Below, in pieces: positions 1 to 64,000 of a stretch of DNA of 64,000 nucleotides (position 1 is the first letter of the stretch; every line of letters starts with the position of its first letter). The DNA is from Trichoplax adhaerens (lineage: Eukaryota; Animalia; Placozoa), in contig NW_002060949.1 in the NCBI RefSeq assembly GCF_000150275.1, positions 1,051,836-1,115,835 of the forward strand, written 5' to 3'. Both the position numbers and the translations under genes were made by a program. The notes under the pieces were generated by a model. It ran no database searches and had not been told where the DNA came from. It worked only from the letters and a program-made list of their open reading frames with translations.

Positions 1-227
1 CATACTTTAGTCATAATATACACGTCTATTAAATTTGAAGCTCTATATTATGTTATAAAAATAATACTAATCGCTTTAATCTGTTAATTGAATTTTCCAT
101 ATTTTTGGCAATAATATGCATTAAATTATAGAACTTATGTCATTCTATAGAATACTACTCTCATTCTTAGTGTCAAATATCTATCTATACTATACGCTAT
201 CATTTACATTTATATTGATTATTCTAG

Positions 228-3200
228 GCAATGGCTACTTGATGCTTTAACTAGTATCGGTAATTCGGAATCGATGGTTCTTCTTGGCCAATTGATTAGT
301 AGTAAGATACTTTCTGAAAAGGATGCTCCTCACATTTTTATTCGTATACCAATGGCTCAAAATGTAACAGAACCCATGGTAGAATCGCTTTTAGTAAGTT
401 CCCAAGCGACCTATACTTTAATGTAGCGATGATCTTTAATAAAAATGGTCTATAATTAACACATTTATAGAATTATTATTAGACTTCACTCAATTTATCA
501 ATTCTTAAGGAAAATAACATAAATAAACCTAATTTCAACATAGACTGTCTGCAAATTACCTGAAGTCAGGAATAGTATAGCTATGCATCGATCTTGCTGG
601 TTGGCTTACGGTTCAAGTATTTTCAAGATGTGCAACTCCACGTATAACTGGAAAAATTGTCCCACAAAATATGTCCAAGTCTTGCATACCTCGTTGAATA
701 AAGTAACTAGCAATAAAGACAAATTATTGTGCTTGAAAGCAATTGGTAATGCTGGTTCACCATCGAGCTTACCTGTTTTAGCTCAAAAAATCAATCAAAC
801 ATCGCTCAGTCAAGATGAACGAGTGGCTGCCATTTACGCTATGAGAAGAATAGCTATCATAGAGCCTAAAGAGGTTTAAGTATAAAGCCAATATAAATTT
901 GTATAGCAATTACAATTCACCTTACTTCTATCAAACTGCAATTAAGACTGTTCTTTGTTTACAATATTCATTCCCTAATTATAATCATTTTAACTTAACG
1001 TTCAAAATTGAATTCTAGAACAATTACACTATGGTAGTTAGTGTTATAGCTTCAACTACAGTACTATCGCGATTGCATTTTATAAGTAGCCTTAACAATT
1101 TAACGAAATGTAACAGTGTAGGTTGCAGCACCCGTCTCTGTAGATTTAATTTATTAGGCTGAAATAATATATTTGATATGAATCCCTGATAATATACATT
1201 CTTTTTTTCTGTTATCATCACTTTTTATAGCAAAACTAAAGTAGCGAATATTAAATGTTGTCCAATGAATGGATATATTCCATTCAATCATGATCACAAT
1301 CTTAGATTGCTAAGTCAGTAATAGTGATCAAGATCATTTTAAATAATATTAGGTTATCTCGACTCTTTTACCGATCCATCTCAGCCATAGCGAAAATACG
1401 GAAATCCGAATTGCTTCTGTTGTTGTCATCTTTGATACTAAACCTAGTTTAGCAGTCTTGGAATTAGTTGCTGATGGTGTTCGAAAGGAAATGGATCAAC
1501 AAGTAGCTAGCTTTGTATATTCTCATCTAGTTGCCGTCTCAAGCAACAAATTGAAATGTTCACAAGAACTGTAAGTTCTTAATAATTAATAAGTGTATAG
1601 CTTTTAGTATTTTATGTCAAAGAATTTCATCTAAATTTCCTGGAATTGATCATAAAATTGAATAATTTGATAAAATTAATTGAATCTAAATTATAGTTAA
1701 TCTATCGAGTACGGTAATTTTTCTGATATCATATATTAAGTACTACCATCATGAGGTATAATGATTAAAAGTAAACATTTGATAAATATATAGGTATTTA
1801 CTATAGGTTATTTATGATTCTACTCGTCTGCCAAGTAATATGTTTAATTCCCTTACTATTGTACCCTCCGTAGTCCCACTTGTTCGCCCCTACCACTAAC
1901 CTAAACTTTTATTAAAGATGTCAGCAAAATACGATAAATAATATTATAACTACAATTATATCGTTAATTTAGCTCTTTAGTCTCTATAAATTTTCATTTA
2001 ATGAGCAAAAGATTATTTATTGAAAAGAGAGAAATCTCTAATTGTTTGTTGCGTATATTAGAGCTTCAAATGCCTATCTGGTGCTGAAGACCCTTAAACC
2101 TATTGGTAATATGTTCCAAAGTCGATCCTACCTGGTTTCCGCTTATTCTAGTATGTAGTTCTTCAAAATTCGAAATTTTAGACTTAACTATCTCGGGTTA
2201 CTTTGCTAGCCAATGCCACAAAATTGCTTGATAGCAAAATCATTCAATCAGAAAATAATTGGATGCTCGACAATCTTTAATCTGACTGCCATCATTTGCT
2301 ATAGAAATTTTGAAGATGGGTTCTGCTATCGATGTTAAAATGATCTACGATTCCAAAACGAAAGAACCAAGAAGTGTTTGCGTTAAATTTATATCCGATG
2401 CACTAAGCTATACCACCAGTACTATGGAGGTTCGTTAGTCCATTCTAAGATGAATGAATATTTCTATTTACAATAAAAAAATAATCAATTCTGGAGATAC
2501 CATAGTTTCGGTAATTCCAAATACCTATTTCTAAACTGCAGTCAAAAAAATCGATCATGAGATTAATTGATTCACTTTAAAAATAAAAACAAGAATAATA
2601 TCTCTATCTATAATACAGACAAATTCTAAGGTTCGCTGATAAATTTCTAAATGAACAGGCAATAATACTGCTTAAGTTGCCGTAGTTCTTGGATTCCTGT
2701 TTAAATTATAACTGAATTTCACCTATAAAGCTATCCAGCAAAGGAGATTATATTTCATCGAAACAATTAACTAGTTTTAAATTTCTACTCTTGACCTAAC
2801 AGATCGGCAGTTCTATGCACGGCTATACCTCGTTGATGTCTTATCCTAATGGAAGTCTTCCAATGTTACTAAGAGATCTCCAATCAAATACTGGAACAAT
2901 CTTTGAAAAAGCAAGTTAAACTTTATAAAATTATTCAATTACGGTTGCTTCTCTTTACAAGATTTAACTTTCCACTGTTTATGAACCTTGATCAATCAAT
3001 ATCCGCTATTCTTGTTAATTTTATCTATTTTAACTGTTTAACAATTGTTTAGCTTTCTAAATTCATAACCAAGATAAGCAATGTCAACAGTACCTTTTAC
3101 TTGAAATATTTCGGGGATGAAGTGTACTTTGATACTTTTAATTCGACGAGCATCATTGAGATTATTAGCCAATTGCAACGTCAATCTAAGTCGGTTAGTT

Positions 3201-6200
3201 CTTGGACAGATGGAAGTTTGTGGATGGAAAATGGGCATTCTATTCCAACTCAAATTGGGCTTCCACTCCATGTTAATATTACTGGTGTCGAGGCTAGATA
3301 TATGAATGCTTCATTATCATTGAATTTCAAGCAGTTACTGAATGCCTTGGGTAGCAAGAAAATTAGTTGGAATTGCTCCTTTACTCACAAGTTCGAAAGT
3401 TTTCTTTACAAATGATTTTTTTGCATTTAAATGGAGTAAAATGTATTGTGTTTAAGGCGGCATAATGAAAGCCCGAGAAAATTAAAGCTATGTAGAGTTT
3501 TTATATAGTTTATCCTTTAATTAAGTAATTTCTTAATTGGTTACTGATTTGTTAGAATAATGATAAAGAGTATTACTCTTGAAGATTCTTGCCCTATCGA
3601 TATCATACACTATCGCTATTACATTAGCTATCCTTAAATACTACCTTTCCGATTATCAAGTAAACCATGACAGTGAGCTTTAGCATTGAAGATTCTTCAC
3701 ATATAGCTACCAATAACCATCATATTGTTTAGCGGTTCTTTAATCCTAATTGTCGATAGATTAACAAGTTGTTAGAATAATGATAGAGAGTATTACTACC
3801 ACGAACTCTTCTTATGTAAACTACCAAGAGATAGTATTATCGCTCGTACCTAAATCATACGCTTTTTTGATAGATTGCAAAGTGATTGCGATAATAATAG
3901 AGAGCAATACTACTAAAAATTCTTTTATCGTACGATGACATGATTTCTAGCTAGCGTTATAACATTTTTCGTACCTTAATTCAGTACTTTCTTGAGGGAT
4001 TACAAGGTTGTTAGGATAATGAAGGAGTAATGTTGTTACTACCAATACTTATTATTAAACAAGCTTGCAGCAGATACTTATAGATTATCGCTCATGCTTA
4101 CTTATGTAGGCTAATGGAACTGCTTTTTATCCTAGATCAACTGATTTATTGTATGGTTCTATGGGCTTAGTCAGTTCTGCCATATCCTCTGGTATTAAAA
4201 TCAAATCTAGAGTATCTCATGAAGTCAGCCTGATATTCAGAACCACTGCCGATATAAGTACTGGAGAATTTGATATCTACCTTCAGCCATATCAACAAGA
4301 AAAAACTTTGGTAAAACATAGGTATGTTAGCATATCTGATAGACAACCACAGAATGTTATTCTTAAATTTTTAATGTGTTTTTAATTCGGAATGGAAGCA
4401 ACCTTAGCAATCTTCCTGATACTACCATTCGGTCACATAAGTATATCTTATAACTAATCATTTCCCTCTTGCTCTTCGCAATTTAATCACTTTACGTAGC
4501 TTGAATATTTACAACTATGTCAGAGTACAAGCTCAGCAGCCTAGATATACTTCTATAACCGAAAGTAAACTATTAAATCCAACTAAGGTATGAATTTGAT
4601 TCTTATTCAATTTAGTTCGATAATTTTCTCCATTTCTTGGAGCTTTAGATAACAATTTTTGATCTGTCTTACCTTTGAGAGCACCAGTTACTGTAGTGCT
4701 ATTGAAAATTTAATTCAATTATAGTAAACGATATCTTAGCATAATAATATCATTTCAAAAATACGTTACCAACTTAGTACATTATACATTATTTTTCTTG
4801 CTATTGCTTAAAATACTCGTGCTAATTCTATCCTATGATACTACTCTAATCGCTGCAGCTTATATAGCGTGAACAGATTGAGTAGATTTCAAACAAACTC
4901 CTTAATCGTGGGAATTGCGTATATTTAATAGCTTTAAATGATACCTTTAGCGTAACATCAAATATCTTAAAACCCTTACAGTTCCCCGCATCATGCTATG
5001 AAATTAGTCCGGACGGCAGAAAACTCTGTCTTGAAGCATTGTACTACCGGCCTACTAGAAATTCTCCTTGGTTGCCATTTACAGGACCGATGCAATCACG
5101 CATTTGGATCAAACCTAGTAGCGAGCCTCGGCCGATACATATTTCTTATCGACATCTCCCAAGTTCTGATAAAATGATTCGAAAATCTATGCTTGCAGTT
5201 CAATTCCTATCCAGATATCAGCGAGAGCTGCATATTAAATATGATGGACACACTCAAATGGCTAGTTATCGCCTTACTGCTTCCGATCGTAGCCAAGGTG
5301 GAAAGCAAATAACAGTTGGCTGTGTTATGATTCAATTTCCTGTTAATATGTCTATGCCACTCTCTATCCATATGGGATATAATTGCTCGTATGATCAAGT
5401 AGTTATAGCTTGTAATAAACAACAAAATTCAACCGTTTTTCAAGTCAGTGGAAAAACCATAGGTACTACACTATACGTCAACAAAATTAGCGATATGATG
5501 GCACCGTACACGCCAACCGATTTAGCAGTTATCACCAGGTAAGCAACAGTAATCAAATTTTTAAAATTATAACTTAGCAATGAATTCCAAAATTTGACTT
5601 TTACCTGTACGCTATGGTTAGAAGCAAGCTTGGACTATCGTGATGATCGCTATCGTTTACTAAAACAGTCTATTATTACTAACGAGATATCTAGCGAAAT
5701 GTCTGTTATATTTTGTGTAATAAGTACAGTACATTTCATGAGATGAATTTGCCACTGACTCCTTATGGCAATAATTCGATATAGTTTTTCAGTTCTGCAC
5801 TTTACATATGATTACACTTTGCGCTATCACACACATAATTGCTTTCCAGCTCTAAGTATTGGTTGCTCTCACAGGGTGTAATTATATAATTATTATAGTA
5901 AGTTTTAAGTCCGCCTTTTACGTTGATATAAAGCTATAATAATACAAATACTACAATTAGATTTTCATAACAATATTATAAAGTGTTATGAAAATGTTGA
6001 TATTTGATAGTATATTTAACACTATATGTAAAAAATACCGCAGTTTGTATCTAACGGTATATCTAACAATATCACACAACGTTAAGAGATTCTATGACAC
6101 ATTCATACACGTACAATATTAAAAATGTTAAAATAGCTATGTGTACATTTCTATTCCATTTAATTTCGCTCGATCGTATATATAAGTGACATTAGTGGCT

Positions 6201-7971
6201 ATCTAGTGTTTAATATAGCAAGGCAAAGGTGGAATAGTACAAATGTTACAAATTTTGCCTAGCTCGGTCTTATCCTGTAACATAAATTTGAAAAATCACG
6301 ATAATTGGCATCATTTACTAAAGTAATTCCAATTTTAAATTAGATACTTTATGATATACGCCTACGTATAAATATTAGTCAACATCAGGTTCTTTGGTAT
6401 CTGAGTACATGAAATTTATACGTATTCTGTAAAATCGAAGATAGCTATGGCTACTTTTCTATTTCATCAGACTCTACACGATAGCAATATACGAATATAA
6501 TTGTAAATATTTGGTACTTAGCGATCTGTTTAGCTAGATAACGATATAATATTGCTATTAATGATAATTTAGAATGTACGCAAACATATTCATTTCTCTA
6601 CTATTCAGGAATTATACCAATAGGTACTATCCAACCGTGGATATTGCCACTGATGCTTTTACTCCGCAACAGTTTACACTAACAGCTAGAGCTATATTAA
6701 CAATGGATTATACCGATAAACAAACCAATAAACCATCGTCACCAATACAGGAGTCAAAACGAGGCGGTAAGATGAATATCTTTTGCTCAACATTAAAATT
6801 AATCTGTATCCAGGGCAAAGAATCCAATAATTTTAGTCTGAACTCTTTGTAAAATTTATCATGATCGTATCGCCGACTTTTCCTCCAATTTTCTTATATT
6901 TTATTAGCTACCTGCTTGGTTGACATTGGCACCGTAAAAACCTTTAATAATGCGACATATCACTATTTAAATCCTGGAGATTGTCCTTTAACCTTAGCTA
7001 CTGACTGCTCTGGAAACGGTAGATTTACTATCAGTGAAGAATTAAACGGAGTTCAAAAAATTGTTAAATTGACTTTTAGTACCCATGTGATAATATTGAA
7101 GCCCAATCGTGTTGTTTTGGTCGATAACGAAAAGGTTATAGTGAATACTAATCGACCCTATAATGATCCATCAAGGTTATTCACTATCACTTTGAGGAAA
7201 GAGCCAGTTCACACCTACGTTATTGTTAATGTCAAAAATCACTTTATCGTAACTTATGGTGAGATATCGGTAAGTTATGGTAAAATTTGATAGAACGATA
7301 TTTATTAAAGACTTTTTTATTAACAGTTAATATGCTAAATAGTTAAGTAGATTGACACTAGAACCTATCCTATTTTTCGTCGATCATATAGACTAAGATT
7401 ACCTATACTGCAAAACCATCTTATCCCGTTTGCGGCATGTGTGGCTATGCAACACAACCCAAAGGATTAAATGCAGGTTATAATGCTATTAAAGAATGGA
7501 TCCAACCTAGTGCATCATGTCATGGAGGTTTGTGATAAAAAATTGAGATGCATATAATACAAGATAAAATGTACGATATACTGTATCGCTATTATAGTAT
7601 CAGTAATATATTGGTCAGTCTGATGTGGAGATAAAAATTTTGAATGAAGGTTTTCTTGTTCCGTTACATGGCTAGGTTGCCCATTGAAACTTACGCCTAA
7701 AGTGGCTAAGGTTGGCAGTCAAGTCTGCTTTACATCTCGTCCAACTTTAAAATGCAAACCAGGCTGTACTCCAACGGGAAGTCTTGCAGTTCCACATCAT
7801 TTATTTTGTCCTGATGCAGTGGCTGAAAAGGACTTAACTAAGCAGTATATCTCAAACCAACAGACATTTAATTATGAGCTCCTACGTACTAGCTCAACAA
7901 GAGTAGTTCCGACTATTATTTCGGAAGATTACAAATGTCAGTGTTCACCTCTGTGTGATTTGATGCATTAA
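228..7971 (+). CDS. vtg: Vitellogenin / large lipid transfer protein, 5' end outside the window. Exons about 228-393, 544-873, 1353-1570, 2063-2151, 2305-2429, 2803-2910, 3053-3390, 4136-4321, 4500-4587, 4982-5538, 6609-6766, 6908-7269, 7392-7527, 7676-7971
   Basis: The spliced translation gives LLTP hallmarks: WLLDAL, LKAIGNAG, RVAAIYAMRRIA, EIRIASVVVIFDTKPS, EMDQQVASFVYSHL, YLKYFGDEV and PTQIGLPL. A vWD domain follows (TCLVDIGTVKTFNNATY...DCPLTLATDCS...CGMCG), then the vitellogenin C-terminal motif QVCFTSRPTLKCKPGCTP. Intron phases are compatible throughout. Confidence 0.9.
3550..4045. repeat. Diverged ~110-120 bp tandem repeat (about 4-5 copies) in a vitellogenin intron
   Basis: A GTTAGAATAATGATA(A/G)AGAGTATTACT-like motif recurs at about 3551, 3771, 3890 and 4010, and TTGAAGATTCTT at about 3579 and 3686. 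Confidence 0.6.
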
Positions 7972-8599
7972 TTTACGTTGATCTACTAGTATTATGGTTA
8001 ATTGCTCTGCTCAGTAGAATGATACCTTTGTGTTGTCTTTCGTAGGATTTAATTTGTTAGTAAACTGTGATAACGCTTGAAGTACTGAAATGATTAACAG
8101 ATAAAATTAGCACTTTCTGCATAAGTAATGATGACTTACTTCATCTCATTTAATAAAATGCTATTTTCGTTTTGCAATCCATCACATGATTACAATTGAT
8201 TGTGGCAAATACGAATTTGCATAGGGTATGAAGATGTAACGTATTTAGAGTTACTTTTCAATCTTTTTATTATTGAATTGCCATCTACGGGTATATCATC
8301 GAAGAGTCTGGAATATTAGTATAACAGTAGCACTGTACCATGCACATAACAATCAATGGCTAGCTACTATAAAGCATTAAATACAAATATCCAACTGTAG
8401 AAAATTTACCTATCCACTCTATAGTACTGTACAATTAGAGTGACGAATTTACAAATGTGCAAAAGTATAATACAATCTATATACAGTACTACAGTATGCA
8501 AGTACCGATGCAGTACTATTAATATAAGTATATAACGCTACAGAAATATGGCCTTTGCATAATTTCAAAGTTATGATCGCATTTGCTTTCAATTCGATA

Positions 8600-9587
8600 T
8601 TAGTAACATGGTTCAAATATCGTTTGATGAAGATCTATCGTTTCATACAGCCAGATAGTCATTGTATCTGGATTTGAGGATAAATCCGCCATCTTCAGAG
8701 CTCGGATTATTACTTGATCCTTGGTTATATGTAATATTTCACCAATAGCCATGACATATGATCCTAAGTAAGGAACAAATCGATTAAATTTTGTTGTAAG
8801 CACATTGATGAATTTATTAAATGTTAATTCATTGTATAGTATTATTTACATTTACATTTATTTATCATATGGTCACAATTCAATGACTATTATGTTGGTA
8901 ATTTACGATTTAAAATGATGATATCGCTTTAATTCACAATGGATTATAGACTTGTTGATATAAAATCGTTCCGATTGTTTAAGCGTTAGCATAAAGTAGA
9001 CTTTACCTACAGCGCAGCATAACTCGGAATAAGACTGAAGTATCAGGCACAAAAAGGTAGACGATTTTTACTGTATCCAATATAACTTTACAACAGTGTT
9101 TTGCCACTTGAAGCAAAAGTATACATGTACTTGCTCCTTAAACTCGATATTCACCGTCTGAGTAAAGAGCATCTGTACTCTTGCAATTAACCCTAGCTTG
9201 GTATTTTTTTTACCTTTATGGGCCAGTTATCATCTACTGCACGTGCATAGTACAACGGGCACAACGTATATCAGTATCCACTTATTCATATATCAACTTG
9301 CCTACTTTAATTTTTTGATCGCTTAAAATTCTTTTGACCTGACATATCTTGGCTCTACCTGTACCATCATCTAATAAGAGTGCATCACCATCATCTTGCC
9401 ATTCTAATAAGTCACCTTGTAGCCAAATACAACGCAGTGGCAGAGATTGTTGATTGCACCTTTTCAAGGCTAATTGCAAGCGTTGAGCTCCAAGACCGGC
9501 ACGAATAATCTGACTGATGAAAAACTTAACTGACGGTTGAGACAAAATGGAATTGCTGCCATATTTACTACCCGTTGCAGTAGTCAT
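8600..9587 (-). CDS. RMI2: RecQ-mediated genome instability protein 2 (OB fold), exons 9587-9302 and 8763-8600, about 149 aa
   Basis: PSVKFFISQI...IWLQG...LLLDDGTG...VG/SYVMAIG...IRALKMADLSSNPDTMTIWLYETIDLH matches RMI2 (VWMQG, LRDPSG, GKYVMVMG, AVKMTDLSDNP, MWELEVEDLH). The join needs a GC-AG intron. Confidence 0.88.
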
Positions 9588-9992
9588 TTTAGCCACATAA
9601 GCTCAGCACTGATTTGCAGCCTAGGCTAGAGTTTATACTTTCTAATCCAACAGAGCTCCACAGCCTGCTGCCATTTAGCTTCATTGGCAGCTCTAGCTAT
9701 TAAGCAATCAACGAGGCTTGCATCAGCCTTCGTTGTTGTTACCCATATGAACTTCTATCGAGATTCTGCCTCAAATGTATGTTACAGTATGAGCAATTGA
9801 GCGTGAATTGCGCATGTAAGGTATCACACAGGTGCACTTCGTACCGTATTGTACACTGTCGACTTACCGTACTGTACTGTACTGCTGCAGACATTACTAC
9901 ACTTACTGTTACTATAGAGATAGCGCTCAAATGACTGTCACTATACAGATATCTCTCAAATGACTGTGACTACAGATTTAGTATAGAAATTG

Positions 9993-10517
9993 GATGTCCA
10001 GTTTCTGTCTAGTGTTCCATCCGTATCATCGATTCCAATGCGATATACTATACTGTACTGTCAGAACTACTGACACCAGCATCAGTTGATGTCCAGTTTC
10101 TGTCTGGTGTTCCGTCCGGACCATCGATTCCGATGCGATATACTGTCAGAACTACTGACACCAGCATCAGTTGATGTCCAGTTTCTGTCTGATGTTCCGT
10201 CCGTATCATCGATTCCAATGCGATATACTGTACTGTCAGAACTACTGACACCAGCATCAGTTGATGTCCAGTTTCTGTCTGGTGTTCCGTCCGTATCATC
10301 GATTCCAATGCGATATACTGTCAGAACTACTGACACCAGCATCAGTTGATGTCCAGTTTCTGTCTGAAGTTCCGTCCGTATCATCGATTCCAATGCGTTA
10401 TACCGTCAGAACTACTGACACCAGCATCAGTTGATGTCCATTTTCTGTCTGGTGTTCCGTCCGTACCATCGATTCCAATGCGATATACTGTCAGAACTAC
10501 TGACACCAGCATCAGTT
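9993..10517. repeat. Tandem array of 6 copies of an 85-bp unit (95, 85, 90, 85, 85, 85 bp) ending 30 bp before the HDAC3 ATG
   Basis: The unit GATGTCCAGTTTCTGTCTGGTGTTCCGTCCGTATCATCGATTCCAATGCGATATACTGTCAGAACTACTGACACCAGCATCAGTT starts at 9993, 10088, 10173, 10263, 10348 and 10433. Length variants come from extra 5-bp TACTG-type units. Confidence 0.97.
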
Positions 10518-10547
10518 GCTTCCCGCTCGACCTGCAAGCCAAGCAAA

Positions 10548-13500
10548 ATGGGCCCCAAACGCGATGTCATGTATTTCTATGATCCAGAAGTGGGTAATTT
10601 CCATTATGGTAAGTTCAGTCAGTTAATGATTTCCACTAGTTGCTGCTAGCTGCTAGGATGAAATACTTGTTTCTGTATAAAAATAAAAATTATCAAAACC
10701 ACTGATAGTATTACTGTACAGTACACTGGTGGATGGAATCTGTCAAGAAGCAAGACAGAATATTGCAATTGAACAATATTCGACTTGATGCCAACGACAA
10801 TAATGATATAATAAATAGGAATAGTAAATAATATTAATAATTCGTGCTTTCATGTATATCGACAGGCAAAGGACATCCCATGAAACCGCATAGGATATCT
10901 TTAACCAACAGTTTAGTCTTAAGTTTTGGATTACACAAGAAAATGACTGTAAGTTTCATTAGAGCATGGCCTGATCGATTCGGATCTGCCTTATAAATGC
11001 TGTCATATTCTTCATTACACTAGCCTTATTAGCTTACGTATTCACCTTGATAAAACGGAATATAACGTAGTAAGATGATTTTTGATATTCAAATACAGAT
11101 GTTTCGGTCTATCCCAGCTTCCGATTTCAACTTGTGCCGTTTTCATGCATACGATTATATAGAATTTCTTAAAAAGTAAGATAATCCAATGAAAAGTTAC
11201 TTGTAATCGAAATGGATAGGCTATGGATCGCTATTTAGACGCATTCTTGCTGATAAGCTTAACTTTATTACAGGATCACACCCGCAAATATAAGAGAATT
11301 TCCTTATAGTACCTTGAACACGTACAACGTTGGCGATGATTGGTAATGATGATCATTTCTCTAGCTGTTAATAACACACAGTATAGTATAATAGGAAGTT
11401 ATAAAAATAATGTACTAGGATATCGCTATTGAACTCGTAAAGTATCCAGTAAGCTGATATATGCGCTCAGTTTATCTTTGAATAGTACACAATATTCCAT
11501 CATATATGCAGTTTACCATTGCATCAGGGACTTCTAGGAGAATTTCTTGTAGCAGTCCCTGATTGTATGCTATAATGTTGATCAACGTTACTATTCTATT
11601 CATAATACAGTAAACCCTGCTAGTATAGTTATACTGTGCAATACAATCATGATTGATACCATGCATTATAAGAATTCATTTATGGAGAAACGGACGGTAA
11701 TGTATCGCCATAAATTTTTTTGCTAGACATTTGCGATCATTAAGGCCACTATCAATACCAGTTTAGGTTCTAGAGATTATTTTAATGAAACAAACAATTT
11801 CATCAATTAATTAAGCTTAATTTTCTTGTATTATCGAAATGAAATTGCCTCATAGTCCTGTTTTTGGTGGCCTTTTTGATTTTTGTGCTATGTATACTGG
11901 AGCATCGCTTCAAGGAGCAACGAAAATAAATCATCAGGTAAGTTCATCCATACGATATCTTGGTACACTTGATAAAGTAAAAGTGTGCTCACCGAACTAG
12001 TAAAATAAGATTTTTGTTTTAAAAATACAAGAAATACTGTGGTAGGATTCCTTTAACATCTTTTTATGCTCACTTCTACAACTAGGTCACTCTTATTATA
12101 CTAATTCTAATGATACCGGCAACTTATCAATCTGCCCTTTTTTACAGGAATGTGACATCGCTATTAATTGGTCAGGGGGATTGCACCATGCAAAAAAGAG
12201 AGAAGTAAACAATCTTTTAACGTAGATAAATGATAATCATAGGATGTTTTACTTTCGTATATGATGGGCCAAGGCTCGGCGTGAAATCTATTGATGTATT
12301 AATCATTTATAAGCAACTTCGGAAATCATACATTTATCAATACAACTACAGACTGTAGCTATAGTCGTTCAATTGTAATTTAAGGATCATATTTAGTTTA
12401 CTTTCTAACTATTCTTTGCATCCTAATTCTCATTCATGCGAAAGGCCTCTGGATTCTGTTATGTCAACGATATTGTGGTTGCAATATTGGAACTGCTAAA
12501 GTAAGCAATTCTTGTTTACGAGTACAGTATCACTCTGTTTTAATATTACCAAGATAACATTATATCAAGTAAAATTACAAGATCTGATTATAAATTTCTG
12601 CTTTAATACAGAATCATTTCTTTCTGTAATCATTAAAATTACATTCTAACATACTGTATCATTGTATACCAAACAATTTCTCCATGCAGGTATCATGCCC
12701 GAGTATTATACATCGATATAGATGTTCATCATGGTGATGGCGTTCAGGTAAATTTTTTGTTTAAGCCTATCGTTACATTTTATGCAGTTCTATTATCACA
12801 TGTTATTAAAATTTTGAGACGAACGCGGAATAACTGAGTTATATGATTTGGAATGCTTTTAGTGTTATGCTTTATCCTTTAGTTTATTATAAATAATATA
12901 TTAAGTACGCGTATTTAATTTTTTCTGTCTAATTGATTATACAAAGTTGTTAGATATCTCGATGGTATTGAACGATCTACTATATGTTATAATTATTTAC
13001 AGAATTAGGAATGTGATGCTAATCGTCTCACTTTACTGCAACAATACACTGATATACAGCATTATTCAACATTTAGGAAGCGTTTTATCTAACTGATCGT
13101 GTTATGACTGTATCTTTTCACAAGTATGGAGATCAATTCTTTCCTGGAACAGGTAATTAAGTAGTTCAGGATTATCTAGAGGGATACTTTCATTCTATAT
13201 GCAGGAACATACTTATATATTAAAAGATCTAGTATTTATTAAATTTGTAAATGTACGCTTTTTGTGTTTTAACATCGAACGAACAGGTGATATGTATGAA
13301 ATTGGAACTGATAGAGGAAAATACTACTCTATTAATGTGCCATTGAAAGATGGCATTGACGACCATGGTAGTAAAAGAATAAAGGCTAAATTCTTTAATA
13401 TCTAAGATAGCAAATCAATTTAGTAATCTTTTTTTTGCATTATCAGGCTATTTATATGTTTTTAAGCCCGTCATAGAAGCTGTAATTCAACATTACCAAC

Positions 13501-14664
13501 CATCTAGTATTGTATTACAGGTCAGTAAGCATTCATTATTATAGGTTATCCCAGCAAAGCTTAACATCTCTTTTTTTCATTTACAGTGTGGTGCTGATTC
13601 TTTAGGGTGTGATCGCTTAGGTTGTTTCAATCTTAGTATAAAAGCTCACGGGTTTGTTGTAAAAGCTATTTTCGCATTGCGTCCAAATTTGTTGTTGTTA
13701 ATGTGCTTGTTCTATTTGTAGAGCATGTGTTCAGTTTGTTAAAAGTTTTAATATTCCGACCTTGGTGCTCGGTGGGGGTGGTTATACTATTAGCAATGTA
13801 TCTAGATGCTGGTAATATGCGTATTATTATAAATTACAGATCAAGTTTATAGAGTTGCTATTATAAATAACACATCAACTCTGACTTATGCTATTCAGGT
13901 GCTACGAGACTGCTTTATTGGTTGATGCCGACATTACCAATGATCTTCCGTATACTGGTATGAGTGAATCATTTAATTATTGAGAAAGACTATGTTAACT
14001 TGAACATATACTGACGGATATCACGGCTTATTTTCATGACTTTTTAGAATATTTAGAATATTTTGCTCCCGATTTTTCACTTCATCCTTCGATCAGCTAT
14101 GCGAGAGCGGAAAATTTAAATACTAGACAGGTATAACGTCTGAAATTCTAAATAAAGTAACTGCTGTCATATGCTATTTGCATTGTTAAACCGGACTTGG
14201 TTCTATACTTATGATTATCTACTTGATGTTCTGTTACTTCGCCTTTTGTAGTATCTAGACAATATCATTCAAAGCGTTAACGATAACTTGAAATGTATTA
14301 CCTCGGCGCCCGCGGTTCAAATGCAAGCGGTTAGTTCGATAAATAAATTGCTGAAATTTTTCTTCGAATTTATCATGAGGTTATTTACTAGAATTATATA
14401 TCATTAATCACTATGTTAGGTACCTCCTGATTTAATCGATTTTGACTCTGAAAATGAGGATCAAGAACAATATCTAAGCGAAGTAGACCAACCACCAAGG
14501 TAAAAAAGTCTTACAATGCCAATAGAATCTGATTTATAACTGTATTAAGTGCTATTAAATTGATTCTTTCAAATTCAAGTATCGAACCAGCTAATGAATA
14601 CTACGATGGAGATTCTGACAATGATAAAGATCTTGGAGTTGATATTGAAACTGCTATCGATTAA
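10548..14664 (+). CDS. HDAC3: Histone deacetylase 3 (class I), multi-exon
   Basis: [135 protein letters not shown]. The C-terminus [16 protein letters not shown] is HDAC3-type. Confidence 0.97.
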
Positions 14665-15340
14665 TCAAAGTCTAGTTAATTGATGATGTAATTCGCTTTC
14701 TGAAAGGCTATCTCTGTTGCGAGGATACAATCCCAATCCACTTTATCGTAACTAACATCCATTGGATATTCCTTACGACTTACAGTAAACTTACTGTATA
14801 ACCAAGAATCCGATTTTACAGTGAACATTTTATTGTTTTTTAAATATGATTAGAACGACAGTGGATTTTCTTTTGACATTTTAACAAGGAAACATAAAAC
14901 GTAATTCATCAAGATTATCTTTCCATCTTCATACCCAATATGTATATTAAATTAACAGTAAATTTTACATTAAAAATTGTATTTCGTTATTACAAAATAT
15001 TATGTTAAAAAATTGTATTTATAGTAACTGTATTGTACATAGATATGTTATATTCAAGCATTTATCGTAGTTACTTATTTCAATAGTCGAATACTTTGCA
15101 AAGTTAAAAACATGCCTCATTTTATGTTGGATCAGAATTACTTCTCATTGGGAATAAATCACGCGATGCTTTTCAAGCCATCAAACTAAATATCAATAAT
15201 TCTAATTAGATACGTGTATTTATATATTATGCCGAACAAATTGACATTTTAGTGTCACTCATCCCTTATATCAGTAGCTAGGCTAATAGCTATCATGGTC
15301 TATTAGCAGCAAATACCTGCCAATCATTCGACAAGTACAT

Positions 15341-18300
15341 CTAATGCCTCTTAAAACCTTGCCTCTGTCTAGCTAAAAATGAATCACCTCCACTAGAAGC
15401 TAATCTATCATTCATCGTTTTTTTATGTACTTCAAGACCCTAGCAAGAACAATGTCAGATATTAAATATTAGCGTATTGCTTGTCAGAGTCCAGTACAAG
15501 TAATTACGCAAGCCCTAAATAAAGTTTTCGATGATACTAACCAACTCATACCAAGCAGTTGTAACCAATTTCATTTCACGCTCATGAATAGTTTTCAAGT
15601 TTTCGATTTGGCGCTGCAAAATTCGAAAATTATTATTAACTACCGTGAAAGACCACGACGTGACAACAATTTTTACGCAAACCTCCAAATCTCTGACTCG
15701 ATACTCTTTTTCTTGTATTTGACTTTGAAGCGCTTGTAGCTGTTTACGCACGTACGGGACAAGATGATAAAATCAGAAAACAAATTTAGATTTCGTTGAA
15801 ACACGACTACATCTAAGGAATATACAGAAAAATTAAAAATAAACTTAATTAGGTTTAGTAACCTCCGGAGATCCAGTAGCGTTTCTTGGTAATAACTACA
15901 ACAATAAGAGAAAGCTCAAATATAAGTACATACAGTATCACGATAAATTTAAATTTCATGCGATTCGTATTTTCTGCGTCCAACGAAGAACATTGCAGAA
16001 AAACAATTAGGAAAAATACCTGTTTAGCTTTATCCAGAAATTTTTTATATTTATCTTCCAAACGGATCATATCGTTTTCGTTATTCGTAAGCTGGTCTTT
16101 CAGTCTACCAATATCAGCGTCTATCAATCATTAATTTCACTACCGTTAAAACCCTCAATCGACATTCTTTAATATCAGCTAATTCAAAGTCACAATTATC
16201 ACCTCGGGAAGCCAGTTCAGTCTGCATGCTTTTAATAATGTCAGCATTTTTGTTGCCATTCTCTTGCTGAACTTGAATTTCCCTTTCTCGTTTCATAAGA
16301 AGACTGCTCTGTTCATCCACTTTGGATCTAAGATAAAAATGTCCTTAACAATCGAAGTAAACACAATATGTCTATAAGTTGCAAACAATACGTACTGCAT
16401 ATTTTCAATAGCTTGCTTCAGTTCAATTTTATCCTGAAATAGTGACAAGACGGATAAATTAGATTAAGTCGATTTAAATAATAGTTTCGATATGTTGTCC
16501 TTAACTAACACGAGTATTGTAAGGTCAATACGCTGATACTCTTGAATACATCTAAAGCAAAATTACCTTATCATCTTCTTTCTGTTGCACTATTTGTGTA
16601 TTATGCCTGCATTTTAAAATTTATATAAAAATAAAATTAATATCAATGAAGAGAATCATGTTTCAAATTCTGGCTACTAAATATATGTAAACAGAAGCAA
16701 GTGAGGAAAATTCTCTTACTTCTCTATAAGATGTTCATTCTCTCTAATAAATAATTTCTTCTCTGCTTCCTCCGCCCGCTTTCTTAGACTCTCATTTTCT
16801 GTTTGCAATTGGATCATCTTTTCCCTGTAATGGTATTGAAATAAGAAGGATACGTCATAATTAACCATATTGTTTATTATAATAAGTCACTGATAAGAAA
16901 ATTAACAAAAGTAATTTTCTATTCTAGAGTCGAAATTACATACCTTGCATCGCTATCATTATCTGCCAGTGCTTGCCCTAGTGCATCGTCTAGCGATACA
17001 ACGCCTGTGCGCATATTTTAAAATCATTAGAAAAAGAAGGACATGTTAGCAGATACACCAAATTGAATAATATTAAGATTAGTATCTCTCTTACCCGATA
17101 TTTTTCTCGCTGATAAATGAGCATTTATCTCGCGTAAACTTTTCATTTCATCAATTAATTTCTTAAAGACAGTCACAGGTCATATCGTTAATGCCAATTA
17201 TTTATGATGAATAAGTTAAGAACCTTCATTACACTCACTAACTTTGTTTTCAAATTCCAATTTATTGCATTTCTCTCTACTGCCATATAAGTCTACTTTA
17301 GCCTAGAAAAGACAGCGTAAGCAGTTTAAATAAGTACACTTAAATTAATAATTGCTTAAAATTACTTACTTCTTCTTCAATCTTTTTACATTCTTCTATG
17401 TCCTTCTTCAATTGGCTGATCTAGTGAGACAATTAAAAATACTTTCTATTTTCTCTTAAAGCAGACAAACTAGTAATGCAACATAAAAGTACGCATAGTA
17501 CCTTTTCACTGTAATATTCATTATGAAATTTCGTTTGTGAATTTTGTTGTTCCAGTTTCTACATACAAATAATAAATTTTACATTATATAAGTATCATAA
17601 ACTTCCCATCACAATTCAATGAAGTGCACAGGTTACTTACTGCCTTTAACTCCGCATTATCCCTAACAAATCCAGCTATTCTATCTTCCAATTTTTTTAT
17701 TTGATCACGCTGACCAGCAGCATCATCTACGAAATAAAACATCGGATTACATTGATTCATTAAGGTACAAAAGATAGTACCATACTAAAAGAGCTACAAC
17801 ATGTTTAATTTGTATTACCTAACTTCTTCTTGTAATTGGTTAATTGAGCTTCGCTTTGTGCCTATATTACGCCATTAAGTAATATTACTTCAATAAATCC
17901 AAGTTGTCACATACATAATTTAAATTATACGCTATATGACTTGATTAACTATAAGGTTTCATCCAACTCACCAATTTATCTGCTGTGTGAGATAACTCGT
18001 CAACTTTATCTCTTAATTCTTGTGCTTCTTCTGCTCTCTTACTTAATAGTAATCTCTAAGATATACGTAAAGCGCAATAATAGTGAATGAGACAATAAGT
18101 GTCTACAAGTATCACATCAGCTATTTGATTCACAGAGTTAGTAATCGTAGTCATGCTACTATTTACTTCTTGTCTAAGCTCGATAAGTATCTTTTCTTGA
18201 CGTTCTTCACGCGTAGTTATTTCGTCTCTTTCTAAAGAATTATACAGGATAAATACCGACACTATAATAACTATTCAAATTGTTGCTGTACCATAAAAAT

Positions 18301-20760
18301 TTAATAGTTCATTACCAGATTCCAGTGACAAATTTTGCTTCTGCAAAAGCTCAATTTTATTATGAAGATTCTGGAATTTAAAACCAATATCTGTTGTAGG
18401 GTCATTTATAATACTTTCGACATTGTTATAACGATCTAACAACTCCTTATTAGATGTTAGCTCCTCCTGCAGATTAGCAACTTGATTTTCAAGATCACGG
18501 CATTTATTTGTTAACTCTTTCTTGTCGACTGCTAGGTCATGTATTTCTTGCTCCAATCTTTCTACCCTTTCCTCTTCTATTGATTGATCATTTTGAGATG
18601 TGGGAGTCATTAGCTCTTGAATTGCTGTCATAATAACCTCTTGTACGGACTGCTCCAACTCCATAATAACTTTAATATAACCTAGTATTAGAAAAATATA
18701 TCACTTTCAGACGGATAAGTTCATTGGTGAAATATTAATCATCAATTCATATCCATGACGATGAGTTTGATAAAACATTATACAACGATGGTGATTACAT
18801 AATTCAAATTTTAGCAATTGTTTAATTTTTAACATAAATAAATTACGTAGCCAACCTATGTGTTTAATTAATTTCTAGCTAGCTATCTAATTTACGAAAA
18901 ATTTTAAATGACACCATTAAAGTATATACTACTACGTATACGTATGTCTTAATTAAGGGCTACCTATCATACCTTCTCGATTATTACAGAAGAACGCGCA
19001 ACCAAGAATGAGCTGTAACATTTTACCTAATTCTTCTTCATCACAATTAATAGCTATAATTGAAACAAAGAGTCTCACTTTAAATATTTATCTTAAGCTA
19101 TTTTAAAAATTTTGTCAAGCTCTGTTAAACCAACCAATTTTTTCTACATTTGGCAAGGACAGATTGCTTAAGTCTTGTTTTAATGTCTAATTAAAGGAAG
19201 AAATGGGTAGTTTACGAATTGCACTATGCCATTGACATTAGTAGAAGAACAGTAATAAATAAATAATGATAAAATACATCATTGTATGATGACATATGTT
19301 GCATTGATTATAGATATGAACTTAACACTTTACATTATACTACTGTTTCTCAATAAAACGAACTGTTTAGTGCGTTCACATTTATAACTTGCCTCGTGAT
19401 AGTAGTATTCTATTCCCCGCAGGACTTTCTTTAAATTGCTAACCTACATAATTAGGTAAATAAATGATAAGTATTAGGAAATGGCTATTGAGTTAGTTTA
19501 TTAATAAAATTGGTTGTCAATATTGATTTAACAGTAGTGATAGCATATTGTATCAGTGGGTTAATAAAGATGAGTTTGTTGTAATACTTCATTAGGTATT
19601 TTTTAGATACTAGTATCGTGACAAGAAAAGTACGACAACAAGTATTTTTTAAATATTTTACATGTATAAATACTACATCGCGCTAAGAGAGTTATACAGT
19701 ATTTTAACCTGTCAGTGAAAGGGATAATTGATCGAATTAATATATACTACCTCATCTAAGATTAAAAAACGTTAGAGGGATAACTATGTAGTATTCTGGA
19801 ATCTAATCAAGTTAAAAGTAACTAACAAGAGATCTAATTGTAAATTATATCTACATTTCATCATAATAATATCCAGCTATAAGTTCTATAAGTTAATAAT
19901 TCTAATTATCGGATAACGATAAAATATCGCAATTGCTGAAGTATTCTCTTAAGAGTACTATATCAGTTATATATTTATGCTGTGGTATGTATACTGTATC
20001 ATTGTACCTTACATTGAAATTGTAAGACTAGTGAAGATATCGTAATTACTGCAAATAAACATATCACGTTGGTGAATCAGGCAGTGCGCTACAGCTTAAA
20101 ACTCTGAAGACTAATAATCCAACCCGTGAATGGCACATACAGTAATTGGCTTTAGTATTATTTAGTTATTCATTCACTATCTATATTAAATGACTTTAAG
20201 TTCAAGCTTTATACTATATTATCAATGAATTAAAAAATTGTTGCATCAAATCAAATAATCTTCTAAACTGTCTACCAGAAAAGTAGGCACTGCATTGTAC
20301 ATAAAAGTCATAGCAAAATCTTACCTTTAACCGCCAATGGTTAGCATCACGCTTGATTCTACTAAGCCATTCTCCACTAAATACAGCAGAAGCTCTAATC
20401 AAGCATATCATAAAATTAATAAATGGGTCGTCATATCATTTATTTTGGCTTATTAGGAGATACACGTATCCGTGTAAGACCTTTGAGACGATATTTAGAT
20501 AAAATACAATTATTCTCCAGGTGTCAGCGACTAATCTATTTTCTCTTACTATCCTACATTCTATTTAGATTGTTACATCTATGCAAATTATATAGACTAC
20601 ACAAGTATTACTTCCTCATTATTGTATATGCGCATATAGTTTTATTCTCAATATAAAATATTAAAGAGCAACAACATTAACGAAATCGTATTCATGTTCA
20701 ATGATTTAATTCAACTGATAACTTAGACTTTATTCTTATCAACTGTTCTAATAACATTGG

Positions 20761-20791
<31 letters not shown>

Positions 20792-21731
20792 TTATTCAAT
20801 CTGGTTAAACTAACAAATAGTTTATTCAGCTAGTGTTGTACTTTACAAGTGATGTTGCAAGTTGTAAATGTTATCATTTTCTCGGTATTGCTTACATCAT
20901 CATCATTGTACTGTAATCTCTCACAGCAAATATTAAAATGAGAGTAAGAAAAGCGTGCAAAGCAATTTCAATTGGCCAAAATTGAGTATCTCCCAATTTT
21001 ATAATCATATTCTGCCGCACTACTACTGTATCCGTCCGTTTTAATCTACTTATTGTCCACTACAGTACTGCCATCTCGACTGGCTACGCGATGATCAGCT
21101 TCGCTATTGCACATCTACAGTACTATTGATCGCTCTTGTTATATAAATAAAAATGCATTTTGGGGACTGTACTTATAGCATTTGGTACGTTATTATTGGT
21201 ATGAATTTGGTATGACAGAATTGTCGATCTTGACTAAATTCATTGAACTACTTGTAACGATTGGATGATCATGACAAGTATATGACTATAAAAACATTTG
21301 CTTGCAGTACAGTATTACTAAAGTTAGAATAAAGCGCTCACTGTCCAAGTAGTAGAGCCTCCTTTACCAACTGAAAGTTTTTAAAGGGTTATTTAATACT
21401 GTAGTCAGAACCAGCATTATTCACAATTAAATATTTAATTCTACTTTTCTAGGTTCTACAATTTTTATACTAGGATAGTATATGCTAACATTTTAGACAA
21501 GCACTCGGCCATTGCAACACCATCCATTAAGTCTTGGACAGTTTGATGAGGTCCATTGATGCCATCGAACGTTCCTATCTAAAAATCATGTTATACAATG
21601 AGGAAAGTCCAAATTACTTTCAATATCCACCTTCCAGCATCACAATTAGAACCAATAGAGTTGAAATCAACAAGATTTTAGTCCATTTTTACCCATATTA
21701 ATAAGCTTTCGCACAAAACTTCGCTATCCAT
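15341..21731 (-). CDS. HOOK: Hook microtubule-tethering / dynein adaptor protein, multi-exon
   Basis: N-terminal Hook domain MDSEVLCESLLIW...WLSRIK...WRLKVSNLKKVLRGI...ELGKMLQLILG...MELEQSVQEVIMTAIQELM, then a long coiled coil. C-terminus KYKKFLDKAK...HEREMKLVTTAWYELG...SFLARQRQGFKRH*. Confidence 0.95.
20761..20788. repeat. (TA)n microsatellite in a Hook intron
   Basis: About 14 consecutive TA units. Confidence 0.95.
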
Positions 21732-21879
21732 TTCATCCAAATGCGCTGACAAGATCAGTTACTGTACTGTACTAGAAACGTTTATAGTAACGCGTCAAGC
21801 CCTTTGACCGTTGTCTCTTATTAATTACAGCTGTTGAAGTGTCCAACTGTCCATACAGGCGTCCGAGTGTGTCATGTCA

Positions 21880-22610
21880 GTCTACACTCTACAGTACAGT
21901 ACAGTTTAGTACAGTGTACAGTACTGTAATTATGTACTGTACTATACTACTGTACTATAAATCACGTGACTATCGTGAGTAACGTCCACTAGACCAGTTA
22001 AGTTGGATACAAACTTGACTGATCTACTGGGCGCTGCTCGATACGTTTGCACCATCTAGTACACTACTGTACGTACATTGTATGAATAAAAGATAGTAAT
22101 ACTGTACTCAGTAGTCAGTGGGCCCGGTGCTGTAGTGTACTCAGTGGATATGACAGCACTGGATCGGTGGCCATTGTACAGAGCTAAAGTCAAAAGTCTA
22201 CTGTAAAATCCATGTCTACTAAAAATGGCCATACTCGTACTCTTTCCACTGTTGCAGCAGCATACCACTTCTGTAGACTACCGTCACTTCTAAAAAGGAA
22301 AGAGAGGGATAACCACCGGCCATTCAATATCCCCAAAATGACGGAGCTGGCCATTGTGCGAGTCATCTCAAGTGAACTGTATATCGAGCACGATACACAG
22401 TTGAAGTCGACCGTTTACGCGAGTGTCATCCTGATCAGCTGCTTGGGTTGGCTTTGCACAGTACAGTACTGTACTGTACGTACTGTATACTGTAGTGTAG
22501 GTACTGTACACTGTACAGTACTGTACTGTACTGTACTGTAGAATGGCCGACCAAGCCCAGCCCGCCCATTCTACTGTACTGTACACAGTGCAGTACAGTG
22601 TACAGTAGCT
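21880..22610. promoter_or_regulatory. TACTG/CAGTA-rich tracts upstream of Hook (putative promoter region)
   Basis: Dense TACTGTAC/GTACAGTA repeats at about 21885-21958 and 22458-22607. The same motif lies upstream of other genes in the window. The regulatory role is inferred. Confidence 0.4.
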
Positions 22611-23977
22611 TACCAATGGTGTGTTTCATGTCAGAACTGCCTGATTAATTATACAATTCATATCACTAATTTGAACTTGAGTTATTAGCTATGCAGCAGT
22701 CTATCAATTCAATTAGTTATTACTCTGGATAACAACTTCCACTTGTAAAATATTGTTTGATAATTAATAAAAATCACCAAGACTACTTCCATCCCAAGAC
22801 ACCAGCTCTTTATTATACTCGTACGACTGAGTATATAGGATACGGCCAAAGCCGGTAATGTAGCCATTACTGGTATTGGCTCACCGGTTTCATACGAATT
22901 CCTTTCAAAAAATTTGAAATCATGTTTAAAAGTATTGTAGTCATATAGGGCTTTTACATGACAGTACTCCATTAACGATGAAATACACGACAGATGTTTG
23001 CATGGGAGTGTATTAATATCGTAGATTAATATTTTCCAGTAGACTAAAACTGTAATCGTTATTCGCAAATTTCTACGAGTACGGTGGATAGATAGACTCG
23101 TATGACAGTACAGCATATAATATATAGAACATATACAACTATTATCAGTTATTGTTCTTGCATAGGATAGTATGCCATGCCTGCATGATACTGAATAGTA
23201 GAAGGAAGTCAAGCCACTTATAGTGAGTGCACTGTCTATGCACATCGAGAGGAAAATTCTCATCTTTTAAAGACGCAGTAAGTTACATTAGCCCATTTCT
23301 CCCTTGAAGTGCCTTTTTCCTTGATCTCCATAAACCATAGAATAGTATAACATTTATTCAATAGGATCCGGGGTGAATACAGTTAAGGCATTTATTTAAA
23401 ATACTATTGCACTTCAAAGTAATCAATTAATCGTAAAGTCCACAAAGAAACAATGAAAGAGGAAACTAAAATTACCCACAGCTAAATTTCAAAAAATGAA
23501 GAGGCGGGAACTTAAGATTAAAATAAATATCCAACTATATAGTGTTAATTTACTATTCATTATCTCATACAAGTATGAGAACGAAAATTCACATCCATAT
23601 TCAAGTTAATTTCAATCACTTACTCATGGTTTCACAATTATTGATTGCCTAAGCTATCACTTACTATTATTCTAATAGTAGGAGAAATATCCTTAATTAC
23701 TCAATTGACCATCAATCGTAATAAAGATCATAATTACCTTATCATCTCATGAGATCCGTGCCTAGTAAGCTATACAAGTAAGCTAAATGTGGAGGTAATA
23801 CGCATATATGCATGTACTTGATAACGCAAAAATCCCATCATGATTATGTGACAGTATATACGAAGACTACTGAACGATTGCTTAACCCTACCAAAGCATT
23901 ATTTCTATACTTTATAGAAGACTACAACAGTATGTGCAAATTAATTATTACACCATCAGAGAACACCAGCAAATTAA

Positions 23978-26900
23978 TTAAGCTTCCTTTTTCATCGTTT
24001 CTTTTCGCGAGCGATTATTATGGAAGCAGAAACGTTGATTGAGAGCATTAATAAAAATGCAAAATTTTTCCTAGGGATAGTTCATGTAAAAGTAATAGTA
24101 ATGAATGAAAAAATAGCTAAAATGCACTGCTTTAAATTAGTAAAAGATTCGGTATGAACCATTAATACTAGTCATTATTAACTTACGCGATGCTTTCGTT
24201 TGAGTCGGCGTTTTTCCTTTTCACGAAGAACTTTATTGTCTCGAATGCTAATAGAATATTCATTCCATCTACATGTATATTAAGATGATCGACCCATAAT
24301 AGATTATTAATTTAAATTAGTACTGACTTACATAATTAAGATGAAGGCTTAGTGCTAAAGACTAATCGAAAATTGTTCATTTATGTGCTGTAAAACATTT
24401 CAAGTATGACTTCTAACGAATAAACTAACCAATATTGTTCAAATATCATTCACATTTAACCATATGATACTGCTATATAAGTATGAATCGTATAATAATA
24501 TTGAAACAGCTCATTCTTACCGCCAATCAAACATAGTTTTACTTTTTTTCTTCGGTTTTGTCGAAATTTTTCCATCTTCACCCATTTTAAAAATTAATCT
24601 TTTCTTGAAATAAATCTGAATGCTCTCTTCGATGCCATCCATACTAAGCGCTACATCAACTATACTGTAGGATCTGATTCGAAATGATTTTCTGTAATAT
24701 AATGAATCATAATTTTATAAATTTATCACAATTTGAATCACTGCATGAAAATAAGAGAATAACACTATCTTAGACTAGGCATTAAAGACTGCAGTACACC
24801 AATATGAAATTGTGATATGTGTTCATAATTATCGAAAGTAAAATATTGAAACTTCAAGGGTCTGACGCATATCCATATAGTCATAAATAAGTATAATATA
24901 CGAAGATAGTACATACAGGACGTCTACAATCACATCTTCACCAGTAATCGATGCATTAACAGCTACGATACTATATACGGAAGTTTCTAATAGCAGTGGA
25001 AAGCCAGGAGCTGTAGCATTGATTTGGCGAGCTTCATATATCAGCGCAGGCTTAATAAGGAAAGCTCTTTTATTCAAGAATCGCGAGAACACTTCATTTA
25101 AAGTTTCTTCATCAATTTTCCAAATTTTTCTTTCATTCATGATTTGATTTTCAATTCGTTCAGCTAACACATCCAAGCTCAATTCTTCATTCATTTCTTC
25201 ATTCATTTCTTCATTCATTTCTTCATTCATTTCTTCATTTATTTCTTTATTAAAATGATATAGTGAGATATCTCTGCAATTATCACAAAATAAAGGATAG
25301 GTATTTTAAAATATTGTTAACTTTCATTTCTATAAAGAATTACAGGTATTCTGTGTCCGTTCAAAAATAATCCAGGCATAGCACTTTACTATACTACATA
25401 AAGGCTGAGCATTATATTATTGAGTATATCAGTTTATTATTGCGGTCTAAAGTGCGTAATAAGGTCTTTTCTTTATATTTTAATAAATCTTTTTTTGGCA
25501 GCTATTATTTCAATATTATTACCAAGGCTAAATCTGTCAACAGCGATACAAATTACTGATTCCTACTTGAAACTTATCCAATTTTACTGTATACCAAATA
25601 CAAGTATATTAGAAATTTTAAAGTATCTTACTAACAAATATTTAATAATCACACTAGAATATACGTACACGGTCCCCGGTCTTCGATAGGATTTTCTCTT
25701 GCCTGATAAAATATCATATGTAGATATGCATACTTCAAACAGCATCAGATTCCGTTTAACAAAAGTGCTGTGGCAAAAACTCTTAACATAAATGAAGATC
25801 TATATCAAGCTAGGAATCCACATATAAGCATACGTATATCTATGTCATGAACTCTAGTATATCTAGATGTCGTGTCTATACATATTAATCAAGGCGACAA
25901 CAATATAGTCTTGACAATGATCAATTCCAACATCAAATATAACTTACATGAATTGTTTGCACAACAACATCATTTACTGTCGGAGCAACTTGCAGACTTT
26001 CTAATAAAGCTTTTATCTCCATAACAGAACTGGTTCTACTCCAAACGTTTTGAAGTTTTTGTAATATTACAGATGATGAACGAGCGGCAATTGCGCCCAT
26101 AAAGAAATCTCTAAATATGATTAATTTTATGTTAATAAACTGAAAAATTTGCTTTTAGCGTGAAATCGGAATCAAATCATCTAACCTCGCGGTTTTTTCT
26201 TTATGCATAGAATTCAAATGGCTAAATTCTACCTCATCCATATTAGTACAGTTATATACTCCCATTTCAAATGATTACGACCATGATTGAATATTTATTC
26301 TATCCTGTTGCGTGATTTGATTTTCATCCTGATTGAGAACAAAGAAGGGTGAGTGCTTCAGAAGCATTATGAGGCAAACACCAAACATAGTACGAAGAAA
26401 CTTAATTAAAATTTAATATTATACCATTATTTAAATAAATTACATGCTATACCATTTCGTTTTCAAAAACTTCTTCGTCAATATACTCTTCCGATAGCTC
26501 CCTTAAATTGATTGATGGCTTTTTCAATTCTCCGTTGCCTTTTAGACTCAATATCTAATAAAACATATTAGTATACTAGATTCTATGACCATGAATAGCA
26601 ATGAATAGTAATGAAAATTGTTTGCTTTAAGATTAGTTTTTTTCATGTAATTACATATAAAAAATCAATGTTCAGTTTTGCATTTCAATTATGCAATCGA
26701 AGTGTGCAAATTATACTCGAAATATCATGACTAATCAAGATACTTTAATCAGTAAAATATAACAAATACGATTCAATTTTTAGTGGTTGAGAAAAGTAAA
26801 GAACATTTTCCTGGCTGAATGAATGCTGAATAATTGACACAAATAATAACTAAATTTTTTGCATTACCAATTACAATTACAAAATCTCTATTGCAATCTC

Positions 26901-29873
26901 GGTAAATTATCTAAACATAAATAAAAATTTGAACAGATACTACAAGCTTTTAATCTGTTCTTGAATTGTTATTATTTTAAAACGATAGCAAAATAACTAG
27001 ATACGCGCATACTTACATAACTGATATAGTCAAATTTATTAAAGGTCTCCAAATCGGTTTGATAAAGGATAGAACTTTCGTCATAACTAAAATAATTTGC
27101 TAAAAATTTACAATCAATCATATAGAAGTTGTTACGCCTTTTCGCATTCAATATCAGGTAAATTTACTTATAATTTCCTTTATATCACTATAACTTACGG
27201 AGAAGAAAGTCGCAAGCTTTATCTTTTAGGTATGATAGCTCCTGCCTATACGGAATAAAAGAGTTTGTATTATGCGTTTAAAAAGCTTAAAACAGGCAAA
27301 AAACGGATATGTTTACAAAAAAACGAATATATTTACAAAAAACTAATGGTTCTTTGCCGGCCATGATGATCGATTACATTTTCTGTCCATATCTTGGCCT
27401 TAGTCAGTTGATAGATTCCATTTATTTCTTTAAATTCAAACCGACCACTAGCTGATTCAGTTATCTGTCAACGATCAAGTACAAGAGTCGAAAAAATATC
27501 ATAACGCTGTAAATCAGTGTAATTTACGTTCTTAATCGTAGAATCTTCCGTTTGATTTACCTGAGGTACTCCTTTAGAACTAGAGTAAGCCTTTGAAGGA
27601 TAAAGCGGTCGATTGCTACAGCGTAAACCAGTATTTATTTTATCGTAACAATTGTTCATAACACGGCATGGATAATAAGTAACATGGCATCTTCCCCTGA
27701 TACAAGCCTATCAAATGAATTATCATTTAATTTGCTACCTTATAATGATAGTATGTTTAATGTTTAAATTTTAATAATGAATTATACTATTACTGTAATA
27801 AGCAATGCAGCTATTCTACAAATTGAAATAATAAAATTCAAGGGAAGACAATACAATGTGAATCACATTTCCATCGCTTCATAAAGACTAACTATTGCTT
27901 ACCTCGACCACAGTTACACCCTTCTCAGGATTGCTCTTGATGATACTGTTATTAAATTGTAATAATTCAATAGCTCCACGTTTAAGATTTGTGGAGTAAT
28001 TAATGTCATCTGGGTGAAAATAAAGCCTTTCGCTGATTCCATTTCTATTTTCAATCATCATTGAATAATTAAGCGAAGTGGAAAATTGCTTTATTCGGTC
28101 TGAAGAAGTACTTAAATATTTGTACAGCATCTGTACTGCCGGTTGCACCTTTAAAGTAGTTCAAACAGGGCAAGTTAATATTCGACCATAATACAATATA
28201 TCTCAACAAGTTATTCCAAGTTATAAAAAGAACAGATAGTCTTTCGTTAAAATAATTTTGGTCTAGAATTATTTTGCAACATGGTTTATTTAACAATGTA
28301 TAAATTAATAGTAGAGTACTATTAAGTAAGTATACTCTTAAATCCCATTTCTATCACAACCTTAACAGGTCATGGTAATTCACGTAATGCTTATAGTAAT
28401 ACATGATACCACAAGACAGATCATCGATAAACTTTCGTAAAAGTGTAAAGTTAATTTAACTTTGTTATAAGCTTGAATATCCCAGTACGAAAATAAATAA
28501 TTTACAAGTCACGATATAAGAATTATTTGCATAGAATGCCAAATCCACCGCATTGCGAATAGTTAACCACTGAAATTTATGGATGAAATTATATATAATC
28601 GTATATACAGTACTGTGAATTTATCAAATATATGCAGCCCGTCATTTTATATCAAGGATGTCTACAATATGCAATAACTCTAAAATAAATTCTATACATA
28701 ATTTATAGTATATGATATCAAGGATTTATCATTCCTTTTCTATAATATCATAATTACTACGGTTGAATTTATTGATGTTAATACGCATAAGCATAGTTGA
28801 ATGTAGATTAATAATTGATATCGTCTTAGTGACACTTTTACTACCGTTGTAAGAAAGATAATTATTACAGTATTGCATTTTACATGCGTATATTAACAGC
28901 AAAGTAAATATTATAAGTAATTTTTCATGAAATTCTATCTTATATAAAAATTAAAAGTATACTAAAATTAAATTTCTCATAATCTGATTTTTAGTAATAG
29001 ATGGTTAACTTTTCGTTATAAGCCTTTGTTTTACCTGAAAATAAATATTGTTGTCGTCCATCTTTTTCTGATGAATATGAAAAAGAAACTCGATACCTCC
29101 CTCATTTCCGACACTGTTGCTGAGAACTAGGTCGTAGCGAAACTTTTGACATGGATGCGGCGAGGTATCTAAAATACCGTATTGGATGCAAAATTTTAAG
29201 GTATGTATGAACCTGAATCGAGATTATTTCTTGATTTATGTAATATGCAAAAGTAAACGACTAGATTCTAGATCAGTTAGGTGCAGTATCTAATTCATAT
29301 ATAGTACTTTTATATGCATACATTATCAAAAGTAATATTATTGATAAATTATAGAACATGCTATAAGGTAGAGCCCAATACTAAAGTCATCTTTTGCCTT
29401 TGTGCTCCTTTATTTTTAAGTACCAGATGGAAGAAAATTTTATATACTGCAACTACTACGGTCATTAATTCATGCATGCAGAACCATACTATTATATAGA
29501 ATCTTATATTAATTTGCATGAAAATTATGCACTGAGCACGTTCCGGTTTATTTCTGATCAACTATTCTAATTACACTAGTACCGGTGTCTATTCTAGGAA
29601 TAATACAGTCAAATATGAGGTGTGCTATTACGAAATGAACAAATTTTAAAGTGTAAAGAAAAACTGACGTATAAAAATTTTCACATTCTACATTCACCAA
29701 AGTGTATCAATACACGGCTGAAATGACAGTAATAACAAAATAGATTGGCGTAATCTATTTAACCTAGCTCAGAATACCGTAAAGGCAGAAAGCTAATTCT
29801 ATCTTATCTCACCTATTAAAATAAGAGAACCCAAAATTTGGAAGAGAATTGCAATTATGGCTTTATTCTGCAT
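23978..29873 (-). pseudogene. Short vitellogenin/LLTP-like gene A (mini-Vg A). 15 exons, about 690 codons, one in-frame TAA (26277-26275). Exons 29873-29813, 29168-29035, 28148-27903, 27707-27561, 27464-27337, 27245-27199, 27099-27017, 26554-26453, 26328-26186, 26110-25948, ~25781-25669, 25273-24917, 24691-24521, 24268-24187, 24070-23978
   Basis: Signal peptide MQNKAIIAILFQILGSLILI. LLTP N-sheet-like motifs LYFHPDDINYSTNLKRGAIELLQ and VVEACIRGRCHVTY. Helical RDFFMGAIAA. Then LYHFNKEI (cf. LKYFGDEV), ATAPGFPLLL (cf. PTQIGLPLH) and a terminal C-x10-C. All intron phases are compatible with GT-AG ends. Confidence 0.75.
25183..25251 (-). repeat. 12-bp coding tandem repeat (NEEM)n, about 5.5 copies, in mini-Vg A
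   Basis: TTCTTCATTCAT repeated on +, encoding NKEINEEMNEEMNEEMNEEMNEEL on -. Confidence 0.9.
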
Positions 29874-30004
29874 ATTAAACCTGTTGCAAACCGTATCAGT
29901 GTTGTGGCATGAAGAAAATGTTTTGATCTGATCTGTGGCAGGTAGTTAAAATTTACACTCTCTTTATAATTTTCACCCTTTATACTTTTACTATTATGGC
30001 TTAC

Positions 30005-33000
30005 CAATGTAGATTACGAATCACAGTGATTTTAGCTTCCGGGCCTTTTATTAAGGCAACATCCTTCAAGAAACCAATTAATCTATTGTGTTTTAATTTT
30101 TGACGACTGGCCATAATTTTGAGATTATGTTAAAAATAGATACAATAAGCATTTTCTTATACATTCTGAGTTTTTTCAACAATATACAGTACATTCTTCG
30201 GTATGAAAAGTCAAGCCTTTGATCTAAATAAGTAATTACGAAGTACTTATACTGTATAACTACGACAATATCTATATAAATCACACATCTAATTTGCAAC
30301 GTCATTTCCAAATTCGAACAAACCGAGTTTTGAAATACCTATAAAAGTATATGATACTGAAAGATTCTCTCAGCGATAATAACACAGTATTTACTACTGA
30401 AGGTATATAGAATTTTTCCTCAAAAATGTACGTCATATTAGTCTATTGACCTACAATAGACCGTGCAAAATTACTCTAACTATTTTTAAATACGCCTAAT
30501 TAGATACAAATAGGAATGATATCTATAGATGGCTTGCCTTTATTTATTTTAAAACGATAAATATATTAATGGATAAGCAGCTACTTACTGGACTATAAAA
30601 GTTACAGCTAGTATACATATTCTTGGTCCGTTTAACTACTTCTAGAATCTGATCAATCTCTTACAATTTCTCAAAGGCCATAAATCAATACAGAAAATTC
30701 CAAACATTCCTCATCAGCTATATTCGGGTGTTGTCCCATTATGGATATCATCTAAATGAATTCAAATTAAAAATTAATAACATTTCCATAAACCGACCTG
30801 TCACTTGATTATAATTACTACAATAGACGATAATTCATTTAATCATTAAACTGTCAAAAATTGGCGCCAGAAAAAGTACCAGCTGTGTCGAAAAATGCAC
30901 TGTTTATATTTTTTTAGCTTATTTTATCGAGGATGCAACAATTTTAAACTTTGAAGACAATCAATTATTATGCTATTATGCAAAGAGGCTGTACGATATT
31001 TTGTATCTTTCTCAACCTTGAGGGAAGCACTTTGACCTTTGCTGACACTGAGAATCATGTCAACTTGCTGGGTGTACCGTTCGGTAAATCTCTTCTATTG
31101 AGATCGTTTTTCACGTAGTCTTTGGCCGTTATTAAAATTTCATTCAAATTATAATATGAGTCATTTCAAACTTCAAAAGTGCCGGAGTTCGTGCAATTAG
31201 TTGTAAAGATCACAAATAATCTACAGAAGATCATTTAACTCAGTAAACTACTTGTAAACTCCTTGTAGTCTAAATTATCAAATTAACAGCATTTGTGGGC
31301 GTAAGTAATGTACGGTATATACTGTACCATACGAGTTGTTTCACATTGCTGAAGTTCCTCCTATATATTGCTATTAGTTATGCAAGAGGGTAATTAGTAG
31401 GAAGATGATAATGTATTCTGGAGACTGTTGTATCCTCCTGATAGACCCTTTATAACTTAATAATAATTTTATCCTATCATCTCTATCTTAATACGCAATT
31501 GATTCTTTGTTCAGATGTAACGTTTGTCGAGAAAAATTTACACCCGGATAATTATTTATCGTCAAAGTGAATTTTCGATAAGCATTTATTTGCAAAGTAT
31601 ATTTACATTTCTACTATTAATGCCCTTGCCGTATAACCTGCATTTTAGGAGGTAGTTTACCTGTAAAATTGACAACAATAGTTGCCATTAACTCGTTATT
31701 CAACGTGTAGTCCGTAATTTAATTAATTTGTATTGCTAAGCGATAATGTAATACACGATGTATAAGCATGAGGCAATTGTTATGACAGACTAATTGTATT
31801 CAGAGATCATTGCTGAAAGCATAAAAATTCAATTTTATTATGTAATGTTATTCAAGTGTAGTCGCCTGTAATTAGAATTGTATACAGTTGTATACTATAT
31901 AATTTTTTTAACTGCTGATACAAGCTGTAAGTACTGTACAAGTATTGATGAATATCACTATAGCTAATCGATATAAAATCTCTCCGTCACATGCAATTTT
32001 AGAACGTACCTTGAACTGCATATTTTACTTTTCCTTAAGAGCGCATTGTATTCTTTCAATTAAGTCACAGCATATTTGCTTGAAATATCCGATTTTACTT
32101 TCACTTTGGTAAAAATTTTATCTATAAGTTTGTTTATAAATTATTTTATATTATATAATTGATATTAGACGCACCTTGGATGCTAGTTATAATACTATAT
32201 CTGACTTTAAAAATTTCTCATTAGGAAATAAATTTGTCAGATAGTCCCATGATATACAAAACTAAGAGAGCTTTCTATTAAATAAACTCTCAAGTAAGCA
32301 TAGACTTATCCACTTATTTTATTTTATTTTACAATCTTAATTTCATTCAGCCGAAAATATAAATTAGGCACCATAAAAATCCCATTAAACTTAATTTGTT
32401 ATCGTGAGATTGCACGTAATATTTCCTATTATTGTGATTCATCTCTCCCATTTATTCATTGGAACCATTGAATACGGCACGGCACACCTATTGCTATTTC
32501 GATTATTTCACATTTCTTATGCAACGTCAATTCCCATGTTTTTCTCTAAACGATTCTCCACCTCACCATGGCACAGAGTTAAGATTAATATTACATTAGC
32601 AATAGTTTAAAATATCAGGCATACTCTGGATTACTTTATGAGCCTCCAATATTTAGTATACTGTATAATAGAGTGACGATCATAAATTAATACCAGTATA
32701 GGGATAAGAATCATTAATTATATATTTTGAATTTATTAATTATTAATTACAGATAGTGATCATGCGATATATCGTATGATACTCATCATTAGCCTTAACT
32801 ACGTCATGAGATCCTAAATAGAGAGATTTGATAAATTTTATTTATTTGTGACAGTATTTATACATTTCTACATAATAAATATCATCATATGCATTTATTC
32901 TTGCTATGAATTTCTATTTATATCTGGTATCAAATAACAGGGCACATTAATCATAATAACTTTAACTGGATATGTTGTCGTGTAACATATTCGTAATTTA

Positions 33001-35330
33001 AGTAGTTTTTAAAATTGGCTTCTATTATAATTTATTTATTGCATCATCTTGAAAAACTGATTGATTAGTTTAACTATCATTTCTTACACATAGTAAAGCA
33101 AAGATAGTCGAGGAAGAAATTCTAACATTAATCTTTGTATTGTTGTTGTCACGTAAGCTAATGTGCCCACTCTGCATTTTAGAATATTCGATATACTGTA
33201 GATCTAGTAGCTTTAAATCGAAAGTAAATCTTACTCCTGTTAATTTCAGGGTAATTCCGCACTAGTCAATTTCATGCATAAGTTTACATATTGATGTTCA
33301 AATGCGAATTTCATTCTTGATAGACCAAGAATCAATTTAAAAATATAAGGGCTTTGCATTTCATATGAGGTCATAGTTTTGTAAAATGAGAATCGGCTGT
33401 GAAGAAATGGAACAAATTGATAATTGTGTTAGGATAAAAATAAAAAGTAAATTCAGCAATTAATAGATTTTAGTATTTTGGATATAGAACACGTGGCCAA
33501 GTATGACCAGTATCTATTAAAGCCAGAAATGGGAAAGAAATAAATGTACTATGATATTTTACGTACAGTCCAGTATTTTTCGCCTTCATTTTATTAGCAA
33601 TAAGCATCATCAGAACTTTGAAAATTATATTGAATATGCCAGTAAATTCTTACCTATCTTGTCCTAAACAATGCTTTAATAATTACCATTTCCTAATCGC
33701 TTTGATTTAGTTAAGCTCTGAAGTATAGCGTATTTATCTTTCCGATCATCAATGATGTGTGTAGTAAAATTCAAAGATAAATTTATTCCGCCTCATACAA
33801 ATATTAACATTTATGAACTAAATGCCACTTTTACCTTTGCAGTTTACACCATAACTTTGTATTAATTTGGCTTGAATAACAAAAGTGTTGTTTACTCCTA
33901 CGGCCGCCAATAATAGCCTTAAACAATTTTGCCAGATCAGCAAAATTTTACTTTTGTCAGTTGTGACTGCTAATATTTAGCATTGAATTTAATTTTGTAT
34001 GGATAATTTGATTCCTATGAAATATGCTATTGAACGTGCATTCATTTTACTTGAGCTGTAGAAGTTCACTCCCACTTCTACTGACAATAATCATTTAAAT
34101 TCATTTTACCCAAACAATAAAATTTTTTCGGCATATTTATAGCCACTAACAGTCACAAAAATAATTTTGAATTAGAGATGCCTGAGAAGTCAGTTATATG
34201 ATGACTTAAGTCTGCCATGCTGTAGAAGTAATTTTAAACTAAATAGCCTCTATTTACCTTAGAAGTAATTTCTTTTCTAAAACTGTGAATAATTATGTCG
34301 TAACTGTCAATTTTCCCATTTATAGTCCATCATAAACGATATAATCATTATTATACATCAAGGCTGATTAATCTTTGCTATGTCAAATTATGATGGAATA
34401 AATCATAATACATTACACGTGAGAATATAGTACATTATATAAGGACTTTAAACGGGACTTGATTAGTTATAACAACTTTCAATAAAACTTTATTAAAACA
34501 ATGTTGCCTTCTATTGTTATTAATAGTCATCAAGAAGTGACGTGGCATTAAATCAATTTTGCTTCGTAAGCTTAAGCTTTTAATTAAAAATGTTAACAAC
34601 AGCTTTGAATCAATTTCACGTTAGAAATTATGCTTTACTTGGATGATTGCAAATAACACCGACAATAACTTAGGATCCAACTTGCTGTAACGGTTTTAGT
34701 CAATGACGTATACCGCCACACTGCAAAAGCAAATTTTACCTCTGTTGGCAGTAACAATAATAGTAATTTGGAATTAGCATTGTTTTAGAATTCTATGGCG
34801 GACCACACCGATCAATTATCACAACGAATAGATTTTGTTGCATAAGCAAATTCTACCTTTACGATGTTATTGTTAGCTGTTTTATTAAGTTAATTTTTTG
34901 CTTTAAAAGTCAAAGCGTCTGTTCATGGCCGCCTGTACTAATAAACTGTGAACAGCCTTTATTAATTCTGCGTAAAGGTAATTTATATCTGCATTTACCA
35001 CTTTTACGATGGAACAGTCTTGACTTGGAAGGTAACCTCTAATAAAAAATAAACGCAACATGAAAAATAGTCTATGTGAAACGATGAGATTGTGCACTAG
35101 TATACACCGTACCGTGCCACTAAAGTAATGCTAATGAAGACTTTACGCGCTAATGCTTCATAATCCTGTCTATTTAAATTGCTAAGGCATCACCTGTTGT
35201 CTTTGATTACTTCCATTATGCATCTACGTCTAAGAATCGTAAAACATTTGCTAATTTTAGTTTTGACATTGAGGAAAAATGCATCCCGCTGATGATGAAC
35301 TGAGGGAAAAAAATGGAATCCAAATAAATA
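30005..35330 (-). pseudogene. Possible heavily decayed LLTP-like copy (exon-like blocks with stops)
   Basis: AG...GT-bounded blocks contain stops. They include ISGMHFSSMSKLKLANVLR (~35300; F-x9-N-x2-R as in YFHPDDINYSTNLKR), RLLLAAVGVNNTFVIQAKL (~33900; cf. RDFFMGAIAARSSSVILQKL) and FCISWDYL (~32250; cf. CISTYDIL / CKVAYDYL), in colinear order. Confidence 0.35.
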
Positions 35331-36766
35331 GATAATGTATTATTGGTTAAAGTATAAGAATTGGAAATATTACGTATACAGTAAGTGTAAAAATAGAACT
35401 CTAGAATGATATCATTGATAGCAACAAGTAAACACCGAGAACTTATCATTTTTGCTATTTTTTATTCTCTTAATAAGCTATTATATAATAGCAGATGAAT
35501 TTGTTGAACAATAAACTAAAAATAGGCAAAATTCCAAGGAAACAGATTGTATTTGATGGTAAAGAAACATCTAGTTATGCCAATTTAGCCTGTATGACAC
35601 AATAACAATCTTCATTAGGACAGTGGGACTGAGCTTAAGCCAGGAGTATAGCGAAAATGAATACAACAACTCATTCATAATCTACAATGCACAATTGTTA
35701 GTCGGAATTCGAGGGTCTACGTGGATAGTAAAGGCAATCAAATGCATTACGCCGATAATAAGCCGATAATAAGTCGATAACAAGATCAATTCATGATATA
35801 ACAACGATCTACTTGAGTACGGCAAAGACGTAAAAGCGTAGAAAGCCTGCTGCTTAATCATTTTCGGTTAATACCGCCATAACAGAATACAATAGGATGC
35901 TAATTCGTGAAACAATTAGCGAGATTGACAGAACCATCAAGAAATACATAATCCCACATTTGACCATAAAAAACATCAGGACAAAGCCATGCAAAGACTG
36001 ATGATGCAATTTAGATCAAGCTTATTATTATACTATGTATTGTACTTGTAAGAATAGCGAATAGAAAAAAATCACCGCCAATTACGACGCCGTGATGATC
36101 AATAGCTGATTTTGCTGAGTAAGCATTAAATAGTTAGAATAGTTTTCCCGCAAACATTTGTATCACAGTCAATACACGATTTTAAACTTTAATATGTGAA
36201 ATTATCAATCCTTGGATGCTCTCTCTATTACATCTTGGCTAATGTATTGTATCTCTGTATATATACATTGACCAGTAACATTGGTTAAAGTATGCAATGA
36301 TATACTCTTGCACAGTTCTGCTGATGATTTACCTACTCGTATCGCTCTGAATACTCTAGATTCTGGCTGTCTTCTTAAATTCTTTAACTTATCAGGCTAT
36401 TGCTACTTCCTTGAGCCTAATGTATTGCACTCTCAGTAGTAAAATCTAAAATTTATTTTATATGCTGACAGTAGGTGAGCATGAAGCAGATTAAAAATGC
36501 TGATATCTTCAAAAGAAGTCACTCGTAAATCAGTGCTCTTCTTTTCCTGAAGTATATCTGCCGCAGATACACGTACATATTAAAATCACGATTGCTAGAA
36601 AAGAAGGCCACTACAAATAGACTACCAGAAAAAGACTATTCTCTATTAGTCTATATTAACACTTATATGACAAAATAGTATGCGAATACAAGAGAATCCA
36701 AGAAATTATACAATCTACTCGTATACTCGCACAATTGCTACTATATTTGTATATAGACAAAATAAT

Positions 36767-36830
36767 TACCTATTTGTTATCAACCCCGTAATGAATAATT
36801 ACACATTGCAGGGTTGATAATAAAGAGGTA
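36767..36830. other. Imperfect inverted repeat / hairpin (~27-bp stem, 10-nt loop)
   Basis: TACCTATTTGTTATCAACCCCGTAATG-AATAATTACA-CATTGCAGGGTTGATAATAAAGAGGTA, with 2 G-U pairs and 2 mismatches on +. Confidence 0.7.
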
Positions 36831-37180
36831 CTAATAGGATTAGCAAGACCGTAATATCCTAAGTAATAGACAGGAATTTCAATTCAGCAAAGTTCACTCT
36901 TTTGACTGCCGGTACTTTTCGACGAAAAGCCAAGAAGCAATTTCTTGCTAAAATTACGACTATCGTGGCTATCAATATCGCCATTTATTACTTGATTCTT
37001 TCAATACTAAATCATGATAAATCACTACATGAATAGTCAGTCGTTAATTTAATTTCATTGCGGTAATTATTGTTTGTATGGGCACACCTACATCCCTATA
37101 CAGGTCTGTCAAGATCTACAGTTGTGCCGAGATTTCATCAAAATCATTACAACTTCTATCTGTAATGTCTAAGCTTTTAT

Positions 37181-37317
37181 TAAACAACGATTTAACTAGT
37201 ACAATCTTAATGATAGCTTATTATTAAATAGTTCCTACCACGCTAACTTAAACAACAATTTATCTAGTACAATCTTAATGGTAGCTTATTATTAAATAGT
37301 TCCTACGGCGCTAACTT
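37181..37317. repeat. Tandem duplication of ~68 bp
   Basis: CTAGTACAATCTTAATG(A/G)TAGCTTATTATTAAATAGTTCCTAC..CGCTAACTT occurs twice in tandem. Confidence 0.9.
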
Positions 37318-37734
37318 CCTATTCCACTAAGCAGTGAATGTGAATACCTGGTAGTAATTACTGCGGACACGTACAGGTTTATGCAATAAAGATTATTAAT
37401 TAACAACCTACACCTAAAATCCTAATGTTAATTATAAGGTATCTTTTTCCTTGAAGTATATTCTGTTATTACATAAAAATGGAAACAAATTCAATGTCAT
37501 AGTGATGTCAACTTGCAGCTATAGTAAGCAGTACTACCAATCACCTTAGATGCCATATTACCCCTACCTTGTAACATGTTAACTGATAAAATTAATATAT
37601 TGATTTAATTACCGGTCTCACCGCCTGTCCAAAAATAATAATTGATTTTACTACACTATTACTAAAAACAGTCGATTCTTAGAGAGCAAAATCTAACTTC
37701 TCTATTACTGTAAATATGATCAATAATTTAGATC

Positions 37735-40700
37735 TTATGGGTATTCCGCCGATTGAGGATTTTCTTTGGTGTTAAGAACGCATAGCTTCTCTCGCTTGGC
37801 TTCCAAGGTAATACAAATTCTCCTCTAGTGATTGTCATAAATTAAAAATGGGAATTGAATGACGTTGAGAATATATTAATCAGACTAAACTACCAGAGAT
37901 AACTTTGCAAGCCACGTGGCAATCTTAGAAATAGATATTTCGTCTACCTTAAGCTTAGCCTTGGTAGCTGGAGCAATCGGTTTCACTCGATGCACTTTCA
38001 AGTTACTCCCAATTACAAAGGAATAAATATCCCATCTACAATAATAAAATATCTTAATTAACTTTATCTTAATGCTATTTGTTGCTAACCTATCGCTGAT
38101 ACAAGGTCGTTACCAAAAAAGCATCCAATTTTTAAAGTTGAGACCTAAATCATCATTGGCATAGCATACCATCATTGCATTAACAATATCATCAAACTCA
38201 CTGTATATCGGATCCGAGAAAGACCAGATTAGAGCTTTTATGTCGGTTAAACTCCATACTGCCCGACTTGAACGGTAATATTTGTTGGAATTTCAGGTAC
38301 AAATGAAAAGAATTCTCCAAACCGTAGGCCAGTCTTACATCAACTGCCATGTACGTGTGTATCCGACAGTCCAGTCTATGATCAATTTTTCAAATTTAAT
38401 ATAAATTCCATACTTATCAGTTGTCCCTGTTATCAGCGTCCATTTTTGAATCGAAACCTTTTTATAGAACTGTCCGCTAACCCTTGAAACTAATCTCACA
38501 TTCTTAGCAATTATAATTACATGAAGAAAAGTTGATAACTTACAACGTTGTAACAACGAGTTTTTCTTCTTTTACGCGTATTTCGCCCTTTCTACTTATT
38601 ACCACATCACCTCTAGATACATGATAAACCCCTCCGCCTTTGAAAAGTTTGGAAATATCCGACTTTGATGCTAACTGCCTATATTCCATCATAGGCCCTT
38701 CCCCTATGATAGTTCGCTTCAACAATTCACGCGAATCATACCAATCCATCTCGAGGCAACCTGGGCAAAGTTTCTCACATTCTCTCACAACAGCATCTCT
38801 TCTATGGCTTTCACAGCCTTGCGAAGTTGTGCAATTTTTAAAGACCTCCAATTGTACAACTCTAAATAAGATTTTGAATATGGCGATAATATCATTAGTA
38901 TTATAAGTTTGTAGAGACTAAATAAGGATGTCTCATAAGGGAGAAGTACGGTACATAGAAATAGAAAGACAATGTGTTTAAAATTAGTATAGCATTATTC
39001 TATCATTGACTAGTAAATAATAAAATCCTCTACGATAGATATCTGTAAATATTTATGTACGCGTTATGTTTATTAGCTGAACCCACGCTAGTGCAGTACA
39101 TATCGCATCTAGTTAGAAAGATATGATATCCCCCTGTAGTACGATACTTACGTTGTCCTTAATTCATTTGATCTCTTTCGATCAAGGTAATCGTAGGCTA
39201 CTTTACAATTATAGCTAAAGCCATACTTTATTGCTCTCGAAGAGGCACAATATTTCTTCCAGTATTAAAAATTCATGTTTGATTAATTTATTTTACAAAT
39301 TAGCCACATTACCGTGTCATTAGTTCTTAAAACGAAAACAGATCACTTATAGCGGTTAAGTTTAGTTAGAAAATAGTTAATCTCTTACACTTAGGGCCGG
39401 AAAGTCACCCACGGTAAATTTCGAGCATTGCATTAGACCAAGTAGTAAAAATTTTCCCAAAAATTCTGGCAATGTTCCTTCATAGAGTTTGGCAAGGTAG
39501 GTCCTGAGAATCACTGGAGATTCACAGGATTGCTTAGCTAATGCAACACTTATGATCGCGATACCTCTAAAAGAGCATTTTTAATTATATACCATATATA
39601 ATAAGATATGGCCATATATTAATAGTTGTTTAACTCTACTATATAATTGAATTTATACTCCAATATTTATGGATAAACATCAAAAAGACATACCGTTTGA
39701 AACCGAAGAAAATTTTCTCAACGTCTGCTAATTGTGGTACAGTCAATGTATTAAAACTTTCAGTCATGTTGTTAACTTCGTTGCGAAACTTTCCTAATAT
39801 ATGCCTATCTTTTTGCCGGATTGTATTCTAATATATTAAATTAATAGAAAATCATTGAATACTGGATGATGTTCATGCAGATTAGATTTAATCTTCAAAG
39901 CAAATTCGAAACTGTCAGAATTCATTCTATATATTATAATGCATACGTTCTCTTCAGCAGAGTCTTGATCTTCGATCTTTTCATAAGATTTCATAATCGT
40001 CTAAAGGATTAAATTCAATTAGTACGATAATTTGTAAAGTTAATGCATTAATAACTATATGTATACTACAATGTCATATAATTTTATCAATTTCCGGATT
40101 GATTTACTGCGATAGGGTTTCAATTTAGAACGACTATATATGTGTATTAACTGCTATCATCAAAGTGGAGAATAATAAGAAGGAATAACAGTTAAGTTTG
40201 GATGTACTTTCTAAGATCTAGTGTGTAAATACCGTTAAAATACAGATGATGCTAAACGGCGTCATTGAAGTACCATGCTTGACTTCGATAATTTAAAAGC
40301 AAAACCTTAAACTCTTCCTACTTAGCGATGGAAGGCCTCATATCACTCTGAGTAAATTTATGCACTCTCAATAGTACAAATAATATCTAAAGATATAATG
40401 CTATACGGTGTGATTGAAGTAGCAAGCTTAACGTTGACAATTTAAAGTAAATTCTTAAGTACTCTCTTCTTAATTGAAATACTAGCTATGATTAAATTGA
40501 TACACTCTCAATACTACAAATAATATTGACTATGTAGTTGTTATCCATTATGATATTTAATATTCTTATTAATTCTATAATAGGCGAATTATGTACAAAA
40601 AAAGTCAGCTAATAAATTAATCTACCAATATAGCGATTTTTATCACATTATGAATTATACAGCAAACAATAACCGAACCTACATTGTCTATAATTTGGCT

Positions 40701-42700
40701 TCTTCGATAATATTCTTCCTTAAATACTAATTTATCAGCATCTACTGCTTGGGAGAAAGAATCAGCTATTTTTCGGATGTACAGTATTTTGTAAAGGTAT
40801 TGACAGGTTAGAATGACAAATATGTAGATATATTTTAAGAATATAGTAGGAGCGTGAGTATACCTGATTCTGGGCCAAAATTACAAGAGCCCGGTGTTTG
40901 TTCTTTATATTTTATAGTCCGGCTAAAATGGAGACGATCATGCTATGTCAGTATTAGGATGTAGTTATCTTGTCTAATAACCTTTCTTATAGTACAAATA
41001 TCAATAGAATTTTCCTAATCCTGATACTTCAGATTTACTTTAACACTAAAAGCATCATTTCAAATAATAATTTTATACGCATTGTTAATGTTGTATCTAA
41101 ACCCTTATACAATGTGGCCACACTTCAATAAATACCTTAAATTAATATCCTGTTGCACTCCGCTACTATTGGAATGCACTTCACTATTTTGAGTTGCTAT
41201 ACTTATAGTTAGCACTCGTCCACGACTTTGATAGGGAATTTTACGAGCAGCAATCGTTGTTGCAAAGGTTTGAGTAATCTAGTACGAAATTATTTGAAAG
41301 CTTAACATTGACAACTCCATACATAATAGGAGTGCTATTCTTGGTCGCATTATTCAAAAAAGAAATTGAATTACAATATGGAAATGTACAATTTAAGGTA
41401 ATTTTACCGAAGGAGGATTTAGGTTACGGTAATAAAATACAGTGCTCAATATTTAAAAAGTAGGAATCGCTTCAACATCAATATACGCAGCCACGAAATA
41501 ACTTTTGTTGACCTATGATAGTTCGTAAATGTACAGCAACTATAAGTATTCCTACCTCATTGCTAGTCATTCCATTACAACTTGCAGGCTGTTGGTAGCA
41601 GTTTCCTGGAAAGTATTCCCCAAACAAGCTATTACTGTCCTTCTCTCCAAGGCACTTGTCTTCAACTAGGCATTTGCCAAAGGGAAGACTCTATTGTCCA
41701 AAATAGATAGGATTTTATGCTCTAGATTTTGTTTAATGAAATATTAAATAAACCTGACAATATCATATTTTTTGAATTATTAGGCTTGTATTATTGCACT
41801 AAAAGCTAGGTTTGCTTAGTTTCAAATTTGATGATGCTCGTACTGCTATAATTATTTTGATATCACTTACTTGCAACCTGCACTCTGGTTTAACAGCCTC
41901 CGAACAATTAAACTGAAGCTGAGGGAGTTCATAGTAAATCTTAAACTCGTTCAATTTTATTAATTGTGACCACCCGTCTTCAGACTTTGAAAAATAAACT
42001 TCTTTATCCTGCATTTTCTTACTCTCTTTATATTTGAATTGAAATCTGAAGGATTTATAATCCTCATCAGATTCCATGGAAGCAAGCTAATTTATTATAA
42101 AAATAGATCATTAATCCAAGAAAGCCAAATTTTCGATAGAAATTTATATGATTTAATTAGTATACCAAGAAGAGACTATCTATTAACTTAACGCAATTAG
42201 ACCTTGATAGGTTTATTTCTTGATTGACCCACGTTTATGTTAATCTGGGATTTACCTCTCTAGATTATGAATATGGAAAACACGTAACTTAACAATGATA
42301 TCCTTAATTTTGTTTTTGTAACAGCTAATATATCAGTAATATACTTCATGAAATAATTTCTATATGTGCATAAAGTAGTATTTTATATTTTTTGCATAAT
42401 GCATAATTATCTTAGACTTATTTAGTTACATAACTATCTTAGGCTTATTTAGTTATATGACTATTTTAGGCTTATTTAGTTATAATCTACATCGCTATAC
42501 TTTAAGAAATCGCATACTGAATCCATAGGTGAAGTTTCTGTGTCAATACGCGTATTAGCTTCTGAATGAATAACTAAATATAATCAAAGAAGCTACATAT
42601 CATAAAGTTACTTTTATGTAGTGATACAGACAAGGCTATGAAAAAATAGTTACAGGTAAAATTAGTTTATCTTACGATATATGATTGAAACGAAATTCAT
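37735..42700 (-). CDS. Short vitellogenin/LLTP-like gene B (mini-Vg B), paralog of gene A. The 5' exons and one internal exon near 38.1-38.3 kb are uncertain
   Basis: Exon-by-exon match to gene A with the same intron phases: YFSKSEDGWSQLIK; SLPFGKCLV; ITQTFATT (A: ITESASG); NTIRQKDR (A: NQITQQDR); KYCASS..CKVAYDYL (A: SFCHS..CISTYDIL); LLKRTIIGEGPMMEYRQL (A: LNKRAFLIKPALIYEARQI); WDIYSFVIGSNLKV (A: WNEYSISIRDNKV). Terminal exon RRICITLEAKREKLCVLN...YP* (C-x10-C). Confidence 0.72.
42410..42484. repeat. ~27-bp tandem repeat, about 3 copies, intronic
   Basis: TTAG(A/G)CTTATTTAGTTA(C/T)A occurs three times. Confidence 0.8.
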
Positions 42701-45700
42701 TGTGAGTTTCGGCTTGCTAAGTAGTTATGGTATGAGCTTTTGATTAATACACTCATACCCGTACATGATACAAAATCTAGAGCTCAACTTCATCAAGATT
42801 ATGATTTAGGACAATTATCAAAAACATCTTTTACATCTAAATTTTCTGTAATTATCATATTGCAAAAATTGTATAAATTTTACGGCAAACCGTTAAAATA
42901 AGGTACCAAAACAGTGCATGAATTTATATACGTATGCCTAGTTATCATAACTACTAAATGTTTAGCATGATTAATACGGAAGCAATTTACGTGACCGACA
43001 AAGAACAATTCTCAGGATCATATGATCTGTTGCATTCATAATTGATAAGTCGGGAAATTTTAATATTTTTCTTTTAAGTTATTGTGTTCGGTGCATATTA
43101 GAGTGATAGCGTACTACAGAATTTATATAGCTTAATTTAACAGGTTGTCTCACAATTTTCAATAAGCTTTTATGAAGTTGTGGTTCAAGAATGAATAAAT
43201 ACTAGATGATGATATTAATAGCAATAATACTTAAATAGTTTTATTAATGCAATTTTAAGCTGACTATAATCTCAATTTTAATATGCGTAGCTGACCTGAT
43301 GATATCTAAGCATTCGAAATAAATTATAGTTACTAGTTAAACTACTGACTACTGACAGTTGACTGGATCCTATTTATTTAATTCATTACGGTACTATACT
43401 AACTGTCGCCCATTTAGAACTTCCTTTAGTACTGTACGTACGATGGTAATTCTCATGTGCAATTCGTAGACGACGTAAATCGTCGATTAAAATTAGTGTA
43501 ATCGTTAGCTTTTACGTATTAAGCAAATTACACTATGTAGTATAGCTATAAAAAATTATAGTATCTAAGTAGTTTTACCATGAAAGTCATCATAAAATGT
43601 TTGTAATCCACTGAGCTTTTGTAAACGCGATAGTTCATAAAAACAGGGTAGGTTTCTATGACTTTCATTGAATGTGCAGAGTTCTCCAGTAGGTTGGTAA
43701 CGACGAAATGATAGCATCGTTCCTTATACAGATTTCCTAATCGATTAGTAAATTTCAGATTTATTTCGTAAGCTTTTCATTTTTTCTAAATGGCCATGCA
43801 ATCAAGTACAGAATTATTCTATGCATCTGCTATCTATAATTTAGGTCATATTTAAATTTTAACTATTTACAGCTAATTCCTGAATTTTCTCGATTAATTG
43901 ATTTAATAGCAGATACAATATTTCACATCAGGCTACAGTATATGCTAGTAATAACTCTAGGGGTATTCCATATCCGACAGTACTATACTTATCTAAACGA
44001 ATTGCAGGTACTCAACAAGAGACTTGCTTACTAACTCAACTATTTAATCATTATGCTACTTTTTGTCCTCCGTATTTCATTTATATCATATCGTTAATAG
44101 CCGTTATCTACCGAAATATGTTACATTTAATGGATAAAGTAATTAAAAAACAATTTCTAGCTTCAATCATAATTAAACATTTTCTCAGTAGGCTAACTAC
44201 AGTACAAAGATTAGGATAAACAAATAGTACCATGTCTAGGCCATCTAACAGATAATCAAATGACATCTAGTCATCTATTAATTAATAACAATAATAATTA
44301 ATCGAGTACAAGAATGCATGTTTACAATTTGAGCCCACTTACGATATGGAGCATCTCATGTAATTTAAAATAATTGTTACAGTTTAAATATATTGTGACG
44401 TATACTAATGCATTGTTCTTCTTTCAATAACATACCGGTACTTAATACGTTTGATAGCGGCAATTGCATAGAGAAGCCTATAGCAATGCTAATCATTATG
44501 ATCAATGCTTTTTCCTGTAGCATTATCACGGTAGCGGTAATTCTTTTATGTCAACAGTTGAAGTTCTAGAAAAATAGATAAAGTAAATTTTCTCTTTAAT
44601 GTATTATTGTCAAATAATTATAAATAGAACGAAAAAGGGAATAATTACTATATGTCGATTGTACTATAGAATAAAGGTTATTACAAAATCTTGTCTTGTA
44701 TGCACTTTTTTATCTATGCGCTCGTATTGTACATTATTATGGTCTGTAGTCTATGTTTCTATAAAAATTTTAAAAAGAGCCAGACTAACGTGGTTTAATA
44801 ATTGTAAACAAACCATATCACCGCTACTCTGCATTTTTTCGGGTACTCCTTATCAATAAGACTTAAAAATGGATTCATTTTTATCATACTTATCTATTTA
44901 ACCTACATATTTTGAAATTTCATTATGTATTGATCAAGTTATAGGTGAAGGCTTTTATATTTTAATTTAACGTTGAAAAGCATTAAAGTTGCAAGAGGGT
45001 TACCGCTGAATCTCTTACGATTATGGATCAATAGTTGGTTAAATTTAGTACTATCGATACTACATTGGACACTGTACAGTATATCTGTTTGCAATGTTAG
45101 GAAAATTGCAAAAAAGGGTACCGGTATTTTAAAAAAAACTAAGCAGACTGCAGAAAATTAGGACTTTTGGAAGCAAGTATGAATAGTAACAACCACAATA
45201 AAATCTACTTGCAGTAGCTATGTTTGGAGGTAGATCCATATCAATGCACGAGTAATATTTGAAAAAGATCTACTAATTAACGAGGCTATAGCTAGATGGC
45301 ATTATAGCTTATTATTTGTAATTATCTTACTTAGAGGTGTAGGCTTGAAAATGAAGATACAAGTAAGGGAAAATGATTCTATTGCAATCTTAGTTTGCTA
45401 AAATGTAAACAACAAAAAATAAAATCATAGGGTTATCTAGCTAGTCAATTAACATTGAGAAATTGAGTGATCGTATCTTATAGCGATACGTTAGAAATAA
45501 ATAAAATTTTGAAGGTAAGAAGTAAACTTATAACTATAAGCAACTGACCTGATAATGAAATTGATGCTGGTAGATCTTCGTAGCAATAATGAGTAAATGT
45601 ATGCATAAGCTACGTCTTTTATAGCCTCGGACTTGGTAATCTGAAAAGAGAGTAAAGAATATAAAAAGCAACATTCTTTGGTAATACATTGCTACGCATT

Positions 45701-45729
45701 AATTATATCCTAGAAATGCGCATGTAGCT

Positions 45730-46460
45730 CCACTATACTTTGATTGTTAAACCAAATTCTATGACAGGACACGTGAAAGCTGGCCAATAATCAATTAGAT
45801 TCCGTCGAAGTTATCGTTGATTGCTGAGACATTGTCTATGCTATTCTAGCCGCAATTGTTTTTGAGTCTTAATATCACAGAATACTATGACAACATTATT
45901 TTCATGACTTCATCATGGAAATTACCTTTATTTTAATTCTGTCGACTCTGGCCGTGAGATCCGTATCGTACCATCTAGATGTAATCTTAATTGAGTCGTT
46001 ACTGCCACGTAATCATAAAGGCGAAATAGCTACTTTCCATATCTAATTACACCGTACATTGACTGTTGAGAAAATTGGCAAGTGCAGTCAATTATTGCCG
46101 TTAATCCTTTCGAACTGTAATTATAACTTTCGTTAACTCCTTCATGAGGCCATTAAACGCCATCATCCTGGATTAATTGGCTAATGAAGAGCATACATGA
46201 TCAGAGATGAAGCTAATATGGAACTCGAAAACTGCATTAACGGCCGGCAAAAGCGTATCTATTCATGCATACTTGTAAACAATGACATCATATATTTGTT
46301 TTGCATGAGGGAAACTATTTCAGCGAGTATGATACCTTGTTACTGTATTTGCTGTATCGGGCAATACGGTAACAATAATCCATAGCTAATTAGACTTGGC
46401 TGCACTTTGCGAAAATGCCGTGAAAGCTTTGCAACTCTTATGCGCATTATAAACAAATGC
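45730..46460 (-). pseudogene. Decayed 3' exons of another LLTP-like copy
   Basis: Colinear exon-like blocks: ...IYDVIVY| (A: EDVIVDVL|); SQLIQDDGV*WPHEGVNESYNY (A: MDGIEESIQIY); phase-2 WYDTDLTARVDRIKIK| (A/B: W...R/K|); HRQC...*...YWPAFTCPVIEFGLTIK (vitellogenin: PWLPFTGPMQSRIWIK). Confidence 0.45.
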
Positions 46461-49115
46461 TAGTAAGGCACGTAATAATACAATGCTGTGATCAACGTGG
46501 GATAATAGCGACTTCAAGGACAATTAGTAAAATTCCTCTTTACCGTTGTATTATATTTTAGCCTACAATACAGTATTACCGAATGCGCCGTAGCGTAATA
46601 AATAGCGTAATCGGACCTGAATGTTATTGTTGTAATAGAGCTCTACCAGCATATGTAATTTATGTTTATGTTATTTACAGGACATGATTCTTGAATTTCA
46701 AAATGAATCGTCAACCTTTTCAATACATTCTTGAAACAATGTACGAATAGTATGTGGTGCTTTCATTCATTCTATCCTAGAGAAGGTTAATTATTTAGTC
46801 ATGTACCGACAAAATCGTAAGTAGAAAGCCAACAATAGTTTAAATTCTTGAATGGTAGACAAGTTATTATGAGCAGAAGTAAGATCGCAATAATAGATCC
46901 TATAAAGAATTGGACAAGCAGAACAAAAAAACTGATTTCATCGTATTACTGTAATGGATGCAGCGTTATTACGGTTAAATTTCGAATGATCTCAATTATG
47001 ATTTATAAATAAGGTAGGTTCATTCAATACCCTGCAATGACTATTGCAGTTTACATGGAGTATAAATATATTTAAGAATAGCCTACAAATAGCGGTGGAA
47101 AAGAAAACATTACTTTTTACTGCCTACTTTAGTTTCGCTTATAAATTCACAGACGTACTGTCTTATTGCCTTTTAAAAATATATAAGTTCAATAGAAATC
47201 GGCTTCCGGTCAAAGCTCCTTCATACGTAAGAGGCCAGCCTTATGAATATGATAAGGCGACAGAATGAAGAGGTTATATTTTGACCCAGCTCTAACTGTA
47301 TTCATTTTTATTGTGAAATTCCATTTCCTGATGAAAATTCAGGAAAAATAATCAATTAATTTTGACAGTAGTTCATTCAATCGTTCATACAGAATACAAA
47401 AGTTATAAGAATTTCTAGCTATATATCTGGTAATAGGATACACATATTTTAATTTAATAATCCGTTTAACTGCCCTATTATGCAATATACTGTATTTATG
47501 AAAGTATAAACTTTAAAATATTTATTATTCCATAACAGCAAAATATAATCATAATTGTGATTATATCAATTATAATAATTATGTAACCAAGCTATTTACG
47601 TCCAAGAAATTCGAGACCATATTGACTATTATAAACAATAGATACCAATTATAATTATCAGTCCAAATTAAACAGCGCAATTAACGCTTAAGCTCTCTAA
47701 ATATATAGGGATATAGGCAAATCTAAACGCATTTAACTACATGTATATTTCGCACCTCTTATTTGTAAATAATTAAACATTACTATTCGAATCGAAGTGA
47801 TAACTAATTGATCATCTTTGCCTTTAAAACAGCAGTTGGAACACTTTCCATTGATAAATTTAGTTTTAGTTATATGCCATTAGACGTTTGACTTAAAGAT
47901 TTCAAGATGTACAAAAAGTGAGCGTATATTAGTAAGATCAAGCTGCCAATTTATCATACAGTTCATTTTAAAGTGTGTACGTATTAAAGCTCTTAAAGGT
48001 CTAATAACTAAAGGTCTTTACTTGACGTCGAGTGACATTCTTGAAGTGCTATATAAGTAATTTCAGCTCGATCACAAATACATGTGGACAATAAGCTATT
48101 TGAGAGAGTTTCAGAAATGAACTATAAAAATGCATTCTCATTATTACTGTTAAATAGAACAGCTAATAAACGTTCGTTATCTTTCCGCTCTCGATATTTT
48201 ATACGAGTATATGAAAATTCATAAACACTTCTATTGTTATTCTTATCACGGTAAGTCGAACGAACTAGTTGCCAGCTTGTATAATAAAGGTTATAAAAAC
48301 AGGAAACAATCAGGGCAATTTTTGTCCGATTATCTATCAATAAACCAATTAAATAAATTTTATGTATTTTATGTCATTCAGAAGGCATTGTTAGATATCT
48401 CGTTCTCAGTATCCTACAAAATTGTTCTAAAGAAGTACTCTAAAATTATTGCTAATCCTTAAGAACTTGAAACGGTACAGTATATTCGCTAAAATATTGT
48501 ATTTCAAAACAGATATTAGATCTTTGGTTAATTTTTTCCATTTTTCTTTCTATTTGTATATTAACGCAGATCATATAAAATCGTGATTGCATGAAACTAA
48601 TTTATTACATGATTGATGTATTAGACTCATTGTGACACATGATTACGATCACCATATCATACGAGTTTTGACACCTAGAACATACGTCTGCAAAGGCCAT
48701 AACTGACAAAATGATGAAATGTTGATGTTATTATGCAAGATAGGGATTTCCTGCCGGCATGTAATCAGGCAGCGGCTGGTATTTGATCGCTGTTGTCTGT
48801 AGTTTGGTTGACATTTCCCCGCATTATTAAATGTTTTATAATCCGCTATGATAACAAGTGCAATGCAAATACATGCGAAAAAAGTATTAACGATATAAAG
48901 ACAGAATCAATCACTGACTTTAGTATAACATCCGGGATTGATTGCACAATGTAAATTAATATGAGTTCACACAATGTAATAAAATTAATTAATCCGTGGA
49001 TCTTACGCAATAAGATCTGATATCTGCACAATAGCCTAATATTTAGGATCACAAAGTAAGTATAATAACATTTCTAATATCCCATACATATTTAATCTAA
49101 ACTTAATCCACGTAT

Positions 49116-52100
49116 CTATATTATCGACGTTTTCGCTGACGACTTTTCCAATATTTCTTTTCTATCCAGGTATTTAGCATAAACATACATCAGGCTTCCA
49201 AAAACACTTAAGTAATAAGAAAAAATATATACTAATCAATTGAAAACAGCTTTTGTATATCCAAGTTGTGGTCATCATATAGATAAGATCATTAAGGATT
49301 ATCGCTTTGAATATATTAAATTTCATTTATTGTACAGTACCTTATATTAATTCCCCAAAAATTGGCTAAAGTGAAGTGATATTCACCCCCGTATGACATG
49401 CCATAATATGTTACAAAAGTATTCTAATATATCATCCCGCCCACAAATACAGCCAGAAATCAGTTTACAAGAATGCATAATTTAATAATGGTATGCAATT
49501 TAAAATCGAAGACCTTCTCCTTACCTTTAAACACCCTATAATTGAAGTTGCTAGGGCAGTGTTATATTTTGTACATAACATTGTCGAATATACAAGGACG
49601 ATTCTATTTTACGAATTGCAGAAAATTAATTTGAAGAAAGCATAATCACCAGCATATAAAGTGTTAAGAATATCGATTTTATCTGTGTTAGTTATGCAAG
49701 TAGACTAACCCTAAAACACATGATGCCATAAAGCACATAGTAGAATAGTAATCACTCCACCCGCTATAGTTTAGAGCCTGTAAAGAACATAAGTACACAA
49801 ATTGTGTAAGACAGTTGCTAGAGATATAAACTTTTACTGTTACGAATTACATTGTTGAAATCCCCTTGGTAAGATGTTAGAAGGATTGCCGGTATAGTCA
49901 TTACTAATGCGTTATAAAACATGAGGCCAAAAATGCCGAGTTCCTAGATTGTTACGTGAAAATAATTTTATAAGCATATAAGATTCTAATGGTTTATAAA
50001 TCATGTAATAACAATAAAAAAACGAATAACCTTAGTCTCGATTTTTTTCTTCGTGTAAACCCCTGTAATGTTGTATATTTGATTAGCGTCAACGCGAATA
50101 AAAAATGAATTCGCAATTAATTCATATAACAATACTAACTTTAGGGCGATTTAACGAGCGTATTAACGTTTAACATATTTTGAACTGTGTTCGTTATACT
50201 TTTGTGTATACAAGATAGGCTACTAAGTGATTTTATGCTCAATTAAGCTTCCTATCTTCTTAAATTTTATATTACTGATAAATTAGAAATTTGTCAGATA
50301 TTTTCGTCAATATTAAAGACTGTAAAGACTTAAATTACAACATTTCTAATAAATATGTTGTTCGTGTTGATTGTTATTATCTTGAAAGGTATTGTACTTG
50401 GTTTTTAGTGTCGAACATTTTAGAGTTATTTAAAGCATGACTGCAAAACAATTTACTTATAAATCTGAATAGCTGATGAATATTATAATGTCACACACTA
50501 AGATACGACATTATGAGTATATACGGTAGTAAGTTAAGTAGGTTACTAACCATTTAAAGCACTTGATAGGTTATTAATTAGTACGGCAAAGTAGCCAATA
50601 AAATTAAAGGTGAAGTCGTTTCTGCATTATACAAGTTATCCATGGTAAGGGTTAATATGAATGAGATAATTTATGAACAAAAATTATTAATATTTAGTTG
50701 ATGTCCAATGATATAGACTTACATTGCAGCAATTACTGCTCCTAATATCATAACAGAAACAGAAATTTGGACCATGACATGTACTCGCTTAGTTAGTATT
50801 ATACTTTCCAGAATCATCGTGAATAATATAGTATATCTTCGTAATACAGTAAACATAGGCAAGCTGGGAAACAGAGGTGCGATTTAAGTAGTTAGTATAT
50901 TGATTGGATTACTGGCTTGCAACTTAACATACTTTAGCGATCCAGTTCCTAGTAAGCCCAAGGATAGATTGGTAAAATAAAAGAGCGGTAGTGGCCAGAT
51001 CTTTGTCGTAAAGAAAATGAAGTATAGTTAAATCTAAAGAACATCTAACAAAGTTTTAACATGCAATTTATAAATTTAAATTACTTTTTAGAAGATATAG
51101 CATCAATAAGCTGCATTCCATATAAAATTTTATCTAATTATGTATTAGTAAATTGTAATACTCTCTATCAAGTGATAAAGGAAGGTTTTTGCACATGTTA
51201 ATCTAACATGAAGCAAATGATATCATAGACGTACCATCCTATGACAAAAATTAAAACGAAGGGAATGTACAATATAAAGCATAAGTTTATAACATCAGTG
51301 CTATACTATTCTCACTCTTCTTTATAGTTAATAGACGTATGTATAATTCTTCGCAAACGAGCTACAAAACCATCGAATAAGTAGCAGAGGCTATTTCAGC
51401 AGTACTGTAGGTTAAATAAGTATTACATTTTGCAATATGTACTACGTAAGCTTTTGTACAAGTATCCAGTCCATCAAAAATATGTACCTGAGTTTTTACC
51501 AACAAGCAAAAGCTAATAACCTGGATATAACTAGATTATTGCATCGAAATAATAATTCATGGCCAAAGTTTCGAGTGTATTGCAATAACATTAGCAGGTA
51601 CAAGGATTCGGTTACTTACCGATTTTAATGTTTTCATCGAACAAGGAGGAATTTTAATAATAGAAAATAGTCTTGCGAAAAGTATCACCAAGATCAGTGT
51701 TATCATCTGTAGAGACAATCAAAAAATTACTACATAAGTAAACATCAGATTACTAATCGCACTAAGATTTACAAGCTTTTAATTTACTATGTATTATTTA
51801 ATCCAGTTAAGGATAATAAACGATAGTCTACGTAAAATTTGTACTAGCGTTGAAAATTAAAACATGATAGCACTTGTATCAAGCAGCATAGGAGATAGTT
51901 ACATTTAATAGAAAGAACTCGCGTTAAGATTATTGCAATCCTTACCTGTCCCAGACTGACAAAGAGTACCGATGGAAATCTATGTGGGCATGGGACGTAG
52001 TGGACATATTCATAGATGAAAAATAATCGTGCATAAGAAAAGCAGATTGTAACACACAAGATATATATATTAGGTAGGACAATAATACGAATCTGCAGTG

Positions 52101-53461
52101 TCCAAAAATATGACGATACTATACGCGTAAATGGTTTGTAGCTTCTTCATTCATAACTCATCCATTCGAGTTACGAAGTAGTTCTGCGTACACTGAGTCT
52201 TTGATATTAATAACTCGCTTATACTTATAATGTAGGGTGTAAGATGATAAAATTAAGCTGATCATCATTACAGTCTAATTCATTAATTGTTGGTAATAAG
52301 CGCAATATGAGCCTTAAATAATGAAGTAGGCATTAACCATCACTCGACATTTTGTTGAGTGCAATCATGATCATACTGTAACTCATTTTAGCGTTCTTTC
52401 TTGTCTTCTTCAATGCACAGGTATTGCTGTTATCGTAATTTTACGAAATTATTTCAAGACGACGTAAAATGATGAATGTAATGTACTGTACAGTATGTAC
52501 ATCGCATAAGCAAATGTAACTACGTACAGTAGATATTGCGTTGATGCAATCATGACATCAATGCATCCCACGTAGACCTGACCTTATGTATAATTGACTA
52601 TGTTATCTCAGCAATTTACTGGAACATTTTTGTAGCGATTTTTTAGTGGTGAAGGATAATTAAGTTAGTCAATATTATTCTAGTGTATTGGCACACAACG
52701 CTATCTCTAGACAAGGTATTCGTATTCCAGTAATGAGCGACGTTGAAGATTGGGTTCAAATCATCAGCAAAGCTACAAGTCATACTGTACTGTACAGTTA
52801 TTTACCATCAAAGGTGGGAATGTCCCCCAAAATAGCCATTACTAGTCAGTTATGAATTGAATTTCTACAGAGAAAGCTTACTACTTTAGGCAGAAAGTAA
52901 ACTGAATACACCCGCTGTCAATTGTAATTACTTTTTGGATGGTTGTCTCGATCATTTAAGGTAATCTGAGGCCATATGAGACCTCGTTATTATGACGATG
53001 AAAACGAAACGAATAATGAGGTACTGCCACTCCTAGGACGAAACAACTGGGAGTATATAATTGTTGTAGTCACATTTTATGCATGACGGCTAAAAAAGAA
53101 AAAAATTGAAATGTACCTTTACTAAAGAATAGTCCTAATGCAGTCATAGATAGGTATAATATATTGGCAAGTCATTGATGACATGGACGAAATAAATTGA
53201 TCAAAGTTGGTCCAATAGAATGAATGAAATACTTCAAGTACTGGATTGGCTAACACGGTTATGATAGAGTTGAATAGATTGACATGGCTAGCGTATCGTT
53301 GTATTTCTTCATGAAAGGAAGATATTTAAATTATTTACTCACTCATATTGTGTCAACAAGGCTTTATTCACCAAGGTAAGTAACAAGGAAACAACGGCAT
53401 AAAATAGCGCGGATAATATTTGTTTAATAATTTTGCTTCGACCCCAACTTTCACAATTCAT
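49116..53461 (-). CDS. SLC35D1: SLC35D-family nucleotide-sugar (UDP-sugar) transporter (SLC35D1/D2, frc, sqv-7-like), multi-exon
   Basis: [157 protein letters not shown]. Colinear with SLC35D1/2. The D1 versus D2 assignment is not resolvable. Confidence 0.92.
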
Positions 53462-55055
53462 CGATCATTCATTGGTCTATTATCATCTAGTGATTGGATA
53501 AAAGTTACCTACATGTACTCATTGAAGTATACTCAGTACATGGGATTGGCGATTACTCTTTGAATTATGCCACTCGTGCTGATTCCATCCTTCAAGATGA
53601 CTACCATCGATCAGAATAAAAGTAGACTGAAGATTAAAGAAGAGAAAATGATGAGAAAATTGCAGCGACAGTGCTTGCCACTCATTTTCACTTCTCCGTT
53701 ACAATGCAATGCAGTACAGTGTTGAGATCCTGTACTGTACGTTTGATACAGTAGTACAGAGTTGTACTGTACAGGAGTGTACAACTCTGCCGTTATACTG
53801 TACAGTATGAAAAAAGGAACCAAGGTCCTCTAGTACTGTATACCGTAGCTATCTCATCGATGTTGGGTAACTTTGCAGAACTTAGCGTACAATATACTGT
53901 AATGGTAGAACTTCCATTTGAGTCAAAAAATAGGTAGAGAATACTAGGAACAGTATCAAATTTAGTCTGCCGTTCGATTGCACCCTAATAAGTAATTAGA
54001 GCTCAATCAACTTCATTTCCCCCCAAATTGACGTTGTTTCCTTTTATACAGAACCAAACCTTCGACAGGTGTAACTACAGCACAGTACTGTAAGCAGGGA
54101 CCGTATGGTACTGTGGTCAAAAGCGGGAGATGGTCGAATAGACGGTCAGCGTGTTTGTGTGACTGTGGGATTACCACTCTCCCCGCCGCAGTGCAGTACA
54201 ATACAATGTACGGTGGCTCACAAGGGTCAGCGCAATACAGTACAGTACGTCGTCAGAACTGCTGATACTGTACTAGTACTGTACATGCAGCATTGTAGCA
54301 AATGACTGTAACAACAGTGTACTGTACAGTACAGTACGTGCTCACTGCTCACTGCTCTCAGTCGTCACTCAGTACAATGGACTGTAGCAAGAAGAAGACC
54401 TGTGCTAATCACTCTTGGACGGACAGACACCTTCGGCCTTATCTCGTCCAAATATTGTGTCAAACACTTCGTTATGACACTACTTTAGTATGCAGATGGT
54501 CGATTTTGCATTGACTAATTTTTTTCTAATGAAGTAATATTACGCTCAATCTTATGATCTGTTCCCAAGTTTCACTTAGAGACAGTGATATCAGATCGTC
54601 GATGTTATTACAATTAGTACCGGTGATTTAGAAATCAGACGCCGAAGATTCATACTACTGTACAGAACTTACTGCTTACTGTACAGTCCAGTACGGTATT
54701 TCTAGTACAGTTACTGTCCACCCCGTAGGGATTGCAATCTGTCCAAATTTGTTCAGCTGGCGACAATGGGCGCAACGTCATCACTGTTGGTGTCTTAAGT
54801 GTTACAAAGTTAACTTTTATCTGTGAGAAGTTTTTCAAGAGCAAAGTCTGCTGTTCTATACTGTACGTAACTCTCCGTACAGACAGTAGCGTCGCTTTGC
54901 TAAATCAACGAGTACTAGAAGAAGACCAGAAGAAAGCCTCCTTTCTCATTCTAATTATTAATTAATGAATGCATTATACGGTTCGCCATCATGGATGGAC
55001 TCTACGCGTCCTCACAGACTGCTGACGTCACATACTGTAGATATGGACCGTAACT

Positions 55056-55605
55056 GTCCAGTACAGTACAGTACCAGTACACCACTACCAGCGTGTACAG
55101 TACGGTACAATGCACTATGATTCGACAGTACTGTACTGTACTGTACTACTGTATACTCAGTGGACTGCTCTGCTGGTAAAGCTGTGGTAGGCGAAGTCAT
55201 TGCCGTAGCTGAGAACACTGTTTAAAGCATAGTAGGAACTTGATACAAAGTCGTCTTGATCATCAGGCGTCAATGAAAAATATCAAGCCATTAATTAGTG
55301 CGCATAAATTGCATAATACAGTACACCGTCCAGTACAGTACCAGTACACCACTACCAGCGTGTACAGTGTACTGTATTGTACACTGTAGAGCACGGTACA
55401 ATGTACTGTGGTTCGACAGTACTGTACTGTAGTGTACTATACTCAGTGGACTGCTCTGCTGGTAAAGCTGTGGTAGGCGAAGTCATTGCCGTAGTGAAGC
55501 TGAGAACACTGTTTAAAGCATAGTAGGAACTTGATACAAAGTCGTCTTAATCATCAGGCGTCGATGAAAAATATCAAGCCATTAATTAGTGCACATAATA
55601 CACCG
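55056..55605. repeat. Tandem duplication of a ~270-280 bp unit
   Basis: GTCCAGTACAGTA..CCAGTACACCACTACCAGCGTGTACAG...TCAGTGGACTGCTCTGCTGGTAAAGCTGTGGTAGGCGAAGTCATTGCCGTAG...AAAAATATCAAGCCATTAATTAGTGC occurs at about 55056-55327 and 55328-55605. Confidence 0.93.
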
Positions 55606-58600
55606 TGCCGTACAGTACAGTATGACGTTAGCGGGTACAACGTGCCACATTGTACAGTCAAGATTTACTCATTGAAGAAGAACCCAACGAAAAGGGCTAC
55701 CAAGGGCTACTAGGTAAGCGTATTTAGATAGAATAGCTTCATTTTCGCTTGTTTTATCGTTAATTTATTATCAGAAACAATCTTTTGATATCACCATTAC
55801 CATCATCTAATCTGGAGAGTATAATAGCTGCAAATGATCGTACTTGTATTCGATATTCATCAAAATACTTGACTGTGCGAGCATAACATGTTGGTTATGA
55901 ATTGATTGCCGACGAGGAGTAGCGATAGAATTACATCTGTTGCCTTCTTATTTGACCGTTGGTCATGATAATGCCAAATAGAATATCCACACACTAAGTG
56001 TTTTATTTGTACCTATCAGTAACAAAAGATTTCCGATGGATTGAAATAACAGGCTCCTCTATGAAGATTAGGGCAAAAAACTGCCTTTTAAATTAGCTCA
56101 CCAATGCTAGTGATACTACAGTATTCGCCAATTACAGTATAAAGCGATGTTGATTACTGACCAACATCGACGAATGCCACCATCAACGTTATTAAGGTAT
56201 TGATTTAAAGTACGGCAATAGGATAATTATCAACAACAATTCACTCATAAGTTAGCCAGTAATATAACCCTGATGATGATGAATTGTGTATACGCCATTA
56301 ACTGTTGAATGCAGGGTAAATTGATTATTACTTGACGGTAAATAAGATGCGTTGAAAAAGATTACATGACTGTGAACTCGAGCTACCTTGCAATATACCA
56401 ATCCAAGTATTGTATTACCGATATGGGCAAACTTGGCACTAAGATTATCTTGACTACAGGATCAAAATCTGCTTTAGAAACCAGTTGTTATCATGTTGGG
56501 CATAGAAACTAGAGTCGCAGATGACATTCTCTGAATACGTACGTCATCAGAGTTCATAGGGCTTAAATTCATCAATTACCATTATCAATTCATAATGATA
56601 AGACACTCGGCATGAAACTATATATTGAGATCCTGTAGTGCAATATAAATGATAGACTGTACTGGACTTTCATTCGTAGCTAACTAGCTTATAGAACTAT
56701 TTCTACTAGTGTACAGTAGTATAGTGCAGCATGTCATAGTAAGATACGTATAACGATGTACCGTAAAAAGGACTCGAACTTTTCCGATGATGATGACAAA
56801 TTTCCATCAATGACTTGTTAACTCATTCCTTCAAATGATCTATAGTACATACAGGTATGCATGTATGTATATCTAAAAAGATACGTTAACATCACAGTAA
56901 AAAGATCGAATGATAGATACTCTACCTTTCGGCCTACGTCGACAGTACTACAACGTTTAGCAAGAAGGCTTTGATTACACCGCTACCTGCTGCTAATAAA
57001 TTTGCTCTTACGCGTATACAACTATTTTCAGTACATTGATAGATTATTAACAGGAGGAAGCCTTTTGTCCATGTGTAGTTCAGATCGATGATAGATAGAC
57101 TCTGTTGATTCACGATAATATTGCCCTTAGTAGTGAATTCTGAAGATACAGCTATAATACCCGAAGCTATACAACGCTCACAATATTGCCAGATACAGTA
57201 TGTTTACGCTTATACAAAATATGTATTATAAGAAATGCTTTCATCTAAGTCATTGAAGTAACCTTCATCACAACCAGAAAATATGTCAAGTGATTCGTAC
57301 ACGTATGTACAGAACAGAGAAATAATTGTCTTGAATGTACTGTACTTATGTCCACGGATAAGTTTAGAGTTCTTTGCTATATTTCTACAATACTAGACAA
57401 TATTCGAAAACAAGATTCATACATTCTAGTATAATCACACTTGTATTTGACCCATCTACAGTACTGTTAATCGGAAACAAATTTTAATCTTCACAATCGT
57501 CGATTCAATTCAACATTGAAATGAGTTTTGTAACAGTGTACGCGTGTATACGATAATGGTTGATGCATACAAGCATACAATTACTTGTGATCAGAATCAA
57601 GGCTTAACAATTTGCGAGACTTGCTACAACATTTGGATAGTAATAGCATTGTTCTATTCATCTCATCATCGTAGGATCTTTCATTTCTAGTCTAAGAATA
57701 AGTTATACAGCCTTTCAATTATAAGTTGATAAATACAGGAATAATTATCATAAACGTAAATGCAACCTTCAGTTGTAATTACCGCAAATGTCTCAACAAG
57801 TATACGCGTACTCTGAACTACACCAACTTGTATAATGAAACAAATACTGTACAGTCATTTACAAATTAGATAGCATGCAATAGAACGCTTTAAATATTCC
57901 ACCGTTTCTGTTAATGTATTAAATTTATATATTATGTAAGGATGGTTACTACTGCATTTTGAAGATGATTCGGTCGGTAGTCGTTTCCGTTGAACGTTAG
58001 TGACTACATTTTAATAATGTATACTGTATAGGTTACATGAATATACGGACGGGTATGCTACTATTTGCATCTAGGTCGTTTAATTACTACCAATGTATGC
58101 TGAGTCAATCCGTGAGACTTGCTTTTGTATATACAAATAATATAATCCATAGACTTCTAAATTACGCGATCAAATACAAAGCATAGAATTGACGGACTCG
58201 AATGACCTAAATTCGATATTATGGATCTTCATATTTAGGGATTTCTTGTTCATGCTATCAAAAGTAGCCAATAGTCTTTTTTTTCCCCCTTAACTTAGTA
58301 ATTAAACGTTATCTATGATTCATATCACTTTGAAGTTAGAACGTTGAAGATTTGATGTAAAATATAATAGCTTCATTGTATTCAAATTCCTACATCAATA
58401 TTACGAGTCGAAACCGCCCTTTCCTCCAATAATGTAGAATATACTTCCATTTTATTGTCATAATTGTGTTCTACTCCTGACTAAAATTTAGAGATCAGTG
58501 CTAGGTCGTATGAGACATACGCATACATATATCATACACTTCCTTGATGCGTACGTTCACATATTTTTACAATCAATCACCGTCATCTCAATGTAGTAAT

Positions 58601-59051
58601 TTCCTACGGCCTGGATGGGGACCAGTATTTTATTTATATGTGAGAATTCACTGACTGCAAGCTTCAGATATGTAGTCTATTTAGTCTTTTTGTACTCGTA
58701 TGCTACTGATAACGTACACTGTTTTACACTAGTCACAAGATGAATTCTAAATTAACTACGTACAACTATTCGTTCTACATCGTATTAATTAATATCCGTT
58801 ACTGAATATGTGTCTGAGCGAAACAATGGAGCTATTTCGTTTCACTATCGTTGAAATCCTAGCTTTTCATACTATTGCGTAATGTTAAATATCCGAGTTA
58901 CATTGTCGGTCATGCTAAGACTGGATATGGACAAAAGAAAACTGATTATTTATTACCCATAAGATTAACGGAATTAACATTTTATTTACCAAAAATCAAT
59001 TCAATCATAAATTGATACTCTGATTCCGTCAATGTATGAATCTTTTCAAAA

Positions 59052-59275
59052 TCTACATCTGTAAAACCTCCAAACTAGATAATATATCATTTCATTTTCA
59101 AAAATTATAATAGCAGATTTCGAAATGTAGATGATAATGCATAGCATATATTACCGACAATACGGATGTTCTACATCTATAAAAATCTCCCAAACTAGAC
59201 AATATACCCATTCGTTTTACAAATTGTAAAAGCGAATGCAAAATTTAGAAAATAACACTATAATGTTACTGACCA
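59052..59275. repeat. Diverged tandem duplication, ~118 bp unit, upstream of RER1
   Basis: TCTACATCT(G/A)TAAAA..CTCC..AAACTAGA(T/C)AATATA starts at about 59052 and 59170. Confidence 0.7.
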
Positions 59276-59665
59276 CGCGAACATTAATGTCATTTCGAAA
59301 TGGGTTTGTTGTATACTGACGATCGAATTAAACTTTTCTTGCTTAACTTAGGTAACCAGATTTATTGGTCTATAAGGAATGTATTTTTACTACGCTGAAT
59401 AGCAAAGATAAAACAGAATCTGCTTGTAAATTTCCGATAAACTTTGAGCCTAATCGAGTAAGGATTGCCTTTTGGATAAATTTTTACTTCTCTAATTTTA
59501 TATAGCTACTAGTATTTTATAATTACAATTACACACGAGAGTTTTTTAGTGAACTATTACAGGATATCACTAGATTAAAATTGTAATCGGTGCTCTAAGT
59601 TCTAAATTGCTCTTTAACTTAAACTGTAGCATCGTTATCGTTCTTTAGGTAAATAAATTATCAAA

Positions 59666-60853
59666 ATGTCTTCAAATGGTGATGAATTGGGAAGACCTTC
59701 TCCTTCCGTTATATCGCGTTTATCCACTAGCATATCACTTGTACGATCAACGTAGCTTAACTTTATTACTATCAACCTTTATATTTGTTTAGTTATTAAT
59801 TTATTGTCCATTAAATATTAAAAGTATTATCAGAACTTTCTCGATCGTGCCACCCCGTATGTTATTGCTAGATGGATTTCGACAATGGTATTATCAATTA
59901 TCTATGGTCTAAGGATATATATAATCCAGGTATTATTGGATTAAAATCTTAGTTAAAGCTAGACTACAGGTTTCTTCATACACTTGCTATACTATATATT
60001 TCTCTTGCCAAATTTTCGTTGTAAAGATAATGATTTTGTACTTATGGTAAAGGTATTTAGCAAGAAAATTCATATTATCAACTTCATTTTTTATGCCAAA
60101 AATTTAGGGATTCTACATAGTAACTTATGCTCTCGCCATCTTTTTATTGAACCAATTTATTGGTTTCCTAACTCCCCAAATGGATCCTGCAATGTCTATG
60201 GAAGAAGGTTTGAATAAAACTTTTCCTTAGATAATCAACTAATATGTCTACTACACGATTGCAATTTGATCACATCACTTTACGTAAAATGACGAATTTT
60301 GATAACATGATTGACTATTACGAATAGAGGAAGATGGACCGACGTTACCTACCAGAAGAGATGAAGAATTCAAGCCGTTTATGAGAAGGCTCCCTGAATT
60401 TAAGTTTTGGTAATTAAATATTAGTCAATATGCAATTATATTGTCCTGGAAATATCTTTATCATGCAATAATCAAATTATTCGGCGCTTTCTGAAGCTTA
60501 TTTTAAAATTTTTATAGGACTTCTACTACTCGAGCTATTATAATTGCAACTTTCTGCACTTTCTTCCAAGTATTTGATGTACCAGTATTTTGGCCAATAT
60601 TGGTAATTTATTTTTTCTTATTGTTTTTCATGACAATGCGAAGACAAATCGAGGTTTGTACCATTTTACGCAAAGTGTGGTATAGTAGTAGTCTACATAG
60701 GACAACGGATGCATTTCTATTTATTAAATAACTAATGTAGAAATCTTACTTGTCCAATTGTAGCATATGATTAGGTACAGATATTTGCCATTTTCTCATG
60801 GAAAGAAAAAATATAAAGGGAAGGAAGACAGTGGAAAAGTTGTGGTATCTTAG
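59666..60853 (+). CDS. RER1: RER1, retention in endoplasmic reticulum sorting receptor, 6 coding exons
   Basis: [112 protein letters not shown]. Confidence 0.97.
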
Positions 60854-63199
60854 TATCATTGATTTGTAGCTGATTACTAATATAAATTAAGTAATAAATT
60901 GTAACATCAATGAGTTCGGTTAGTCCCATTTTTAAAATATTAAAAACTCAACTGATAATAATAATTGCTGAAATACTGCATCTAATAGCTGTTACTGAAA
61001 TCGGTTAAGAGAATTTTATTGAATTTCTCGGTATTGGTACATCGGTATGAATCAGAAAATTTTTTGTCTTTATATTATACTAATTATTGTTAGATAGCAA
61101 TGCTTCGAAATCTTCGTAATATTGAGGTAGAGATATGCCGGTATGGATAATGATAATTTACAGTATTGTTCTCGGTCTACTCTTCTGTACAAATTGTTCG
61201 TGATTCACGTTATTTTAAATAAAGCCTTTCAGACTAATCAATCTTGAAGAAAACTTAATATGGTTCATCCTGAATGCTGTTATTTTTTGTTCACATTCTT
61301 TGTAACTAGTGCAACTTTAATTTTTTTGTGCTCCATTTGTTCTATTCAAGTATTAATTCATATTGAGTAGTTGCTGGAAAGTTTGACACTTCGTACAGTA
61401 TATCTGTTATGAACCAATTACTGTAAGCTAGTATCATCGCATGATGGATTATAGCCAATCCACGACGAAAGTATGCTTGCTACAAGCTACAATGCAACCA
61501 TCTGAATAGTGTATACTCGTATATATGTATATGTAGAGTGAATATGTATAAAATACGAATATGTAATGTACTATTACTAGATATCATATTTTCATCTATA
61601 GAAATTAATAACCATACCAATCATATGACTATTGGCGGCTGTGATAGGCATTTAATGCACATCCGTTACCAATTAAAAATACGATTCGAAAGGATTACTA
61701 GATACCTAAAACTCGTTCTTGTCAATCGAAAAATCGTTGTGATTTAGCATAGTAGAATTATGTACAGTAGAATAGCGAACACCCATTAATGAATAATATA
61801 TTAATTAGTTTTTAAATTTGGTCTTTCAAGGAGAGGGAGTGTGCCACAACGTCAGTGTAGAGTGTACGAGTACACACCTTAGGGTATTCACTTGAAGCGT
61901 TAAACTGTAAATGCTTTTGTGTCATCACAATCAAGATTGAATTCCAACAGATGCATTTAATGATGAAATAACTATCTTGACAGTGATAATAATTTATTCT
62001 TGATGGATGATTCATTGATGGCTAAAGCATGACTAAAGTAGTAATTACGCTATTAACGTTTACTAGTTCGACTGATGGATAAACAGAAGGCTAAAAATAG
62101 TTATGATAGGTAAGAGGACTCAAAATTATTCACGCTACTTGTAGAAGGTGGCTACATTATAAGGTACAGATCGTCGAAATAAAATTGACTTTATTTTTTG
62201 AAGAAAAATATCTATCTTTCCCCGAGAATCGAGTCTTGTTATGAGTCAAATGACGATATCCGTAACCTTAACGGATAATAAATTAGGTTAGACTTTCAGT
62301 TTGGCTACGAGCTAATAGTTTAATCAATAGCGTAATGCTATCATAATGAGAAGTGTTGATACCAAGTGACTATGAAAGAGCTATTTTATTGAATTACGAG
62401 ATATATGAGTATATATTCTTATCAATTTATCCGATTACTATTGCTGTTAAGCATACAGTAATAATGCTAGACTAACAATTGAATCCAGCTGGAGGTCCGG
62501 TCCAGGTCTAACTGATATACGTTCTGTACGAACTCGTACTGTATGCGTAAAATGAACTGTCATCTACTATGCACGCATACTATCGTCTCCAGAGATTGAC
62601 AGATTCTACACAGCTGTTACAGTTTCAGACTTTGAGTGAATTGTTGCTTTATATTCATTTATTGATATTACTGGGGCAAATTACTATTACGTAACAAGTC
62701 TTTTCTTCCAACTTGAAAGATCTTTTTATGAGCAGCTACAATACAGTATATGGCAGTGAGGAAGTCCGTAACTCGCTCGTGATGCAGGAGGAAATTTATT
62801 TTACTGGAGCAAGTTAACATACTGTACGTGAGAATCTCTTCTTTTTTAAGCATAGCCGCAAAAAAGTATCGAAATTACATCAAAATAAGAACCATAATAG
62901 CAAAATCTGTATCGCATTTAGGGTTTCTCCATGACTAGCCATATTTACGTTCTAAAGCCCAATTTTGAGACAGACAGACAGACAAAGCAAGAAAAAAACC
63001 GACCCAAACTTGTTATACTTCCTCGGGCGGGTGGACCTTCATCGCCAAATGAGGCTTCTCAATATGGAAAAATGACTACTTAGTAAAAGGATCTTCCGTG
63101 TCTGTTTTTCTATATCGGTGGTACTAATTGAAATAACATTATAAAGCTAAATTAAGCCATCCGATCAAGCGAGAGCCAGTATTGCTGACTGTTTTATTT

Positions 63200-63385
63200 G
63201 TTTGTTCTACTGTACAGTATACGACCCATCTAGACTTATCCAGCATGGGTTACTTTCTTTTTCCATAACAATAGTGTACAGTACTGTACAGTATACAGAC
63301 AGTTACAGTATTACTACCGTACGACTTACTGTACTAAGTACAGTACAGTGCGTACTGTACAGTACAGTGTACAGTATAATGTATT
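63200..63385. promoter_or_regulatory. TACTG/CAGTA-rich tract upstream of the FKBP12-like gene
   Basis: Dense TACTGTACAGTA palindromic repeats about 250-430 bp before the ATG. The regulatory role is inferred. Confidence 0.4.
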
Positions 63386-63634
63386 CTTACTATGGTGTGC
63401 AAATTGGCCTGTCACCCGCTTTCTCTCTGATATCTTCTGCTACTACATAAGAGAATGTCAATAGGGTGACAGCTCATTTTGCAACGCAGAGTACAGTATC
63501 ACGTATTGGCGCACGAGTCAGCGAAGTTCAAACTCCACTTATAAAAGGTGAAAAGAAAGAAAGAGCTGCAAGCAGACTGCACATACGGCTGGACTCGAGT
63601 GGCTAAAACATTTCCTTCATTGAAATTGATCAAA

Positions 63635-63677
63635 ATGTCCGGAGAATTTCGTATTGAAACTATCGAACCCGGCGACG
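63635..63677 (+). CDS. FKBP1A: First coding exon of an FKBP12-type peptidyl-prolyl isomerase; the rest lies outside the window
   Basis: MSGEFRIETIEPGD-G|GT matches FKBP12 MGVQVETISPGDG, with the phase-1 intron at the same glycine. Confidence 0.7.
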
Positions 63678-64000
63678 GTATTGAATAAATATATGATAAA
63701 TTAGTCACACTATGCCACCCTAAATATTTTGATAATCAACATCGTGTGAATTTGATATTCATCCCTTTTCTAGAAAATGGATGAGAATCTGGATAGACAG
63801 TAGTGCGCAGTTTAATTCTCTTCCAAGATTTGCATTAGAGCATGATTATGCTAGTTTACTCGTGAAATGGAAAGAATCAATCATCAGTAGAGTCATTATA
63901 TTACTATTAGTGAACAGGATGAGAAGCCACTGTATTCGATAACAATTTAGATCCTTTTCATGCGATTGGTGTTCATACTCAAAAACCGTTATTTTAACGT

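What the first reader, a model, noticed from the sequence alone, without database searches (positions are those of the whole stretch)
23978..46460. Hidden tandem family of truncated 'mini-vitellogenins' sharing an internal deletion and lacking vWD
Seen: two minus-strand multi-exon genes (A 29873-23978, B ~42700-37735) match each other exon by exon and match intron phases of the vitellogenin at 228-7971. Both jump from the early helical exon (SFCHS..CISTYDIL / KYCASS..CKVAYDYL; Vg TVCKL..CWLAYGSS) through a phase-2 intron straight to the YLKYFGDEV-equivalent exon. That skips the LKAIGNAG / QVASFVYSHL helices and most of the C-sheet, roughly 250 aa. Both stop just after the C-x10-C motif (A CIFINALNQRFC; B CITLEAKREKLC; Vg CYEISPDGRKLC), so there is no vWD. 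Established: in Vg, apoB and MTP these helices and sheets build the lipid-binding cavity. Inference: the same architecture in two very divergent paralogs suggests an old, selected, secreted ~690-aa LLTP subfamily with a remodelled lipid cavity. Nearby decayed copies point to birth-and-death evolution (possible yolk, lipid-cell or defence roles).
Basis: partly seen in the sequence, partly recalled or inferred. Interest (0 to 1): 0.82.

Follow-up and report, generated by a model that had tools for sequence, protein, structure and literature searches.

The report
Two truncated vitellogenin-like genes in Trichoplax
Next to the ordinary yolk-protein (vitellogenin) gene of the simple animal Trichoplax lie two very divergent, apparently intact sister genes that keep its front end, lack the same internal block and the whole tail, and probably encode small secreted proteins of unknown role.

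Summary
The core observation holds. The window is Trichoplax adhaerens.

Gene models:
- Gene A (29873-23978, minus) threads into 15 GT-AG exons and 682 codons with no internal stop.
- Gene B threads into 15 exons and 657 codons. It starts at 44523, not ~42700.
- Both have the same 14 intron phases. Two B exons were picked by phase.

Homology:
- A descends from a vitellogenin-type large lipid transfer protein (LLTP). One exon reaches the Pfam Vitellogenin_N cut-off and another weakly hits the open beta-sheet family.
- 4 of 19 vitellogenin exon pieces find their cognate A exon as top hit.
- B matches no LLTP profile. It is tied to A by exon 13 (Z 10, 0 of 20,000 shuffles), exons 14 and 15, and gene structure.

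Architecture:
- Both genes splice from just after the C..C helical motif into the open beta-sheet exon across 395 and 290 bp. The vitellogenin spends 2,419 bp there.
- Both stop soon after C-x10-C and have no vWD.

Status:
- Codon usage is coding-like in both.

Not supported: decayed copies, and any family larger than two genes.

Untested: expression, fold, function.

The spliced proteins were not joined, searched or folded.

The parts
1..7971 (+). Reference vitellogenin gene, 3' two thirds. Its first exons lie about 3.2 kb upstream of the window, in L001.
   Evidence: Exon-wise Pfam hits: PF01347 at window 526-876 (E 6.9e-17) and 1353-1529 (E 2.8e-11). PF09172 at 3089-3394 (E 1.9e-7, positions 129-240). 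VWD at 6913-7254 (E 7e-5).
29813..29873 (-). Gene A exon 1: ATG plus hydrophobic signal-peptide-like stretch. Ends in phase 1.
   Evidence: The vitellogenin first exon also ends in phase 1.
29035..29168 (-). Gene A exon 2 (first N-sheet strands), phase 1 to 0
   Evidence: Its top hit of 385 ORF pieces in the B locus is the B e3 ORF. It is not similar to vitellogenin exon 2 (p 0.90).
27903..28148 (-). Gene A exon 3 (N-sheet, 'NLKRG' strand), phase 0 to 0
   Evidence: PF01347 positions 77-132, E 1.8e-5, 24.0 bits against a cut-off of 24. Genome scan E 0.011. Against the vitellogenin exon: Z 5.7 and top hit of 375.
27561..27707 (-). Gene A exon 4 (G-x-C ... MNNC), phase 0 to 0
   Evidence: Top hit of the cognate vitellogenin exon. 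p 0.04.
27337..27464 (-). Gene A exon 5, phase 0 to 2
   Evidence: Splice sites. Same phases as the vitellogenin exon at -1382..-1231.
27199..27245 (-). Gene A exon 6, phase 2 to 1
27017..27099 (-). Gene A exon 7, phase 1 to 0
26453..26554 (-). Gene A exon 8 (acidic), phase 0 to 0. A possible extra mini exon at 26910-26875 was left out.
26279..26400 (-). Gene A exon 9 (helical). Ends '..INIQSW' in phase 2, like the vitellogenin mini exon that ends '..YNIERW'.
   Evidence: Second-best hit of that vitellogenin mini exon.
25948..26110 (-). Gene A exon 10 (helical, 'LLDAL'-equivalent), phase 2 to 0
   Evidence: Same phases as vitellogenin 228-393. Sequence similarity is not significant (p 0.28).
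25669..25781 (-). Gene A exon 11 (C-x14-C..YD helical motif). Ends in phase 2 at a basic stretch and is the upstream edge of the deletion.
   Evidence: Top hit of the first 37 aa of vitellogenin exon 544-876. p 0.017.
25274..25668 (-). Gene A junction intron (395 bp, GTACGT..TTGCAG)
   Evidence: Longest stop-free stretch is 28-29 aa. The vitellogenin equivalent is 2,419 bp.
24917..25273 (-). Gene A exon 12 (open beta-sheet exon with an in-frame 12-bp x 6 repeat), phase 2 to 2
   Evidence: PF09172 positions 142-220, E 0.025, 14.3 bits, below the cut-off. 40 of 74 residues identical to P0001, which ends at the same exon end.
24521..24691 (-). Gene A exon 13, phase 2 to 2
   Evidence: Against B e13: score 60, Z 10.0, 0 of 20,000 shuffles. 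Top hit of vitellogenin exon 4110-4321.
24187..24268 (-). Gene A exon 14 (W-N-x-Y-S..., basic), phase 2 to 0
   Evidence: Against B e14: Z 4.4, p 0.0025, rank 1 of 385. Same length class and phases as vitellogenin 4500-4587.
23978..24070 (-). Gene A exon 15: C-x10-C, then a stop 15 codons later
   Evidence: Against B e15: Z 5.2, p 0.0005, rank 1 of 385. The vitellogenin acceptor at 4982 has the same phase and lies 4 residues before the first Cys.
44436..44523 (-). Gene B exon 1 (tentative): ATG plus hydrophobic stretch, donor GTATGT, phase 1
   Evidence: Top candidate listed in a scan of 42570-45500. Similarity to A e1 is not significant (389 of 5000 shuffles).
42491..42561 (-). Gene B exon 2 ('..TETSP..C..'), phase 1 to 0, weak donor GTAGAT
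   Evidence: The resemblance to the start of A e2 was judged by eye only.
41871..42086 (-). Gene B exon 3 (N-sheet remnant). About 43 aa shorter than the A e2-end plus e3 equivalent, and keeps 'LQFN'.
   Evidence: Rank 1 for A e2 and rank 2 for A e3 among 385 ORF pieces. No Pfam hit.
41556..41690 (-). Gene B exon 4 ('GKC..'), phase 0 to 0
   Evidence: Splice sites. Rank 10 of 385 for A e4.
41136..41278 (-). Gene B exon 5, phase 0 to 2
   Evidence: Starts 'ITQT' against 'ITES' in A e5. Rank 32.
40885..40922 (-). Gene B exon 6 (tentative, chosen by phase)
   Evidence: The candidate with the best splice-site scores among the 4 with the right phases.
40683..40741 (-). Gene B exon 7, phase 1 to 0
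   Evidence: Rank 55.
39863..40000 (-). Gene B exon 8 (acidic). Weak donor GTATTC, followed by a 35-bp intron.
39694..39827 (-). Gene B exon 9, phase 0 to 2
39389..39566 (-). Gene B exon 10 ('LLDAL'-equivalent by position), phase 2 to 0
   Evidence: No sequence support (p 0.56; rank 55).
39152..39255 (-). Gene B exon 11 (C-x13-C..YDYL, then RKR). Phase 0 to 2. Upstream edge of the deletion.
   Evidence: Against A e11: p 0.0245. Tied for top score among 385.
38862..39151 (-). Gene B junction intron (290 bp, GTAAGT..ATTTAG)
   Evidence: Longest stop-free stretch is 22-44 aa.
38544..38861 (-). Gene B exon 12 (Cys-rich start, then beta-like part), phase 2 to 2
   Evidence: The only long ORF between e11 and e13, with strong splice sites. 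No similarity to A e12 (p 0.59) or to any family.
38202..38375 (-). Gene B exon 13, phase 2 to 2, donor GTGAGT
   Evidence: Found as the top hit of A e13 among 385 ORF pieces: score 60, next best 36. Z 10.0.
37948..38035 (-). Gene B exon 14 (W-D-x-Y-S...), phase 2 to 0, weak donor GTAGAC
37735..37824 (-). Gene B exon 15: C-x10-C, then a stop 14 codons later

Best explanation
A and B are two real, apparently intact protein-coding paralogs in Trichoplax adhaerens.

Origin (shown or strongly indicated):
- They derive from a vitellogenin-type large lipid transfer protein (LLTP) gene like the one about 16 kb away.
- Their common ancestor lost about 245 profile positions. These cover the second half of the alpha-helical domain (Pfam Vitellogenin_N from about position 445 to 590) and about the first 100 positions of the open beta-sheet domain.
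- It also lost everything beyond about 15 residues after a conserved C-x10-C, including the vWD domain.
- That gene then duplicated, and the copies diverged almost beyond sequence recognition.

Products:
- A encodes 682 residues and B 657.
- Each would have a signal peptide, an N-sheet barrel (further eroded in B), about half a helical domain, a basic linker at the deletion scar, about 230 residues of beta-sheet, and a short basic tail.

Function (inferred, not shown):
- Such a protein cannot build the large lipid cavity of a yolk lipoprotein.
- It could still act as a secreted binding module. The N-sheet could serve as receptor or ligand face, and a reduced MTP-sized beta-sheet pocket could hold a few lipid or other hydrophobic molecules.
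- Possible settings are yolk formation, external digestion or defence.
For: Organism: (TRIADDRAFT_57881, on a contig of the same length as C1408).

Open 15-exon models: all introns GT-AG, 0 internal stops, identical phase series. Exon-length correlation r = 0.94.

A and vitellogenin:
- PF01347 on e3, E 1.8e-5, at the 24-bit cut-off.
- PF09172 on e12, E 0.025, on the same profile segment as the vitellogenin exon.
- Exon-wise shuffle tests: Fisher p 5e-5 over 9 exon pairs.
- 4 of 19 vitellogenin exon pieces have the cognate, colinear A exon as top hit among 375 ORF pieces.
- A is closer to the vitellogenin than to the two other LLTP genes of the genome at e3, e4 and e11.
- At least 9 intron phases are shared.

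A and B:
- e13 scores 60, Z 10.0, 0 of 20,000 shuffles. It was found blind as the top hit.
- e14 p 0.0025 and e15 p 0.0005.
- Fisher p 2e-8 over 8 exon pairs.

Deletion:
- Junction introns are 395 and 290 bp with no ORF above 44 aa, against 2,419 bp in the vitellogenin.
- The five vitellogenin pieces from the deleted block find only noise in the A and B loci.

No vWD hit in either locus.

Coding status:
- Codon log-odds per codon are A +0.006, B -0.027 and -0.048 with the corrected exon set, and vitellogenin +0.010.
- Null ORF sets average -0.204 with sd 0.035. 0 of 5000 null sets reach A or B at -0.027. The lower corrected value was not re-run against them; the null maximum was -0.088.
- P0001, from another public assembly, is 40 of 74 identical to A e12 and ends at the same exon end.
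Against: - B has no LLTP profile hit in 13 of 13 ORF or exon queries.
- B is not similar to vitellogenin exons (Fisher p 0.42). 0 of 19 vitellogenin pieces rank a cognate B exon first.
- For 8 of 14 A exons the designated B exon ranks 8th to 55th of 385.
- B e1 and e6 were picked because their phases fit. Several B donors are weak (GTAGAT, GTAGGA, GTATTT, GTATTC, GTAGAC) and one B intron is only 35 bp.
- For A, only 2 of its exons touch a Pfam LLTP model, one exactly at the cut-off and one below it.
- Exon-wise hhalign supports only e3 (52% for A alone, 75% for A plus B).
- PDB sequence searches and the two ESM Atlas look-ups gave nothing.
- No annotated public protein contains A e12.
- No homologue of B e3 or e12 was found, within the tool's length limits.
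- No expression evidence of any kind was available.
- Shuffle p-values are optimistic, because I chose the exon pairs. The non-cognate control gave 3 of 56 at p<0.01.
Confidence: 0.72

Rival explanations
1. A and/or B are silent relics. They would be duplicated and deleted vitellogenin copies that are no longer expressed and are drifting, so the architecture carries no function.
For: - No public protein model contains A's largest exon, although the T. adhaerens proteome is in the collection.
- B is extremely divergent, has lost about 43 aa of the N-sheet, has several weak donors and a 35-bp intron.
- B has no homologue in the searches that could be run.
Against: - Both copies keep 650+ codons open across 15 exons in a 31% G+C genome, yet their divergence has erased nearly all similarity.
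- Codon usage matches real genes and not the null ORFs.
- A e12 is 54% identical to a fragment from another assembly, with the exon end kept.
- Identical intron phases are kept in both genes.
Confidence: 0.17
2. B is not a paralog of A or of any LLTP. The resemblance would come from picking exons to fit.
For: - There is no Pfam, PDB, Atlas or vitellogenin similarity for B.
- Most exon pairs are not significant.
Against: - A e13 found B e13 blind as the best of 385 ORF pieces with score 60 against 36, Z 10.
- e14 and e15 also rank first, and e3 and e11 rank second, all colinear.
- The genome-wide profile of e13 finds only these two places.
Confidence: 0.04
3. The 'deletion' is a gene-model artefact. 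The missing helices and sheet would be supplied by unrecognised exons or alternative splicing.
For: - No transcript data were available.
- My first choice for one B exon was wrong, so the models are fallible.
Against: - The junction introns are only 395 and 290 bp, with at most 44 stop-free codons.
- The five vitellogenin pieces from the missing block score at noise level anywhere in either locus. In the A locus, 4 of the 5 top hits are on the wrong strand.
- PF01347 and PF09172 genome scans at E up to 10 show no further exon hits in the loci.
Confidence: 0.03

Closest known systems
Canonical vitellogenin (the neighbouring gene, window 1-7971 plus upstream exons)
   Same: - Signal-peptide exon and N-sheet with the NLKRG-type strand.
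- G-x-C..NNC exon and the first half of the helical domain, including the C-x14-C motif.
- Part of the open beta-sheet and the C-x10-C exon.
- At least 9 shared intron phases.
   Different: - A and B lack Vitellogenin_N from about position 445 to 590 and about the first 100 positions of the open beta-sheet.
- They lack everything after C-x10-C, including vWD.
- They have 657-682 codons, far fewer than the vitellogenin gene, whose exons span more than 11 kb from about 3.2 kb upstream of the window to 7971.
Microsomal triglyceride transfer protein large subunit (MTP)
   Same: From recall, not tested here: MTP is an LLTP without vWD that ends after a small two-sheet lipid-binding domain. A and B end at a comparable point of the architecture.
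   Different: - From recall: MTP keeps the whole helical domain and stays in the ER with PDI.
- A and B lack half of the helical domain.
- PF19444 (MTP_lip_bd) gave no match anywhere in this genome, so the comparison could not be tested.
Honey bee Vg-like-B and Vg-like-C (PMC4825421, passages read)
   Same: They are lineage-specific vitellogenin paralogs that kept the N-sheet and a signal peptide and lost parts. [quoted passage not shown] Vg-like-C is about half-length.
   Different: - Vg-like-C has only the N-sheet, and Vg-like-B keeps the helical domain.
- An internal deletion that removes half the helical domain and the start of the C-sheet while keeping later sheet strands is not described there.
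- Those genes are from insects, not placozoans.

Membership tests
LLTP superfamily (Pfam Vitellogenin_N, PF01347) | Match to the N-sheet plus helical profile at or above the curated cut-off | tested here: inconclusive
   - A e3 alone scores 24.0 bits against a cut-off of 24 (E 1.8e-5, positions 77-132).
- The other A exons give no hit.
- B gives 0 of 13 queries.
- The whole spliced proteins were not scanned, because the joined step was left out.
LLTP superfamily (Pfam Vit_open_b-sht, PF09172) | Match to the open beta-sheet (C/A-sheet) profile | tested here: inconclusive
   - A e12 scores 14.3 bits, below the 23.7 cut-off (E 0.025). It covers positions 142-220, the same segment as the vitellogenin exon at 129-240.
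- B e12 gives no hit.
LLTP superfamily | Common descent shown by shared exon-intron structure with a bona fide LLTP gene | tested here: met
   - A shares at least 9 intron phases and positions with the vitellogenin gene.
- 4 of 19 vitellogenin exon pieces find their cognate A exon first.
- B shares all 14 phases with A. Two B exons were chosen by phase.
Vitellogenin proper | C-terminal von Willebrand type D domain (PF00094) | tested here: not met
   The genome scan lists 33 VWD matches. The only one in this window is the vitellogenin's own at 6913-7254, and none lies in A or B. Both genes stop 14-15 codons after C-x10-C.
Vitellogenin proper | Complete helical domain ('LKAIGNAG' and following helices) and complete C-sheet forming the lipid cavity | tested here: not met
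   The junction introns of 395 and 290 bp replace a 2,419-bp interval. The deleted vitellogenin pieces find only noise in both loci.
LLTP superfamily | LLTP three-dimensional fold and lipid binding | not testable with these tools
MTP | MTP lipid-binding domain (PF19444) | tested here: inconclusive
   There was no match anywhere in the genome or in the controls, so the search says nothing.

The most novel reading that the evidence does not exclude
Placozoans carry a hitherto unannotated class of secreted 'mini-LLTPs', smaller than MTP. In them the fold works with only half of the helical domain and a shortened beta-sheet pocket. These proteins would have a dedicated role, for example carrying a few lipid or hydrophobic molecules, or acting as ligands of lipoprotein receptors during the rarely observed oogenesis, in external digestion or in defence. 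That would show a viable minimal LLTP architecture that arose independently of MTP.
Probability: 0.3. Interest if true: 0.62.

Novelty: new variant of a known kind. Interest (0 to 1): 0.45.

Why it matters
LLTPs (vitellogenin, apoB, MTP) are the basis of animal lipid transport, and placozoans sit near the base of the animal tree. A pair of old, intact, internally deleted vitellogenin derivatives would matter in three ways:
- They would show how far this fold can be cut down and still be kept.
- They would add two probably unannotated secreted proteins to a very small gene repertoire.
- They would give a concrete target for asking what vitellogenin-like proteins do in an animal whose sexual cycle is barely known.

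If they turn out to be unexpressed, they are just a tidy example of duplicated-gene decay.

Tried and rejected
Searches that gave nothing:
- All-against-all BLASTP of window ORFs at E<1e-3 found no A/B/vitellogenin pairs. A relaxed BLASTP was swamped by noise.
- Pfam on B ORFs and exons: nothing.
- phmmer of A e12, B e12 and B e3 against PDB sequences: no LLTP.
- ESM Atlas on B e12 and A e3: top scores 0.80 and 0.79 with low recognition, so not usable.
- The search for homologous proteins on the B e12 and B e3 ORFs: none. That tool only sees proteins of 0.55-1.75 times the query length.
- Exon-wise hhalign against small alignments of the three other LLTP genes: only e3 rose above 1%.
- An HMM of A e12 plus P0001 found nothing but A itself.
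- PF19444 and PF09175 scans of the genome: no match anywhere, so uninformative.

Decayed copies:
- Three-sequence exon HMMs and 35 exon queries against all ORF pieces gave maxima of 44 and 42 in 30.0-37.6 kb and 42.8-47.0 kb. Control regions gave 54 and 47.
- The hits are not colinear. I rejected this claim.

My own errors and their corrections:
- My first B exon 13 (38482-38339) was wrong. The scan replaced it.

Literature:
- Five searches showed no listed paper on truncated placozoan LLTPs. Of the 28 papers holding both 'Trichoplax' and 'vitellogenin', only 15 titles were listed and seen.
- PMC13186252 turned out to be irrelevant.
- Supplements were not opened. Extended data of 10.1101/2022.01.24.477498 (placozoan ApoB tree) may list placozoan LLTPs that I could not see.
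- The search of earlier findings returned nothing twice.

Full report
**Where we are.** The window is G000:C1408:1051836-1115835 of a 105.6-Mb genome in 1,414 contigs, with about 31% G+C. An ORF at 9285-9602 (minus) matches NCBI's TRIADDRAFT_57881 of Trichoplax adhaerens. That protein sits on a contig of 5,881,857 bases, the length of C1408. The animal is therefore a placozoan and the window is not human. Exon by exon it hits Vitellogenin_N (window 526-876, E 6.9e-17; 1353-1529, E 2.8e-11), the open beta-sheet family (3089-3394, E 1.9e-7, profile positions 129-240) and vWD (6913-7254, E 7e-5). Its first exons lie about 3.2 kb upstream of the window. The genome holds two more LLTP genes, at C1408:240-254 kb and C1411:5.294-5.303 Mb. 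Between the vitellogenin and gene A lie unrelated genes, RMI2 and HOOK.

**The observation.** I rebuilt both genes from splice sites and reading frames.
- Gene A runs from ATG 29873 to the stop at 23978. It has 15 exons, 2,049 nt, 682 codons, all introns GT-AG and no internal stop.
- Gene B runs from 44523 to 37735. It has 15 exons, 1,974 nt, 657 codons, all GT-AG and no internal stop.
- The phase series is the same in both: 1,0,0,0,2,1,0,0,2,0,2,2,2,0. Exon lengths correlate at r = 0.94.

Three cautions apply to the models.
- B exon 1 was the top signal-peptide-like candidate in a scan of 42570-45500. B exon 6 is the candidate with the best splice-site scores among 4 with the right phases. 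Both were chosen partly because their phases fit.
- Five B donors are weak and one B intron is only 35 bp, against 52 bp at the same place in A.
- An optional mini exon of A (26910-26875) was left out.

**Is A an LLTP?** Yes, with good confidence.
- A exon 3 hits Vitellogenin_N positions 77-132 with E 1.8e-5 and 24.0 bits, exactly the curated cut-off. The genome-wide scan gives E 0.011.
- A exon 12 hits the open beta-sheet family weakly (E 0.025, 14.3 bits, below the cut-off). It does so at positions 142-220, the segment that the vitellogenin exon 'YLKYFGDEV...' covers.
- The other A exons give no Pfam hit.
- Exon-wise Smith-Waterman scores against 2,000 shuffles give, for A against the vitellogenin:
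  - exon 3: Z 5.7
  - exon 4: p 0.04
  - exon 11: p 0.017
  - exon 13: p 0.011
  - five further exon pairs: not significant
  - Fisher p over all 9 pairs: 5e-5
- In an unbiased scan, 4 of 19 vitellogenin exon pieces found their cognate A exon as the best of 375 ORF pieces, all colinear on the minus strand.
- A is closer to this vitellogenin than to the two other LLTP genes at exons 3, 4 and 11.
- Intron phases agree at introns 1-5, at the introns before and after the 'LLDAL' exon, and at the two introns around the 29-aa exon before the C-x10-C exon. That last acceptor lies 3-4 residues before the first Cys in all three genes.

**Is B a paralog of A?** Yes, but only through A.
- B has no Pfam hit in 13 of 13 queries.
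- It has no significant similarity to vitellogenin exons (Fisher p 0.42).
- 0 of 19 vitellogenin pieces rank a cognate B exon first.
- PDB, Atlas and protein searches gave nothing.

The link came from a blind scan of 14 A exons against 385 ORF pieces of 37-43 kb.
- A exon 13 found an ORF that I had not chosen (38201-38389), with score 60 against a next best of 36.
- That ORF fits the required phases with a GTGAGT donor. It gives Z 10.0, with 0 of 20,000 shuffles reaching the score. It replaced my earlier, wrong exon.
- A exons 2, 14 and 15 also rank their colinear B partner first. Exons 3 and 11 rank it second.
- The other eight designated B exons rank 8th to 55th, so they have no sequence support.
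- Fisher's p over 8 exon pairs is 2e-8.
- These p-values are optimistic because I chose the pairs. The non-cognate control gave 4 of 56 at p<0.05 and 3 of 56 at p<0.01.
- B has also lost about 43 residues of the N-sheet relative to A. This was judged by eye.

**The shared deletion and truncation.**
- In both genes the exon with the C-x13/14-C..YD motif ends 17-19 residues after the second Cys. It ends in phase 2, in a basic stretch.
- It splices across 395 bp (A) or 290 bp (B) into the open beta-sheet exon. These introns hold at most 44 stop-free codons.
- The same interval of the vitellogenin gene is 2,419 bp and carries the 'LKAIGNAG' and 'QVASFVYSHL' helices and the first sheet exons.
- The five vitellogenin pieces from that block score only at noise level in both loci. 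In the A locus, 4 of the 5 top hits are on the wrong strand.
- By Pfam coordinates the loss is about positions 445-590 of Vitellogenin_N plus about the first 100 of the open beta-sheet, roughly 245 positions.
- Both genes stop 14-15 codons after C-x10-C. In the vitellogenin the same exon runs on for 185 codons and vWD follows. No vWD match lies in A or B.
- Same position and same phase in two genes this far apart means the deletion and the truncation predate their duplication. This is inference.

**Alive or dead?** There are no transcript data.
- Indirect evidence favours real coding genes.
  - A codon table trained on a 3,632-codon ORF of the apoB-like gene gives A +0.006 per codon and the vitellogenin +0.010. 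B gives -0.027, or -0.048 with the corrected exon set.
  - Sets of intergenic ORFs average -0.204 with sd 0.035. 0 of 5,000 such sets reach A or B at -0.027; the null maximum was -0.088, and the corrected -0.048 was not re-run.
  - Both genes keep more than 650 codons open although almost all similarity has been lost.
- A search of 1.84 billion representative proteins with A's largest exon found two hits.
  - P0001 is an unnamed 75-aa fragment from Logan assemblies, seen on 2 contigs, the longest 4,416 bp. It is 40 of 74 identical and ends exactly at the exon's end.
  - P0002 is a spurious repeat protein.
- That result cuts both ways. The exon is conserved somewhere else, yet no annotated protein of T. 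adhaerens contains it.

**Family size.**
- A exon 12, B exon 12 and a profile of the best-conserved exon 13 find only themselves in the whole genome.
- Exon profiles and 35 exon queries find nothing above control-region noise in 30.0-37.6 kb or 42.8-47.0 kb.
- ORFs in those stretches look non-coding.
- The 'decayed copies' and 'birth-and-death' reading is therefore not supported. The 'family' is two genes.

**How it probably works (inference).**
- Each product would have a signal peptide and the N-sheet barrel. By recall, the N-sheet is the receptor-binding part of vitellogenins, and PMC4825421 says the same for the bee protein.
- It would then have about half of the helical domain, a basic and possibly cleavable linker at the deletion scar, about 230 residues of sheet, and a lysine- and arginine-rich tail.
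- Without the second half of the helices and the first sheet strands it cannot enclose a yolk-sized lipid load.
- A small pocket of MTP size, or a pure binding role, is more likely. I put about 0.3 on a dedicated function of this sort, and cannot choose between yolk, digestion and defence.

**Compared with what is known.**
- Truncated vitellogenin paralogs are known in insects. Bee Vg-like-B lost the vWFD domain and part of the cavity. Vg-like-C keeps only the N-sheet (PMC4825421, passages).
- ApoB is reported in placozoans (10.1101/2022.01.24.477498, passage).
- I found no listed paper on such genes in placozoans in five searches.
- I therefore rate this a new variant of a known kind, of moderate interest.

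Noticed in passing
window 9993-10518: Tandem array with units of 85 and 175 bp, about 5.4 copies of the 85-bp unit at 93% match. It lies just beside the RMI2-like ORF at 9285-9602 (minus). It produces long repeat ORFs on both strands.
   Followed up: no
window 25179-25251: In-frame 12-bp repeat of 6.1 copies inside A exon 12. It encodes a run of N-E-E-M and accounts for about 20 extra residues in A relative to B.
   Followed up: partly
window 42403-42484: 27-bp repeat of 3 copies inside the 404-bp B intron 2. By eye, that intron interrupts what is a single exon in A. It may be an insertion that became an intron.
   Followed up: partly
window 25669-25700 and 39152-39180: Both genes carry a cluster of basic residues (K/R pairs) exactly at the deletion scar, at the end of exon 11. 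This could be a convertase-type cleavage site between the two halves. Both C-terminal tails are also K/R-rich.
   Followed up: no
window 38339-38482: A second ORF overlaps the acceptor of B exon 13. It has AG and GT ends, would also keep the frame (phase 2 to 2), and is the best B-locus hit of the vitellogenin's equivalent exon (score 35, noise range). It is probably intronic, but a mutually exclusive exon is not excluded.
   Followed up: partly
window 26401-26452 and 39828-39862: There are very short introns at the same place in both genes: 52 bp in A and 35 bp in B.
   Followed up: no
window 15858-18700 (minus), 60507-60728 (plus): HOOK-like coiled-coil exons (E 1.2e-6 and 5.9e-5) and a Rer1 exon (E 5.3e-18). 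These are ordinary neighbours.
   Followed up: partly
window 22371-22645, 54000-55700, 63151-63461: Dispersed G+C-richer repeat built on GTACT-like units. It gives 'TVQY/YCTV' ORFs on both strands, and the 54-56 kb stretch reaches 42% G+C.
   Followed up: no
window 22712-23266 (minus): 185-codon ORF just downstream of gene A with no Pfam match.
   Followed up: partly
G000:C1408:240587-254472 (L002, L004) and G000:C1411:5294151-5303406 (L003, L005): These are the two other LLTP genes of the genome. The first has a single 3,632-codon open frame, Vitellogenin_N, open beta-sheet (E 5.5e-34) and vWD, and is apoB- or apolipophorin-like. The second has Vitellogenin_N and a weak open beta-sheet hit. 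In the first, a C-x11-C motif lies about 65 residues after the end of the open beta-sheet match.
   Followed up: partly
whole genome G000: PF19444 (MTP_lip_bd) and PF09175 (Vit_b-sht_shell) gave no candidate at all, even in the clear LLTP genes. The exon-wise first look seems blind to these models.
   Followed up: no
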